Shown here piece after piece: positions 1 through 64,000 of a stretch of DNA of 64,000 bases; position 1 is the first letter of the stretch, and each line of letters begins with the position of its first letter. Made by a program: the position numbers and the translations under genes. Source of the DNA: Ginglymostoma cirratum (lineage: Eukaryota); the NCBI GenBank assembly GCA_024137785.1, contig JAHRHZ010000002.1, positions 10,024,358-10,088,357 on the forward strand, written 5' to 3'. Below the pieces are notes generated by a model. It ran no database searches. It was not told the origin of the DNA and was given only the letters and a program-made list of their open reading frames with translations.

Positions 1-53
1 AGGTGACAGCACAAATGGAACTGAACACAACCTGACAGCTTTTGCAGAGATGT

Positions 54-93
54 GGTGATCAGGTGATCAGGTGATCAGGTGATCAGGTGATCA
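54..93. repeat. (GGTGATCA)5 tandem repeat
   Basis: Five consecutive GGTGATCA units read directly. Confidence 0.9.
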
Positions 94-519
94 AGATTGT
101 GAACTCAATATTCAAGAGTGTTCGCCCTTCCTGAAAAATAGGCAAATCGGAATAGTAAAAGAATGTATCAATGTGGTTATGAATAGTGATATAAGTGCAA
201 TAGATTGTGATGTGGAACCAGTTTGATTGAAAACTACAAATAGCAATGGAAATAAAGATGTCATCAATGGAAGTTGTCTGCAAGATCCCAAAGAGTTGCC
301 ATACTGGTGGAACAAAGTATAAAGCTGGAAATATTGGAGGTATGTAAGTAGGCCCCTACAGGTGCCATGGGTGATTTTATTCTGCACATTGACTGGATAT
401 ATCAGCAAGGCAAGGATTACATCGAAGACAATATTTTAGAATTCATCAAGGATTGTTTCTTGGAGCAGTACACTGCACTATCTAGCCAGAAATAGGCTAT
501 GTTAGATTGAGTAATGTGA

Positions 520-885
520 AATAGAATATAGAATAGAATCCCTACAGTGTGGAAATAGGCCATTCAGCCCAATGGCTCTATACCTACCGTCTGAAGAGCA
601 TTCCACCCAGACCCAGCTCCCTATCCTATCTCTGTAATCCTGCATTTCCCATGGCTAACCCACATAGCCTGCACATCCCTGAATACTATGAACAATTTAA
701 CATGGCCAATCTACCTAACTTTCACATCTTTGGACTGTAGGAGGAAACTGGAGCATCTGACAGAAACCCACACGGACACAAGGAGAATGTATGTGCAGAC
801 TCCACACAGACAGTCACCTGAGAGTGGAATTGAACCCCTGGTACTCTGAGGCAGCTTTGCTAACTGCTGAGCCACTGTGCTTCCT
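520..885 (-). mobile_element. tRNA-derived V-SINE (shark HE1-like)
   Basis: Minus strand has A box TGGCTCAGCAG, B box GGTTCAATTCC, the conserved TGTCTGTGTGGAGT..GCAC domain and a CR1-like tail ending in (TTCTA)n. Confidence 0.85.
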
Positions 886-904
886 ATGTGGTTGGGTAAT
901 AAGT

Positions 905-2390
905 CTTGTAGAATCATAGAGTTAAACAGCCTGGAAACAGACTCTTTGGCCCAACTCATCCATGCAACCAGGTATCCTAAACTGAACTAGTCCCACTTGT
1001 CTGTGTTTGCCCAACATGCCTCTAAATTTTACCTATTCATGTACCTGTCCAAGTGTCTTTTAAATGTTGTAAAGGTACTCAGCTTTATCAGTTCCTCTGG
1101 CAGCTCATTCCATATATGCACCATCCCCTATGTGAAAAAGTTGCCTCTTTTAAATTTTTCCTCTCTCACATGCCCTCCATGTTTGGATTCCTCTACCGTG
1201 GGGAAAAGACCATTCACCTTATCCATGCCCCTCATGATTTTATAAACCTCTATAAGGTTGCCCCTCAGCCTTCTGTGCTCCAGGGAAACGAAATGTCCCA
1301 GTCTGACCTACCTCTCCTTACAACTCAAACACTCAACTCTCAGTAACAACCTTGTAAAGTTTTTTTTTTCACCTTTTCCAGTTTAGTAACATCCTTCCTT
1401 TATTAGGGCAACCAAACTTGTCTGCAGTACTCCATACATAGCCTTACCAATGTCTCGTACATCTGGGACATCATGTCCCAACTCCCGTATTCAATGCTCA
1501 GACTAATGAACTCAATTGCGCCAAATGCTTTCCACTGTACAGTATACCAGTAAATGTTGGTGCCATCTGCAAACTTACCAATATATTTCTATATTCTCAT
1601 CCAAATCATTTATACAAATAACAAACAACAGTGGACTCAGCACCCAATCCCTGTAGAACACTGCTATCCACAGGCCTCTAGTCCAATAAACAACCTTCTA
1701 TCACCACCCTCTGTCTCCTACTGTGAAGCCAATTTTGTATCCAACTGGCTAGCTCTCCCTGGATCCCACACAATCTTACTTTACTAAGTGGCCTACCATA
1801 CAGAACCTTGTCAAAGGCCTTGCTAAAGTCCATTGAACCGCATTTACCATTCTTCTTTCATCTGTGTTCTTGATCACTTCTTCAAAAAATCAATCAAGTT
1901 TGTGAGACATGACTTCCCACACACAAAGCTATGCTGAATACCTCTAATCAGTCCTTGCCTTTCCAAATGCAGATAGTTCCTCTGTCACAAAATCTCCTCC
2001 AACAACTTACCCATCACTGACACCAGGCTCACCAGTCCATTGTTCCCTGGATTTTCCTTGCAGGCTTTTGTAAATAATGGCACAACATTAGCCATCGTCC
2101 ACTATTCTGGTACTTCACCCATATATGTAGATGATGCAAATATCTCTGCTAGGAGCCTTGTAATCTCTTCGCTAGCTTCCCATAATGTCCGTGGATACAC
2201 TCGATCAGATCACCCGGACTGGTCTACTTTTATGCATTTTGAGACCTCCAGCACCTCCTCTTTTGTACTGCGGATTATTTTCAAGACATCACTCTTTATT
2301 TTCCTGAGTTCCCTAGTGTCCATGTCTTTCTCCATAATAAATACTGATGTGAAATATTCATTTAGGATTTCACCCATCCCCTGTTGTTGT
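905..2390 (-). mobile_element. Decayed CR1-clade LINE (ORF2 3' portion, internal deletions)
   Basis: Minus-strand ORF remnant MGEILNEYFTSVF..IKVDQSG is typical of CR1 ORF2; 3' tail at about 905-960. Boundaries approximate. Confidence 0.75.
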
Positions 2391-2599
2391 GCAATAGACA
2401 ACATCGTTGATCTGAATTTCCAATTTAGTTTTAGAGAATACAAATCCAGTCTTAAGCCAGAGTCCCCAACTTAAATAAGGGCAATTATAGAGATATTAAG
2501 AAAGAGTCAATCAAATTGGGTAAAATAGACAATGGGGAAAGTCAATGGGTGCACAGCAAAATAAAACAGATATTTCACATAATTTTGGCATAATTTATT

Positions 2600-4295
2600 C
2601 CATTCCAAAGGTTTGATGGATGAAAAAGGTTGACGAGGATGATCCCCAGAATGGGGAGATTGTCTTCCGTGTAAAGGGTAAACAGATTGGGACAGTACTC
2701 ATTGGAATTTAGAAGAATGAGAGGAGATCTCATGGAAAAATATAGAATTCTTCAAGAGCTTGGCAGGGTGAATGTTGAGAGGATCATTCCTCTCATTGGA
2801 TAGTCTAGGATAAAAGGGCATCAACTTAGAGCTAAGAAACATCAATTTAAGACTAAGATGAGGAGGAATTTCTTCATTCAGAGAGTCATGATTCTTTCCA
2901 AAATGAGCTTGGGGTAGAATCCTTGTGTATTTCTAAGCTGAGATAGCTAGTTCCTTGATCAAGATGGGAACCACTGGTTATAGGGAAAGGGCAGGAAAGT
3001 GGCTGCGATGAGTTTCAGATCAGTTAGAATCCTATTGAATAGTGGAACAGGCTGAAAGGGCCAAATGGTCTAAACTGGTTCCAATTTCTTTATGGTCTCA
3101 TGATTTTATGTGAAGAATGGACTATCTCTGCTTCACGCAAGAGCTGATCTCCAGAGGTGAGGTAAGAGAGACTGGTCTTGCCATCAATATTTAACTGTGT
3201 GTTGCATCAAGGACCCCTCACAAAACTGGAGTCAATGAGAGTCAGTGAAGGCTCTCTGCTGATTGGAGTCATACCTGGCATGTAAGAAGATGGTTGTGCA
3301 TATAGAGGTCAGTGATCTCAGCTCCATGATATTTCTTGTCCTCAGGATAATGTTCCCGGCCCAGTCATCTTCAGCAGCTTTATCGATGACATCTGCTCCA
3401 TCATTCCCTCATCTCTAATCCATCTTAGTATCACACAGCATAAGGGCTACCTTGTTGAATGTTTTTAAGGCAATGACAGATAGATTTTTGAACAGGAAAG
3501 GAATTGCAGTTGTGGTTATTGGGTGGGTAAGTGGAGCTTGCGTTCACAAAAAGGTCAGCCATGATCCGATTGAATAGTGGGGTAGACTTGAGGGGCCATA
3601 TGGTCTACTCCTGTCCCTATTTCTTCCTACCTTATGTTGTGGTGATGTATTCTCAATGTGAAGGTGAAGATAGTCCCCACAAGGACTGTGCAATTATCAC
3701 ACTTACTGACACTGTCTCAAACAGCTGCCTCTGTGGCAGGCAGATTGATAAGGATGAAGTCAACTATATTTTCCCCTTTAGTCGATTCACTCACCAACTG
3801 CTACTGAGCCAGTTCTAGAAGCCAGGTCCTCAGGACATATTACGGAAGATAAAAGCTCCTGATGTAAATTGTTGCATTTTGGTATGGATAGAAGATTAAC
3901 AGGAAGCGGAGAGTGGGGGTAAATGCATTGTTTTCAGATTAGCAAGATGTAATGAGAGTGCCATAGGGATCATTGATGGGATTCAAATATTTATAAGCTA
4001 TGTAGAAAAAAAATTGGATGAAGCAACTGCCAGGTTTGCCAATGGCATGAAGCCAGGTTGGAATGTAAATTGTGATGATGTTTTGACAGGTAAAATGAGT
4101 GAGCAGTGAATTGGCAAATGGAGTATAAAGTGTGAAAATAAGAAATGATCTGTTTCGTCAGGAAGAATAAAATAAATTGCTAAATGGTGGGAGATTTCAG
4201 TGCTCTAAGATGCATTGATAATTGAGTGTCCTAGCTCATGAATCCCAAAAAGATTAGTATGAGTGTGCAGTAATTGGGAAAGCTAATAGAATGTG
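2600..4295 (+). mobile_element. Nest of old CR1-like LINE fragments
   Basis: CR1 3' tail (GAGATGAGGAGGAATTTCTT..GAAAGGGCCAAATGG) followed by further RT fragments; paralogous to 14380-14930, 58310-58790 and 33540-34220. Confidence 0.6.
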
Positions 4296-4312
4296 TACAG
4301 TGCTTTCTGTAT

Positions 4313-4410
4313 TTCTGATGATGGGTCTAGGCCTGAAACGTCAAGCTTTCCTGCTCCTATGATGCTGCTTGGCCTGCTGTGTTCATCCAGCTCCACACCT
4401 TGTTATCTCA
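4313..4410 (+). mobile_element. Penelope-like terminal repeat fragment with hammerhead-like core
   Basis: CTGATGA-TGGGTCTAGGCCT-GAAAC; same family in opposite orientation at 16948-17035 and 18726-18853. Confidence 0.6.
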
Positions 4411-6476
4411 AAGAACATCAACATCAGTTTAAACACCCTTTGATTAACCTCGGTCTGGTCTGACTCTTTTACCCAAGTCCTATCACGATGACCAGCCAAG
4501 AGATTCCTCCTTACGCCACTGTAGTCTGATTGACTTGACCCACCCCAGAGGGCTTAACCCACTGCATCTGCAGGTTATCATGACCAACCTCATGCAACAT
4601 CCCTCACTATCCTGGTATCCCAGCTTTTTGAGACTGAGCGAACACGTGGGATTATAGCCAACATCTCTGAAAAAGCCAGGTGGACGGATCATAATGAATA
4701 CAAAATACTCACGTAACCTGACTCCTCACTGGCCAGTCTTCCTGCTTCCTGCACTCTGCCCACAGCACCAAATTTTTTGGGCTGGAATGACCCAAATGAT
4801 TCACTCGACACCAAGGAGTTCCCTTCCAGCATCAAAGAGTTTATTGAAATTACAGCAGTGGGAAGAAACCCTCTGATAATCCAATGAACTTCACTGAACA
4901 AAGGAGAACATAGCATAGAGTTTTTATATATTTGTTTGATCCCACCTTTAACCTTTACCAACCAATCATATCCTTAATTAATTACGTACATTTCTAATTA
5001 AGCTAATCGTATCACTGAATGGCTGAAGATAGACAGGCTTGTGGTCAACCCCTGATCATCCATGGCGTTGTGATGCTTATCAGATTCTCTTACGTCCCTT
5101 CATGGAGCTTTTCACAATAACATTGTATAAAAGTACATTCCTTCCCAAACATTTGCCAGCTGCGCCATGACTACTTTTTTTTAACTTGACATCCCTATCC
5201 TTATAATCCTTGAGTGTCCTAAAATGTATTAATTCATCTACATTCCGATATCTCCTAGTTTCTGTACCTCTGATTCAATTCTCCCTGAAATGATATGGTG
5301 GCCGTTTTACTCTCTGAGACTAGCTTGCCCTCATAATTATATTTGAATCATTCTCTGTAATGGTTTTAGTGATTTTGTTTTGTTTATACAAAATCTACAA
5401 CTACTTCAGAATTTATATCTATGATTATTTCAAGGATCCTAACTAAAACTTCCTTAAGTATTGTTACAGATTGATTAAACAATTGAAGAGAGATTCACTA
5501 ATTAAATGTAGTGTGAAATGTTCTTATGTATAAACAACTGCAGCTGCATATTCTATCTCAGTTCTATTACCTTGGGTCTGCAAAGCTACATTGTTCTATT
5601 TGTGAAGACTACGTTAATCAAATATTTTCCCAAATTTTCTAACTACTGTCAGCCATGTTCTGCTGCTAATGCCATGGGCAGTCATCGGCCATTTTGTGCT
5701 GCTCACTCATGGCAGGCCTAATACAGACCATCAAACTGATACACTCACCCCGAAACAGACACAGATTGTCAAACGAGTATAGGTCTCCCTAAACCCTACA
5801 CTCATCCCAAAACCAACACAGATCATCAAACTGTTACAGTCCCCCCAAACTGATGCAGATGGTTAAACACACACACAGCTCCTCAGAATAAGGAGGAGTC
5901 TGTTTAGGAATGAGACGAGGAAGAATTCCCTCACTCAGAGAGTGGTCACCCATTGGATTTCTACCCCGCCCCCAAAGGGCTGTGGAAGCTCTACCATTGA
6001 GTAAGTTCAACACAGAGACTGATAGGTTTCTACATATGAAAACAACAATGTGCATGGGGATAGTGTGGGGAGATGCCGTTAAGTAGAAGATCAGCCATGA
6101 TCCCAGTGAATGGCGGATCAGACTCAAGGGGATGAAGGGGAATGCTCATGCTTCACGCCTGGTGCAAGGTGACAGTACATTCCCTTGCTTTTAGAGAACC
6201 CCTTGGACACAATGGGTTGAATGGCCTCCTTTTGCGCTGATAGTATTGGTGTGTCTGGATTGGCATGGGAGGAGGCGGGCAGAGTGAAAAGTGAGATGTG
6301 GAGAGCCATGAGGGAAGTTTATGTTTAACTTTTTATTTTAAACATTTGGACACAGAGCTGGACTCCCACGTAGAAGCTCTCTGCACAGGCCACTTGGGAT
6401 GTGGCAGCCTCTTTGGCTCTTCCCAGTGAGGAAATGAGCCCAAACCCTATTCACCAGTCCAACTCAGTTCCCCTCC

Positions 6477-7174
6477 TGTGGAAGAAAAATTTTACATTGC
6501 AAGGGTAGATGGGAATTTAGGCCAAGACAGAAATTACATCACAAGGGTAGATGGGAATTTAGGCCAAGACAGAAAAGGCAGCCAAGGGAGAAACTGATGG
6601 CATAGAGAAAGAATTTTAATTAGTTAGCATGTGGGGTTTTAATGAGCTTAGCAGAAGTCGGGAGGTAGTTACTTAGACTGTGTTATCACTGTGCTATATT
6701 AGCTCGAGTTAGAGAAGGATCTTTTGATATATTGTCACTATACCAAGGTTTTAGGCTGAATTAGAGATGTCACATGTATCTCCGTGGAGCCTAGTTACTG
6801 ATAAGCTAGAGTTTCAATCAAACTGGATATCATTCCCTATGCTAGCTGCATGCCGAAGGTCATTTGAAGAAGTAATTATTAAAGTATCTGTAAGACAGCA
6901 TTCCTGTTACCTCAAGCAGCATCTGTTTTCTTTAAATTTACAACGAATGAATTGACAAACGCAAGATGTCACAGGAGCACCCTGCTCTGAAGTTAATGGT
7001 ATAAAGCAGATTGTTACACTCTGTATTAGCAGAGCCGGGTGCTGGTGGAGATCGACACTCAGAGCCGGTGCTGGTGGAGATCGACACTCACTCTCCTTGG
7101 TACCAAGTAAGAAAATAAACTGCTTCGAACGGGAGCTGGAGCCAAGTTATGTAGAAATAAAAATTTCTACAACA
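6477..7174 (+). mobile_element. Solo LTR
   Basis: TG...CA ends with imperfect terminal inverted repeat, 5-bp target-site duplication CCTCC (6472-6476 and 7175-7179), TATAAA at about 7000 and AATAAA at about 7114. Confidence 0.7.
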
Positions 7175-8009
7175 CCTCCAAACTACTCACCATCCTCACT
7201 TGGAAATATATCACCGTGCCTCCAGTGTCACTGGGTCATAATTCTGGAATTCCCTTCCTAACAGCATTCTGGGTCTTCTTATGCCACATTGACAGCAGCA
7301 GTACAAGAATGCAGCTCACCATCATCTTTTGAAGGGGCAAAAAGGGAAGGTCCATAAATATTGACCCTGCCAGCAGCACCTGTGTAACATGATCTGATAA
7401 AAAAAAGTTTACATAGTTGTGAAGAATGGCAAGAGAATATTAGCAGAATAGAGTAATTATTTTAAAAGTGATATCAGCTAAGGGAGTAAATGCGATGGTT
7501 ATAATTTTCACAATTTCCTACATTCTGATATTAAGTTAGCTTCAAGACTGAAGGGAACCACAGGCTAATCCACTTGAAGTTGCTTATCCGGAAAGTGCTG
7601 GAATCTGTCGTTAAGTAAATGTGACGATGTTCTGTTTTATAGTTGATCTTACCATCTTAAGGATAATTATATCAATTTTAGGTAATTAATATAAATTATT
7701 TGAAAATCTGAAACTCAGAATATGTCTAACCGTCTAAAATATTTACACATCAAAAATCATTCCAGGTGTACTTGCCAAGTCCAAGTTACAGGGTTGGAGC
7801 AATAAAATGGGAGCTGAGCCCTTCACCTGGCAAGCTGAAGACAGCAGGCCTGGGGATTGTGGGGGGTGCAGTGGCAGTCTCCCCCATCTACAGGTAAGAA
7901 AGCCTAGGTTCAAAAGTTCCACCTGCACCAGAGGTATGTCATTACACCTTTGACGAGTAGCTTCAGGAAAATATTAAGACAATAATGCTAAGGAAAATTA
8001 CCCTGTCTT

Positions 8010-8805
8010 TTCATTGAAAAGTGTTACAGAAGGCGAAGTCAAATGAGATCCATGTTGAGCAGATAAGATGGATATCAAACTGACTTGGTCGAAGAAGACG
8101 GAGAGTAGTGGATGAATAGTGTTTTTCCTGACTGGAGTTCTGTGACCAGTGTTGTTCTGTGGGAATCAGCGCTGAGACCCCTGTTGTGTATAATATATAT
8201 TGAATGATTAGGAGAGAAAAGTAGCTGGTCTGACTGGTAAGTTTGTGGATGACACAGTGTTCCACTGTGGGGGAGCTGCATATAGTGGGGAGGATTGACA
8301 GAGTTTATAGGTAGGTTGGAGACTTGCGCAGATGAATGCCAGATGGAATTTAACACGGGCAAATGCAAGGAGATGCATTTTGGAAAATCTTTTGCAGGAT
8401 CGAACATATAGTAAGTGGCAGAAAGCTGAGAAGCATAAACACATAGCGACATCCAGGCATATAGTCACACCATAAGTGGACAAAGTGATCAAAAAGGTAT
8501 ATGGTATGCTTGTCTTCATTGGTAAAGGTGTAGTGTATAAAATTGGCAAGTCATGTTGCAGCTATATAGAACTCTAATTAGGCCACATTTGGAATGTTGT
8601 GCACTGATCACCATAGTACCAGAATAATGTATAAGTTTTGGAGAGAGTAATAGTCCACGAGGATGTTGCTTGGCTTGGAGGCATTAAGCATGAGTTGAAA
8701 TTGCACAGACTCGGTTTATTTTTACTTGAACATCAGAAGCTGAGGGTTGATCTGATACAAGTTTACAAAATTATGAGAGACATGGATAAAATGGATAGTC
8801 AGACA
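8010..8805 (+). mobile_element. Decayed CR1 RT fragment
   Basis: Degenerate KFVDDT and RPHLE-type CR1 RT motifs with stops and frameshifts. Confidence 0.7.
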
Positions 8806-9403
8806 CTACAGGTGGTACAAATGGAAACAAGAAGGGCAAAACAAGGTGCTTTTTAAACAGTGAAAAATTTGAAACAGTTGTGGTCTGAAGTACGTGAAGT
8901 CCAGGCATATAAATCATTAAAATTCATGAACAACTTTGAAGGTAATCACAAAAACAAAAACAAATGGAATGCTGGCCTGAACACCCAGAGGATGACAATA
9001 CAAAGAAGGCAGAGATATATTTTAGCCTCACAAAACCCTCGCTTGATCGCACCTGAAATACTGTGAGAGTTTCTGTACATGACACTTGAGCAAGGAGATA
9101 ATGGTCTTGGAGTGAGTGCAGATTCCATTTACAAGAAAGATAATTGAATACTAAAATGATCGTGTACTAAAAAGGAGGTGAAGCAAACTAGGGTTGTGTT
9201 CCTTGGAATTTGGAAGATTTGTGGTAATATTATCAAAGATTTGTTAAAATGAAGGTAAACAAATAATGTGTAAGTCAGGATTTGATAATGCTACAATGTG
9301 TTTCAAAGTGGGATTAAATTTGAATAAGTTTGTTGATAAATAAACTTCAGAAAAAGTTGTTTGTGACATGGTCGAATCGCTTTGATAACAGTAGATAAAG
9401 CCT

Positions 9404-9610
9404 GAAGTCACACAAGACCAGGTGATAATCCAATGGGTTTATTTGAAATCGCAGGCTTTCAGAGTGCTGCTCCTTCATCAAGTGAAGACTTCACCTGACG
9501 AAGGAGCGGTGCTCTGAAAGTTTATGATATCACATAAACCTTTTGGACTATAACCTGCTGTTGTGTGACTTCTGAGTTCATAAACAACAGTCCAACATTA
9601 GCATGCCCAC
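9404..9610. mobile_element. Penelope-derived inverted-repeat (hairpin) element
   Basis: Two arms of about 83 nt in inverted orientation (9404-9488 and 9490-9573); CTGACGA..GAAA core at 9495-9519. Confidence 0.65.
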
Positions 9611-9705
9611 ATCATAACAGTAGATGGTCATTTCAGAATGGAGTTGAGTTAACACATTGCCGACAGCAGGCCAATCCTCATTGCAGCACTTTTCCTCAAT
9701 TTTGC

Positions 9706-10601
9706 TCACTTACAAATGAAAGTAAAGGGATATTTGAGGGCACACAGCAGTTCCTGCCTGAACTTACTCTGGGTCACTGCATAAATGGCCGTGTTAATGC
9801 AGCAGCTCAGAAGCTGAAGCATAATTCCTGTCTTTTCATAAGTTTCATAAGGGCTAAATAGAGATGAGAGGATGAAGATGCTTGTAATTCGATAGTATAG
9901 GAAATATGTGACCGTTGTTATCCAGAGCAAGATAAAGCTGCCTGATATTGCAAAGAGCAAAACAATGGACTTTCTGCGATTTTTCATCTCAGGGTCCTCA
10001 TCATTTTCACCATTACGGTTGTGGACTCGGAGGTTCCTTCGTGCCTGGCTGGCCACTAAAATATATCTTACAGTGAGGATGTTCAAACATAAAATCAAGA
10101 CGAATGGAAGAATGGGAGTTAACAGCTGTTCAATCCAAGAAAATGCCATTGCTTCAGATTGAAAATAAATCACTGGTGATACAAAGCAACCCCTTGGTAT
10201 GTTGTTCACTATAACATAAGGAATGTACAAGAAGGCCCAAGGAATGTTTTTCAAAGAGAAAACCAAGGTCAGTATAATGGTCACTGCAGCAGCAGTTTTT
10301 ACTGAGCAATATTTAGATTTCAGCTTCTGGCAGCAAATGGCTACAAAACGATCAAAGGTAAAAGCAACCGTGAACCAGACAGAAATGTCGATGGCAGTCG
10401 GAGAGAGGAACAGAATAAACCTACAGACTGGAGTGTACAGCAGCAGAGAATTCCACCAATAAATTGCAGCAATCTGATGTAATGTCACATTAAAGACAAT
10501 CACCATGAAATCTGCTGTCGCCATGGCCACCAGGTAGTGAGTGATGCACTTGGAGAGACCACATTTCCCTCGACACAGGATTACAATTGCCACCAAATTA
10601 A
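9706..10601 (-). CDS. GPR139-like: GPR139/GPR142-like class A GPCR, gene A, exon 2 (model 12486-12555 + 9706-10601, 321 aa)
   Basis: Hydrophobic TM segments with YLVAMATAD (TM2), FTFDRFVAIC (TM3), FILLW (TM6), CCINTAIY..QSKFR (TM7/H8). Acceptor TTTCTCATAG, phase 1, stop TGA at 9706-9708. Confidence 0.92.
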
Positions 10602-11257
10602 CTATGAGAAATAGGAAAAAACATAGTAAGATAACAGGTTTTTAGCCAACAATAGTGTATTAACTAGCATGGCACTGACATCAAATTTTCTCTTTCTGTT
10701 CTGATCTTATCTACTGAAGGTGCAGTCATCTTGGTTGAATAAATTTATTATGACTCATTGCGGTAGCACAAAACTCTAGCCTACTGTTCCTTGAGTCTGC
10801 AGGAATTCCCCAAATTGCCTGAATTTTGATCCTGGTTGACAGAAAGCATGGACAGGGTTTCTGTCTTTATCAATAATTACTAATTACAAAAATCTAATAG
10901 AGCATATCTACAAGCACATAGTTATAAACCATAGGAACAAAATACCACTATCTAAAACTCAGACATTAGACACATGCACACATCAGAAAAAGGAAGGTTT
11001 TGGATGGAAGAACTACTGGGAAAGCAGTTCAGCAGTTTCCATTCACAAAATGATTATGATTCCTGCGTTGGGCAGAATGTTGTTTCTCAGTCACCCTTGC
11101 CTTCTGCTCCCAGTGTTATCCGAGAGGCATAGGGTTGCTGCTTCACTTACAGATGTCCTAAATTATCAAAAGTCATAACGTCTGCATGAAAAATAAACAA
11201 GTTTTCTTCAGGTCTGAAGTCGCTCACAGCACAGATGGGGCGTGGGGGTGGGGTGGT

Positions 11258-11262
<5 letters not shown>

Positions 11263-11294
<32 letters not shown>

Positions 11295-11300
11295 CAGAAA
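11263..11300. repeat. (GA)n microsatellite in gene A intron
   Basis: Read directly; a paralogous (GA)n tract lies at about 49374-49400 in the gene C intron. Confidence 0.9.
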
Positions 11301-12485
11301 CAGAGATGTCCTGGCTGATGGAGATCCAATGGCTACAGTGTAATTCTTCCTATCCCAAGCTGTTCAATGACCTACAAACAAATCTTCAATTACCTGAGAA
11401 CAAATCACATGACTGTTTGGAGGTGGAAAGTGTTTGTTCTTGGTAACGGGGCAATAGCAGTCGACAATCAATTACCAACTACATCAATTACATTTAACAA
11501 CCAAGGCTACATTTGTACACAACTTGTTGGGTCCAGTTCATCTGCAAACACTGCTGTAACCCACAGCAGTGCAAATAATGTTCATAATGAATATCAAATA
11601 GTATGCCTTCAATATATGGAACAATCCTTGGTTTTTAAGACTCTAAGACAAAAAAAATAGAAGCAGGCCATTTGGTCAATCAACTCTGCTATGTCATTCA
11701 ATGAGATTTCAGATGATCTGATAATCTTCAACTCCATATTCCTGTCTTTTCCTCATGGTCCTTGATACCAATATTATTTTCAAACTGAAGAATCACTTTG
11801 GGAATTTGAACCTATTTGTTCCTTGAACTTTTTAGTTTAAACTTCTCTAAGCAACATCAATCCATAGAAGAGGTAAAATTTGATAGCACCAAGCATAAAT
11901 CTTAGCAAGAGGCAGATAATAACTTCAGAAAGAGTTAGGAGAGCTTATTGTTAGGCTTATGAGAGCAGACTAAAAGGAAGTAGAAGAAAACAAACACAAC
12001 ATGTACAATAAATAAATAAGAGGGCAGGCAACAACAAAGATAAAAAGGAATAGGGGAGGAGAGGTGAAGTGTCTCAGATTTGAAGAAAATGTATTAGATG
12101 AGAAATCAAGATTAGAAATATCAGAAGAACAGACGAAACTAAGAGTGGAAATAAATCAGTACTATGAATAAAACTAGGTAAGGCAGTAGACAATAACGAG
12201 AGTGGAAGTGATCAAGAAAGTAGACATTACTGAACTAAAAAGCAAATAAAAGACGAGTAATGACAAATGATAATGGAATCCAACCTTGTCAACAATGTGA
12301 AGGATGTAATCTGTTCAAGAGAAGGCAACACCAGTAAAAAGAGAATGTTAGAGAGAGGACAACATGTTTTGAAAATGAAGGCAACTTCAATAATGGAGAT
12401 GTCTAAATGAGAGCAAGGCTCACAGGCTTATAGATCATTATAACACCTCTCCTGGGAATAAATTTCATCAGAATACAGTACTTGC

Positions 12486-12555
12486 CAGGCACTCCAAATC
12501 CGGCAAGGATAGGATAGTATTTGGATGTAATTGGAGACATTGGTGTTCGAAACAT
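12486..12555 (-). CDS. GPR139-like: GPR139-like gene A, exon 1 (MFRTPMSPITSKYYPILAGFGVP)
   Basis: YY..L..G.P start of TM1 as in GPR139; 70 nt, phase 1, same length as gene C exon 1; donor is G/GCAAGT (GC-AG type). Confidence 0.8.
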
Positions 12556-12630
12556 TCTCAATGTGCTGTGAAATCCTGCTGTCATAGAGACGATTGATGT
12601 AGCTTTAAGAATAAAGAAAAATGATTGAGG

Positions 12631-12655
12631 TTTATATCTAGTAAAGGGAGTCCCT
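12631..12655 (-). promoter_or_regulatory. Putative TATA box with adjacent kB-like palindrome, gene A
   Basis: TATAAA on minus strand at 12631-12636, about 76 nt upstream of the ATG and conserved in gene C; GGGAGTCCCT at 12646-12655. Confidence 0.5.
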
Positions 12656-14374
12656 ACTGATACTGCGTCCCTCAGTGAATTTGATCCAAGATGTGGAACA
12701 TACAAGATCCTAATTGCACCTGTGTTTTCCCTGTAGAAGGCGTTAAGCAAAGACACAACTTCATCTACACCTTTGGGAACAACAGCAATATGTTGAAATA
12801 ATTACGCGATATATTCAGACTTTAAGCCAAGTAAATGATGAAGATTATTTCTAAAGTTAAGCAATCAGTTGTGACTGTTGTATTTAATATCTGGAAACTT
12901 TTCTTCCATGTTCTTTATCCTTGTTGCACTTCATCTGTCTCCCCCAAGTCCAGTCCCTGTTACTATTGGCACCCTGTCGCCCCAACTTTCCCATTGTGAC
13001 AAATGGTAGCTGTCATTGGTTCCTATCCTGATTCTGCATGTTCCCATGGAATTTCTTCCTTTTCTTTATATCCTTTACGCCAGAATGATCTCTCCCTCAC
13101 ATGACATGAAAAGGGAAAAGATGGACTTACTCTGTAGGTCATAAGAATGTAAGAAACAGGTGCAGGAACAGGCCTCCAGCTAGCACTGCTAATCAACTAG
13201 ATCATGGCTGCTTTATTTTATCTCAACTCTGTGCTCCTCATTCTCCACATCTGTCTTCATTCTTTCTGAGATTAACAAAAGCTGTTTTCTCAGTCTTAAA
13301 TATATTCAATGAAAGATCACCAAACATTTTTGTAGTAAAGAATTCCAAAGTTTCACAACCCTCAAATCACTCCTCATCACAGTTCCACACTATTGACTGC
13401 ATGTTGTGAGGACAGGTCTCCATATTCCACAGCCAAAGGAATCAATCTCTGGCTGTTTGGCCTTTGAAGCATTTCCTGATGTGGTGTAGGAGGGTCTGTG
13501 CCTTTAGTTATTGAGTTGATGTGTTAACTCTGTTTACCTGCACTGTTGCTGCATGACCTGTTGAGCATTTACAGCGATATTACATTTGTTATTACAATCA
13601 GAATCTTCTGTGCCAGTGAGATCACCTAGCATTCTTAGAAACTCCAAAGTCTAAGCACAAACGTCAAAGCCCTCACAGTTGTGGTAAAGCTTCCTTGTTC
13701 TATTATTATAATCATATTCCATTGCAGGACCACATGCCACTAGACTTCCTCATAGCTGGCTGTATCTGCACACCAACATTTTCTATTCAATATCTGAGTA
13801 TACACAAGTTTCTCTAGATATTTACATTTTTGGAAAGTTTAATAAATGTTCTGCTTCTTTACGTTCTGCAGGCTAAAGTCTCTTGCACCACCTCCTCACA
13901 TTGCAGGCTGTTGTGATTCTGTTATCCATACATTTAAACATGTCTAGATATTTTTACAGCTTCTTCTTTCCTACTTATACTATATCACCAACTGTCTTGG
14001 TGACTTTAATATCACCTAAGATATGAATGTATGTTCCTATTAGCTGAGGCTTCAGCATTGATCTTCATGGCATTCCACTGGGAACAGCTGATCAAGTTGA
14101 AAGTGCATCAGTTATGCCAACTCTCTGCTTCCTCTCTGTTAAATATTCCTACAGATTGGGAGGAGTAAGCAGCAAGTCAGCATTACTGTAAAAAACTAAA
14201 CTGTGCTTTCGGTATGTTAGAATTATAGTGAAGCAGACCAGGAGGCATTTGAAGCAAGTCAGCATCGCTGCAGGAATTCAGCATTACAGTGGGTACATTG
14301 GAATGGGCTTCATTTGAATCATACTTGGACCAGTATCCTTGCCAATTATGTAATGAGAGTTATAGCTGGAACAT

Positions 14375-15645
14375 CAATTTAAGACAGATGAGAACAAATT
14401 TATTCCCTCAGCATGTTGTGAGTCTTGGGAACTTGTTTCCAGAGAGGTTGTGGGGTAGAACCCTTGTGTATATTTAAGGCTCAGATAGATCGATTCTTGA
14501 TCAGGAGGGCTATCAATGGTTATATAGAAAGGGCAGGAAAGTGGATTTGAAGAGTGCCATGTCAGCCGTTATCATATTCAATGTCAGAAAGACTTGAAGG
14601 GCTGAATGGCCTAATCCTATTTTTATTGCTTAATTGTCTTATGGCTTTATGAGAACTTATCTCAGATTCACAAAAGAGCTGAATTCCAGAAGTGAGATGA
14701 GACTGACTGTGCTTGACATCAAGACAATATTTAACTGAATGCGGCATCCAGAATCCCTCACAAAACTAGATTCAATGAGAATCAGGGGGAAGGATCTTTG
14801 CTGCATTTTACCTTGTACATAGGTAGATGATTGTGAATTTTGCACGTCAGTGATCACAGCTCCAGAACACCTCTGAGGAGTTCCTCAGGGTGTTGTCCTA
14901 GGCTGCTTAATCAATGGCCTCCCCCATCATAAGGTCAGAATTGGCGATGGTTACTGACGATTGTACAATTTTCAGCACCACTCACATTTCCTCAGATATT
15001 AAAGCTGTCCATGTTAAATTGCAACAAGATCTGGACACTATCAAAGCTTAGGCTGACAAGTGGAAAGTGACATTCATGCTACACATATGCCAAACAGTAA
15101 CAATCTCCAGTGAGAGATAAATTAACCACCACCTCTTGATATTCAGTGATATTACCACCACTGAATCCTCCTCCCTGCAGGTTGCCTTTGACCAGAAACT
15201 CAACTGGACTTGCAACATAAACATAGTGTCCACAGGAGCAGGTCAGTAGCTAGGAATACTGCAGCAATTGCTCACCTCCTGACTCCAAAAAACTTGTGCA
15301 TCATCTCCAAGACCCGAGTCATGAATGTGATGGAATACTCCTCACTTGCCTGCATATATACAGCTCCAACAACACTGAAGAAGCTTGACACCATCCAGGA
15401 TAAAGCAGCCCCTGCTTGATTGGCACCACATCCACAAACATCCACTCCCTCCACCACTCACAGCAGTGTGTATTTTCTTCAAGATGCGCTGTAAAAATTC
15501 GCCAAAGATCCTGAGATAGCACCTTCCAAACCCATGACCACTTCCATCTGGAAGGACAAGGGCAGCAGATGCACGGGAACACCACCACTTGCAACTTGTC
15601 ATCCAAGTCAACCACCATCCTGACTTGTAAATATATCGCCGTCAT
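14375..15645 (+). mobile_element. CR1 3' tail fused to a second CR1-like LINE 3' fragment
   Basis: RT remnants (GVPQG-like; MEYSSLAC..LKKLDTIQDKAA). Confidence 0.7.
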
Positions 15646-16899
15646 ATAACATTTTGCTCTCCAGATTTCCTACCTCTTCATTCATTACAACAATTTTTCT
15701 GTCTGTGTGTGTCTGCAAGGGTGTGTAGGGTTTTCATTTTAGAAAGCAGTTAAAGCTTTAACTACAGAGTTATAGGTCCAGAGTTCACATTCGTGGCCCT
15801 AAAGTTACCATCTATTTATCTGTAATGAAGAATAATTTTTGATAAATGTCGAAACGTAGCCCATGTTTTCTGTTAATCCGAGTCTACCAGACTGGTAAAT
15901 TGAGGATATTTGATGCTTTGACATTTTTTAAAAAAGTTTTTGTGACAACTAGGTAACAGTGGAGCCTGATTTGCAGTGTGTTACTCGAATGAGGCAATAA
16001 CAAAGAGAGTTCTTTGTCTTCTTCTTGCGCTTCCCAGCTCTTCCCCTGTCGTCCCTTCCCCAGTTGCGCGGTGACTTGGGCTGGACTCAATTAGTTGGAC
16101 AAATGGTTGGCGATTCAGAATGTGTTCTGCTCCCTCACCGACTGACGGATTCTCCTTGTCAACCTTTCCCTTTAAAATGTGAGGCATGCCGACCCTCGGT
16201 TGAAATCGTCACCTGACTCTGTTTAGTGAGAGAGCTGCCTCAAGGTACCGCTACAGCAACTTTTACTGTCACTCCTTCAAGCTGCATCTGAAGCCCAGGT
16301 CTGAAAAGGAAGAAACTTGAGAACAAAATAGGCCTAAACGTTAACATTTAGTGGAAATATTGTAGGTGTCTGATTCTGGTCAATTTCTTACAGTTCCCAT
16401 GTTGCTAGCTCTCGGTCTGGTTTGACACCGTTTAAATGCATTTTTGCTACTTGTCAACTCAAATTACTTACCTCTCGCCAAAATATTTATAGAACAGCAT
16501 CTGCAAGAGCATCTGCTCACTAAGGTTAAGAAGTTATACTCGGCAGCAGCAAAGCCGATCGACATTGACAAAGCTTCGGCGTCCCAGTGGAACGTGTGAA
16601 AACTGAGGTGAAGCGACTACGTGCTATCTGACAGCTGAACCTGCAGTGCAGCAGGCAACCTGTCAACACCTCCGGTGCAGAACGGCCGCATTGTGCTCCT
16701 TGTCTCAACTGTACACACCATGCAGTTCCGGCTCCAGGGAGTTACAGCGAGGCGGAGGAACTAAAGGAAATTAAGAGTGGGATGGTACATAAGCGGAATT
16801 GTAGGAGAAACTCAGCAAGTCTGGCTGCATCTGTTCAGCGAAAGCAAGATGACTGTTTTGAAGAATGATCTCTTCACAATCTGGGTAGGTATTAGTTAA

Positions 16900-16950
16900 G
16901 TGTATAGATGGATAGATAGGTAGATACATACATACATACATACATACATA
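16900..16950. repeat. (TAGA)/(TACA)n microsatellite
   Basis: Read directly. Confidence 0.85.
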
Positions 16951-17889
16951 ACAAGGTGTGGAGCTGGATGAACGCAGCAGGCCAAGCAGCATCATAGGAG
17001 CAGGAAAGCTGACGTTTCGGGCCTAGACCCTTCAGATAGATACATAGATATGTGGGCATCCACATGATGGAACTGGTTCTTCAAAGTAAGCTGCGTTTAT
17101 TAGAAACTTGCAGGTACGATAAACAGAAAAATGAACTTTTTGACGAATTTTGTGGAACCCATCTATGTTATTAATCGATGTCTCAATGTTCCCCATCTCC
17201 GGTAATGATTTGTATGCAAGTGGCACAAGACTCCTCTGCTCTCGTACTCGCTTTAGGATTGCACTTTTACTTTTTACGTGGCCGCCTCATTCCTTCTGCC
17301 TAAGTGAATCAATTCACATTCCTCTGCATTAATCCTATTTGAACTCTTGCATCTGCCACCAGTTCTTCTGTCCCACTCTCTACGTAATTGCGAAGTGTAT
17401 CGCTCTCCCGCTCACCTTTCACAATCGTTCTGATAGATTGGCTGAAAGGAAATATTCGTGAATTCTTTCACTAATTGACTGAGGAAGGGTCACCTACCTG
17501 AAATGTTAACTCTGATTTTTCTTCACAGAAGCTGCCAAACCTGCTGAGCTTTTCCAGCAACTCCTGTCTTTGTTCCTCATTTACAGCTTCCGCAGTTCTT
17601 TCGGTTTTTTTTATTGGCTTTGTCTAATTCTGTTCTTTTCTTTCAGCGCATTGTTAAATCTTGCTGAACTAAGTTTTCAGCATTTGTCTAAGGACTGATA
17701 GTTGCGCTAGCTTGCCTTTAGATCACTACTCTCTCTCTCTCTCTCTCTGCCTCCTTTCCTGGACAGCTCTGTTTCATTTGGTAACGTCCAATTCGACTGA
17801 AGCAGGTCCAAACGAATTTTGCAAATTGATCACCAGCCTTGCTCCACAACCCCTCCAGCTCACTCTGTCCGTTCGCGGGGATCGAGTAG

Positions 17890-18360
17890 TGGGGTTTCGT
17901 GGGATTTCGTTTTTTGTTTCAGTTTCTCGGGAACATTTTCCTTGCTGATATCGCGAGGAGAGTGTCCCGTGCCCGAAGGAATGCAGCTTGCCGTGAAAAC
18001 AGCGTTTGCAAGTCAGTCAGCGAGAGAGAGCGCGAGTGTCATTATCCGGCCTTAAATATCACCTCGTGCGCGCACAGATAGGAAAATCCATTGGGTGTTG
18101 ATATGCGATGTGGGATCTCCCGTGCTTTTACATTTCGTGCACTCTGCCGGGTATGTTGGAGGCTCAGGCGGGTGGGTTGTCCATGCTTACAGCCTAAAAT
18201 CAGGCTATTCGGCCCATTTCGATATGCACCGCCCCTGCAGCAACAAACACCTCAGGGTTTTCTGAGAAACTCTGGAAATGAATACGCTTCAAGGACATGT
18301 TGGAAACAAAATTATTTTCAAATCTGAAAGTCCCGTGCTTTCCGTGAGTGTTCCCGAAAG
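17890..18360. promoter_or_regulatory. CpG-rich putative immune enhancer/promoter (ISRE, kB, GAS motifs)
   Basis: GTTTCAGTTTC at 17916-17926, TTC-N4-GAA at 17924-17933, GGGATCTCCC at 18112-18121, TTCTGAGAA at 18260-18268. Motif matches only. Confidence 0.4.
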
Positions 18361-18725
18361 TATCAACACTCTGAGTGAAATAATACCTCCTCGTTGTTTT
18401 CTCCATTAATTAGCTCCCAGATCTCTGGCTCTCCCGTTACATGGAACCGCTGTTCCGTGGTCTCTCTGAGTCAGTGTTTTTTTTTAGTTAGATCATCTTT
18501 ATGTTCCTACCCTTCACCTTCCCTGGTCTACAGAGGACAAGCCCAGCATTTCCAATCTCTCCACACAACAGAACATTTCAATCGCTGCTATCATTCTGGC
18601 AAAGTTCCTATGAATTGTCCCGGAGGCTGAGATATCCTCCTAAAATTTTCCTTCTCAGTTAGAAAGGACGCCCTAGCCAGGGCCCAAACAGTGTTGTGTA
18701 AAAAGGTTATGCTATTATACCTGGA

Positions 18726-18853
18726 TAACAAGCGTGGGGCTGGATGAACACAGCAGGTCAAGCAGCATCATAGGAGCAGGAAAACTAGACGTTTCGGGCC
18801 TAGATGACGCTTGTTATCTCGGATTCTCCAGAATCTGCAGTGCCTTTTATCTC
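18726..18853. mobile_element. Penelope-like terminal repeat insertion with 16-bp TSD
   Basis: TGCTATTATACCTGGA duplicated at 18710-18725 and 18854-18869. Confidence 0.75.
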
Positions 18854-20689
18854 TGCTATTATACCTGGACTGTCAATCCAGAAACCCGGGTAATGTTCTG
18901 GGGACCTGGGTTCTAATTCTGCCAGTGTAGATGGTAGAATTTGAATCCAATGGCGAAAGTGGAAATAAGAATCTAATGATGACCATGAATCTGTTGTCAA
19001 TTGTCGGAACCAACCCAATTGGTTCACCAATGTCCTTTAGGAAACTAAACTGCCAATTCAAACTGGTCTGGCCTACATGTGACTCCAAGCCCGCAGCAAT
19101 GGGGTGAACTTTGCGAATGTCCTCGGAGCAAATAGGGATGGACAATCAATTCTGGCCTAGCCAGCGACGCCCTTATCCTGTGAATGAATAATAAACAAAA
19201 AATCAGAAATAGGATTCGGTCATTCAGCCCCTCCATTCAGCTTCACTATTCTTTCAGATCATGGCTGATACAACACTCCTCTGTCGACTTTCTTGCCCTT
19301 TCCCCGAAATCTTTCATTCCACAACTGCTCAGGAATCTGTCTGTCCCAGCCTTAAATACACACAAGACAGGTGACACCTTTTCTTCAAAGCTTGGGCACT
19401 CAGTTATAAAAAAAAAACGAGAATGTCACACACTTTCTCAATTGCCTTATGAACTTGCCTTGCTGCTTCCAAAACAAATGGTAGTTTGCAACCCAAAGGA
19501 GCAGTGCCACCTGTACAATCATGAAAAGGTCAATCATTCAGATCATAAGAACTGGTAACAGGCCATACAGCCTCTCCAGGACAAACAACCATTCAACGTG
19601 AGCATGGTTGATCTCATGTGGGCCTCAACTTTACTTTCCTGCCCGCTCCCCGTAACCCCAGTGACATTACCCTTCACGTAGCCCAAGCCAAAGCTCAGTA
19701 CTGTCCCTGTCCTAGATTGCATCTGCCCTGAGCCTGCCCATTTCACCAGTCTGACCCTGTTGTACTGAAGTCAGTTACATCATCTTCTTGATTGTGTGGA
19801 AAGTGGCACAGAGACAATGTCACTGAACTGGTCAAACAAGAGGACAATAGGACAGGTTTCAAAAGCCTAGCACGTCGTGGAATTTGAATGAGCAAACGTG
19901 GGGTATAAAACTCATGTCAGTGATGGTGACTGCGAAAACTATTGTTTACAATCGCCTCACGAGTGAGAGTCAGTCTTAGTTGGGACTGCAGAGCCGCCCC
20001 TTTATGGTTCATGCTCGACTGCCTGCTGAATGGCCTAAGAACCCAGTCAAGCTGCAGGGCCATTAAGTTTGGGCCACACATGCTGACCTTGTCAGCAGAG
20101 CGTCCATCTCACAAGGAAAACAAGGACCAGTCTGCAACGAGTTTTCCACAGATTCCGAAATTGCACGCTCCGTAGCCAAGTCCGGGTAATTTGTACGCAA
20201 CAAGGAACCTGGTGGTCCTTCTACCAGCATCTGGGAGACATTACTGCACTATTCTCACCAGGAGAGAAGAAGGTAAAACACCGAGGCATCTTTACGTTTC
20301 ATCTTCTGGTCCTCAACAGTCTACATGCAGGATAGTGATCTATTCTAAGTGAGTGCATCTGTACCACGAAGCGTCCTTGTAAAAACGGATTATATCATAC
20401 AATCACATAGGGGATGTCTTTAAGAGCAGCTGGACAGTGTGGGGTATGAAGTGCTTTATTACCTTGTCCAACTTTATTTTGATTCAATCCACATCGTCCC
20501 CCCTCACATTTGTCACGTAAACATTGCCCTTATCAGGCTTTGCTTGTTAATGGTTCACTGACCATGCGGGTGTTTTTCCTGGTGGTGCAAGTGTAGGAAA
20601 AAAGTATCTGTACAATGGTGTCTTTTTACTGAGTGACTGCATCTACAAAGACAATCACGGCTTGCTGTGGTAGCTTAGGGGTAAAAAAA

Positions 20690-21500
20690 AGAATCATACA
20701 GGACAGAAGTAACCGTTTGGAGCATGAAGTCTATATATATAAATATACACTAATGCCTACATTCGCCCATTTTCCCGCACTAGGCCCGAAGCCTTGAATG
20801 TTAGGACACTTCATTTGCTGATCCGAGTACTTTTTAAAGGTTACAGGATCCCCGTCTCAACTACCCTCCCAGGCAGTGCATTCAAGACAGCACGTACCTC
20901 CCCCTCATCCCACATCACACTCTGGGTGAAAAGACTTTTCCTCAAATCCACCCCCTCCCCAACCCTCAGTCCTTTCATTTTAAAAGTGTACCTTCTTGTG
21001 ATTGAACCTTCAACTATAGGGTACAGCTGTCTTCTATTCACCCTGACCATACCCCTCACAATCTAATACACTTCCACCAGGCCGCACCATCATCCCTAAC
21101 ACCCCCCCCCCCCCCCGCTAACTGTCTCTGCTCTGAAGAAAATAATCTGAATTTACCGAGTCTCTCTGCAGAACTGAAGTGCTTCAACCAACAGAGCATC
21201 TTGGTCAATCCACTCTGCACCTCCTTCCAGTGCCATCACCTCTCTCCTGCAGTGCGCTGACTAGATCTGCACGCACTACTCCAGCTGTGGTCAAACCAAA
21301 GTTCTGTACAGTTCCAACATGACCTCGCTGATGTTATAGTCTGCGCCTTAACTGGTAAAGGCAAGTGCCCTGTGTGTCTTCTGAACTCCCCAATGTCCCT
21401 CTCCTTCCACCTTCACGGAAATTTAGACAAGATCCCCAAGATCACTCTGTCTTTTTAGCTTCTTAGAGACTTACTATTGATTGCATACTCCCATCACTTG
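20690..21500 (-). mobile_element. Old CR1 3' fragment
   Basis: Minus ORF remnant MRGMVRVNRRQLYP..EGSITRRYTFK..SLFTQSV, a CR1 ORF2 C-terminus. Confidence 0.7.
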
Positions 21501-21592
21501 TTCCATGACCTTTGTGCGTGTTTGTGTGCGACACAAGTTGTGCACTATTTGCGTGTGAGAGAAGAAAAAATTACCTAAACCGCTTCTGATGT

Positions 21593-21636
21593 TTCCTTCC
21601 TGTCTGTTTCCACTCCCCCATATCCGGAAACCGAAC
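21593..21636 (+). promoter_or_regulatory. ETS and ETS-IRF-like sites in TATA-less proximal promoter of the NKp30-like gene
   Basis: TTCCTTCCTG and CCGGAAACCGAAC about 85-125 nt upstream of the ATG; motif match only. Confidence 0.3.
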
Positions 21637-21718
21637 TCAAGTTCATTGGTCCGTTGAATGACACAAATATTCTAATCCTTACGCTACCTTCATTATCAAT
21701 CAACCAGCTGTAGGGACA

Positions 21719-21761
21719 ATGCACTGGATTTCAGTTACCTGGATCACCGCTGTAATCTCAG
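21719..21761 (+). CDS. NCR3-like: NKp30/NCR3-like receptor, exon 1 (leader MHWISVTWITAVIS)
   Basis: ACAATG start, hydrophobic leader, strong donor CAG/GTAAGC, phase 1 in frame with the V exon. Confidence 0.75.
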
Positions 21762-22099
21762 GTAAGCAGGTTTAGGCATGAGTTAACATCAGGCTTGCAC
21801 TGGCATGCATGATGTATTCTCAAATTGTTGCCTTTTCGGGTTAGGGCATCTTAACATCTCAGCACAGTGGCAATGCTGTCTGAGCAACACAGACCCATCT
21901 CCAAATGGAAGCTCACTGAGACAGTTGCCATACAGAGGTTGATGCTTCACAGTTCCTTATGGTGAATTTATGTTTACCCGGGGAAGGAAAGTACAGTGTC
22001 GACATTGGAAATGGTAGGAGTGACAACAAGATAAATCAAAAAGCATTGGGTAGGATGAGGAGAGATTTTAGGATAGTACCTACAAACGTATTCAGAATA

Positions 22100-22490
22100 C
22101 GACTGAGAAAAAGATATAGATACGTAGATAGATAGATAGACAGACAGACACATGCAAGACGTATGGACAAATGCACAAACAGACAAATGAACACATTAAT
22201 AGCCCGATCGATAGAAAGGTAGACAAACGGGCAGATAGACAGACACATGGAGGGAGAGACAGACAGCTAGTTGGATGTTTACATCAATAGGTACACATAA
22301 ACAGAAAGATTGTTAAATAGGTAGTTCAATAGACAGATTTATACTCACAGATAGAAAAAAAAGATCGACAGCAGACACATGGAACGATAGTCAAACAGCC
22401 AGATAAGTAAAAGAAAGAAAAATATAGGTAGATAGTTGGGTGGATGGATAGATAGGTAGATAGATAGAACGAGATAAATAGATCGAAATA
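22100..22490. repeat. Degenerate (GATA/GACA)n tract in intron 1
   Basis: Read directly. Confidence 0.8.
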
Positions 22491-23565
22491 TGAGTCGGAT
22501 CGAAATGAGTCAGAAAGACAAAGAAGAAATGGATACTAATTAGGGGCAAATCAATAGAAATAGATCCTCTCTCACATAGCGTTTTGTTGCGTTACGGGAT
22601 GCATTTTGATTTCAGGGCATTTTGCCATTTGTCTCTGCCTCATGACGCGGTGGATACACGTTTAAAAACAGCATTCAAAATGAAATCGGCAAAATCATTA
22701 AAAGATATACAGGTACTTTGATATAACGAAAGAAAGCAGCGTGTGAGCTAATTATTCTCTGATAGAGACAGTGCAGTCTCCCTGGAATGAACAGCCTCTA
22801 TGTCTGCCGTAGAATTCCAGAATTCTTTCCATGCAACATTTTACAAATATTCCTTATCCCTGAGAATGACTTGCAGGGCTGGCTGGATCGAACCAAACAA
22901 TTGTTTTCGAATCTTTTTGTCTAACCCCCGAATAATTGTAGCAATTTAAGGGAATACAGAGAAACATACATAATTGGAGCAGGAGTAGGCTTGCTCCACC
23001 ACTCATTGTGATAATGGCAGATTATCCAACTCAGTAGCCTGCTCCCGCTATATCCCTGTGGTTTCACTTCTCTTAGACCCAAGAGTGTATCCAACTCCTT
23101 CTTGAAAACAGCCAATGTTTGGGCCTCGACTGCTTTCTGTGGCAGAGAATTCCACAGTTTCCCCACTCTCTTGGTGAAAACATTTCTCCTCATCTCAATC
23201 GTAAATGGATTATCCCATATTCTTGCATTTAGACCCTGGGATCTGGCCTCGAGAGCAATCGGGAATATCCTCCCTGCATTTACTGTACCTGTCTAGTCTC
23301 TTTTCTATGAGATCGCTCCACCACCTCTTAGTTCTAAGCTCCAGTGGATATGACCCTAATACAACCTTTTTCTAGTTCTTAATTTGAGGTAATATCTGTG
23401 CAGCTGTCTCCTACGTATGAAACATTTCTTTGATCAGCAGTTTAAGGAATTTGATAAACAGCGCTTAAAGAGGTAATGATAGGCATTTTAGATTTTTACA
23501 CTATAGCTGTGTAAGAACAGATAGACCACAGCGTTTGTGCAGGAACACAGGAATAGGAGTAGGCC

Positions 23566-23663
23566 ACAAAAACAAAGTTGCTGGAAAAGCTCAGCAGGTT
23601 TGGCAGCATCTGTGGAGGAGAAAACAGAGTTAACGTTTCGGGTCCGGTGACCCTTCCTTAGAA
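23566..23663 (-). mobile_element. Penelope-like terminal repeat fragment
   Basis: AAAAACAAAGTTGCTGGAAAAGCTCAGCAGG family, also found at the end of the Penelope element at 54670-54810. Confidence 0.75.
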
Positions 23664-23806
23664 CACCGGACCATAACGTAGAGCAAATGATAGGTCTTGA
23701 ATGTGCCATGATAAACATAATTTGGATTAAAACTGGAATTAAATGACATGCTTTAAGAAAAAAAGATTGGATGCAGTTTTATGACGTTTGTCTTACCCAT
23801 TTACAG

Positions 23807-24148
23807 CAGGTGCTGTTGGAAATATCACAGTTATTCAGAGCCCGAACTCTCTCACCAAAACGCCGGGCCAGACAGCGCGCCTGGGCTGTACGTATCAGGG
23901 ACCCAGTGGTATCGGCAGCTACGCGTGGCACCGGGGGAGCAAGCGGGGAAATGAAGTCTCCAACAACACAGAGGAGTTCGGAGGCCGCGTATTCGCGGCA
24001 AGCCAAGAGGATTTCAGGGACAGGAGAGATGCCTCGATCAGAATCGTTAATCTGAAACCAGAGGACACCGGGTTCTATACCTGCGAAGTGGTTTTCCTGG
24101 GGATGCGGGAAGCCTATGGAACAGGGACCACACTGATAGTGACACGGG
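23807..24148 (+). CDS. NCR3-like: NKp30/NCR3-like receptor, exon 2 (germline-joined VJ Ig domain)
   Basis: V-set Cys/Trp/Cys, DTGFYTC, J-like YGTGTTLIV. IGSYAWHR..GNEVSNNTEEFGGRV..CEVVFLG resembles human NKp30 IGSVTWFR..GKEVRNGTPEFRGRL..CRVEVLG (from memory). Phase 1/1; donor G/GTAAGT. Confidence 0.92.
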
Positions 24149-25225
24149 GTAAGTGCGGGGCAGCTGAGTTATTCCTAGCGAAACAATATGGACTTAATCA
24201 TGGACGATCATTCCAGTAATGTGTTTCTTTTCGGCTTTAGGCAAACTATACACTATTAACCCAAACTGTGATCTCTACCGTAACATCAACGTCAGGTACC
24301 CCTCCAATTACTATATTATCCAGGCTTGGAATGATTATTAGCTCGCAGTACCTGCCTCAAAATCCTGTTACGCCCTCCCTAACAAGCACTGTAAGTGTGT
24401 AAGAACAGACAGACCACAGTGTTTATACAGGAACACAGGAACAAGGAGTCGGCTATTCCAACTGTTCGAACCTGTCCCACTGTTTAATGACATTATAGCT
24501 GATCTGTAAACTAACTTCGTGTATTTGCCTTTGGTATTTAATCTTTGCTTAACAAAAAAAAAACTCCCTCAGATTAAAATTAACAACAGATTTAGCATCC
24601 ACTGCAGTTTTGTGTGGAGAGCTCCAAATATCTACCACCCTTTGTATGTAGAGGCGCTTCCTAATACCTCTCTTGAAAGGTCTGGCCCTAATTCTCAGAC
24701 TATGCCCCTTAGTTCCAGAAACCTCATTCAGTGTAAATAGTTTTAATCAAGTGGCTTATCATCTTCAGAAAGAAGCCGCTTTTAAGATTCACAATGAATA
24801 TTAAACATCTTAGCGGTGGTTGAATTTCCCAGTAGAAATGATTGGTATTATTAAAATTGGATTGCATACAGTTTGGGCAATCCCTTAACAAGTAATCGGT
24901 CATTGGGTGCCAGTGGGGAATTGGAATGCTAATGAGGACAACAGTTGGGACTTGCTATTTCAGCTGGTGAAATGACACCCGGTAACCAATGGCCCGAAAC
25001 TGGTAGCAGCGTCTTAACGTTCCTGAATTCACATCCTGATCGTGCCGCTTAAAGACTAGGATTCTCTCCAGTTGTCCGTTGCGTTCTCAATCGATGACTA
25101 AGTTTGATCAAGGCCAATGAAAAATATTCGTCAAGAGCTGCACACCATACAGAATTGAAACCTTGCGTGCTATTCACTGATCATCATTCTACCCTTGGCT
25201 GTTCTTTCTGTAGACTTTCTCACAG

Positions 25226-25354
25226 ATAATGACGGGAGCAGCACAGCTGAGTCCAAGTCAAATACCTCTCCATTTGTCTTTGCAATGGCGGCGGAGTTGT
25301 CTCTCCTGTTCATCATGGTGGTTATAATCATTGTCATGCGCTGCCAAAAGACCG
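25226..25354 (+). CDS. NCR3-like: NKp30-like receptor, stalk and transmembrane exon
   Basis: Acceptor TTTCTCACAG; DNDGSSTAESKSNTSP-FVFAMAAELSLLFIMVVIIIVM-RCQKT; donor G/GTAACA; 129 nt, phase 1/1. Confidence 0.85.
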
Positions 25355-25389
25355 GTAACAATCCGAATTCGTGTGCCTGTGAGTATCAT

Positions 25390-25985
25390 AGTCATATCAT
25401 CATACAGCACAGAAACAGGCCCTTAATTCCACTCGTCTATGTCGACCAGCTTTTCCACACTAAACTAATCTTATTTGCGTGCTTTTGGCCCATATCCCTT
25501 GAAGCGTTTGCTATTCATATCCCTGTCCAAATGTCTTTCCAGTGTTGTAACTGCAGCACTTCTGCTGGCAGTTCACTCCATATGCGCATCACCCTCTTTG
25601 TTTAAAACGATGCCCCTGCGGTCCCGCTTAACGGTTTCTCCTCTCATTTTAAACCTATGCCCTCTGGTTTTGAACGCCCCTACTATAGGGAAAGTACCTT
25701 TTTAGTATCCTTGCCCCAGCAGACGAGAACTGTATGCAATTCTCTAAAGGTGTCCTGTACAGTCACAACATGACATCCCAACTCCCATACTCAATGCACT
25801 GACCGATGAAGTCAAGCATGCCAAATGCCTTCATTACCTCCCTGTCTACCTGCGATCCCACTTTCAAGGAAGTATCTGCTTGAATCACTCGGGGTCTCTG
25901 TTCCACAACACTCCCCAAGGCCCTACCATTAACTACGTATGTCCTGCCCTGGCGTGTCTTAACAGGATGCAACATCTCACTGTCG
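25390..25985 (-). mobile_element. CR1 3' fragment in intron
   Basis: Minus ORF remnant NGRALGSVVEQR..KAFGMLDFIGQCIEY and CR1 tail. Confidence 0.75.
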
Positions 25986-26267
25986 ATGTATGAACGATGC
26001 TAACTTTGCAAGTTTTAACCTGTAAGTCGGCCAGGTTGAGTTGGAACGCTGGCTATAAACTCCCCGAGTCCGCTCACCAATTTGCTTTGAATTGAGAGTA
26101 GTATTGTGGTTCTTGGTGAGTGAAAACAGCGCAGCCTCCCTCACATTGGGCTGTTTCTCAAGGAGGGATTTCAGTCAACTTGGACGATACATTATTTCAT
26201 TAAGGAGTAAACTTAATTATGGGCTCAGAAATTTAATAATTCTGTTACTACTTTCCTTTCTCCACAG

Positions 26268-26289
26268 CCACTCCCGAGCAACCCGAAAG
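26268..26289 (+). CDS. NCR3-like: NKp30-like receptor, cytoplasmic micro-exon (ATPEQPE)
   Basis: Strong pyrimidine tract CTTTCCTTTCTCCACAG; donor AAG/GTAACT; 22 nt, phase 1/2. Confidence 0.7.
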
Positions 26290-26400
26290 GTAACTGGCTG
26301 CATAGAATCTGTTATTTGATATCCGATCTGGTATTTCCCTTGTTGTCTGTGTTTTCTTCAACATCTAACTTCCCTGCTGTCCATTTTATTTTTGCTACAG

Positions 26401-26435
26401 GCCAGTTCCCCTGTACGCAGAGATCCATAAGGGAG
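26401..26435 (+). CDS. NCR3-like: NKp30-like receptor, cytoplasmic exon (RPVPLYAEIHKG)
   Basis: Acceptor TTTTTGCTACAG; donor GAG/GTGAGT; 35 nt, phase 2/1; carries a YAEI tyrosine motif. Confidence 0.78.
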
Positions 26436-26927
26436 GTGAGTAACACAGAGAAATATGCATAATATCTTTTTTTTAAAAAAACGAACTACTACTGGGTTCA
26501 ATGGAATGAATTTGACTTCTCCTTGATGGGGTGGTTAATTGTATTTTTTGACAGTTATAATCTGAAAATCTGTCAGAAACTAGGGCATAAAGATTAACGA
26601 TGATTTAGAGAAAGCCAAGGGGTCATATAGATTTTCTCTCTTAACTCAGCGAATCACTGTTATCTGGAATACATTGACTGATGGGAAGACAGATGAAATA
26701 CGATAAGAGAAATTTTCGTGGAGAAATGGATATTTCAAAGGAGGCGAGTTGCAGGATTCATTGGAAAAAAAGTAGCAAATTGGACCTGATTGGCAACATT
26801 TATATATATATATGCTGTTATCAATGTTGCATCCTATAATATTAAGGTGCCGGTACTGTATTTTAATGTATAACCCTAAGAGAAGTGTACTGAATTAGAC
26901 GATATTAATTGCTTCTCTGTTGCCTAG

Positions 26928-26968
26928 AGACCAGCTGTGTCCGCTCTGAAAGCAGAAGAACCAACCAG
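26928..26968 (+). CDS. NCR3-like: NKp30-like receptor, cytoplasmic exon (ETSCVRSESRRTNQ)
   Basis: Acceptor CTTCTCTGTTGCCTAG; donor CAG/GTACGT; 41 nt, phase 1/0. Confidence 0.7.
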
Positions 26969-28428
26969 GTACGTAACTCGCATTACAATATCAGTGAACT
27001 TGGTAACCTGGTTGTTAATATTTCCAGCTAGATTGTAACCATCGTCATTGTGCAGATCGAGATGAAGAAGCGAGGACTCTCGTAGCACAATCATAGAATA
27101 CCTCTGGTTTAACAGGTCTGGGATCTAGTCCCACCTGCTCCAGAGGTGTGTTGTAGCCTCTCTGAACAGATTGGTTCAAACACATCTGGATAAATACGCA
27201 AAGTTCGGGGTACTGATTGGTGCTTTTGATGATGTGTGTGAGATTTTCGGCTTGCCCCGCTGGCTTGCATTGTGTCCCTTTCCAGAGGCAAGTTTTAGGC
27301 ACAGCTACGGTAAATTGGAAACAAATAGAAATATCGGAATTCAACAGAGAGCAGTCAAGGAAATGTGTGAAATGAAAACGGAATGGTCCAGAAATTAAAA
27401 AAAAATACTAAGGCCATTCTGGTTTGAGATGAGGAAAGACCGCTTCACGAAGAGTGTTGCGTATCAATAGTCTTCTCTTGTCCCGATTGTTGGGTCAATG
27501 AGTTCATCAGAGACTGAAATCGGTAGATTATTCAGTTGTTGACGAACCAAAGGGCATGGTTGGTGGGAAAAGGAATTGATGTCGTTGGCCTAGACGTTTA
27601 TACCAATGTGTACAGACGTGCTATTACAGATATCTGGGATGCGATGGGACTTGAACTGAGGTTGTCTGCCCCAGAGGTTGGGACACTGCCAATGTCTCAT
27701 AGGCCCTCCCATCATCAATTGCTTCATCAATGACCTTGAGATTGCATCGAATGCTCTCAGAATTTAAAGGGTCACTGGACCCGAAACGTTAACTTTAATT
27801 TATCTTCATAGATCTGCTGCCAGATCTGCTGAGTATTTTCTCTCTATTTCTGTTTCTGTCTCTCAGTATTTGTTCGGTTGTCCATCTTCCCTGTTTTGTT
27901 CTCGCTGTTGTTTCTATTAAGGTTTAGATCAAACTCGTCTTTGCTGTCACATTTCAGCGTCTCTTCTGTTGAATTTTAATGGTTTCTTTCTAACTCACAC
28001 GTCTATTATCTGTTCAGCGATCAATCACTTTTTTTCATATCCGATGAAGCACATGCGAACGCTCTTGTTTATTTCGGCGTGTATAGCAAGTTTTGTCTCT
28101 TGTTCGTCTTCTAATTCCAGAATGTATTTCTCCAATCTCTGCATCAAGTGTTTCGTTATTTTTTTCCGCTGTGGTTTCCAAGATCAGTTTTAAAGAGATG
28201 ACACTTTGAGCCCCAGTCCTGAATGCCTGCACTCCATTGATCTTGGTTTCAATGGCCTTTTAACTAGTAATTGACCTCTTGAGTCACTTCGAATGTATTT
28301 GCAGGATGGAGGTTGTTGATGTATTTGAACAGCGTGTCTCAGGTTGTGTTTTAGACACTATACTGTTTCTGACTCGCGGCTCTACACTCGATTTGCGCCA
28401 GTTCACGCCAACGCTTTAACCTCAATAG

Positions 28429-28635
28429 GACGATGACGGGATTCAATACACCGCGATCAATGCGCAGGAGGAAAGTCGATGTGTGCTCCCGGTGAATGAG
28501 CAGACAGTGACCTATGCTGCAGTGAAGAAAACGAGGCAGAAGCGATTCAGCGATGTGAAGCACCGCGAGAGGGTGATAGAGGAAGCTATCCCCCCACCTC
28601 TCCCACCCACCACCACCCAGGGATCTCGCCTTTAA
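28429..28635 (+). CDS. NCR3-like: NKp30-like receptor, terminal exon with two ITIMs
   Basis: Acceptor CTTTAACCTCAATAG, phase 0: DDDG-IQYTAI-NAQEESRCVLPVNEQT-VTYAAV-KKTRQKRFSDVKHRERVIEEAIPPPLPPTTTQGSRL-stop. Total model is 819 nt, 272 aa. Confidence 0.82.
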   Translation, partial: DDDGIQYTAINAQEESRCVLPVNEQTVTYAAVKKTRQKRFSDVKHRERVIEEAIPPPLPPTTTQGSRL

Positions 28636-28864
28636 TTTCTCGGGAGACTCTGTAAGGCAGCCGAAGTTGGAGTGCTGGTGCTGAAGGGAATTGTTCACCA
28701 GTCGTCCAGCTTCTGAGTGAGTTGCATCCGTTTACACACATGTTGCAAGGAATTGCAAACTGAAATGTCTTTAACATTTAGGCTGCTCGGTATGAGTTGT
28801 AAAATCTTGCTGCCTTTGATCGATATGTTTTCACCCTCTCTTTTGAACGGTATCGTGCCACTGA

Positions 28865-28870
28865 AATAAA
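28865..28870 (+). terminator. Candidate polyadenylation signal of the NKp30-like gene
   Basis: AATAAA 230 nt after the stop; a second one at 28998-29003. Confidence 0.4.
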
Positions 28871-30513
28871 CAGGTTGAAGCAAATACTAAAAACACAGTC
28901 AACATCTTGTATGTTCGCCCTCGTCGGTATCCAAATGCACCCAGTTTCAGTCCATAACTCCACTGGCCTGCTCATGCTCCTTTTTATCTAATTTGAAAAT
29001 AAAACAGGGAGAACTGAAGGACGGTCTACCAAATGCCTGTCTGAAGGAGACATTCTGGCATCTGTGTGGCAACACCTCTGTGTAAGAGAAACTGCACAGA
29101 ACAACCTCTCTCTTAAAGGCACAGTACCGTCACACATTGTCAACCTTTCCTTTCCTCTTTACTATCGTTCAGTTTTGAATACGTGTCTCTCTTTGGCTCC
29201 TAAAGAGTGACAGAGAGATATTCAACTTGAGATCACAATGCCAGTATTCCTAATGACTGAGATGCTGACGTTTTAAGGATTTCGAAGCTATTATTCCCGA
29301 CACCACTGAGTCCAATCCTTCCCTTGAGACACTGACATTACAGCCATCAGCATGACAGGCCCCTGTGAGGCATGTTCTAACCAATCTGCACAAAAGATGT
29401 TAGTGCATGCCCGTAGAGCAAGTGGGGGTTGAACACTGATCTTTTAGCTCAGAGGCAGTGACAATAACACTGTGCCACAACGACGCTGACCTCCTTGTGA
29501 AGTTACTGAAGTTGTAGGACTGGATGGTGATGTTATTCATCATTGTGGCGTCGGCGATGACGTAGGGCGCCAGGAACACCCACAGCCAGGTGACGGAGAG
29601 AGTTGTCATCAATGAGGTAGAGAAGTTCTAACATCACCGGGATAAGGAGGGGACCAGTGGTAGTCGACGCAGGTCGATTGGGCGGAATGGCTTACGCCTG
29701 TTCTTGTATATCTTGCATTCAACTGTTGTCTGGTTCAAGACAGGTTTCCTGCCCTTCAAGACAGGAAACCTGCAGTCCTTGTCAGGCCTGCCTAATGTGA
29801 CTCAAGCCCCACAATAAGGTAGGTGTTTCTGAAAGGCCCTCTGAAAATGTCCGGACTAAACAATCAGAAAAGGGCAACAAATACTGGCATTTGAACCTAT
29901 GCAAGAATGCCATGAATGCGTGAACTAAAAGATATGCGCTCCCATCCCAAGGAGTCTTCACCCCAAAATATGTCACCTTACCTGATGCATTTGAGTACGG
30001 GCAGGTAAATGGAGTTAGGCTCCATGATCTCATCAGGTAAGATCTCATTGAATGGCAGAACCAGCTGAAGGGGCTGGATGGCCACCTTCTATTCATATGT
30101 TGCAAATGCTTGCTGTGTGCAAATTTCCGCTGGACCTAAAATAGCTACACTTGGGGGAAAAAATTCATAGGAGCAATGTGATTTGGGAGGGTCTCATTCA
30201 CCAGACAAAACAGAGAATTTTGGAAAAACTGAGCAGGCCAGGCAGCATCTATGGAGACAGAGAGACAGAGTAAAAGTTTCGAATCCAGTGACCGTTCTTC
30301 AGAATTGGTAACAACAGCTGTCTCAACTTTAATACTGAGTTCCGTGACTGAAGAATCAAGGACTAAAAGCCAAATGTTTTAGTCAAAGGTTTTTTTTTGA
30401 TCCTCAAAACTTGAAACATATAAAAGAATCAATGTTGTCCTGAATTATCACTGAAAGAAAAACATTCTAATTGAATTTACTGTGACTTTGCTCTTCCTTC
30501 CAACAGCGTTTGC

Positions 30514-31039
30514 CAACCAAAAGATCTGCGGATGCTGTAAATCGGCAACAAAAACAAAGTTGCTGGAAAAGCTCAGCAGGTCTGGCAGCATCTNNNNNNN
30601 NNNNNNNNNNNNNNNNNNNNNNNNNNNNNNNNNNNNNNNNNNNNNNNNNNNNNNNNNNNNNNNNNNNNNNNNNNNNNNNNNNNNNNNNNNNNNNNNNNNN
30701 NNNNNNNNNNNNNNNNNNNNNNNNNNNNNNNNNNNNNNNNNNNNNNNNNNNNNNNNNNNNNNNNNNNNNNNNNNNNNNNNNNNNNNNNNNNNNNNNNNNN
30801 NNNNNNNNNNNNNNNNNNNNNNNNNNNNNNNNNNNNNNNNNNNNNNNNNNNNNNNNNNNNNNNNNNNNNNNNNNNNNNNNNNNNNNNNNNNNNNNNNNNN
30901 NNNNNNNNNNNNNNNNNNNNNNNNNNNNNNNNNNNNNNNNNNNNNNNNNNNNNNNNNNNNNNNNNNNNNNNNNNNNNNNNNNNNNNNNNNNNNATGCTGC
31001 CAGACCTGCTGAGCTTTTCCAGCAACTTTGTTTTTGTTC
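30514..31039. mobile_element. Young Penelope-type inverted-repeat insertion spanning an assembly gap
   Basis: Near-perfect inverted arms on both sides of the N run; TSD CAGCGTTTGC at 30504-30513 and 31040-31049. Confidence 0.75.
30594..30993. other. Assembly gap (400 N)
   Basis: N run. Confidence 1.
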
Positions 31040-32010
31040 CAGCGTTTGCAAACATCCTGATTATAGACATGCAACCACTTAATGATTAAAATCGCGCTGC
31101 TCCGATCTATGTGCCATTCAGCACATTTCTGCATGATTGAAATACACCATGTTGGGCAATCAGATCGAGCAAACTGCCTGAGATTCGAAGCCATGCGTTC
31201 AGGACTTTATTTGGAAATGGAAACGAAGAAAAGAAGCACAGATTACCAATGCTGTCATGAACAGAAAGCGGAAGAATCCAGACCACTCCATTCTCCCTGA
31301 ATTAATTCACCATCTTATTAACAACACTTATCTGAAAACACGCTCCCTTACCGTTTTCAGCATGTTTGCGAATAGCCTTCAGGGAGATTTGATGCCTCTC
31401 CTGCGGCATATGCTCCCCATCTTGAAAATGAAAACGGAAAGGAATGAGAGGACGGATCAGCTCAACTCGCTCTCCTTGCAACTGATTTGATCGCCGGTTT
31501 TCCCCAGACATCTACATTCTCCAATTTTTTATTTTGTTTTGCAGATGTATTTTCTGACCATTTCGACCAGAACAAAGGATTTGTTGGCTTTCACGGCGAC
31601 AAACTGCATTTTAGCGTTTTTGAACTCCATCTGCAAGTTCCCCTCCAAATCACCCAGCATCCTGCTTTGGAAATATAATGACTTCCCTTCACCGTCGCTG
31701 CGTCAAACTCCAGAAGTTCGTTCCCTGATGGCATTGTAGATGAACATACAGCACACGGACTGCAGCGGTTCAAGAAGGCAGCTCACCATCACCTTCTTAA
31801 GGGGGCAATTAGGGATGGGCAATCAATGCTGGGCCCAGTCAGTGACACCTACATCCCATGAATAAATAACAATTAAAAAAAAAACACTACCCCACCGTTC
31901 CTTGTGGAGGGGGCTACCCATCAATAACCTGAAAGTTACTCACAGTGAGTTGTAAAGGTAAATGGCCACCTGTTAATGGTAGCACACAGGTAACCGTGAG
32001 ATTTCTGCAC

Positions 32011-33407
32011 TTTCAGATCAATGACTGTCAGGTTTTGCTTCATTTGAAGCACTTTGGGACATGCTCCTGCATTAAACACGAGGTAAATACAACTAAAAGC
32101 AAAGTGCCGTGGATGTTGGCAATCTGAAATCAAAACAAAAAGTGCCAGGAAAACGCAGCAGCTCTAACAGCATCTGTGCAAAGACAAATAGTGCTAATGT
32201 TTTAAGTCCGCAGCAATGCCAGTGTGAAGTATGAAGCAACTCTTAAAATTGTTTTCTCTGTTCTCCTCGCTGACACAATCGTACGTGAGTTTCTTCCCCT
32301 TTTCCATTCTCCTTTCCTTGGATTTTCACCTCCATCGAGATAATCCAAGTCATTTTCTTTCTCTTAAACAGACAATTTTCAATGAGAGGTCATTTGGCGG
32401 GAGAAATGACTTTTAACCCCGTCTTCAGCGTCCGACTTTGACAGGACAGCATCATGATCATATTTGTCCGCGAGGGGGCCCTGTAAAATATAACTCACTC
32501 GATGGTATCGCTAACTTCATTGGTGCAGTTTCAACAACGCGGATATACACCAAGCGATGGAAAGATGGGTTCGAATAGATAGGTGTTTGTTTTTGTCTGG
32601 CACAGACACGATAAGCCAATGGGCCATTTTGTCCTGTAGATTTCTACGACTCGATGACTCTAAAGGTGACTGGAAACCCTCAAGTTAATTCATGAGACGG
32701 TTGGCTGGAGTATGAATAGAGTTATTGAGCCAACAGTTTCAATTCCACTTGAGAGGTCAATATCAACATCAATATCATTCAATATAACCAACTGAGGTTA
32801 ACGAGTGAAATGAATAGAGTCAACAGATATTTACACTTCTGCAGGAAAGAGTATAAATTTATCAAAAATAACAAAAGTGAGTAATATTAATGATTTTAAC
32901 TTCTACTATTGTCGGGCTGACTTGAAAAATTTAAAATGTTTACCCAAAAGAAGTGCTGTGCAAGGGGAGATCCACAATAGTGCAGGATCATAGACCCCTT
33001 GGCAAACATTATAAACTTTTGCAATTTGGTCACAAAGTCAAGAGTGTACAGAAAGTAGATCAGGGGGCTGAGCAGGCAGCCTTACGGGGCACCTCTGTTG
33101 AGGATTATCATGCAGGTGGTGTTGTCGCCTATTCTCACTGATTGCAGTCTTTTGGGTGAGGAAGTCGAGGACCCAGTTGCATTGGGAGGAGCACAGACCT
33201 TGGTGTCGAGTTTGGAGATTAGCACTGTTTGTCTTTGCACAGATGCCGTTAGAGCTGCTGCGTTTCCCTGGCACTTTTTGTTTTGATTTCAGATTGCCAA
33301 CATCCACGGCACTCTGCTTTTAGTTGTATTTATGTCAAGTGTTTAATGCAGGAGCATGTCCCAAAGTGCTTCAAATGAAGCAAAACCTGACAGTCGTTGA
33401 TCTGGAA
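32011..33407. repeat. Inverted repeat pair of about 190 bp (32011-32198 and 33218-33407)
   Basis: The reverse complement of the right arm matches the left arm with only scattered differences. Confidence 0.9.
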
Positions 33408-34857
33408 TTATAGTGTTGAAGGCTGATCTGTCATCAATAATTAGAAGCCTGATAGAGAGATCCTTGTTATCGAGATGAATATTAGATTTTTCAAAGCCTG
33501 TCCATTTAGTGTGGTAATAGTGTCACAAAACACATTGGAATGTATTCTGATATGTGAAGGTGAAGTTTGTCCCTAGTAGACTGTGCAGTTGTCAAGCTTA
33601 CTGATACTGTCTCAAGCAGATGCCATTGCGGCAGGCAGATCGGTAAGGGTGAGGTCCAGCTATATTTTGCCATCTTGTTTATTCACATATCAACTCCTAC
33701 AGAGCCAGTCTCATAATCAGGTCCTCAGGGCATATTGCATAAGATTAAAAGCTCCTTGTGTAAATGGTTGCATTTTAGCATGGATAAAGATTTGCTGGTT
33801 AACAGGAAGCAGAGTGAATGTGTGAATGAATTGCTATCAAGGGAGCAAGATGTAATGAGAGTTTCATGATGATCATTATTGAGACTCAACTGTTTACAAT
33901 TTCCATGAAAAGTTGGATGAAATGACTGCCAAATTTGCTGATGACACAAAGCCATGTTGGAAAATAGTTTGTGATGAGGATACAAACAGGTTACAAATAG
34001 GTTTGACAGTTCAAATGTGTGAGCAGTGAATTCTCAATTGGAGTATAATGTGGGGAAATAAGAAATTATCTATTTTGGCAGGAACAATAAGGAGAACCAT
34101 TTACCAAATAATAAGATTTTGAAGTGCTCTAAGATGCACTGAGAAAAGGATGTTCTTGGTCATGAACCCCAAAAAGATCAGAATGAGAGTGAAGTAATTG
34201 GGAAAGCTAACAGAATGTTATCATTTATTGAATACAATGGTAGGGAGGATATGCCTCAATTATGCGGTAAAAAGGGAAAGACTGCATCTGGAGTATTATG
34301 CACTGTGTTGGTCACAACAGACATAGGAGGCAGTTTAGAGAATGTGAAGTAGATTAATACCTGGGATTGGTGGGTTTTCTTCTGACCAAATTTTGGACAG
34401 GACAGGCTTGAATCAATTTGAGTTTGGAAAACAGTGGGCAATTTGCTTGACTAGTAAAAGTTCCTGAGAAATCTTAGCAGGTTAAATGTGGGAAAGATGT
34501 TCCTCTTTTGATAGAACCTAGAATGAAGTTTAAAAATCAAGGTGACCCATTTTACAATAGAGATTATGTGAACATCTTTCTCTAGGAGGGGCATGAGTCC
34601 TTGGAACATGCTTTTGGAAAATGACTGGAAGCAGTGTTCCTGAATATCTTTTAAGGCAGAGCTGTATAGATTCTTCACAGCCCCTCAAGCCCTTGCTTAT
34701 TGTGGTTAGATTGGAATGTACATTTGAGGTTACATTCAAATCAGCCAAGTGGCAAATCAGGCATGAGGGAATAAAAGGTTTACATCTCATCCTGATTGGT
34801 ATATTTATATGAAAATAGAAGTAGGTTTGTTGATGGGAAACAGTGAGAATTTTCTCT

Positions 34858-35774
34858 TTAGTTGTTCACATTTGCTTTATTAGTCAATTGAATAATGAAT
34901 GAAAATGGATAATGCACTGCATTTTTCAACTGCTGTCTGAATCTGGACTGAGTCACCCCATAAATAAATGCATTTGTACAACAATTTATTTCCGCCAGCA
35001 TAACTCCTACATGTTGGAAAATGTATAAAGATTCATTGTAGTTCTGTGGATTAACTCCAGCAATGTTATAATATAAGAAGTTTAGAACATATAAAAACCA
35101 CAGGAGTATGAAACTGCCAGATATGGTGAAGAGTAAAATCATAGACTTTCTCCTGCTTTCCATTTCTGGGTCAGGGTGATCTTCTGTCTTTTTCTGATTC
35201 ATCAGTCTCTTACGGACTTGACTTGTCCCTAATATATATCTGACTGTGAAAGCATTTAATAATAAAATTAAAACAAATGGGGTCGATGGGGTTAAAACCC
35301 TATCAAACCAACTAAATGCTACCCAACCAGGATCACTATAATAGCTTGGCTTTGCATTACAAAACCAGGGAACATTTTCAATTTCTTTTACAGATTTGTA
35401 TACAAAGTAAAAAGGCAAGTTTTTAAAACAGAACAAAATCCATGTTGTTCCTAGAACTACAATCACAGTTTTCTTGGTGCAGTATTTTATTTTTAGCTTT
35501 TGATGACAAATGGCCACAAAACGGTCAAAGGAGAATGCGATGGTGAAACAGACAGAACAGTCTCTATATATATGAAACAGGACAATGAGGCCACGACATA
35601 CAGGTGTAATGCTCAAAAATGATCCTGGAAAGTAATACAAGCTGATCCGTAAGAGTATGAACTCAAGGATAATGAACTGTAGATCTGCTGTTGCCATGCT
35701 CACAAGGTAGCAAGTGGTACAGGTGGAAAGGCCACATTTTCCGCGGGATAAGATCAAAATTGCCACTAAATTAG
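34858..35774 (-). CDS. GPR139-like: GPR139/GPR142-like GPCR, gene B, exon 2 (model 37522-37585 + 34858-35774, 326 aa)
   Basis: YLVSMATAD, FSFDRFVAIC, FILLW, NCCTNAFIY..QSRFR; acceptor TTTCTCTTGTTTACAG, phase 1. Confidence 0.92.
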
Positions 35775-37521
35775 CTGTAAACAAGAGAAAAGAAAGGTGA
35801 TTACTGATCAGATATTCTCTTTGTTGGAGTCCAGTGATCAACGACAGGATGTCTAGCACTACATGTGGGTTGGGCTTTAGGTAATGCTTTCAAAATTCTC
35901 AAACCTGATTCCAGTGAGTTTTTATCCGGGGTCACTTGAGTTGGTACATGGGATGGACAAACATCAATGCCTCGGAAGCACATTGTTAATTTATATATTT
36001 TATTGAAGCTATGTTCCTCATGAAGAATAGCAAAACAGTCATGGTTTAAATTGAGTGCATCTGCAGAAATCGGTGATACAGAGGGAGATATTTGCCTTGG
36101 TAGAGGAATTTCAAAGTGGTGTATGTAGGTTCATCAAGTGATTCAGCAGGAAAATGAAACTTTGGAGATAATTGCGGAGGAATCGAGTGTAAAAAAGGGA
36201 AATTTCATCAAACCGGGGGTTCTGTGTATAGTTTTGGACTCCTTTTCTAAAGAATGTAATTATATTACAAGCAGTTCAATAAAAGATTGACTTGACTGAT
36301 TCCAGGTTGAGCAGGTTGGCCAATGTCAGCTGGAGTTTAGTAGAAGAAATGATGAACCTATTAAAACATACATTCACTCCAATGTTCCAAACACAGTGAC
36401 TGGTCTTGGAGTGCCGATTAGGGCCTTGACCTCTGATTCTGGAAGTCGCTGCCATGTCAGACCTCAAAGCCCTGCACACATCTGCGAAGGAAATTAGAAG
36501 GAATGCTGATTGAGGAGATATTTCATCTTCTGGTCGAACATGGAACAAAGGGACGCAATTTCACAAAAAGGGGTCTTTGATGTAAATCTGAGATAGGGAG
36601 ATTTCTTTTAGTGTGTGGAATTTTCTTTTCTTCAGGGAACAGCCAAGGCTGGATTATTCAGTACATTCAAGGCTGATTTTGAGAAGTTTTTATTGAAAAT
36701 GGATTCTAGCTGGCACGGATAGCAATGAAAGCAGAGTTGAGACACATCATGCGTGCATGCTTCTATCAAATGATAGTTTGGTTCAGTAATGTGAACTCTC
36801 TACCTCTTCTTGATTTAGGACGTAATCTGGTTTGTAGCTTAAATTCTGGATGGCAAGCTTTTACCTATTTTATTCCACACCGGCTTGTTTCACTCCACTT
36901 CATGATCTACTTGCAAGACAATTTGACATTGACTGGGTATAATCACCATTTTCCGAATGGACCAGAGGAATGTCATCCCATTAGAGAGAGACAACCGGTA
37001 GCTATTTAATATGAGTGACCCCATACCTCAGGCAAAGGGAGAGGTTGAGAAGGATGGTCACCTCAGCAGGTGCAGGAATTGAACCCACACTGTGGGTGTT
37101 AATCTGCATTGCAAACCAGCCATCCAAGCTAACCAACCTTCTGCATTGACTCATGCTCCCAGTGATAATGTGCTCACTGTGTCAGAGGTCCTACTTTGAT
37201 GAATGATCCCCATGAGGGATAATACTGCAGTGACAGACACTCCCACTAATGCCTCCCCTCAGCAGTTCTAATATACCTAGTATTCAACCATGCATAATAA
37301 TTCGGTGAGCCTTTGCAGAACAAATAGGTTTATTCTCACTTTAGGGATGGAATAAAATCAAAAGGCTAATTCAGGAAATATGAGTTTTAAAAAAGATATC
37401 ATTGATCAGGGTCTGCAGAAAATCACTGTTCAATCAGAATGCAACATTATGAGTCATTGATTGAAAACAGAGAGCAGCTCTGCCATGCATTTACATACTG
37501 TCAATGCTCTTCGTCACTTAC

Positions 37522-37585
37522 CAGGAACGCCAATGATGGAAAGAGCCATGTAGTACATTTTCCTGAAACTGTTAAATGTTTCCAT
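37522..37585 (-). CDS. GPR139-like: GPR139-like gene B, exon 1 (METFNSFRKMYYMALSIIGVP)
   Basis: Good Kozak context ACCATGG, YY...G.P TM1 start, donor G/GTAAGT, 64 nt, phase 1. Not in the ORF track. Confidence 0.88.
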
Positions 37586-37644
37586 GGTTTCCTGTGTAAA
37601 GTGGTCTGTGCCTTCTGAGAGAATACTTTCTCCAAGCTCTTTAA

Positions 37645-37699
37645 TTTATATGGAGTGGAAATCTCCGTGGGGACTTTGATGTTGTAACATCATGCAAAT
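37645..37699 (-). promoter_or_regulatory. Gene B core promoter: TATA, two kB-like sites, palindrome and octamer
   Basis: TATAAA at 37645-37650; GGAAATCTCC and GGGGACTTTG at about 37657-37678; TGATGTT-gt-AACATCA at 37677-37692; ATGCAAAT at 37692-37699. Confidence 0.55.
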
Positions 37700-37939
37700 G
37701 CACCATTTATTTTTGAAATTATACACAAGTACATTGCAGCAGCAGTGTTAACTCCCTGTCACGATAATAAATATATTGTGTTGAAATTTTATGCAAGTCC
37801 CAACTTCAGGCAATTTTGATAACACAAATTTGTGGAAGAACATGAATACAGCTCTGTCAAAACAACTGATCTTCCTTTCAAACATCATCAAGCCCAGCTC
37901 TTAGTTTCATTCTGTTTCAGTGCTGTCCTACAGGCTAAT

Positions 37940-38420
37940 GTGCCCCTCAAACTGATACAGTCCTTTGAACTGTCACAAACTTTCAAACCATTATTGATCC
38001 TCAAAATGAGACAGAGTATCAAACAGATATAACCTCTCAAAACTGATGTTCTCCCTCAACTTGGTAAGTCCCTCCAAATGATCTAGGCTCTCAAATGGAT
38101 ATAGCCTCTCAAACAGTTATGGCGCTCAAAATTATGCAATTATATCTGATTTAAACTAACACTATCCCTAAATCTGGCACAGAACATCAAACTGATATGG
38201 ACCACCCTAAACTATTACAGTCCATTAATCTGATACAATGGCCCCAAACCAATACAGACCATCAAAATTATACACCCTCCCACAAACTGATACAGCCTAA
38301 GCAACTGATACACCCTCCTCCAAACTGATACAGATCATCACACTGATACAGTGCCCCGGAACCAATGTGGACCACCAAACTGATACAGTCCACCCAATCT
38401 GATACAGACTATCAAGCTCA
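37940..38420. repeat. Degenerate minisatellite (CAAACTGATACAG-core units of about 17-19 nt)
   Basis: Recurrent caaactgatacag core; a shorter paralogous array lies at 5720-5870. Confidence 0.75.
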
Positions 38421-38929
38421 CACAGCTGCTCAGAATAAGGAACAGGTCACTCAGAACTGATACAAGGATGAATTTCCTCACGTAGATAGTGGTGACTCTT
38501 TGGATCTCTCCCCCTGAGGGGTCAGAGGGCCGTGGGAGCTCTACTGTTGAATAAGTTGACAAACACAGATGTTGATAATTTACTTCATATTAAAGTAATA
38601 AGGGGCTCAGGGATAATGCAAGGAGACACTGTTGTCGTAGAGTGTCAGACAAGATCTCTGTGAACGGCAGATCAAGCTCAAAGAGATGAAGGAAAATCCT
38701 TACGTATCATGGCTGGTGCAAGATGACAGCACATTCTCTTGGTTTTGGAAAACTCCTTGTCACAATGGGCCAAATAGTCTCCTTCCATGCTGTTGGTATC
38801 TATATGTCTGCGTTAGTCTGTATAAGGCAGACGACATGATGAGTGACACATTGAGAGAGCCATGGGGGATGTTGAAATTTCTACTTTCAAACTTTGAACA
38901 CAGAGCTATCTCAATGCAATCCCAAAATC

Positions 38930-39420
38930 TGATTCAAATCCCATTCCTCGATTCAAAGACGGTTTTGAAAAGCCGGGGACAAGCAACTTCTATTACTAAA
39001 TTGGACTTACTCACAGGATACTGGCAAGTACCTTTATCTAAAAGAGCGAAGACAATTTTGGCCTTTGTGACACCGAATGGAATGTACCAATTTAAAGTCA
39101 TCCCATTTGGTGTGAAAAACGCACCAGCCACATTTGAAATACTAACTAACAGAGTCATTTTAGGATTATCCAGTTCTGTGGTGTGTATTGATGATCTGGT
39201 GATTTTTAGTCACACATGGAAGGAACATTTCCAACACTTACTGGAATTGTTCGAAATGACTTTGGGAGTTGCACTAAAGTTGCTTAAGAGTGAGCTTGCA
39301 AAAGAACAAGTCATCAGTCCTGGGCCATGTCTTTGGACGTGGACAGATGGCCTCATGGGACATGAAAACATATTTCATTGAGAATTTCCAACACCATCAA
39401 TGAAGAATGCACCTTAAAAG
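38930..39420 (+). mobile_element. Gypsy LTR-retrotransposon reverse transcriptase fragment
   Basis: ITKLDLLTGYWQVPL..AFVTPNGMYQFKVIPFGVKNAPATF..CIDDLVIFS (degenerate YxDD). Confidence 0.88.
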
Positions 39421-39444
39421 GATAACGTCACTCAGTTGTAGGGT

Positions 39445-40730
39445 TATTAGAGATGTACTGCACAGAAACAGCCCCTTTGGCTCAACTTGTCCATGATGAC
39501 CACATATGCTAAATTAATCTACCCCCATTTACAAGTATTTGGCCCATACCCATACAGAAGCTTTGTAAATGTTGTAATTGTACCAGCCTCCACCACTTCC
39601 CCTGGCAGCTCATTCCATACATGCACTACCCTCTGCATGAAAAAGTTGCCCCTGGGGTCCCTTTTAAATCTTTCCCCTCTCACCTTAAGTCTATGCCCTC
39701 TAGTTTTGGACTCACCTACCCTGGCAAAAGGACCTTGACTATTCACCATGACCTTCATGAGAACATCCAACCGCCTCCAAAGCTAAAGAGAAAATAGCCC
39801 CAGCCTATTCAGCATCTCCTTGTGGGTCAAACCCTCCAAGCCTGGCAACATCCTCGTCAATCTTTTCTGACCCCTTTCCTATGGCAAGAAGACTAGAATT
39901 GAACGCAGTATTCTAAAGCTGTCCTAACCAATGTCCCACGCAGGTACAACATGACCTTCCAACTCCAATATTCAATGCAATGACTAATAAAGGCAAGTGT
40001 ACCAAATGCCTACTTCTCTAACCTGTCTACTTGTGATGATACTTTTGAGGAATTATGAACCAGCACTCCAAGGTCACTCTTGCGATAGGGTTAGGCAACA
40101 CTCCGAGGATCCTACCAGTATATACATACGTCCTGCCCTGATTTGACACAGCAAAATGCAACACCTCACATTTATCTCAATTAAACTCCATCTGCTACTT
40201 CTCGGCCCTTCGTCACTTCTGTTCAAGGTCCCGATGTACTCTGAGCTAATTCCTTGGCTGTTCACTACACTACCAATTTTTGTGTCATCGGTAAATTCAC
40301 TAACCATACCTCCTCTATTCATATCCAAATCATTTATCAAAATGACAACAAGCAGTGGACCCGGCACCTATCCCTGTGACACACCGCTGGTCACATGCCT
40401 CCAGTCTGAAAATCCACCCTCCACCATCCCCCGCTGTCTCCTACTTTCTAGTCAACTTATATAAATGATTAGTTCTCTCCGTATTCCATGTGATCTAACC
40501 TTGTTGACCAGTCCACCTTATCGAAATCCTGACTGAAGTCCACTTTGAAAATGTCCACCGTTTTGCCTCCATCAATCCTCTTTGTCACTTCCAAAATCTC
40601 AATTAAGTTAGTGAGATATGATTTCCCACACTCAAAGCCATGTTGACTATCCCGAATCAGTCATTGCTTTTCCAAATACATGTTTTTCCTGTCCCTCAGA
40701 ATCCCCTCCAACAACTTGGCCACCACTAAT
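39445..40730 (-). mobile_element. CR1 LINE 3' fragment
   Basis: ESKTRGHRLKVRGERFKRDPRGNFFMQRVVHVWNELP and INDLD..SEFTDDTKIG remnants. Confidence 0.88.
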
Positions 40731-40732
40731 GG

Positions 40733-41505
40733 TGTGATGATACTATGGTTTTAAGAGGTAATTTGGCCTTTTTATTTGAAGGGTGTTTTTTTTTAAGACA
40801 CAGGTGGTGACCAGTCTATCAGAGTAAACAATTTGTGAGGTCTAGTATTTTTTTTAATGTTGGAACAATAGAAGCAGCCCGAATTGCTGTGGTCACACTT
40901 TCTCGGAGCCATGACTTTTAGTTTTTTGCTTCCGGCAGTTGCCATTGAGGTCTTGAAGAAGTGGAAGCTTTTTTTTCCTTTTGTCAGTTACAGCCAAACG
41001 TTGAAGATTTTTAACCTGCTACTGGAATTGCATGTGAGACAATCTGTTTACTTAATGTGCCTTTCGCCAAGGGAGTTACTACTTTGGAAAAGTTAATTAC
41101 TGTTAGTTACTGTTAGTTACCCCTTAGTCAAGGGCTAAGGGCTATGGGGAGACTGCGGGTAAGTGGAGTTGAAATGCCCATCAGCCATGATTAAATGGTG
41201 GAGTGGACTCGATGGGCCGAATGGCCTTACTTCCACTCCTATGTCTTATGGTCTTATGGTCTTATGGCCTTATCTAGCATTCCCTTAAAATTTTCAGTAG
41301 AGTTACGTTATTCCAATTCTTTCTTTCTTTTGTAGTATTTTATCTACAATGGTTGAATAAAGTGTGTTTTGCTTTAAATCCAGAAGACTGACCAATTGAA
41401 TTGCGTCTGGAACACAAAACATTCTCCGTTAAAATAAGAAAAACAAAAGTTGTGGTGTAGACTCTGTTCTGAATATTTTGATAGGGTTTTGTCTGGTCTA
41501 AAACA
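40733..41505 (+). mobile_element. Gypsy LTR with a CR1 tail inserted at about 41120-41272
   Basis: TGTGATGA...TCTGGTCTAAAACA ends, internal AATAAA; both ends homologous to the LTR at 61851-62477. Confidence 0.65.
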
Positions 41506-42830
41506 AAGTGTACAAGAAGACATAAGGCATGCTTGTCTTCATCAGTTGTGGCATAGATTATAAACTTTAGCAAGCCATGTTGCAGTTGTATAGAACTTTC
41601 CAATTAACACGAGAATTAGAATGAGCTTTTATTTTCATTTGCACTTGAGTACAGAGAGAGAGGAGCACGGTGAAAAGATCACAGCATTTCCATTCACAAC
41701 ACCATCTTAGGTGCAACGTACCCAAGTACAAAATCGTGGGTCGAAAAATAGAGAAGTAAACAAATCAGTTAAAAGTTACAACATTACTGTTCTTCTCATA
41801 TAAAATAGTAATGAAGCAATAAAGGTGTAACTCCCAAATTACAGTCTTCTTTAGCCATGAATTTGTATAGCTCCATGCAGGGCTTCCCAATTAGAACCCA
41901 TTCTCTCTGAGTACTTGGATCAATCTCTATTCATCTCTCGATCCCCATTCATTTGTGATGCTGTCTCACCTCCGATCACCATTGGGCTCGATAGCTGCCT
42001 CAGTAAATGCTGCCAGAGTCCCGGTCTGGTACTGCGCAGGACCACCACTTGCTTCCACGTTGCTGCCAGCCACCTGAGGTCTGCCCAGACACACCGGTCT
42101 CCTCGTGGCTGACCACCAAAGTCCGTGCCCTGGGTCCCCAGCTGCTGCTGCTGCCGCCCCTGCCTCCATGAACAAGCTCCCAACAGAATGGAAGGAGAGG
42201 AAAAGGGAAAGAAGAAAGACAAGTGGTTTGAGCACAGGAGCTCTGGCTCAGGAGCGCTACTTCACTGCCATCTTGCTCCAACCGTCAGGACCCATTTGGA
42301 ATATTGCACAGTTCTGGCTGCCACACTACCAGAAGCATGTGGAGACTTTGGAAAGGGAACAGTCAAGGTTTACCAGGATGTTACTTGGTTTGGAGGGCTA
42401 TAAGGAGATATTGGACATAATTTGTTTGTTTTCACTTGAATGTCAGGGGCTGTTTGACATGATAACAAATTATGAGGGACATGAATAGAACGGAAAGTTG
42501 GAGTCTTTCTCTCAGGATAGGGATGTAAACTACTAGAAGACATAGGTTTAAGGTAAACGGAGGTAACTTTAAAGATGTGAAGTCAACTCTTTGTTTACAC
42601 AGAGGTTGATAAGTGCCCAGAATGCACTACCAAAGGGGGCAATTGAAATAGATACAATAGCAACATTTAAAGTGTATTTTGACAGATACATGAATAGGCA
42701 GGAAATCGAGGGATATGCACAGTATGAAGGCAAAAAGTTTTAATTGAGAAAGGTGTCATGTGTCAATGGAGATGTAATGATCTGAAGGCTCTGTTCCTGT
42801 GTTGTACTGTTCTTTGATTTTTGTATTTAT
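41506..42830 (+). mobile_element. CR1 3' fragment interrupted by an antisense insertion (about 41606-42282)
   Basis: CR1 RT frame stops at TAGAACTTT and resumes at AGGACCCATTTGGAATATTG. Confidence 0.65.
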
Positions 42831-43103
42831 GTAAGCCTCACTATCAAATGTTTTGTTTTGAAGCTTTAGGTAATTAACTTGAAACATCCATTAGAGAGCC
42901 CAAGTGATATCTTTTATCATGTAAATCAGGGACTTGGCTGTGACTTTAAATGGAATTCTGTGTCAAATACAAAAACAAAAGCTGGAAAAACTCAACAGAT
43001 GTGGCAGCATCTGGCAAGACAGAAATAGAGTCAGTGTTTCATGTCTGACTCTTCTTCAAAACTGAAGAAAAATCCCTCTGGAAAATGTTGGAGGGGGCAA
43101 CTG

Positions 43104-43560
43104 ATTTGATATGATTTGATTTGATTTGATTTGATTTATTATTGCCACATGTACCTAGATACAGTGACAAGTTTTGTTTTGCATGCCTTATAGATGGGTA
43201 ATAACATACAAAGATCATAAGGGCGTTGAACAGAGTGAAGAATACAAAGTCAAGGCTGCAAAGAAGCTGCACAAATTGCAAGATCAACATTAGATTCAAA
43301 ATTTTGAGAAGTCCNNNNNNNNNNTGCACAAATTGCAAGATCAACATTAGATTCAAAATTTTGAGAAGTCCGTTCCGAAGATTAATAACAGTGAGGAAGA
43401 AGCCATTCTTAAAACCTGTTAGTGTGCATATTTATGCTTTTATATCTCCTGCCTGATAGAAGGGGTCGCAAGTGATTTTCAGCTGGGCAGGAGGGGACTT
43501 TGATGAGGTACTGCTTTTCGAAAGCAGATGCAGATACATTCAATGAATGGAAAGTTGGCT
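43104..43560 (-). mobile_element. Rex1/Babar-like LINE 3' end with (AAATC)n tail; contains a 10-N gap
   Basis: AATAAA followed by (TCAAA)n on the minus strand; similar to the 3' part of 52657-53570. Confidence 0.55.
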
Positions 43561-44599
43561 TGCCTGGTGAATTGATGTCTCCTAATCATTGTACAATTAA
43601 CTGACACGAATGGCTTTTCTAAGCTAATATGATCCAATGTTTTGATAACCTCTGCCACCTCTGACAAGCATGATTCGGTAGTGAAATGTACATGAACTAA
43701 ATTACTTGCGTCTGAGGAGTTTGTTTGCAGACAATTAGAATAATAGCAGCCATCGCCTGGGTGTCAGAAGAAAACAAAGGAAAGAAGTCAAATAAGTAAC
43801 AAAAAAGAGAAGGAAGCTGGACTCTACACAAAAATGATAATAATGATGAGAAAATGTGTACACTCTGCCATCAGGATGGAACATGAGACATATATATGTC
43901 ATACTGCTTTGTAAATTGCTACTGATCTTCACCTATCACATACAGATTTATGTGTCTTTGTCTCAAAGCTGCTCCGTGACTGAACTTAATTTCCACTTCC
44001 AGTCACAATGCCAGTGTGATGTTATGATCCAAGTTGATGGTAATCCTGGAGAAGTTAGATACCAGAGTGAAAAGTGATTTGATAGACCATAAGTTCAATT
44101 TAACTGTTGGGCATCATTATGCTTAATCACTGAACACATTCACATGAGGCTGTCAGTGTTCCTTAAAGCAAGTTTAGGTCAGAAGACTGAAACAAAAAAA
44201 ATGTTGTGCATATAGCAGTTTAGAAGTAAACTTTCTATCTGTTTCCCAGCAAATCCTTCAGTGATACTCAATTTCAGAGAAACATTGTTCTGTTATTAAT
44301 TTCTTTTTTAACTCATTCTTTCAAGTGCTCCCTCTGAGATAGCTGAAATAGTTTTTAACTCCTTTTCAGTTCTGATCCCTGAACCTCTTTTCCGTTATGA
44401 CAACATGGTAACATCCAAAATTTCACAGTTTGGATACTTCACTATCTAAAGCACTTCAGCTAGAGTAAACATTTCTCCTGAACTGAGCTGCAGATTATCT
44501 TCAACAGAAGTCAAAACAAAACTAAAGAACCCAGGTCTGTTTTCTCTGTTTGTTGAAAACTCAGTAGTATAACTATTTCAGCAAATAATAATTTCTCTA

Positions 44600-45070
44600 T
44601 GCCCTCTGTAGCACCAGCACATACTTCGTTAGTATTCATGCACTTCTTTACTCATTCTCCTAGATTTGTCTAAGGCCTTTTGCAGCTCCTCCCCCCACAT
44701 CATCAACATTACCCACTTTTCCCCCTATCTTTGTGCCATCCGCAAACTTAGCAACGATGCCCTTGGTTACTTCGTCCAGATCATTGTTGCACAACGTGAA
44801 AGGTTGTGGTACTAACACTGAGAACTGTGTTGCTCCACTAGTCACCGGCTGACCTTTTTATCCCACTCTCTACTTTCTGCCAGTCAGTTTATCCCATATT
44901 CATGCCAGTATCTTGTGCCTAACTCTGTTATCTTATCTAGAGGCCTCTTGCGTGACATTTTGTAAAAAGCCTCACGGAAATCCAAGTAGATCACACCCAC
45001 TTACCTTTGCCTAACTTGCTCATTACCTCCTTAAAGAATTCTACCAGATTCTTAAGGCATGACTTCCAAA
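44600..45070 (-). mobile_element. CR1 RT fragment
   Basis: NDLDE..VAKFADGTKIGG remnant. Confidence 0.75.
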
Positions 45071-47332
45071 AGATAGCAGATTTCCTTCTGTATACGACAT
45101 TAGTGAAACAGAAACAGATGGTGCTTGCAACAATTTCTGATAGTTTCATGTCCGTAATTACAGAGACTACCTTTCAACTACAGATTTCATTAACTAAACT
45201 CAGATTCTGCCTAGCTGCTTTTGTAGACCTTGAGCACAAAACATCAATGTATTAGCCTAGATCTCTGGATTTCTAGCCTTGTGACAATACTGTTTATGTC
45301 ACTTATTTCCCCATCAGATGTTTAAATATATCACACGCATTCTTAGAGATGATGTAGCTATGAAATTAATCCAAATGTCTTTCTGACCGCTAAAAAAGTT
45401 ACCTTTCACAGAACTGCAATAAGAATCCACCTGCCTCTGCATGAAAACTGAAATTCCCAAGTTATAATGATGCATATCCTACCCTCTATCACAAATGGAG
45501 AGAAATCACAAAATATTTTAGAAGACCAGGCTTATTCACTGGCTGTATAAATGTCCAAAGATGTAGCTGCATGGAATTATAGAGATATTTGAAAGCTTCT
45601 GTCATTAGGGATTGTTAGTTAAAGTTCAAATTCATGGAACCAAATGGAAGTCGAAATTACATGAGCAGAAAATAATACAGAAAGACATATAGAGTCTGTT
45701 CCCAAATTAGGGCCACTTGGCTGAAAACATTGATTGTGCTTCCTCTTTGTAGATGCTGCCAGTCCTGCTGTGTTTCTCCAGAAATTACAATTTTTGCTTG
45801 AGAGAGAGAGTAGAGATACTGGACAAGTATTCAAACCATCAGGACGTGAACAGCCAAGTGTTGTAAAGACGCACACTTGGACTGGATTACACACTAATAA
45901 ATAAAATAAATGATGGATGGAAAACAACATATATGCTTACAGATATCAAAGTACTGAGCAATGTTGTAGTTGGTACAGATGGAAACATGAATTGACAGAG
46001 ATATTAATCGATTCGGTGAATGTTTTTAACTTTGGAAAATTAAGTTCAATATTGGCAAATAGGACGTCACTTATTTTGGACCAAAGAAGAATAAAACAAG
46101 GTGCTTTCTAAACAGTGAAAAATCTGAAAATAGTGGAGGTCCAATGTAACTTGAAGTGCAGGCATATAAATCATTAAAATGCTGTAGCCATGTAGATAAT
46201 TGAAGATAATCATGAAAAACAAACAGAACGCTTGCTTGTACAGCTAGAAAGTTAGAATGCAAGGAGGAAGTGGATATACATCAGTTTGATAGAACATTGG
46301 TTGGAACACACATAAAATGTTGTGAGCACATCTTGATACCACACCACAGCAAGGATCTTTGGGCTCAGAGAGAGTGCAGATACAATTTACAAGAAAGATA
46401 CTTGAACTTTAAAATGGAAGCATTTGGAAGAAGGTGAAGCAAAGCAGGTGGCTTTCAGTGGAATTTGGAAGATTTGTATAATATCATCGAAGTTATGTCA
46501 ATGTCAAGGCAGAGAAATTTCTCCATGTCTGGAATTTACAACAAGGGAACAGATGTTAAAAATTGAATTCAAATCTTAACAGAATGCTATCAGGAAAGAT
46601 TTCTTCATTACAATATAACAGAAATTGGACAACATCTGGCTATGGAAATTAATTCTAGAACAATTATTAATTTTAATATCTCCTGTGCTAACTGTTTCTG
46701 AATTAAAGTTTTTAAAGACGATGAGGCAAAAGTGATTGACATGGAGTTAAGCCCCTTGAGCGCATAGTCTCTTGGACTGTTTGGTCCCAGTCCCATTCTT
46801 AAAATCCACTTTGTGCAGCAATGTGAAACAAAAACTGAAATTGCTGGAACAACTCGTAACATTGAGTTCAGTGAAGCTTCTGTAGCAATGTGCACAACTA
46901 ATTCCATCTTTTTCTGCTCACACCTCTCTTGTGACATCCAAGATAACTGCTCTCCTCTCCTTTGAAGGAAATAAACAGGCATTAGAACATGTCCACTAAT
47001 CCTCTCCTGCCGAATTCTACTATCTTACTGAAGTCACGAGAATGGTCATAATTCAGATCAGTGCTGTTAACTGTTTAAAAAAATAGCACTAGAACATTGT
47101 CTGAAAGTTCCTGCAAGGTTGTTAATATAACCCATTACTGGATTATTGGTGAGGGCCAATGGTAAACTATCATGGACAGAGAATTCGAAGAATGACTGAA
47201 GTGGGCTTGGAATTGGTACAGAGTTTGTTCCAAACATATGATAGGCAGAGCTCAATTTACATTTGATTCGGTGAAAATAAGCATCCATGATTAACTCACA
47301 GCACTACAACTGGAGTCATTATTTTGAACCAC

Positions 47333-47638
47333 AGAATCCCTACAATGTGGAAACAGGCCCTTCTGCCTGACAAGTACACATTGAATCTGAGAGCATCCCA
47401 CTCAAACCCACCCCCTTAATCTACACATCCCTGAACACTACAGGCAATTTAGCATGGGCAATTTACCTAACAGCACATCTTTGGACTGTGGGAGGAAACT
47501 GGAGCACCTGGAAGAAACCCACACAGACACAGGGCAAATGTGCAAACTCCACACAGGCAGTCACCCAAGGCTGGAATTGAACCCCGGTCCCTGGCACTGT
47601 GAGGTAGCCATGCTAACCACTGTGCCACCATGCTGCCC
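47333..47638 (-). mobile_element. HE1-like V-SINE
   Basis: Minus strand GGTGGCACAGTGGTTAGC (A box), GGTTCAATTCC (B box), V domain. Confidence 0.85.
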
Positions 47639-47731
47639 CAAATTTTGAGGCTGTTAGTGCAAATTATCTAATCTTACAATGTATTTCATTTTCAGGATCA
47701 AATTTGAATTTAATATGGCTATGTTAGATCC

Positions 47732-48645
47732 TTATTGTAGCACATTTCCCCATTGAGCACACTTACAAATGAGAGTGAAGGGATATTTGAGGGCACGCAG
47801 CAGCTCCTGTCTGAACTTACTCTGGGTCACTGCATAAGTGGCTGTGTTAGTGCAGCAGCTCAGAAGCTGAAGCATAATTCCTATATTTTCGTAAATTTCA
47901 TAAGGGCTAAGTAGAGATGTGAGAAGAAAAAAATATGTAATTCTATAATACAGGAAATAAGTGACAGTTGTGATCCAGAGCAGGATAAAGCTGCTGGATA
48001 TTGCAAACAGTAAAATGATGGACCTTTTACGATTCTTCATCTCAGGGTCTTTGTCATTGCTCCTGTGGACACGAAGGTTCATCCGGGCCTGACTGGCCAC
48101 TAAAATATATCTGACAGTGAGGATGTTCAAAAACAAAATCAAGAAGAATGGAAGAATGGGAGTTAACAGCTGTTCAATCCAAGAAAATGCCATTGCTGCA
48201 GGTTGAAAATGAACCACTGGTGATACAAAGCAACCCCGTGGTATGGTGTTCACTCGCTCATAGGGAATGTATAAGAAGGCCCAGGGAATGTTCTTTAAAC
48301 AGAAGAACAAGCTCATTGTAATTGTCACCACAAAGGCAGTTTTCACTGTGCAATATTTTGATATTGTCTTGTGACAGCAAATGGCTACAAAACGATCAAA
48401 GGTAAAGGCGACTGTGAACCAAACAGAAATGTCGATGGCAGTCGAAGACAGGAACAAAATTACTCCACAAACAGAAGTGTACAGCAGCAGGGAGTCCCAC
48501 CAATAAATCATAGCAATCCGATGTAACGTCACGTTAAAGACAGCCACCATGAAATCTGCTATTGCCATGGCCACCAGGTAGTGAGTGATACATTTGGAGA
48601 GATCGCATTTCCCCTGACTCAGGACCACAATCGCAACCAGGTTCA
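47732..48645 (-). CDS. GPR139-like: GPR139/GPR142-like GPCR, gene C, exon 2 (model 51291-51360 + 47732-48645, 327 aa)
   Basis: Close paralog of gene A; FTFDRFVAIC, FILLW, CCTNTATY; acceptor TTTGTCACAG, phase 1. Confidence 0.92.
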
Positions 48646-50115
48646 CTGTGACAAATAGAAAAGAAAACAGTTACGTAAGAGGCTGGAGTGACCGATAATG
48701 AGTAAAATGCCATGGCATTGTCATTTTATTTTCTCTGTGTTCTGATCTTCTCTGCTGCAGGTGCTAGTCATCTTGGTAGAATGAATTTGTCATGACTTAC
48801 TGGGGTAGTGCTAAAACCACTTCCTGAAGTCTTTATAAATTTTATAAGGTCCACAAAGATTCCTCAATTTATGCAATCTCTGGACCTAGGTTGACAGAAA
48901 GCGCAGACAATTTTTAACAATAATTATTATACAGTCGAAATAAATAGAACCTAGCTCATAGGAAATAGTTGTAAACCATTGGCAGATAATACTACTCACT
49001 AAAACTCTAACTTCATCATAATTTCCCTTACAGACATGCACACACACACACACATGTGCACACAACCCCCTCCCCTCCCAATGCACATGCAGACTCCGAC
49101 AAAAAAGGATTCAAGATGGAGGGAGAACCAGGAAAGCAACTCAAAGGTTTCTGTTCACGAGGGTTTGTGGAATGATCCTGATCATTCTGATGCTTGTCAG
49201 AATTCTGCATCTTAATCATTCTTTTCTATTGCTTTCACTGTTCTGAAAAAGGCACGATGTAGCTGGTCTATTTCCAAAATTGTCGCCAAATTATCAATTG
49301 AAATTTAGACCAACTTCTGAATGAAAAATAAACTGCTTTTTATCAAGTTTACAGTGGCTAACTTCACAGAATGGAGAGAGAGAGAGAGAGAGAAAGAGAG
49401 TGTGCTCCTGGCTGGTGAAGAGCAAAAGGCTTCACTGGATCTTATTCCCATCTCTAAACTGTTCAGTAACCTGAGAAAATAATCACAGGCCTGTTTTCAG
49501 ACAGAAGACATTTGTCGTTGTGCATCTGTCAGTAATCCGCAATCTAATCTGCTATTTTACCAATCAAAGCTCCATTCATATGCAACCCTTTGGCTCCAGT
49601 TCACCTGCAAACACTGCTGCAACTGGCAGCTACACAAATAGTACACACAATGAATATCAAATTATTCACTTTCCATACACGTGGAAATTCATGGTTATTA
49701 GAGCCCTAAGACAAAGTAAGAGTATCTATTTGGTCAATCTAGTCAGCTTGGCATTCAATCAGGACACAGCTGATCTGATCACCTTCAATTTCGTGTTCCA
49801 GTTTGTTCCTCATGGGCCTTGATGTCCGCAGTCTTTTCAAATTGAAGAATCACATTGGGCATCTGGACCAATTTTGTTTTTGAGCCTTTAGGTTATCTTT
49901 CTCTAACCAACAACAATCCGGTAGCAGAGGTAAAATTGAACAGCACTGAGCATAAATCTGACCAGGAGAGAGACAACACTCGCAGAAGGAGTTAGTAAAG
50001 CTCTATTATTAGGCTTATGAGTGCGTGGTTAAAAGCAGAAGAAAATTTTAAAAATTGGTATAATAAGTAAAATAAGAATGAAAGCAACAACCAAATTAAA
50101 AGGAGTAAGAGAGGA

Positions 50116-50858
50116 ACATAGAACATAGAACAAATTACAGCGCAGTACAGGCCCTTCGGCCCTCGCTGTTGCGCCGACCTGTGAAACCAATCTGAAGCCC
50201 ATCTAACCTACACTATTCCATTATCATTCATATGTTTATCCAATGACCATTTAAATGCCCTTAAAGTTGGCGAGTCTACAACTGCTGCAGGCAAGGTATT
50301 CCATGCCCTTACTACTCTCTGAGTAAAGAATCTATCTCTGACATCTGTCCTATATCTATCACCCCTCAATTTAAAGCTGTGTCCCCTCGTGCTAGCCGTC
50401 ACCATCCAAGGAAAAAAGCCTCTCACAGTCCACCCTATCCAATCCTCTGATCATCTTGTATGACTCTAGTAAGTCACCTCTTAACCTCTTCTCTCTAACG
50501 AAAACAGCCTCAAGTCCCTCAGCCTTTGCTCATAAGACCTTCCCTCCATACCAGGCAACATCCTGGTAAATCTCCTCTGCACCCTTTCCAATGCTTCCAC
50601 ATCCTTCCTATAATGTGGTGACCAGAACTGTACACAATACTCCAAGTGCGGCTACACCAGAGTTTTGTACAGCTGCAACATGACCTCACGGCTCCGAAAC
50701 TCAATCCCTCTGCCAATAAAACCTAACACACCGTACACCTTCTTAACAACCCTATCAACCTGGGTGGCAACTTTCAGGGATCGATGCACATGGACACCGA
50801 GATCTCTCTGCTCGTCCACACTACCAAGAATCTTACCATTAGCCCAGTACTCTATATT
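50116..50858 (-). mobile_element. Young 5'-truncated CR1 insertion in gene C intron
   Basis: Well-preserved CR1 3' end (TRGHSFKLRGDRYRTDVRDRFFTQRVVRAWN) with microsatellite-type tail; absent at the paralogous site in gene A (about 12060). Confidence 0.9.
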
Positions 50859-51290
50859 GCTGATTCCAGGAGAGGTGAGATGCCTCAGATAAGTGTATTA
50901 GAGAAGAAATTAAGATTAGAGCTGTCAGACGACAGACAAACTAATAGCAAAACTATGCAAGAGTAGTAAATAAGACAGTATCAAGATTCAAAGTGAGTTA
51001 GAAATTAGACAATACCGTGAGTGAGATTGATCAAGAGAGGTGACATAACTGAGATTTAAAGAGAATAGAAAAGGAGTAATGACTGATGATAAGCGAATGT
51101 GATCTTGTTTGCAATATGATGAATTTAATATATTGAGAGAAGGCAACACCAATAAAAAGAAATTATAAGATAGAAGACAAGATGTTCTGAAAGTGAAATC
51201 AATTTCAATAATGTGAGAGCAATGCTCACAGATTTAGAAATCAATACAATGCCACTATTAGAACAAATTTCACAAGTATATTATACTTAC

Positions 51291-51360
51291 CAGGCACTCC
51301 AACTCCAGCAAGGACAGGATAGTATATGGATGCAATCAGAGACATTTCTGTCCAAAGCAT
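51291..51360 (-). CDS. GPR139-like: GPR139-like gene C, exon 1 (MLWTEMSLIASIYYPVLAGVGVP)
   Basis: 70 nt, phase 1, donor G/GTAAGT; TATAAA at 51440-51445. Confidence 0.88.
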
Positions 51361-51659
51361 TTTCAATTTACTATGAGCTCCCGTTCTGGTAGAAGCGACC
51401 AATATAACTATGAGAATAGAAGGCAAATATTGAGGTCTTTTTATAGCGAATTGAGTCTGTCATGTTGTTGTTAGACTGCATCCCTCAGTGAATGTGATCC
51501 AAATGGAACAGACAAGGCTCTCATTGCACCTGGGTTTTCCCTGTAGAAGTCATTAAGCAAAGATACACTTTCATATACACCTTTGGGAACAAGGGCAAGA
51601 TGTTGAAATGATAGCACATTATGTTCTGACTTCAAACCAAGTTAATGATGAATATTAAA

Positions 51660-51860
51660 TAAAAACTGAAAGAACTGTGGTTCCTGTAAATCAGGAACAA
51701 AAACAGAACAAAAACAAAGTTGCTGGAAACTCTCAGCAGGTCTGGCAGCATCTGTGAAGGAGAAAACAGAGTTAACGTTTCAGGTCCGGTGACCCTTCCT
51801 CAGAAAAATAACTTCTGAGAAAGGGTAACCAGACCCAAAACGTTTACTCTGATTTTCTCC
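51660..51860. mobile_element. Penelope-type inverted terminal repeat pair
   Basis: Arms centred at about 51810; CTGAGGA..GAAAC core on the minus strand at 51777-51803. Confidence 0.75.
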
Positions 51861-51937
51861 AGAATGATCTTTCCCTTACATGGCAAGAATGAGCAAATGC
51901 TGGACATGCTCGGTATATCATAACAATGTAATAACTA

Positions 51938-52155
51938 GGAGACGGATGACATGGTGGCTCAGTGGTTAGCACTACAGCCTCACTGCGCCAGGGGCCCAGG
52001 TCCAATTCCACCCTGGGGCGATTGTCTGTGTGGGGTTTGCACATTCTCTGGGCGTTCCAGTTCCTTTCCACTGTCCAAAGGTGTGCAGGCACAGGTGGAT
52101 TGGCCATGCTAAATTCGCCCACAGTATCCAGGGATGTTTAGGTTAGGTAGGTTAG
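51938..52155 (+). mobile_element. HE1-like V-SINE (partial)
   Basis: GGTGGCTCAGTGGTTAGCAC A box, GGTCCAATTCC B box, V domain. Confidence 0.8.
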
Positions 52156-52656
52156 ACTGTTGGGTTTCTGTGAGACATTATAGGCCTATAGCTTGTGCTG
52201 CTATTAACAAGATCTTGGTTGCCTTGATGCATTGTCTCCATTCTCCCAATAAAACTAAAAAATCTGACTTCTCAGTCTTATATGCATCCAGAAAAAGTGC
52301 ACCAAACACTTCTGTGGTAGACAAGTCAAAAGATTCACAATCCATCAGAGTGCATAAATCTCTCCTCATCTCGGTCTTGAATAATTCTTGGCTTATTGTT
52401 AGGATGTATCTGTATATTCCCTGGTCAAGTGGCTCAACCTCATGATGTGTACCCTTTGAATCATCTTCTTATGTTCTGAATAAAAGTCTGAGGCTTTTGG
52501 TGACTAAATTGATGCGATAACTCTGTTTATCTCTATTGATGCTGCATGACCTGCTGAATAGTTCCAGCGAGTACTGTTATTATTACATCTAAATCGTCTG
52601 GTTCAATGCGATCACCAAGCATTCTTATAAATTCCAGAGACTCGGCACAAATTAAT

Positions 52657-53570
52657 TGACTACAGCTCCACCTTCAACACCATTATCCCCTGCAGAACAA
52701 TTTCAAAAATTGTGTGACCTTGGTCTCGGCTCCGCCCTCTGCAACTGGTTCCTCATCTTTCTGACCCACAACCTGCAAAAAGTGAGGATAGATAACTGCA
52801 CCTCCTCTGCAGTAACACTCAACACTGGAACCCCCCAAAGGTGAGTCCTCAGTCCCCTACTGTACTCCTGGTACACCTACAACTGTGTTGCCAAATTCTG
52901 AATGAACGCCATCTACAAGTTCATTGATGACACCACCATAGAGGGACAAGTCAAACTACAGAAGGGAGATAGATCGCTCGGTGACATGGTGCAACGAAAA
53001 CAAAACATCGACAAATCTAAAGAACTGATCATCAACTTCAGAAATGAAGCAGGAGAACATGCTCTGATCTACATCAACGGACCTGAAGTTGAGAGAGTGA
53101 AGACCATCAAGTTCCTTGGAGTGATGATAACTGAAAACCCTGTCCTGGACTTCCCATGTAAATGCAACAGTCAAGAAGGCACAACAACACCTCTTCTTCC
53201 TCAGGCAGCTCAGAAAATTTAGCACGTACATAAGGACCCTCACCAACTTCTACAGATGCACCATTGAAAGCATACTGTCCGGGTGCATAACGGCCTGGTA
53301 CGGCATCTGCTCTGCCCAGGATCATAGGAAACTGCAGAAGGTTGTGAGCACAGCCCAGACCATCATGGAAGCCAACCTTCCACTCATGGGCTCTATTTAC
53401 ACGACGCACAGCCACAGAACGGCAGCCAACACTAAAGACACATTGCACCCTGGTAATGATCTCCTACCACCTCTTCTGTCAGGCAGAAGATACAGAAGCC
53501 TGAACACATGGACAGGCAGATTCAGGAACAGCTTCTTTCCGGTCATTATCAGACTGCTTAAGGGACTGTA
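52657..53570 (+). mobile_element. Rex1/Babar-clade LINE RT fragment
   Basis: DYSSTFNTII, LCNWFLIFLT, LNTGTPQ, YKFIDDTT remnants. Confidence 0.8.
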
Positions 53571-54810
53571 GCCTGACTCCCACAGCTGCCTGGAGTATAC
53601 ATCCTCACACCCCACTTCCTGTAAAGACTCCATTCCGTTCTTGCAGTTCCTCCGCCTCTGTCGCATATGTTCAGATGAGGCCAACTTCGACAAGGGAGCA
53701 TCGAAATTTCCTCCTTCTTCATCAACTGAGGATTCTCCAGCTCCATTGTCGACAGGGACCTCAACAAGGTCCGACCCATCTCCCGCACTTCAACCCTCAC
53801 CCCTTCTCTCCCCTCCCGCAACAGCGATAGAGTTTCCCTTATCCTCACCTACCATCCCATCAGCATCCACATTCAGAAGATCATCAGACGCCATTTCCAC
53901 CACCTCCAGCAAGATGCTTCCACCAGACACATATTCCCCTCCCCTCCCTTGTCTGCCTTCCGCAGGGACCATTCCCTCTGGGACACCCTGGTCCACACTT
54001 CCTTCACCCCCAACACCTCCCCACAGCCCTAACGGCACCTTCCCCTGTAACCGGCGAAGGTGCAACACCTGCCCATTTACCTCCTCCCTACCCACTATCC
54101 AAGCGCCCAAACATATCTTCCAGGTGAAGCAACATTCCAACTGCACTTCCCAGAATCTAGTCTATTGCATTTGCTGCTCACAATGTGGTCTCCTCTAAAT
54201 GGGGAAATGTAGCGTAGACTTGGCGACTTCTTCGCAGAACTACCTGTTGCCTGCCACTTCAATGCACCACCCTGCTCCCTGGCCAACATCTCTGTCTCTG
54301 GCTTGCTACAGTGTTCCAGTGAAGCCCATAGCGAGCTGGAGGAACAGCACCTCATTTTCCATTTGGGGACCCTACAGCCCTCCGGACTCAATACTGAGTT
54401 CAATAACTTTAGGGCCTAAACTCTGTCATGTCCCAAAACCCCACCCCACACACCAGGCCTTGTTACCACATAGCCTGCCACTACACACCACCTATTGTTA
54501 GTCACTAACAGCCCCCATTAACAACTACTCACCCTCCCAGCCTGATCATTAGCAACTCCTTTGTCTGTCCAACTATCTTTCTCTCTCTTTGGGCTCTATC
54601 TTATCATTTACTCCCTACCCCCACCCGCCTCCCTATTTTCTTCCTATAAACTGACGTTTTCCCAGCCACCATCAGTTCTGAGGAAGGGTTACCAGACCTG
54701 AAATGTTAACTCTGTTTTCTCCTTCACAGATACTGCCAGACCTGCTGAGCTTTTCCAGCAACTTTGTTTTTGTTCCTGATTTACAGCATCCACAGTTCTT
54801 TTGGTTTTTA
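53571..54810 (+). mobile_element. Penelope-like element (RT thumb, Zn finger, GIY-YIG endonuclease, terminal repeat), degenerate
   Basis: LEYTSSHPTSCKDSIPFLQFLRLCRICS; GTFPCNRRRCNTCPF; CTSQNLVYCICCSQCGLL-stop-MG (degenerate VY..YIG). Confidence 0.88.
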
Positions 54811-54869
54811 TTAAGTGGGACTTGGTAACGGGATACCAGCCTCTCTGCCTCTATTGTCTTTGTTTTTTC

Positions 54870-57500
54870 TACCAAAATGCAATACCTTGCATTTTTCCGA
54901 ATTAAACTTCATCTGCCACACTTTAGCTCATTGACCCAATGGATCAAGTTCTCTTTGTAATTTTGTATCATCTTCTTCACTGTTCACTGTATGACTAATG
55001 TTGATGTTATCCACAAACCTACTTACTATGCCTTCTATATGCTCCTTTAAGTCATTTATAAAAATGGTAAACAAAAGTGGACCCAACACCAGTCCATGTG
55101 GAACATTGCTGGCCACAGGCCTCCAGTCTAAAAAAAAACCCTCCACCATCACTCTCTGTCTCCTACCGTTAAACCAATTTTGTATGCAATTGGCAAACTC
55201 ACCCTGAATCCCATGTGACCTAACTTTACTAATTAGTCTACCTGGTCAAAGGCTTTATGAAAATCCAAGGAAATAATGTCTACCGTTCAGCCCTCATCAA
55301 TTTTCTTGAATACTTCCTCAAAAAAAACTCAATCAAGTTTGTGAGATGTGATTTCCCAAGCTCAAAACCATGCTGACTAGCTCTAATCATTTCTTGCTTC
55401 TTGAAATGCATATTGTTTATAACCTATATTTTAGATCTATAGACCTGACCTGCAGATCAGGTCCCTGGAGTTTTATCCACCTTTATATTTTCTGAAGTGT
55501 GAACTGTTTTCAAAACGTCACAAATTTATTTCCGAGTTCTCTAGCCTCTATTTCTTTCTTTATGGGAAAAACAGATGCAAAATATTCATTTGATAAATCT
55601 TCTATCTCTAGAGGTTAAATACAACGATGACCTATTTGATCTTTAAGGTGCCTGACTCTCCCTCGAGTTGTTCTTTTGCTCTTAATGTACTTGTAGAATC
55701 TCCTTGAATTTTTGTGAACCCTAATTGCCAAGGCTATCTCATATCGCTGCTTTACCTTCCTGATCACCCTCTTAAGAAAGCCCCTACACTCTTTGTGCTG
55801 ATCAAGAGATGTATTTGAACGCTGTTGTTCATATCTAACATCCTTATTTTTTCCTTCTTGACTAGAACCGCAATATCTTTATTCATCAGTTGTTCTCTAA
55901 TCCTACCCACCTTCCCTTTCACTCTAACATGACTCTGAACCTTCACACTTTTGAAAACCTTCCACTCATCAGACTTCCTTTCCCCTGAGGACAGTATATT
56001 TTAAACAATTTTTGGAAGGTCTTCTCATGCGTATAAAATGTGCCTTACAATTAAAAACTTCAAATTTTATGTAAGGCTTATCCTTTTCTATAATGATTTT
56101 AAAACAAATGGAATTATGATGACTAGTATCGAAGTGTTCCCCTCCTATCACTACAGTCACTAGCCCTGCCTTATTACCCAAGAGAAGTTCAAGTTTTGCT
56201 CCTTCCCGATTAGGAACATTTACACTTTGATAAAGAAAATTTTCTTGAACACAATTAACAAATTCTTCATCATCCAAACCTTTACCATAATGATATTCCC
56301 AGTCAATGTTTGAAAAATTAAAATCGCCCACTATTACAACCCAGTTATTCTTACATATAACTGAGATCTCTCTTCATATCTGGTCCTCAATTTTCTTCTG
56401 AATATTAGGGCATCTAGTGTACATCAAGGTGATCATCCTTTCTCATGGCTGTAATTTCAACACATAATAGCATTGGGTGATCTTTCAGAAATATCTTTTC
56501 TAATTACAGCTGTTATATTTTCCTTAACCAAAAACACCGCACAACTCCTCCTCTTTTGACTCTCTGTCCTTTCTACAGCATTTGAAACATATAGCATCAA
56601 CCTGGAACAATGAGCTGTCTGTCCTATCCATACCTCAGTCAAACCTTTTTACAGTAATAGCTATGATGTCCCAATCCCATGTTCCCAAACATGCCCTGAC
56701 TTCATCAGCCTTACCTGTAAGACCTCTTGCATTGAAATAAGTGCATTTTAATCTGTCAGTGTCACTTTATTCTCTGACTTGCTATTGTCTGTCTTTCCTG
56801 TTTAACTTGTTCTTTTCAGCGTCAAAACCGTTCTCATCTGTATTTCTATTTACTCTGCTACTTAGAAGCCCTCCAACCCCTCCCTAATAGTTTACAGTCT
56901 CCCTTAATAGCATTAGCAAATCTTCCCACTAAGATATTGGTCCCTTTCCTGTACTGAAGACACCCGTCCTTTTCGAACTGGTCATTTCTGCCGCAGAAGA
57001 GATCTGAATGTTCCAAGGTCCTCAATCCCTGAAAATTATACCATTTCTTGAGCCATTGATTTATCTCCATTATCCTTTTATTCTTTCCATTATTTGAGCT
57101 TGGCAGTGGCAGTAAACAAGACATTACCACTTTTGAGTTTCTGTTTTTTAATCTTCTACCTAAGCCATTATATTTAGTCTGTAGACCCTTAGTCATTTCC
57201 TTAACTGTGTCATTTCTACCAATGTGTACAATAACTTCTGGCTTCTCACTTTCCTCTTCAGTTGTTTGGAGGTGCTGTTAATCCTGGCACCAGGAAAGCA
57301 ACGTATCATGCTGGATTCATGCTCACTGCCACAGAGTCTCCTGTTGGTGCCCTTGACAGGAGCGTCCCGAAAACAATCTCTTTAAAATTTTGTCAAACCT
57401 GGCTAATGTAAGATTCAACCCCAGTGCTCAAGATCTGACTGCCTCAACTTTTTTCTTATGAGATACTGTGCTTTTCAACAATACCCAAAACTGAGTATTT
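54870..57500 (-). mobile_element. Long decayed CR1 LINE: ORF1 esterase, APE endonuclease and RT remnants
   Basis: 56858-57196 is SGNH-like ORF1; 55969-56331 has MGDFNFSNIDW; 54928-55152 has VPHGLVLGPLLFTIFINDL. Confidence 0.85.
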
Positions 57501-59719
57501 GTTCGAGAGAGGAATAGCCACACGTTTGAACTATCATCTTACGTTTCCTGACAGTTGACCATATTTGTGAGTGATCTGCTGTGTAATCACTTCTCTAAAA
57601 CTATTATCCATCCAACTCTGTTCTTGGATGCCTTCAATGATATTAGACCTAAAGCGAAGCAGCTTACAATAGGGCCTCATATATATATTAACTTACCTTT
57701 CCTTACCCAAATAATTAATATTCTGCATGCAAAAAAAGATTTTTTAAAGAAAAAAGTCAAACGTATAAATCTTAAATGAAAGCAAACACTTTTCTGAACA
57801 ACCAAATTTTAAACAAAGACTCACCATCAAATGGTCCAGCAGAAAGTTTTCAGTCTTTGGATATAAACAAAAATCTTACTGCAGAGCTGTCCACGTGTAC
57901 GCCTCTCCAAACGCTATGTAAATGCAACTTCATTTATTAAAAAAAAGTAAATCTCTTTAGCGCTGTCAAAGAAATTCTCTTGTGCGTCGATAATCTTTGA
58001 AAAAAAAGCCAAGCAGTGTATGTGTAGGCCTCTCCAGAAGGTCCGTTAACAGAAATCCGTTTGAAAAAAAATTGTGCACTTTTTGTTTGTGTTTTTGAGT
58101 ATAAAGTAAATAAAAATGATTCAAAATAAAGATTGTATTCTACTGAAATGTAATGCCTCTAAGAAATCTAGAAGTACATCTTGAAATAAGTGTTCTATCT
58201 CAGGAACCACCATTCTTCAGGAGCTTGACAGCATAAATGCTGAGAGGATGTTTCCCCTCATGGGAGAGTCTAGGACAAGAGGGCATAGCTTCAGAATTAA
58301 GGGGTTACAATGTAAGACTGAGATGAGAAGGAGTTTCTTCTGTCAGTCGGTTGTGAGTCTTGGGTACTGCTTTGAACAGAGAGCTGTGGGTAGCTCTGGT
58401 ATATTTAAGGCTGAGATAGCTAGTTTCTTGATCAGGACAGGAATCAATGGTTTTAGGGAAAGGGTAGGAAAGTGGATGTGAACAAGATCAGATCCGTCAT
58501 TATCCTATTGAATGGCAGAACAGGCTCAAAGGACCAAATCGCCTGATCGTGATCCATTTTCGTGATGGTCTTATGGCTTTATGAGAAAGATAAACTACCT
58601 CTGCTTCACAAAATACTGAGGTAAGGTGAGAGCAGCTGCTGTTGACATCAAGGTGAAATGTAACTGAGTGTGCCTTCAGGTATCCTTCGCAAATTTGGTC
58701 AATGAGAATCATTAATAAAACTCTCTGATGGTACAACTTGTATCTTATCCAAAGGAAGATGGTTATGAATGTTGGAAATCAGTCAGCTCAGCTCAGATTT
58801 GTACCAAATCTAAAAAACACCCACTCTATTCACACCATCACTTAGTAGCAGCATTATGTACTCTCTACAAGACGCACTGCAGAAATTCACAAAAATTCTT
58901 AGACAGCAGCTTCCAAGTGACATATTTGATTGAGAAGGGCAAGGTTCGGTAGATACATGGGAACACTAGTACCCGAAGTATCACTTTAACAAGAGAGCAG
59001 CCCTATGATCTGGTTGGGTTATGGCTGCTATTTCCTTTACTCCTTCAAGACAGACTTTGTTTTCTATAGCCAGTTGGTATACAGAAGATTTTTAATATTT
59101 GGCTAAAACTCAGCTGGAGTCATGTTGTCCATTATATCTCTGGACGGAGTGGAGAGCTCATCTGAACTGGGAAGCTGAACTTCCTTGTCCATTTCCTGTC
59201 TCAATGGACATATTTGCCATCCCATCACTCACCATCTCCCTTTTGAAAGCTAAATTTGTGTCTAAGGGCACTACACTCTCCTCAGCTGTCAATTACAGAT
59301 GCTAACCAGTGAGTACATCTCTACATACTTGTGTGGCCTTTGGTTCCATGACTGCGAGCTTAAACTAATGCCCTCTGTTTCCTAACTCAATGTGATCTAT
59401 CTCTTCTGATGTGCTCTGTTCAGGCTCCTCAAGCATTTGAGTATTTTCAAGGATGAGAGCATGTAATACCCATCATAGTGTCTGTCCAACTGCAGTTCTC
59501 TCTTGCTCTGGGTTCCATCTCAAAATATCGTTCACTCCTCCCATCATTCTGCATTCCATCTTCAGCATATATAACAAACATTAACTCTGCTTTCTCTTCA
59601 CAGATACAGCCAGACTTATTGAGTTTTCTTGGCAAACTTTTTTAAAATTTATTTTTGACTCTGACCGTTCCTAGCTTCCATCCATTATGGTTTGACATCA
59701 ACTGAGATGCTCCATCATT

Positions 59720-61850
59720 TACCTCTTTATTGTCCTTTGCTGTCAGTACCAACCCACCACCACCCACCTCCAACGCGACCAACCTGTTGTCATTCTGTCT
59801 GCCTTTTCAGAGTATTCTGTCCCCCGGAATATTTATTTCTTGGTGTTTTTTGAGCATGTAACAGAGGCCGTGATTTACCATTTGTGACAACAGTTCTCTT
59901 AAGTTTGTGAACTCTTTGCACTTTCAATTTTAGTTTTTTTATTTACTATTGTCCGCATAGACTGTATTGATACAGCACTCACTATCAAATTCTGCCCCTT
60001 CCGGTTGCACCCTGCTGGCCCTTGTCCCCATCTCTCATCTGTGACCTCAGCCTTTCTCTTATGATATTTATATATTTCCCTTTAACCCAAACACGTGTTC
60101 ACTCTTGTTATTTAAAGCCCATTACCAAGGACAAATTGTAATCCTGGAACTAAGAGTTTCATTAGTACTCCTACCATCACTTCTCCCATTGTCAGCCAAC
60201 TCTCCAACCTCACTTTGCATAAATGAAACACTTCGTCTCTCACCATGAATTCCATACATTACCACTTTTTCAGTCGATACTCCTTCTGAATTACATATCC
60301 CCTCATCTGTCACCGTCAAGGATTGACATGCTCCCGTATCACTTAAAACTTTAATTTCTTTACCTCCTCCTCCTGGCATGCACAAATAAATATTACCCGC
60401 ACAAGCAAAAAATTTAATGAGATCTGACACTTCCTTCCCAACAACGCCTGATCAGGTTATACATTCAGTTACAGCTTTTTAGCTTCAACTATGCTATCCT
60501 TTACCACTTTAACACTTACCCTGTTTTTCCACATCCTTCTTCCCAGTGCTTTCTTTTTCCTCATCCTGCAACTTCATCTGGCCTACTTTATTGTAGTGAG
60601 AGTACCTGAGATTTTTGTTCTATTATTTCTCTTCATAGTTTTCCTTTTTTACCCTGTGATAAACTGTCTTTACTGTCTTCAATGAGATCTTCTTTTCCCT
60701 TACCACCTGATGACTTCTCTCTTCTGTAATTTCTATCCCTCACAGAATAAAATTGATGTTGGAAGCCCAACTTTTATTTATGAACCAATTCATAATTATT
60801 GGTCATTTCCGCTGTTAATCTTGAAATTTTAATACAGTGCTCCTACACCTGAGTTCTCACTGCTTCAAGAAGTGAATTTTTGATCTCCTCCAAAATAATC
60901 GTCTCTCTAAGAGCGTCATATGTCTGATCTATTTTTAATGCCTTTACCCACGTATCAAAACGACTTTGTTTGATCCTTTTAAACTTGATGTATATTTGAC
61001 CAGGGTCCCTCCTTAAATTCCTGAAATGTTTTCTATAGCCTTCTGGCACTAGTTCATATGCACTTAAGTTGGCTTTCTTCACTTCCTCATGCTCCCCAGA
61101 TACCTCCTCTGATAATGATGCAAATACCTCACGAGATCTACTTACTAACTTTGTTTGGATCACCAATACCCACATGGTCACTGGCCATTTCATTTGTTTC
61201 GCCACTTTCTCAAATAAAATGACTGTCTGTGTGGAGTTTGCACATTCTCCACTGTGTCTGTGAGGGTCTCCCGGAGCTCCGGTTTCCTCCCACAGTCCAA
61301 AGATGTGCAGGCTAGGTGGATTGGTCATGCTAAATTGCCTGTAGTGTTCAGGGATGTGTCGATGAAGTGGGTTATATGGGGATGGGTCTGGGTGGGATGT
61401 TCTGAGGGTCAGTGTGGACTTGTTGGGCTGAAGGGCCTGTTTCCACACTGGGATTCGATGATTCTATGATTCTAATTCAAGCTTCTTTATTTGCATTTGA
61501 ATTTTTGCCATTTTCAAAGAATATGATGGCATTTCCAGCAATTGAAAATGTCAAACTATTTTTACAATTGCCTCCCCTTTGCGCACAGACAAAGGCAAGC
61601 CCAACTTGAGCGGGTCTGCCAATTCCAAAATCCTTGACCTTGCTCACTTTCTGTAAAACTCCCAAAGTGACTTCTTCCATCCCAAGAAAACTCTTAGTGA
61701 GCCATTACACGAGTCACACCCTGTCCAAACAAACTGAATTCAGTACTTGAAACAAAACCCACAAACACTTACCACTTGCTGCCTTTGAGTCCAATAATCC
61801 TAAACCTAACCTGGATTTAATGATTTTGATCCTGGCAAGAGATGCCAATT
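59720..61850 (-). mobile_element. Gypsy (Gmr1-like) internal remnant: gag and protease
   Basis: FEKVAKQMKWP..AYELVPEGYRKHFRN..ILEEIKNSL gag; IKVLSDTGACQSL protease; degenerate primer-binding site TGGCATCTCTTGCCAGGAT next to the LTR. Confidence 0.82.
61220..61470 (+). mobile_element. 5'-truncated HE1-like SINE inserted in the Gypsy gag
   Basis: TGACTGTCTGTGTGGAGTTTGCACATTCTCC...GATTCTATGATTCT. Confidence 0.85.
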
Positions 61851-62477
61851 TGTTATGGACCAGACGCCCTAAAAATATTTTAAGAAGGTGGTCTAGATCG
61901 AAGCTTTTTTGTCTTATTTAAAGGCAAAGGTAAAGTTTTGTGTTTCACATCCAATTTGACTGGTCAAACTATTCAACGTTAAGCAAAACACAATTTATTC
62001 AAACCCTTTTGTTAGAATATAATGAAAGAAAGAAGAACTTAGAAGAACTTAACTCTCTTGGAAGACTGAACAGAATAACTGCTACAGTAGCTATTACTAA
62101 TTAACTGTTCCAATGTAATAACATCCCATAAACACACCAGGTGGCAAAAAGGCAAATTCAGAAAACAGATTTTGTCTCATATGCAATCCAGCAGTCGGTG
62201 AAGAGAACCCGAAACTTTTGGTTGTAATTGAGAGAGGGAAAAATAGCTTCCATTTCTTCAAGTCCACAGCAAGAACTGCTTAAAGCTTGCTGAAAATCCT
62301 TGTTCCGTGAGAGCATTACCATACCCACTCAGGCTGCCTCTGTTTTTCCAACATTTAAACTAAGCCCAAAGCCTCACAAGCTGTGTATCTTCTCATGGAC
62401 TGTTCGACACATTCCCCAATCTCTCTCTAAAAGATAACAGGGAAATATAAATCCCTTGAAGCTACAGCATCATTGCA
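61851..62477 (-). mobile_element. Gypsy 5' LTR
   Basis: Minus strand TGCAATGATG...GGTCCATAACA, immediately followed by the primer-binding site. Confidence 0.7.
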
Positions 62478-62929
62478 CCTAGTTAACTCGTTCTTTCAAG
62501 TTTTCCTTCTGCGGCAGCCAAAATAATTTTCGAGATTCTTTTTGGTCCTGATGGCCTGAAACTCCTTTCAGGTCTGACAACATGATAACTTCCAAACAAA
62601 ATCTGCAATTTTGGTTACTTCACTAACTAATGCACTTCAACTGGGGTGAAAATGCTTAACTGAGCTGCAGCTTCTTTTGCACAGTTGTCAAAACAAAAGG
62701 AATGTTCCCCGTTTGTTTTCTCTGATTGCTGTAAACTATATAAATATTTCACCATTTAACAAAGGTATACAATTTGCAACTTATTCAATAGGACTTAGGC
62801 ATGTAATCACCCTTCTGTCATTTCCTTTGAATTAATTCGCTAACACTTCACAGGGATTGATATAACTTAGGTCAGTACTATTGGCCTGGAGGACAATGCA
62901 GACAAATTGCATTGTAAGACCATCATCTG

Positions 62930-63990
62930 TAGGAGGAGCAGTGGGCTATTCAGCCCATCATTTCTGCTCTGCCATTCCTTCATGGCTGATATGTTTCTGA
63001 CCCCATCATCCTGCCTTCTTCCAGTAACCCTTGATCTCCTTACTAATAAAGAAGCTGTCTATCCCTGTCTTAAATAAACTCTCTGACTTGGCATCCATGT
63101 GTTCTGCAGCAATGAGTTCCACAGATTCACCAATCCATGGCTGAAGAAATGCATCATCTCACTTCTAAAAGGCTGTCCCTTCACTGTGAAGCTGCGCCCT
63201 CAGGTCCTCGTGTCTCCTACCAGTGGAAACATTTTATCCACACCCATTCTATCCAGGATTCTCAATATTCTATAATTTCAACGTGATACGCCCCTCATCC
63301 TTCAAAACTCCATTAGGTATCGACCAAAAGTCTTTAACAGCTCCTCATATGATGTTCCCTTTATCCTCGGGATCATTCTCCTCCTTTGGACACCATCCAA
63401 AACTATTACAACATTCTTTAGACACTGGGACCAAAACTGCTCACAATATTTCAAATGCAGTCTGACCAGAGACATATACAGACTCAGTGGTACATCTCTG
63501 CTCTTGCATTCTAGTCCTCTGAGAATGAAAGCTGACATTGTATTTACCTTGCTAACTGCCAATTAAACTTGCATGTTAACCATGAGAGTCCTAAACTAGG
63601 ACTCCAAGTACCTTTATACTTCAGATTTCTGAAGCCTTTCCCCATTTAGAAAATATTCTAGACCTCTATTATTCTGAACAAAGAACATAACATCCCAATT
63701 TCCCACACTTTATTAGACCTGCCACTTCTTTGCCAACACTTTGAGACTGTCCAAGTTTTTCTGAAGCCTCCCTGCTTCCACAACACTACTTGCCCTTCAA
63801 CCTATCTTCATGTCATCTGCAAATTCAGAAAAAGTGCCCTCAGTTCCTTTGTCCAGATTGTTAATTTGTAACGTGAGTACTTGTGGTCCCAACAGTGCAC
63901 TGCAGAACCAGCTACTATCATGAGAAATACTTCACTAACTTGACTTCCTGACTTGTGCCAGTCAGCCAATCCTCTATCCATGCCTCAACA
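62930..63990 (-). mobile_element. CR1 LINE 3' fragment
   Basis: AFILRGLECKSRDV..LYMSLVRLHLKYCEQFWS remnant and CR1 tail. Confidence 0.82.
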
Positions 63991-64000
63991 ATATGGGGCC

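Follow-up and report, generated by a model that had tools for sequence, protein, structure and literature searches.

GPR139 and GPR142 are class A receptors activated by L-Trp and L-Phe, and GPR139 is represented by structures 7VUG and 9M42 in the PDB. The srw proteins of nematodes are chemoreceptors. In the available part of PMC5430874, the Trp/Phe site is assigned to residues F3x33, H5x43, W6x48 and N7x38, and the available part of PMC8557429 places the protostome receptors for MIP, proctolin, FMRFamide and myosuppressin as the sister group of GPR139/142 and proposes that the ancestor of the GPR139/142 clade bound aromatic residues. Two single-copy GPR139-like orphan receptors, here called L109 and L110, are possibly the GPR210A/B of Rinne et al. 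2019 (PMC6504862). The olfactory organs of cartilaginous fishes are large, yet the olfactory receptor genes known from them number only about 44 (a mean of 43.8; PMC10869828), a combination that the accessible portions of PMC10869828 and PMC10116579 read as sensitivity traded for discrimination.

Organization of the receptor locus

The window (the whole stretch of 64,000 nt analysed from the nurse shark, Ginglymostoma cirratum) contains three two-exon receptor genes, designated A, B and C, together with a gene of another family:

9600..31500, no strand assigned: duplicated cassette (gene A and NCR3 gene), in collinear blocks of 68-83% identity
9706..10601, minus strand: gene A exon 2, from the second half of TM1 to the stop; open frame, 7tm_1 E 4.5e-14
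12486..12555, minus strand: gene A exon 1, 23 aa, phase 1, GC donor; alternative starts at 12540 and 12585
21719..28635, plus strand: NKp30/NCR3-family Ig receptor gene, 7 exons, 284 aa, V-set, ITIM-like tail; not a member of the A/B/C family
34858..35774, minus strand: gene B exon 2; open frame, 7tm_1 E 3.9e-26
37522..37585, minus strand: gene B exon 1, 21 aa, phase 1, GT donor
37645..37673, minus strand: predicted core promoter of gene B, with a TATA box from 37650 and an EBF/O-E-like site at about 37673-37662
47732..48645, minus strand: gene C exon 2; open frame, 7tm_1 E 1.8e-12
51291..51360, minus strand: gene C exon 1, 23 aa, phase 1, GT donor; alternative start at 51345

The gene structure given in the original prediction is confirmed. 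All three receptors lie on the minus strand and retain unbroken frames after splicing (321, 326 and 327 aa for A, B and C), their start codons being inferred, with three in-frame candidates in A and two in C. As predicted, A and C are close (81% identity) and B is divergent (48% to A, 45% to C), and each gene is interrupted directly after G-V-P in TM1 by a phase-1 intron (1884, 1747 and 2645 nt in A, B and C). All have DRF, the TM7 motif is N-T-x-x-Y except in B, where it is N-A-x-x-Y, and the expected short N-terminus is reflected in a first exon of 21-23 aa, which in none of the three encodes an N-glycosylation sequon. Class A membership is indicated by the seven-helix fold (predicted for gene A with pLDDT 87), by Pfam 7tm_1 matches for all three (E 4e-26 to 2e-12) and by N1.50, D2.50, R3.50 and N7.49/Y7.53. 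Neither DRF nor the missing NPxxY proline is peculiar to this family; L110 has ERF, and GPR139 and GPR142 also lack that proline.

Gene A is probably intact despite its GC donor, since a zebra-shark protein 95% identical to it is joined at the same exon junction. An RNA run carrying no tissue label (X1) yielded one 426-nt contig from gene A exon 2, at depth 4.2 and without a splice joint, and no read in this run spans the GC donor; as non-coding contigs in the same run reach depths of 3-9, the contig speaks neither for nor against expression. That X1 is RNA is evident from the NCR3 gene, for which it contains splice joints from exon 2 onward as well as exact matches. Matches in two further runs, X2 and X3, were mostly to repeats.

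The NCR3 gene, whose best PDB match is human NKp30 (E 1.9e-11) and which is 89% identical to a deposited shark NCR3, stands between A and B, head-to-head with A. The predicted tandem array stands as to its three same-strand members, and is extended by a fourth (gene D; 86% identical to A) about 1.8 kb beyond the window end, but it is interrupted by this plus-strand gene, which had been missed. Gene D and a second NCR3 gene form the second copy of the cassette, 56-60 kb downstream and outside the window, and all 12 NCR3-like V exons found sit on this contig. No broken receptor copies were found in the window or in its flanks (20 kb before, 30 kb after), and there is thus no local sign of gene death.

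Size and kinship of the family

A single DRF-region pattern has 283 exact matches in the G. cirratum genome (control, 0), and an overlap estimate based on this one pattern and a biased sample puts the family at about 540 loci (range 440-710). All scored genome matches fell below E 1e-75 (129 of 129 and 132 of 132, drawn from 1391 and 1334 first-look candidates, counts that are not copy numbers); three of the 132 best matches, a sample biased towards intact copies, have an internal stop. Members are spread over at least 39 contigs. Among the best 120 database matches, 119 are named proteins of 15 elasmobranch species, and no holocephalan member is among the matches listed. The A/C subfamily takes in skate and ray proteins, indicating that it is older than the shark-ray split. 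A lineage-expanded repertoire, as opposed to few copies genome-wide, had been foreseen, and several hundred loci with relatives across sharks and rays bear this out. A literature search extending to journals outside subscription returned no description of the receptor family. Text look-ups in PMC12227049, bioRxiv 2022.10.17.512540, PMC10751288 and PMC11979771 returned no mention of GPR139, and the accessible supplementary files of PMC10529500 and PMC13188829 gave no hit.

By sequence comparison, the A/B/C family is a branch separate from GPR139 and GPR142, each of which was found once in the same genome as a separate gene, sharing about 17-23% identity with the three receptors. In quick trees, with support by SH-aLRT only, GPR139 and GPR142 form their own branch (support 99) and the family joins L109 and L110 (93-98). 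The close GPR139-like kinship originally proposed is thus replaced by proximity to these two other single-copy receptors, and origin from GPR139 itself is rejected on the trees and the pocket comparison. The statement that GPR139 has the same intron position proved accurate, a phase-1 acceptor at the same codon being found in the nurse-shark GPR139 and GPR142 orthologues; this shared TM1 intron and nearest-relative status place the family within the wider GPR139/142 clade. GPR139 is also its best PDB sequence match (E 1e-8), and 7VUG is its first fold match (TM 0.72), marginally ahead of peptide receptors.

GPR139/142 and the family have W6.48 in common and both lack the NPxxY proline. However, the family does not keep F3.33, the TM5 His, N7.39 and R6.51, it lacks P6.50, and it has a TM3-ECL2 cysteine pair that GPR139/142 do not. 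W6.48 is the sole survivor of the four mapped Trp/Phe-site residues (conserved in 97% of 73 paralogues), and the remaining positions vary; with most of the site lost, aromatic amino-acid sensing cannot be transferred to the family. L109 and L110 share both the intron and the cysteine pair with it, whereas L110 shares only 26-29% identity with the three receptors and differs in having conserved orthologues from sharks to reptiles, a conserved pocket and no TATA-linked element. More distantly, the protostome peptide receptors are about 27% identical to the family, and srw-bearing clusters are among its Atlas look-alikes; in both cases the expansions are independent.

Pocket diversity, selection and promoter architecture

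The inner, G-protein face of these receptors is conserved and the predicted pocket is variable. Across 73 paralogues, the 35 pocket positions, taken from generic helix numbering rather than a ligand-bound structure, have a mean entropy of 2.02 bits, compared with 1.03 for 94 positions of the inner half (p 1.5e-6); the excess over other outer-half positions is weak (2.02 against 1.70, p 0.07). In 115 orthologues of single-copy L110 the corresponding values are 0.74 for the pocket and 0.90 for the inner half, in keeping with the earlier idea of a pocket diversified among family members. The accompanying dN/dS check gave no sign of positive selection there: in 11 recent pairs, partition averages are 0.28 (0.19-0.39) for the pocket and 0.23 inside, and positive selection at the pocket is rejected. 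Overall dN/dS is 0.33, the codon-model omega for 73 sequences is 0.245, and the fastest partitions are ECL2 (0.72) and ECL1 (0.60). Pocket differences look old and now conserved within subfamilies, which suggests that A, C and D probably share one ligand and B has another.

Many family promoters contain a TATA-linked positional element, in which the TATA box is preceded, at a distance of about 21 bases, by an EBF/O-E-like site. The box itself lies 46-100 nt before the start in 22 of 32 promoters, and when 20 promoters are aligned on it information peaks at -22 to -13 (5.27, against a maximum of 2.95 in 500 rotations); this motif-free alignment is the test relied on, earlier motif variants having been picked after the data were viewed. 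By eye, the consensus agrees at 9 of 10 bases with the OMP-promoter Ebf probe of Monahan 2017. A homeodomain core is found at -29 in five of the 20 promoters, with a homeodomain-to-EBF spacing one base longer than in one mouse composite probe. The predicted site of gene B has a leave-one-out score of 18.3 (random 95th percentile, 7.8) and four of 12 held-out promoters score 13-17, but A and C misfit the element (-1.7 and 2.3) and have weaker sites farther upstream.

The TATA-linked layout is absent from the promoters of L110 and the NCR3 gene; exon 1 of GPR139 was not found within 20 kb, hence there is no GPR139 promoter control. In 19 V2R-type promoters of the same genome, whose genes are related to each other, the element scores 8.2 against 5.3 in random windows (p 0.004), three of the 19 exceeding the control 90th percentile. 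The full layout is not common to V2R promoters (best scores at most 8.7), and a strict EBF palindrome is likewise rejected (0 of 25 family promoters). Consensus sites for ETS, RUNX, NF-kB, IRF and GATA are not enriched in 25 promoters. EBF1 is a B-cell factor too, so an EBF-like site alone cannot tell nose from lymphocyte.

A probable chemosensory repertoire and its alternatives

On balance, the family is best explained as a chemosensory, probably olfactory, repertoire, a reading somewhat more likely than not. It is a large clustered family with a divergent pocket, and it appears to resemble the OR, TAAR, V1R/ORA and V2R/OlfC families in this and in its compact genes and putative EBF-like and homeodomain promoter sites; the available part of PMC5608512 describes an enrichment of Lhx2 and Ebf sites in OR promoters. 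By sequence it belongs to none of these families. It differs from them in having a coding intron, in 7tm_1 being its sole significant Pfam match and in having GPR139 as its nearest solved relative, and an OR consensus matches it at E 9e-4. The fuller proposition, that sharks and rays possess a fifth vertebrate olfactory receptor family, about 10 times the known repertoire, that arose by expansion of an orphan GPR139-clade branch and came under EBF/homeodomain control in olfactory neurons, falls a little short of an even chance. On the general chemosensory reading, EBF (Olf-1/O-E) would occupy the TATA-linked site, at times next to a homeodomain factor such as Lhx2, and genes would be turned on singly in scattered sensory neurons; the ligands, bound in the transmembrane pocket, would be water-borne small molecules or short peptides that differ from one subfamily to the next. 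Signalling via Go or Gq and TRPC2 is proposed in view of the presence of Go and TRPC2 in the olfactory neurons of the catshark. Counting against the olfactory reading, these neurons are already explained as V2R-type in the accessible portion of PMC10116579.

Promoter evidence leans sensory, and the NCR3 neighbour leaves room for an immune role, in which leukocytes would use the family to detect peptides and metabolites of microbial or damage origin, much as mammals use the FPR and MRGPR expansions. This is unlikely. The head-to-head NCR3 gene was duplicated together with A, ECL1 and ECL2 evolve fast and EBF sites are also active in B cells, but NCR3-like exons were found on one contig of the many that hold family members, the NCR3 promoter is without the family element and the family promoters show no enrichment of myeloid or lymphoid consensus sites. 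Nor is the pocket under positive selection at its predicted ligand-contact positions, on partition averages; purifying selection in recent pairs is unlike an arms race.

Family size and pocket evidence would serve equally well for chemosensation outside the nose, in taste buds, solitary chemosensory cells of skin or gill, or gut endocrine cells, by analogy with amino-acid sensing by GPR142. The average of 4.1 known taste receptor genes in cartilaginous fishes (available part of PMC10869828) and the proposed aromatic-binding clade ancestor (available part of PMC8557429) are compatible with such a role, which is nevertheless judged rather improbable given a homeodomain and EBF-like promoter layout indicative of olfactory neurons and a Trp/Phe site that is not kept. 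Least credible is a largely non-adaptive expansion, in which duplication-prone regions produced redundant receptors for one endogenous ligand or decaying copies. Duplication of the cassette did carry along the unrelated NCR3 gene, and the pocket is without positive selection; however, the overall dN/dS, the scarcity of internal stops, albeit in a sample biased towards intact copies, the age of the A/C subfamily and pockets that differ between subfamilies but are conserved within them all argue against it.

The family is likely an overlooked set of chemical sensors, several hundred receptors distantly related to GPR139. Surveys mine four known families only, and several hundred receptors automatically named 'probable GPR139' consequently fall outside them. 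If immune, they would constitute a very large leukocyte receptor family, so far unstudied, in the oldest lineage that has adaptive immunity. If expressed in the nose, they would overturn the sensitivity-for-discrimination reading of cartilaginous-fish olfaction and would add a new origin of vertebrate olfactory receptors.

Genes A, B and C and the family to which they belong

The three class A receptor genes predicted in the window lie on one strand, and each has a Pfam 7tm_1 match:

12555-9706, minus strand: gene A, two coding exons, 321 aa
37585-34858, minus strand: gene B, two coding exons, 326 aa
51360-47732, minus strand: gene C, two coding exons, 327 aa

Their gene models bear out the other features of the original prediction, namely a phase-1 intron after G-V-P, the DRF and N-[TA]-x-x-Y motifs, and a short first exon lacking an N-terminal sequon. 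Gene A has a GC-AG intron (GC donor at window 12486-12480, minus strand); its duplicate D, located ~1.8 kb beyond the window end, uses GT, and a zebra-shark protein 95% identical to A is spliced at the same point as the GC donor. An alignment-based structure model of A exon 2 contains seven helices (mean pLDDT 87), and a fold ranking of this model places GPR139 (7VUG) first, with peptide receptors only marginally behind.

The proposed lineage expansion holds across the nurse shark genome (4.36 Gb, 289 contigs). Query B returned 1391 first-look candidates, with all 129 that were scored, across 39 contigs, at E < 1e-82; query A returned 1334, with an internal stop in 3 of 132 scored. An exact pattern from the DRF region matched the genome 283 times (control, 0) and is present in 35 of 67 protein-found members on contigs with a complete pattern list, yielding an estimate of ~540 loci (440-710) that derives from a single pattern and a sample biased towards intact genes. 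The protein database holds 1792 matching sequences, and among the best 120, 119 are named elasmobranch proteins (15 species), 115 of which bear the automatic name GPR139, under which family proteins sit in RefSeq. Nine of ten divergent representatives looked up were likewise elasmobranch. A further 60 loci were taken together with their upstream sequence, and 29 family genes among them yielded a first exon; the TM1 intron is common to all 32 (these plus A, B and C), and a sequon occurs in none at the shortest plausible start and in two at a longer start. Literature searches found no description of a GPR139-like shark family, though subscription journals and some supplements, outside their coverage, may hold one. 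The family is real, large and distinct from GPR139.

Relation to GPR139, GPR142 and orphan receptors

The genome yielded one GPR139 (contig C23) and one GPR142 (C82), which are 55% identical to each other and 17-23% identical to A, B and C. As predicted, the intron position is shared with GPR139: the exon-2 acceptor position is common to the family, C23 and C82. Close kinship with GPR139 is not supported by phylogeny. In quick trees with SH-aLRT support only, the family (100) is set apart from a GPR139+GPR142 branch (99) and joins two single-copy GPR139-like orphans at 93 in one tree and 98 in another:

G000:C271:10602749-10603630: L110
G000:C39:24439124-24439978: L109, 29% identical to GPR139

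Of the four residues of the GPR139 ligand site (PMC5430874), W6.48 alone is conserved in the family, and the family has TM3-ECL2 cysteines that are absent in GPR139/142. Orthologues of L110 occur in coelacanth, sturgeon, teleosts, amphibians and reptiles, and the 120 matches listed include neither birds nor mammals; the L110 pocket is conserved, and two records wrongly name this receptor TMEM183A. The two orphans possibly correspond to the GPR210A/B described in PMC6504862. A salamander receptor (P0351, P0405) groups with the shark family at SH-aLRT 98, on a long branch in a quick tree; the family lineage may thus be older than the split from bony fishes, and this receptor is possibly its relic in tetrapods.

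The NCR3 neighbour and the remaining window

An Ig-type gene lies between A and B, and the rest of the window includes runs of N and decayed elements:

21719-28635, plus strand: NCR3/NKp30-family V-set gene
30594-30993, unstranded: N run in the assembly sequence, 400 nt
43315-43324, unstranded: N run in the assembly sequence, 10 nt
38641-39378, plus strand: decayed retroelement fragment
53131-54200 and 60846-61463, minus strand: decayed retroelement fragments

The retroelement fragments include an RVT_1 (reverse transcriptase) match. Against the PDB, the NCR3 product matches human NKp30 best, and it shares 89% identity with a shark NCR3 already deposited. RNA run X1 contains the gene's splice joints from exon 2 on, together with an in-frame form that lacks the transmembrane exon, of comparable contig depth (30.5 vs 34), whose product would be soluble or intracellular. 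Human NKp30 is activating; judging by sequence, the shark gene looks inhibitory, since its tail carries ITIM-like motifs and a basic transmembrane residue is absent. Gene A and the NCR3 gene form a ~22 kb cassette, with a second copy, including receptor D, 56-60 kb downstream. All 12 NCR3-like V exons found sit on the window's contig (G000:C2, 10.05-11.0 Mb and 19.3 Mb), in a cluster adjoining the receptor array; one has a stop codon.

Promoters, predicted pocket and function

A TATA box lies 46-100 nt ahead of the start in 22 of 32 family promoters. TATA alignment of 20 (two near-duplicates of A left out) revealed an element at -22 to -13, reached by none of 500 rotated controls, with a homeodomain core at -29 in five. 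Compared by eye with the Ebf probe from OMP (PMC5608512), the element consensus agrees at nine of ten positions, and the pairing is similar to the mouse Lhx2/Ebf composite described in that study, with spacing one base wider as judged against a single mouse probe. For 16 of the 20 promoters, leave-one-out scores, which take in the TATA columns, were above the 95th percentile of random sequence, and 4 of 12 held-out promoters scored 13-17; B scored 18.3, A -1.7 and C 2.3. The L110 and NCR3 promoters are negative controls for the TATA-linked layout. In V2R-type promoters (20 taken, 19 scored), the element alone was modestly above random (p 0.004; 3/19 above the 90th percentile), and the full layout was absent in all 19. 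Several promoters in the V2R-type clusters (L127-L146; G000:C17, C288, C4) have EBF-like sites ~120-130 nt before the start codon.

The predicted pocket (35 generically numbered positions) is variable among 73 paralogues, with a mean entropy of 2.02 bits vs 1.03 for the inner half (p 1.5e-6) and 1.70 for other outer positions (p 0.07); the values in 115 L110 orthologues are 0.74 (pocket), 1.07 (other outer) and 0.90 (inner). Across 11 independent close pairs, dN/dS comes to 0.28 for the pocket and 0.23 for the inner sites, with 0.72 for ECL2 and 0.33 overall. Codon-model omega over the 73 sequences is 0.245 (pocket), 0.285 (outer) and 0.204 (inner), and the pockets of A, C and D are only 1-3 non-synonymous changes apart. 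Pocket diversity is therefore old and now maintained, and neither the dN/dS of these pairs nor the codon-model omega points to an arms race still under way in the pocket.

A non-adaptive expansion is the least probable account of the family. EBF1 is active in B cells too, and immune sensing is an unlikely alternative, immune-type consensus sites showing no enrichment in 25 promoters. Chemosensing outside the nose is somewhat less likely again. The top 50 olfactory-library genes in PMC11979771 include no GPCR, a result that would also be expected from sparse expression. Cartilaginous fishes have a published mean of 43.8 olfactory receptor genes (PMC10869828). On balance, the family is probably a chemosensory repertoire of olfactory neurons, in which EBF and homeodomain factors would drive sparse expression, ligands specific to each subfamily would bind in the transmembrane pocket, and the signal would pass via Go/TRPC2 machinery such as that reported for catshark olfactory neurons (PMC10116579).

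What the first reader, a model, noticed from the sequence alone, without database searches (positions are those of the whole stretch)
21719..28635. Predicted inhibitory NKp30-like receptor: germline VJ domain with a tandem-ITIM tail
Seen: seven exons with GT-AG ends and consistent intron phases (1,1,1,2,1,0) join into an open 272-aa frame. The leader and four cytoplasmic exons are absent from the ORF track. The last exon has two exact (I/V)xYxx(I/V) ITIMs, IQYTAI at 28441-28458 and VTYAAV at 28507-28524, with Tyr residues 22 aa apart. A membrane-proximal YAEI and a C-terminal PPPLPP are also present. Known: mammalian NKp30 is activating, short-tailed and signals via CD3-zeta/FcR-gamma; tandem ITIMs recruit SHP-1/SHP-2. 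Inference: this is the inhibitory member of a paired NKp30-family system in cartilaginous fish, possibly binding B7H6-like ligands. I recall ITIM-bearing NKp30 relatives (XMIV) in Xenopus, so novelty must be checked.
Basis: partly seen in the sequence, partly recalled or inferred. Interest (0 to 1): 0.88.

Follow-up and report, generated by a model that had tools for sequence, protein, structure and literature searches.

The report
Nurse shark NKp30-family inhibitory receptor gene
This is a real, expressed nurse shark gene of the already published NKp30 (NCR3) immune-receptor family, and its tail carries two conserved inhibitory (ITIM) motifs; it is an undeposited copy of a known kind, not a new kind of receptor.

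Summary
The seven-exon model is real. All splice sites and phases (1,1,1,2,1,0) hold, and both ITIMs sit at the stated coordinates with tyrosines 22 residues apart.

Spliced contigs of one public run show five of the six junctions. There are two corrections:
- The transcripts use a donor at 25378, not 25354, which gives 284 aa.

The exon 1-2 junction was not covered by reads.

The V exon is 88% identical to a deposited nurse shark NCR3 (QTT61898.1, Kinlein et al. 2021). It groups with that protein and its shark orthologues, and NKp30 is the closest solved structure.

Models in Chiloscyllium, Heterodontus and Scyliorhinus have the same exon plan and the same two tyrosine motifs 22 residues apart. 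Sterlet, lungfish, newt and gecko NCR3-like proteins keep a 21-23 residue spacing. Inhibitory signalling is therefore the best reading, but it is inferred and not shown.

The transmembrane Glu is real in RNA but is not conserved in the orthologues.

The scan has already reported several similar NKp30-like ITIM genes on the same chromosome.

Verdict: new member of a known kind, modest interest.

The parts
21719..21761 (+). Exon 1: start codon and leader (MHWISVTWITAVIS), phase-1 donor
   Evidence: Sequence and donor CAG|gtaagc. Matches the N-termini of QTT61898.1 and XP_043533718 by tblastn. The junction to exon 2 was not covered by reads.
23807..24148 (+). Exon 2: whole VJ-type Ig V domain, including the J-like YGTGTTLIVT
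   Evidence: Pfam V-set 2.3e-14. Best solved relative is NKp30. 88% identical to nurse shark NCR3 QTT61898.1. AlphaFold pLDDT 89, V fold. Joint 24148|25214 seen in X1.
24241..24295 (+). Dead relic of a stalk exon inside intron 2 (55 nt, AG/GT flanked, frameshifted)
   Evidence: It starts as GKL in phase 1, then matches the QTT61898.1 stalk (ILVTQTAISTGMTSTS) in another frame. Including it gives stop codons in exon 3. Transcripts skip it.
25214..25378 (+). Exon 3: stalk, transmembrane helix (VFAMAAELSLLFIMVVIIIVM) and start of the tail.
   Evidence: Contig 25213-25378 with 0 mismatches and joint 25378|26268. Hydropathy maximum 2.76 over residues 21-41 of the exon. Translation.
25294..25296 (+). 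GAG codon: Glu inside the transmembrane helix
   Evidence: Sequence. Covered by the mismatch-free RNA contig. Absent from QTT61898.1, XP_043533718, chiPu_0017018 and XP_067865395.
26268..26289 (+). Exon 4 (22 nt, TPEQPE), phase 1 to 2
   Evidence: joint 26289|26401. Homologous TPEQ/TLQQPE in QTT61898.1 and XP_043533718.
26401..26435 (+). Exon 5 (35 nt, PVPLYAEIHKG). Read-through of its donor would give GE-stop.
   Evidence: The Tyr is not conserved: Asn in Heterodontus, Cys in Scyliorhinus.
26928..26968 (+). Exon 6 (41 nt, TSCVRSESRRTNQ), phase 1 to 0
   Evidence: joints 26435|26928 and 26968|28429.
28429..28635 (+). Exon 7 coding part: 68 aa with both ITIMs, a basic stretch, PPPLPP and stop TAA
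   Evidence: tblastn to XP_043533718 residues 204-250 and XP_067865395 residues 236-268. Tail alignment.
28441..28458 (+). ITIM 1, IQYTAI
   Evidence: Aligned with VQYAEI, VQYATL and MQYAQL in other sharks.
28507..28524 (+). ITIM 2, VTYAAV, with its Tyr 22 residues after the first
   Evidence: Aligned with MVYAKV and VLYATV in other sharks, with the same 22-residue spacing.
28865..28870 (+). AATAAA, likely polyadenylation signal about 230 nt after the stop
   Evidence: Pattern search. The transcript 3' end itself was not observed.

Best explanation
The stretch is an intact, transcribed nurse shark (Ginglymostoma cirratum) gene of the NCR3/NKp30 family. It is a close paralogue of the deposited NCR3 QTT61898.1.

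It encodes a type I membrane protein of 284 aa (276 aa with the alternative exon 3 donor). The parts are a leader, one non-rearranging VJ-type V domain, a short stalk, a transmembrane helix without Arg or Lys, and a roughly 110-aa tail built from small exons.

The last exon carries two canonical ITIMs, IQYTAI and VTYAAV, with their tyrosines 22 residues apart.

The likely mechanism is this:
1. Ligand binding by the V domain clusters the receptor.
2. Src-family kinases phosphorylate both ITIM tyrosines.
3. The doubly phosphorylated tail binds the tandem SH2 domains of an SHP-1 or SHP-2 type phosphatase.
4. The phosphatase dampens nearby activating signals.

Shown here: the gene structure, its transcription and splicing, family membership, and conservation of the motifs. 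Inferred: phosphorylation, phosphatase recruitment, the inhibitory outcome and the ligand.
For: - Splice sites, phases and open exon-wise frames.
- Five GT..AG junctions and mismatch-free exon contigs in run X1.
- V-set domain. NKp30 is the best solved relative with the single sequence (47.4 bits, against 42.6 for SIRP-beta) and with a family profile (64.9 against 51.6 bits).
- 88% V identity to QTT61898.1, and a sister position in the tree (95/84), inside a starred clade of seven shark sequences (97/89).
- The same exon plan and the same two Tyr motifs 22 aa apart in C. plagiosum XP_043533718, C. punctatum chiPu_0017018, H. francisci XP_067865395 and S. canicula XP_038671257.
- Tandem ITIMs 21-23 aa apart in sterlet, lungfish, newt and gecko NCR3-like proteins.
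- Two ITIMs arise in only 0.4% of shuffles of the tail.
- From established knowledge of PECAM-1, SIRP-alpha, PD-1 and LAIR-1: tandem ITIMs about 20-30 residues apart are the usual docking site for SHP-1/2.
Against: - No biochemical evidence exists. ITIM-like motifs do not always recruit phosphatases; the NKp44-1 ITIM failed to do so (PMC6514059).
- In Chiloscyllium and Scyliorhinus one of the two motifs has Met at position -2, so it is not strictly canonical.
- The TM helix carries a Glu (25294-25296), which is unusual for a simple inhibitory receptor and hints at a membrane partner.
- A junction that skips the TM exon (24148|26268) suggests that part of the output may be a soluble form. That contig could come from the paralogue.
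- Run X1 is contigs of unknown library type and tissue, so expression level and cell type are unknown.
- The exon 1-2 junction was not observed.
Confidence: 0.7

Rival explanations
1. This is not a separate gene. It is a divergent allele or haplotype of the gene that gave the deposited NCR3 QTT61898.1.
For: It is sister to QTT61898.1 with 88% V-domain identity. Both forms occur in the same run, X1. NK-receptor genes can be very polymorphic.
Against: - Exon 3 is only 53% identical at the protein level.
- The 21-aa stalk exon of QTT61898.1 is frameshifted and skipped here.
- The V exons differ at 15 of 227 nucleotides.
I did not verify this, and which deposit it is, is not stated.
Confidence: 0.1
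2. The tail does not act as a plain phosphatase-recruiting inhibitor. The transmembrane Glu may tie the receptor to a partner chain with a basic TM residue. The tyrosine motifs may serve endocytosis (YxxPhi) or recruit other SH2 proteins (SHIP, Csk, SAP-type adaptors). The outcome would then be modulatory or context-dependent.
For: The Glu lies within the best hydrophobic window and is confirmed in RNA. Nurse shark has a short-tailed NCR3 with Lys in the TM (QTT61904.1). The proline-rich PPPLPP and the membrane-proximal YAEI add possible docking sites.
Against: The Glu, YAEI and PPPLPP are not conserved in the orthologues, whereas the two ITIM positions are. There is no ITAM: the Tyr-Tyr distances are 27 and 22 residues.
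Confidence: 0.15
3. The main product is a soluble, TM-less decoy made by skipping exon 3. It would be the V domain joined in frame to the tail exons, and the ITIMs would be irrelevant.
For: Joint 24148|26268 with GT..AG ends, at a contig depth similar to the 24148|25214 joint. The skip is in frame.
Against: - Only 24 letters lie on the short side of that joint, and the flanking exon 2 end is identical in the paralogue at the protein level. The contig may therefore not belong to this gene.
- Contig depth is not quantitative.
- The conserved ITIMs argue for a membrane-bound form.
- A mismatch-free exon 3 contig exists.
Confidence: 0.05

Closest known systems
Nurse shark NCR3 family (Kinlein et al., Immunogenetics 2021; 73:333; deposits QTT61898.1 and QTT61904.1)
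   Same: Same species and the same family. The V exon is 88% identical to QTT61898.1, with the same leader, VJ exon, TM exon and small tail exons 4-5.
   Different: - The window's protein is not in the protein collection.
- QTT61898.1 ends in GE-stop, exactly what read-through of the exon 5 donor gives here, so that deposit shows no ITIM.
- This gene has a dead stalk exon, a TM Glu and a divergent exon 3.
- I could not read the paper, so I do not know whether it describes ITIM tails.
RefSeq/GenBank models in other sharks: C. plagiosum LOC122541165 (XP_043533718), C. punctatum chiPu_0017018, H. francisci XP_067865395 (named SIRP-alpha-like), S. canicula LOC119975537
   Same: Same V subtype (starred clade), same exon plan, and the same two tyrosine motifs 22 residues apart.
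   Different: These are automatic models, unnamed or misnamed. None has a Glu in the TM. The second or first motif has Met at -2 in Chiloscyllium and Scyliorhinus. They have no PPPLPP end.
Mammalian NKp30 (NCR3; PDB 3NOI, 3PV6, 6YJP)
   Same: Single VJ-type V domain, and the best solved-structure match by sequence and by profile. About 33% identity and 2.8 A rmsd to the model.
   Different: Mammalian NKp30 has an Arg in the TM, signals through CD3-zeta/FcR-gamma and has a short tail without ITIMs (PMC6514059). This protein has Glu and no basic residue in the TM, and a long tandem-ITIM tail.
NCR3-like proteins of sterlet, lungfish, newt, gecko and frogs (automatic annotation)
   Same: NKp30-type V domain plus a tail with tandem ITIMs 21-23 residues apart in sterlet, lungfish, newt and gecko. 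Frogs have a mix of ITIM and basic-TM forms.
   Different: V domains are only about 35-45% identical. They sit in a separate bony-vertebrate clade in the tree.
SIRP-alpha and Xenopus XMIV
   Same: SIRP-alpha has a VJ-like first domain (second-best solved match) and an ITIM tail that binds SHP-1/2.
   Different: SIRP has a V-C1-C1 ectodomain and four tail tyrosines. Here there is one V domain and no C1 exon, and the profile prefers NKp30 by 13 bits. XMIV could not be tested: no paper or sequence was available.

Membership tests
NCR3 / NKp30 family | Single non-rearranging V domain encoded with its J-like G-strand (GxGTxLxV) in one exon | tested here: met
   Exon 2 (23807-24148) holds the whole V-set domain and ends in YGTGTTLIVT. 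There is no second Ig exon in the gene.
NCR3 / NKp30 family | V domain closer to NKp30 than to other VJ-type receptors | tested here: met
   PDB search, single sequence: NKp30 47.4 bits against SIRP-beta 42.6. Seven-sequence profile: 64.9 against 51.6 bits. The fold search does not discriminate among V domains.
NCR3 / NKp30 family | Groups with sequences curated as shark NCR3 | tested here: met
   Sister to QTT61898.1 (95/84). The family is separated from rat SIRP-alpha at 91/87. SIRP was the only outgroup, so the wider test is weak.
NCR3 / NKp30 family | Basic TM residue pairing with CD3-zeta/FcR-gamma (mammalian hallmark) | tested here: not met
   The TM is VFAMAAELSLLFIMVVIIIVM, with Glu and no Arg or Lys. 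This is a feature of the mammalian activating form, not of most non-mammalian members.
NCR3 / NKp30 family | Linkage to the MHC | tested here: inconclusive
   The 64 kb window holds only three orphan class-A GPCR ORFs and retroelement fragments beside this gene. The wider chromosome is not readable here.
NCR3 / NKp30 family | Binds B7H6 | not testable with these tools
   There is no ligand gene in the window. Scan notes place nurse shark B7H6 genes on other pieces.
ITIM-bearing inhibitory immunoreceptors | Cytoplasmic (S/I/V/L)xYxx(I/V/L), ideally two copies about 20-30 residues apart | tested here: met
   IQYTAI and VTYAAV, with tyrosines 22 apart. Two ITIMs arise in 0.4% of shuffles.
ITIM-bearing inhibitory immunoreceptors | Motifs conserved in orthologues | tested here: met
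   Both tyrosines and their 22-residue spacing are kept in four other shark species. Position -2 is Met in some.
ITIM-bearing inhibitory immunoreceptors | Tyrosine phosphorylation with SHP-1/SHP-2/SHIP recruitment and functional inhibition | not testable with these tools
   This needs biochemistry.
SIRP family | V-C1-C1 ectodomain | tested here: not met
   One V exon only. Between it and the TM exon lies just a dead 55-nt stalk exon.
Paired activating/inhibitory receptor set | An activating partner with a near-identical ectodomain, a basic TM residue and a short tail | tested here: not met
   The nearest relative, QTT61898.1, has an uncharged TM. The Lys-TM nurse shark NCR3 QTT61904.1 shares only about 38% V identity. 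The search covered protein databases and this window only, so it is not exhaustive.

The most novel reading that the evidence does not exclude
The Glu in the transmembrane helix is unique to this copy among its orthologues and is confirmed in RNA. It could let this ITIM-bearing receptor pair inside the membrane with a short-tailed NCR3 paralogue that carries a Lys in its TM (such as QTT61904.1). An inhibitory and an activating NKp30 chain would then form one hetero-complex, instead of signalling as separate paired receptors.
Probability: 0.05. Interest if true: 0.7.

Novelty: new member of a known kind. Interest (0 to 1): 0.3.

Why it matters
NKp30 is the one NK-cell receptor traceable from sharks to humans, and in mammals it is purely activating.

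This locus adds an undeposited, expressed member to the published nurse shark NCR3 family. It also shows that, for this subtype, the full-length product carries a tandem-ITIM tail that the nearest deposited protein (213 aa) lacks. That deposit probably lacks it because it reads through the exon 5 donor.

The two tyrosine motifs keep a 21-23 residue spacing in NCR3-like proteins from sharks, sturgeon, lungfish, newt and gecko. This fits the idea that the ancestral NKp30 was inhibitory, or existed in both forms, and that the mammalian activating form is derived. That is a useful point for comparative immunology. It rests on automatic annotations, it may already be discussed in papers I could not read, and it needs biochemical proof.

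Tried and rejected
**Papers not available.** Four papers are not held by the library: Flajnik et al. 2012 (PMC3709836), Ohta & Flajnik 2015 (PMC4594805), Kinlein et al. 2021 (PMC8273117) and the DOI of the 2012 paper. I therefore could not check whether shark ITIM tails are already described. A full-text search for XMIV found nothing relevant. Searches combining NKp30, ITIM, Xenopus or amphibian, and cartilaginous found no paper on ITIM-bearing NKp30 relatives.

**Uninformative searches.**
- The run search gave a single run of unknown library type. It proved to hold spliced contigs, but it allows no statement on tissue, strand or level.
- The Atlas search with the tail exon gave only weak unnamed hits.
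- The Foldseek PDB search ranks antibodies, TCRs and NKp30 together and does not discriminate.
- Pfam finds nothing in the TM or tail exons.

**Readings rejected.**
- SIRP membership: one V domain, no C1 exons, and the profile prefers NKp30.
- An ITAM: the tyrosine spacings are 27 and 22 residues.
- PD-1/CD28 likeness: not pursued, since nothing pointed to it.

**No other copy in the window.** There is no second NKp30-like exon set here (tblastn).

**Joined protein not used.** All searches used single exons by reference or database proteins. The one exception is, where exon-wise translations of the four tail exons were pooled, without the split codons, for a composition shuffle only.

Full report
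**Observation.** I read 21500-28900 and rebuilt the model exon by exon.

| Exon | Coordinates | Content |
|---|---|---|
| 1 | 21719-21761 | leader |
| 2 | 23807-24148 | V domain |
| 4 | 26268-26289 | tail |
| 5 | 26401-26435 | tail |
| 6 | 26928-26968 | tail |
| 7 | 28429-28635 | tail, both ITIMs, stop |

Every acceptor ends in AG and every donor starts with GT. The phases are 1,1,1,2,1,0, and each exon is open in its frame up to TAA at 28633-28635.

YAEI and PPPLPP are present.

**Transcripts.** Only one public run (X1, library type not recorded) holds the stretch. I laid its contigs on 22750-28749, within the 6 kb limit. They show GT..AG joints at 24148|25214, 26289|26401, 26435|26928 and 26968|28429. 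Intron contigs are there too, at lower depth, so the run behaves like RNA.

Exon 3 is represented by a mismatch-free contig, 25213-25378, and by a joint 25378|26268. This keeps phase 1, adds GNNPNSCA, turns the split codon into Ser and gives 284 aa. Orthologues and the deposited paralogue use the upstream donor (…KT|A|T…), so both may be used.

A further joint, 24148|26268, skips the TM exon in frame. Its short side is 24 letters, in a part of exon 2 where the paralogue encodes the same residues, so I treat it as tentative.

The exon 1-2 junction lay outside the laid stretch. It rests on the match of the QTT61898.1 and XP_043533718 N-termini to 21719-21760. An AATAAA lies at 28865.

**What it is.** Exon 2 is a V-set Ig domain (Pfam 2.3e-14). 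Among solved structures human NKp30 is the best match (1.8e-11), just ahead of SIRP-beta (5.5e-10). With a profile of seven shark sequences the gap widens to 64.9 against 51.6 bits. An AlphaFold model (pLDDT 89.4) is a normal V fold. Foldseek puts NKp30 among many antibody and TCR V domains, which does not discriminate.

An exhaustive HMMER search with the V exon gave these nearest relatives:

| Protein | Length | Identity | Source |
|---|---|---|---|
| P0002 | 213 aa | 89% | nurse shark NCR3 QTT61898.1 |
| P0005 | 249 aa | 77% | C. punctatum chiPu_0017018 |
| P0006 | 166 aa | 71% | C. punctatum chiPu_0017023 |
| P0008 | 268 aa | 66% | H. francisci XP_067865395, named SIRP-alpha-like |
| P0001 | 469 aa | 55% | S. 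canicula LOC119975537, a fused model |

P0151 (C. plagiosum LOC122541165, 257 aa) came from the follow-up search with P0002.

A second V-exon contig in X1 differs from the window at 15 of 227 bases. It translates to QTT61898.1 at all seven amino-acid changes produced by the 13 substitutions that were listed. The organism is therefore nurse shark, and both genes are expressed.

In an IQ-TREE of 42 V domains the window is sister to QTT61898.1 (95/84). It lies inside a starred clade of seven shark sequences (97/89). The whole NCR3-like assembly (shark subtypes, lungfish, amphibians, gecko, horse NCR3) is separated from rat SIRP-alpha at 91/87. SIRP was the only outgroup available, so this is a weak test of the outer boundary.

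The nurse shark NCR3 family, which I recall from the abstract as comprising eight divergent subtypes, was published by Kinlein et al. 2021. I could confirm the citation but not read the paper.

**Paralogue, not the deposited gene.** Three differences separate the window gene from QTT61898.1:
- Exon 3 is 53% identical.
- The window gene has a Glu in the TM.
- The 21-aa stalk exon survives here only as a 55-nt, AG/GT-flanked relic at 24241-24295. It changes frame midway, and including it would introduce stop codons. Transcripts skip it.

Neither protein search returned a protein identical to the window's product, so it appears undeposited.

QTT61898.1 ends …YADMHDRGE-stop. Reading through the exon 5 donor of the window gene gives …YAEIHKGGE-stop. 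The 213-aa deposit is therefore most simply an intron-5 read-through form, which would explain why it shows no ITIM.

**The tail.** The aligned tails of the four shark orthologue models share D(D/N)x(I/V/M)QY(A/T)x(I/L)N…N(E/K/Q)Q(T/A)(V/M)(T/V/L)YAxVK, with exactly 22 residues between the tyrosines. In Chiloscyllium the second motif, and in Scyliorhinus the first, has Met at position -2. In Heterodontus and in the window both motifs are canonical.

The membrane-proximal YAEI tyrosine is Asn or Cys elsewhere, and PPPLPP is nurse-shark specific. The two ITIMs are thus the conserved elements.

Tandem ITIMs 21-23 residues apart recur in NCR3-like proteins of sterlet, lungfish, newt and gecko. Frogs and nurse shark also have short-tailed members with Arg or Lys in the TM.

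A shuffle of the 98 tail residues gives two or more ITIMs in 0.4% of trials.

From what is established for PECAM-1, SIRP-alpha, PD-1 and LAIR-1, such a pair is the docking site for the tandem SH2 domains of SHP-1/SHP-2. This is the basis for the inhibitory reading, and it is inference. The review notes that the NKp44-1 ITIM does not recruit phosphatases.

**The TM Glu.** The best hydrophobic window is VFAMAAELSLLFIMVVIIIVM. The GAG codon at 25294-25296 is covered by the mismatch-free RNA contig. None of the close relatives has a charge there. It may be a neutral oddity or a partner-binding site, and I cannot tell which.

**Paired system and ligand.** No activating counterpart with a matching V domain was found. 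The Lys-TM nurse shark NCR3 QTT61904.1 is only about 38% identical in V. The window holds no other Ig gene. Its neighbours are three orphan class-A GPCR ORFs and retroelement pieces. MHC linkage and B7H6 binding are untested.

**Earlier notes of this scan.** I did not verify these. They report other NKp30-like genes, several with ITIMs, 0.65-0.81 Mb and 9.2 Mb further along the same sequence. They also report nurse shark B7H6 genes elsewhere. This gene is therefore one of a sizeable family that the scan has met repeatedly.

**Limits.**
- Contig depth is not expression level.
- Only one run was available.
- The key family papers could not be read.

**Verdict.** It is unproven for pairing and ligand, and the finding is less novel than hoped: a new member of a known kind.

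Noticed in passing
window 24241-24295: A dead stalk exon lies in intron 2. It is 55 nt long and AG/GT flanked. It is homologous to the 21-aa stalk segment of the deposited paralogue QTT61898.1, but it shifts frame midway, so including it would truncate the protein. Transcripts skip it.
   Followed up: yes
window 24148|26268 (joint in run X1): A spliced contig joins the V exon directly to tail exon 4, skipping the TM exon in frame. This could be a soluble isoform, or it could belong to the paralogue.
   Followed up: partly
window 26436-26444 and protein P0002: Read-through of the exon 5 donor gives G-E-stop, the same ending as the 213-aa deposited nurse shark NCR3 QTT61898.1. That deposit may be an intron-retaining form that hides an ITIM tail.
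   Followed up: partly
window 25294-25296: A Glu codon lies inside the transmembrane helix. It is confirmed by a mismatch-free RNA contig and is absent from all close relatives. The scan noted it separately (s1-879839).
   Followed up: partly
window 9706-10596 (-), 34858-35859 (-), 47732-48646 (-): Three single-exon rhodopsin-family GPCR ORFs (Pfam 7tm_1). The first and third are 81% identical. The middle one is distantly nearest to chemokine and somatostatin receptors. This is a local orphan GPCR cluster around the NCR3 gene.
   Followed up: partly
window 23562-23665, 27767-27807 (inverted), 30544-30593 and 30994-31037 (flanking the N gap): A dispersed short repeat, SINE-like, has copies in introns 1 and 6 and on both sides of the assembly gap. 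In run X1 it reaches an extreme summed contig depth (about 197,000), so it is very abundant in that data set.
   Followed up: partly
window 38686-39381 (+): An ORF with a reverse-transcriptase domain (RVT_1, 8e-18), a retroelement fragment.
   Followed up: no
proteins P0097, P0102, P0103, P0124 (sterlet, lungfish, gecko, newt NCR3-like): The tandem ITIMs keep a 21-23 residue Tyr-Tyr spacing from sharks to a reptile. This suggests that an ITIM tail is ancestral for NKp30 and was lost in mammals.
   Followed up: partly
protein P0008 (H. francisci XP_067865395): The Heterodontus orthologue of this NCR3 subtype is named 'tyrosine-protein phosphatase non-receptor type substrate 1-like' (SIRP-alpha-like) by automatic annotation, while a sister isoform is named NCR3-like. 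This looks like a naming inconsistency.
   Followed up: no
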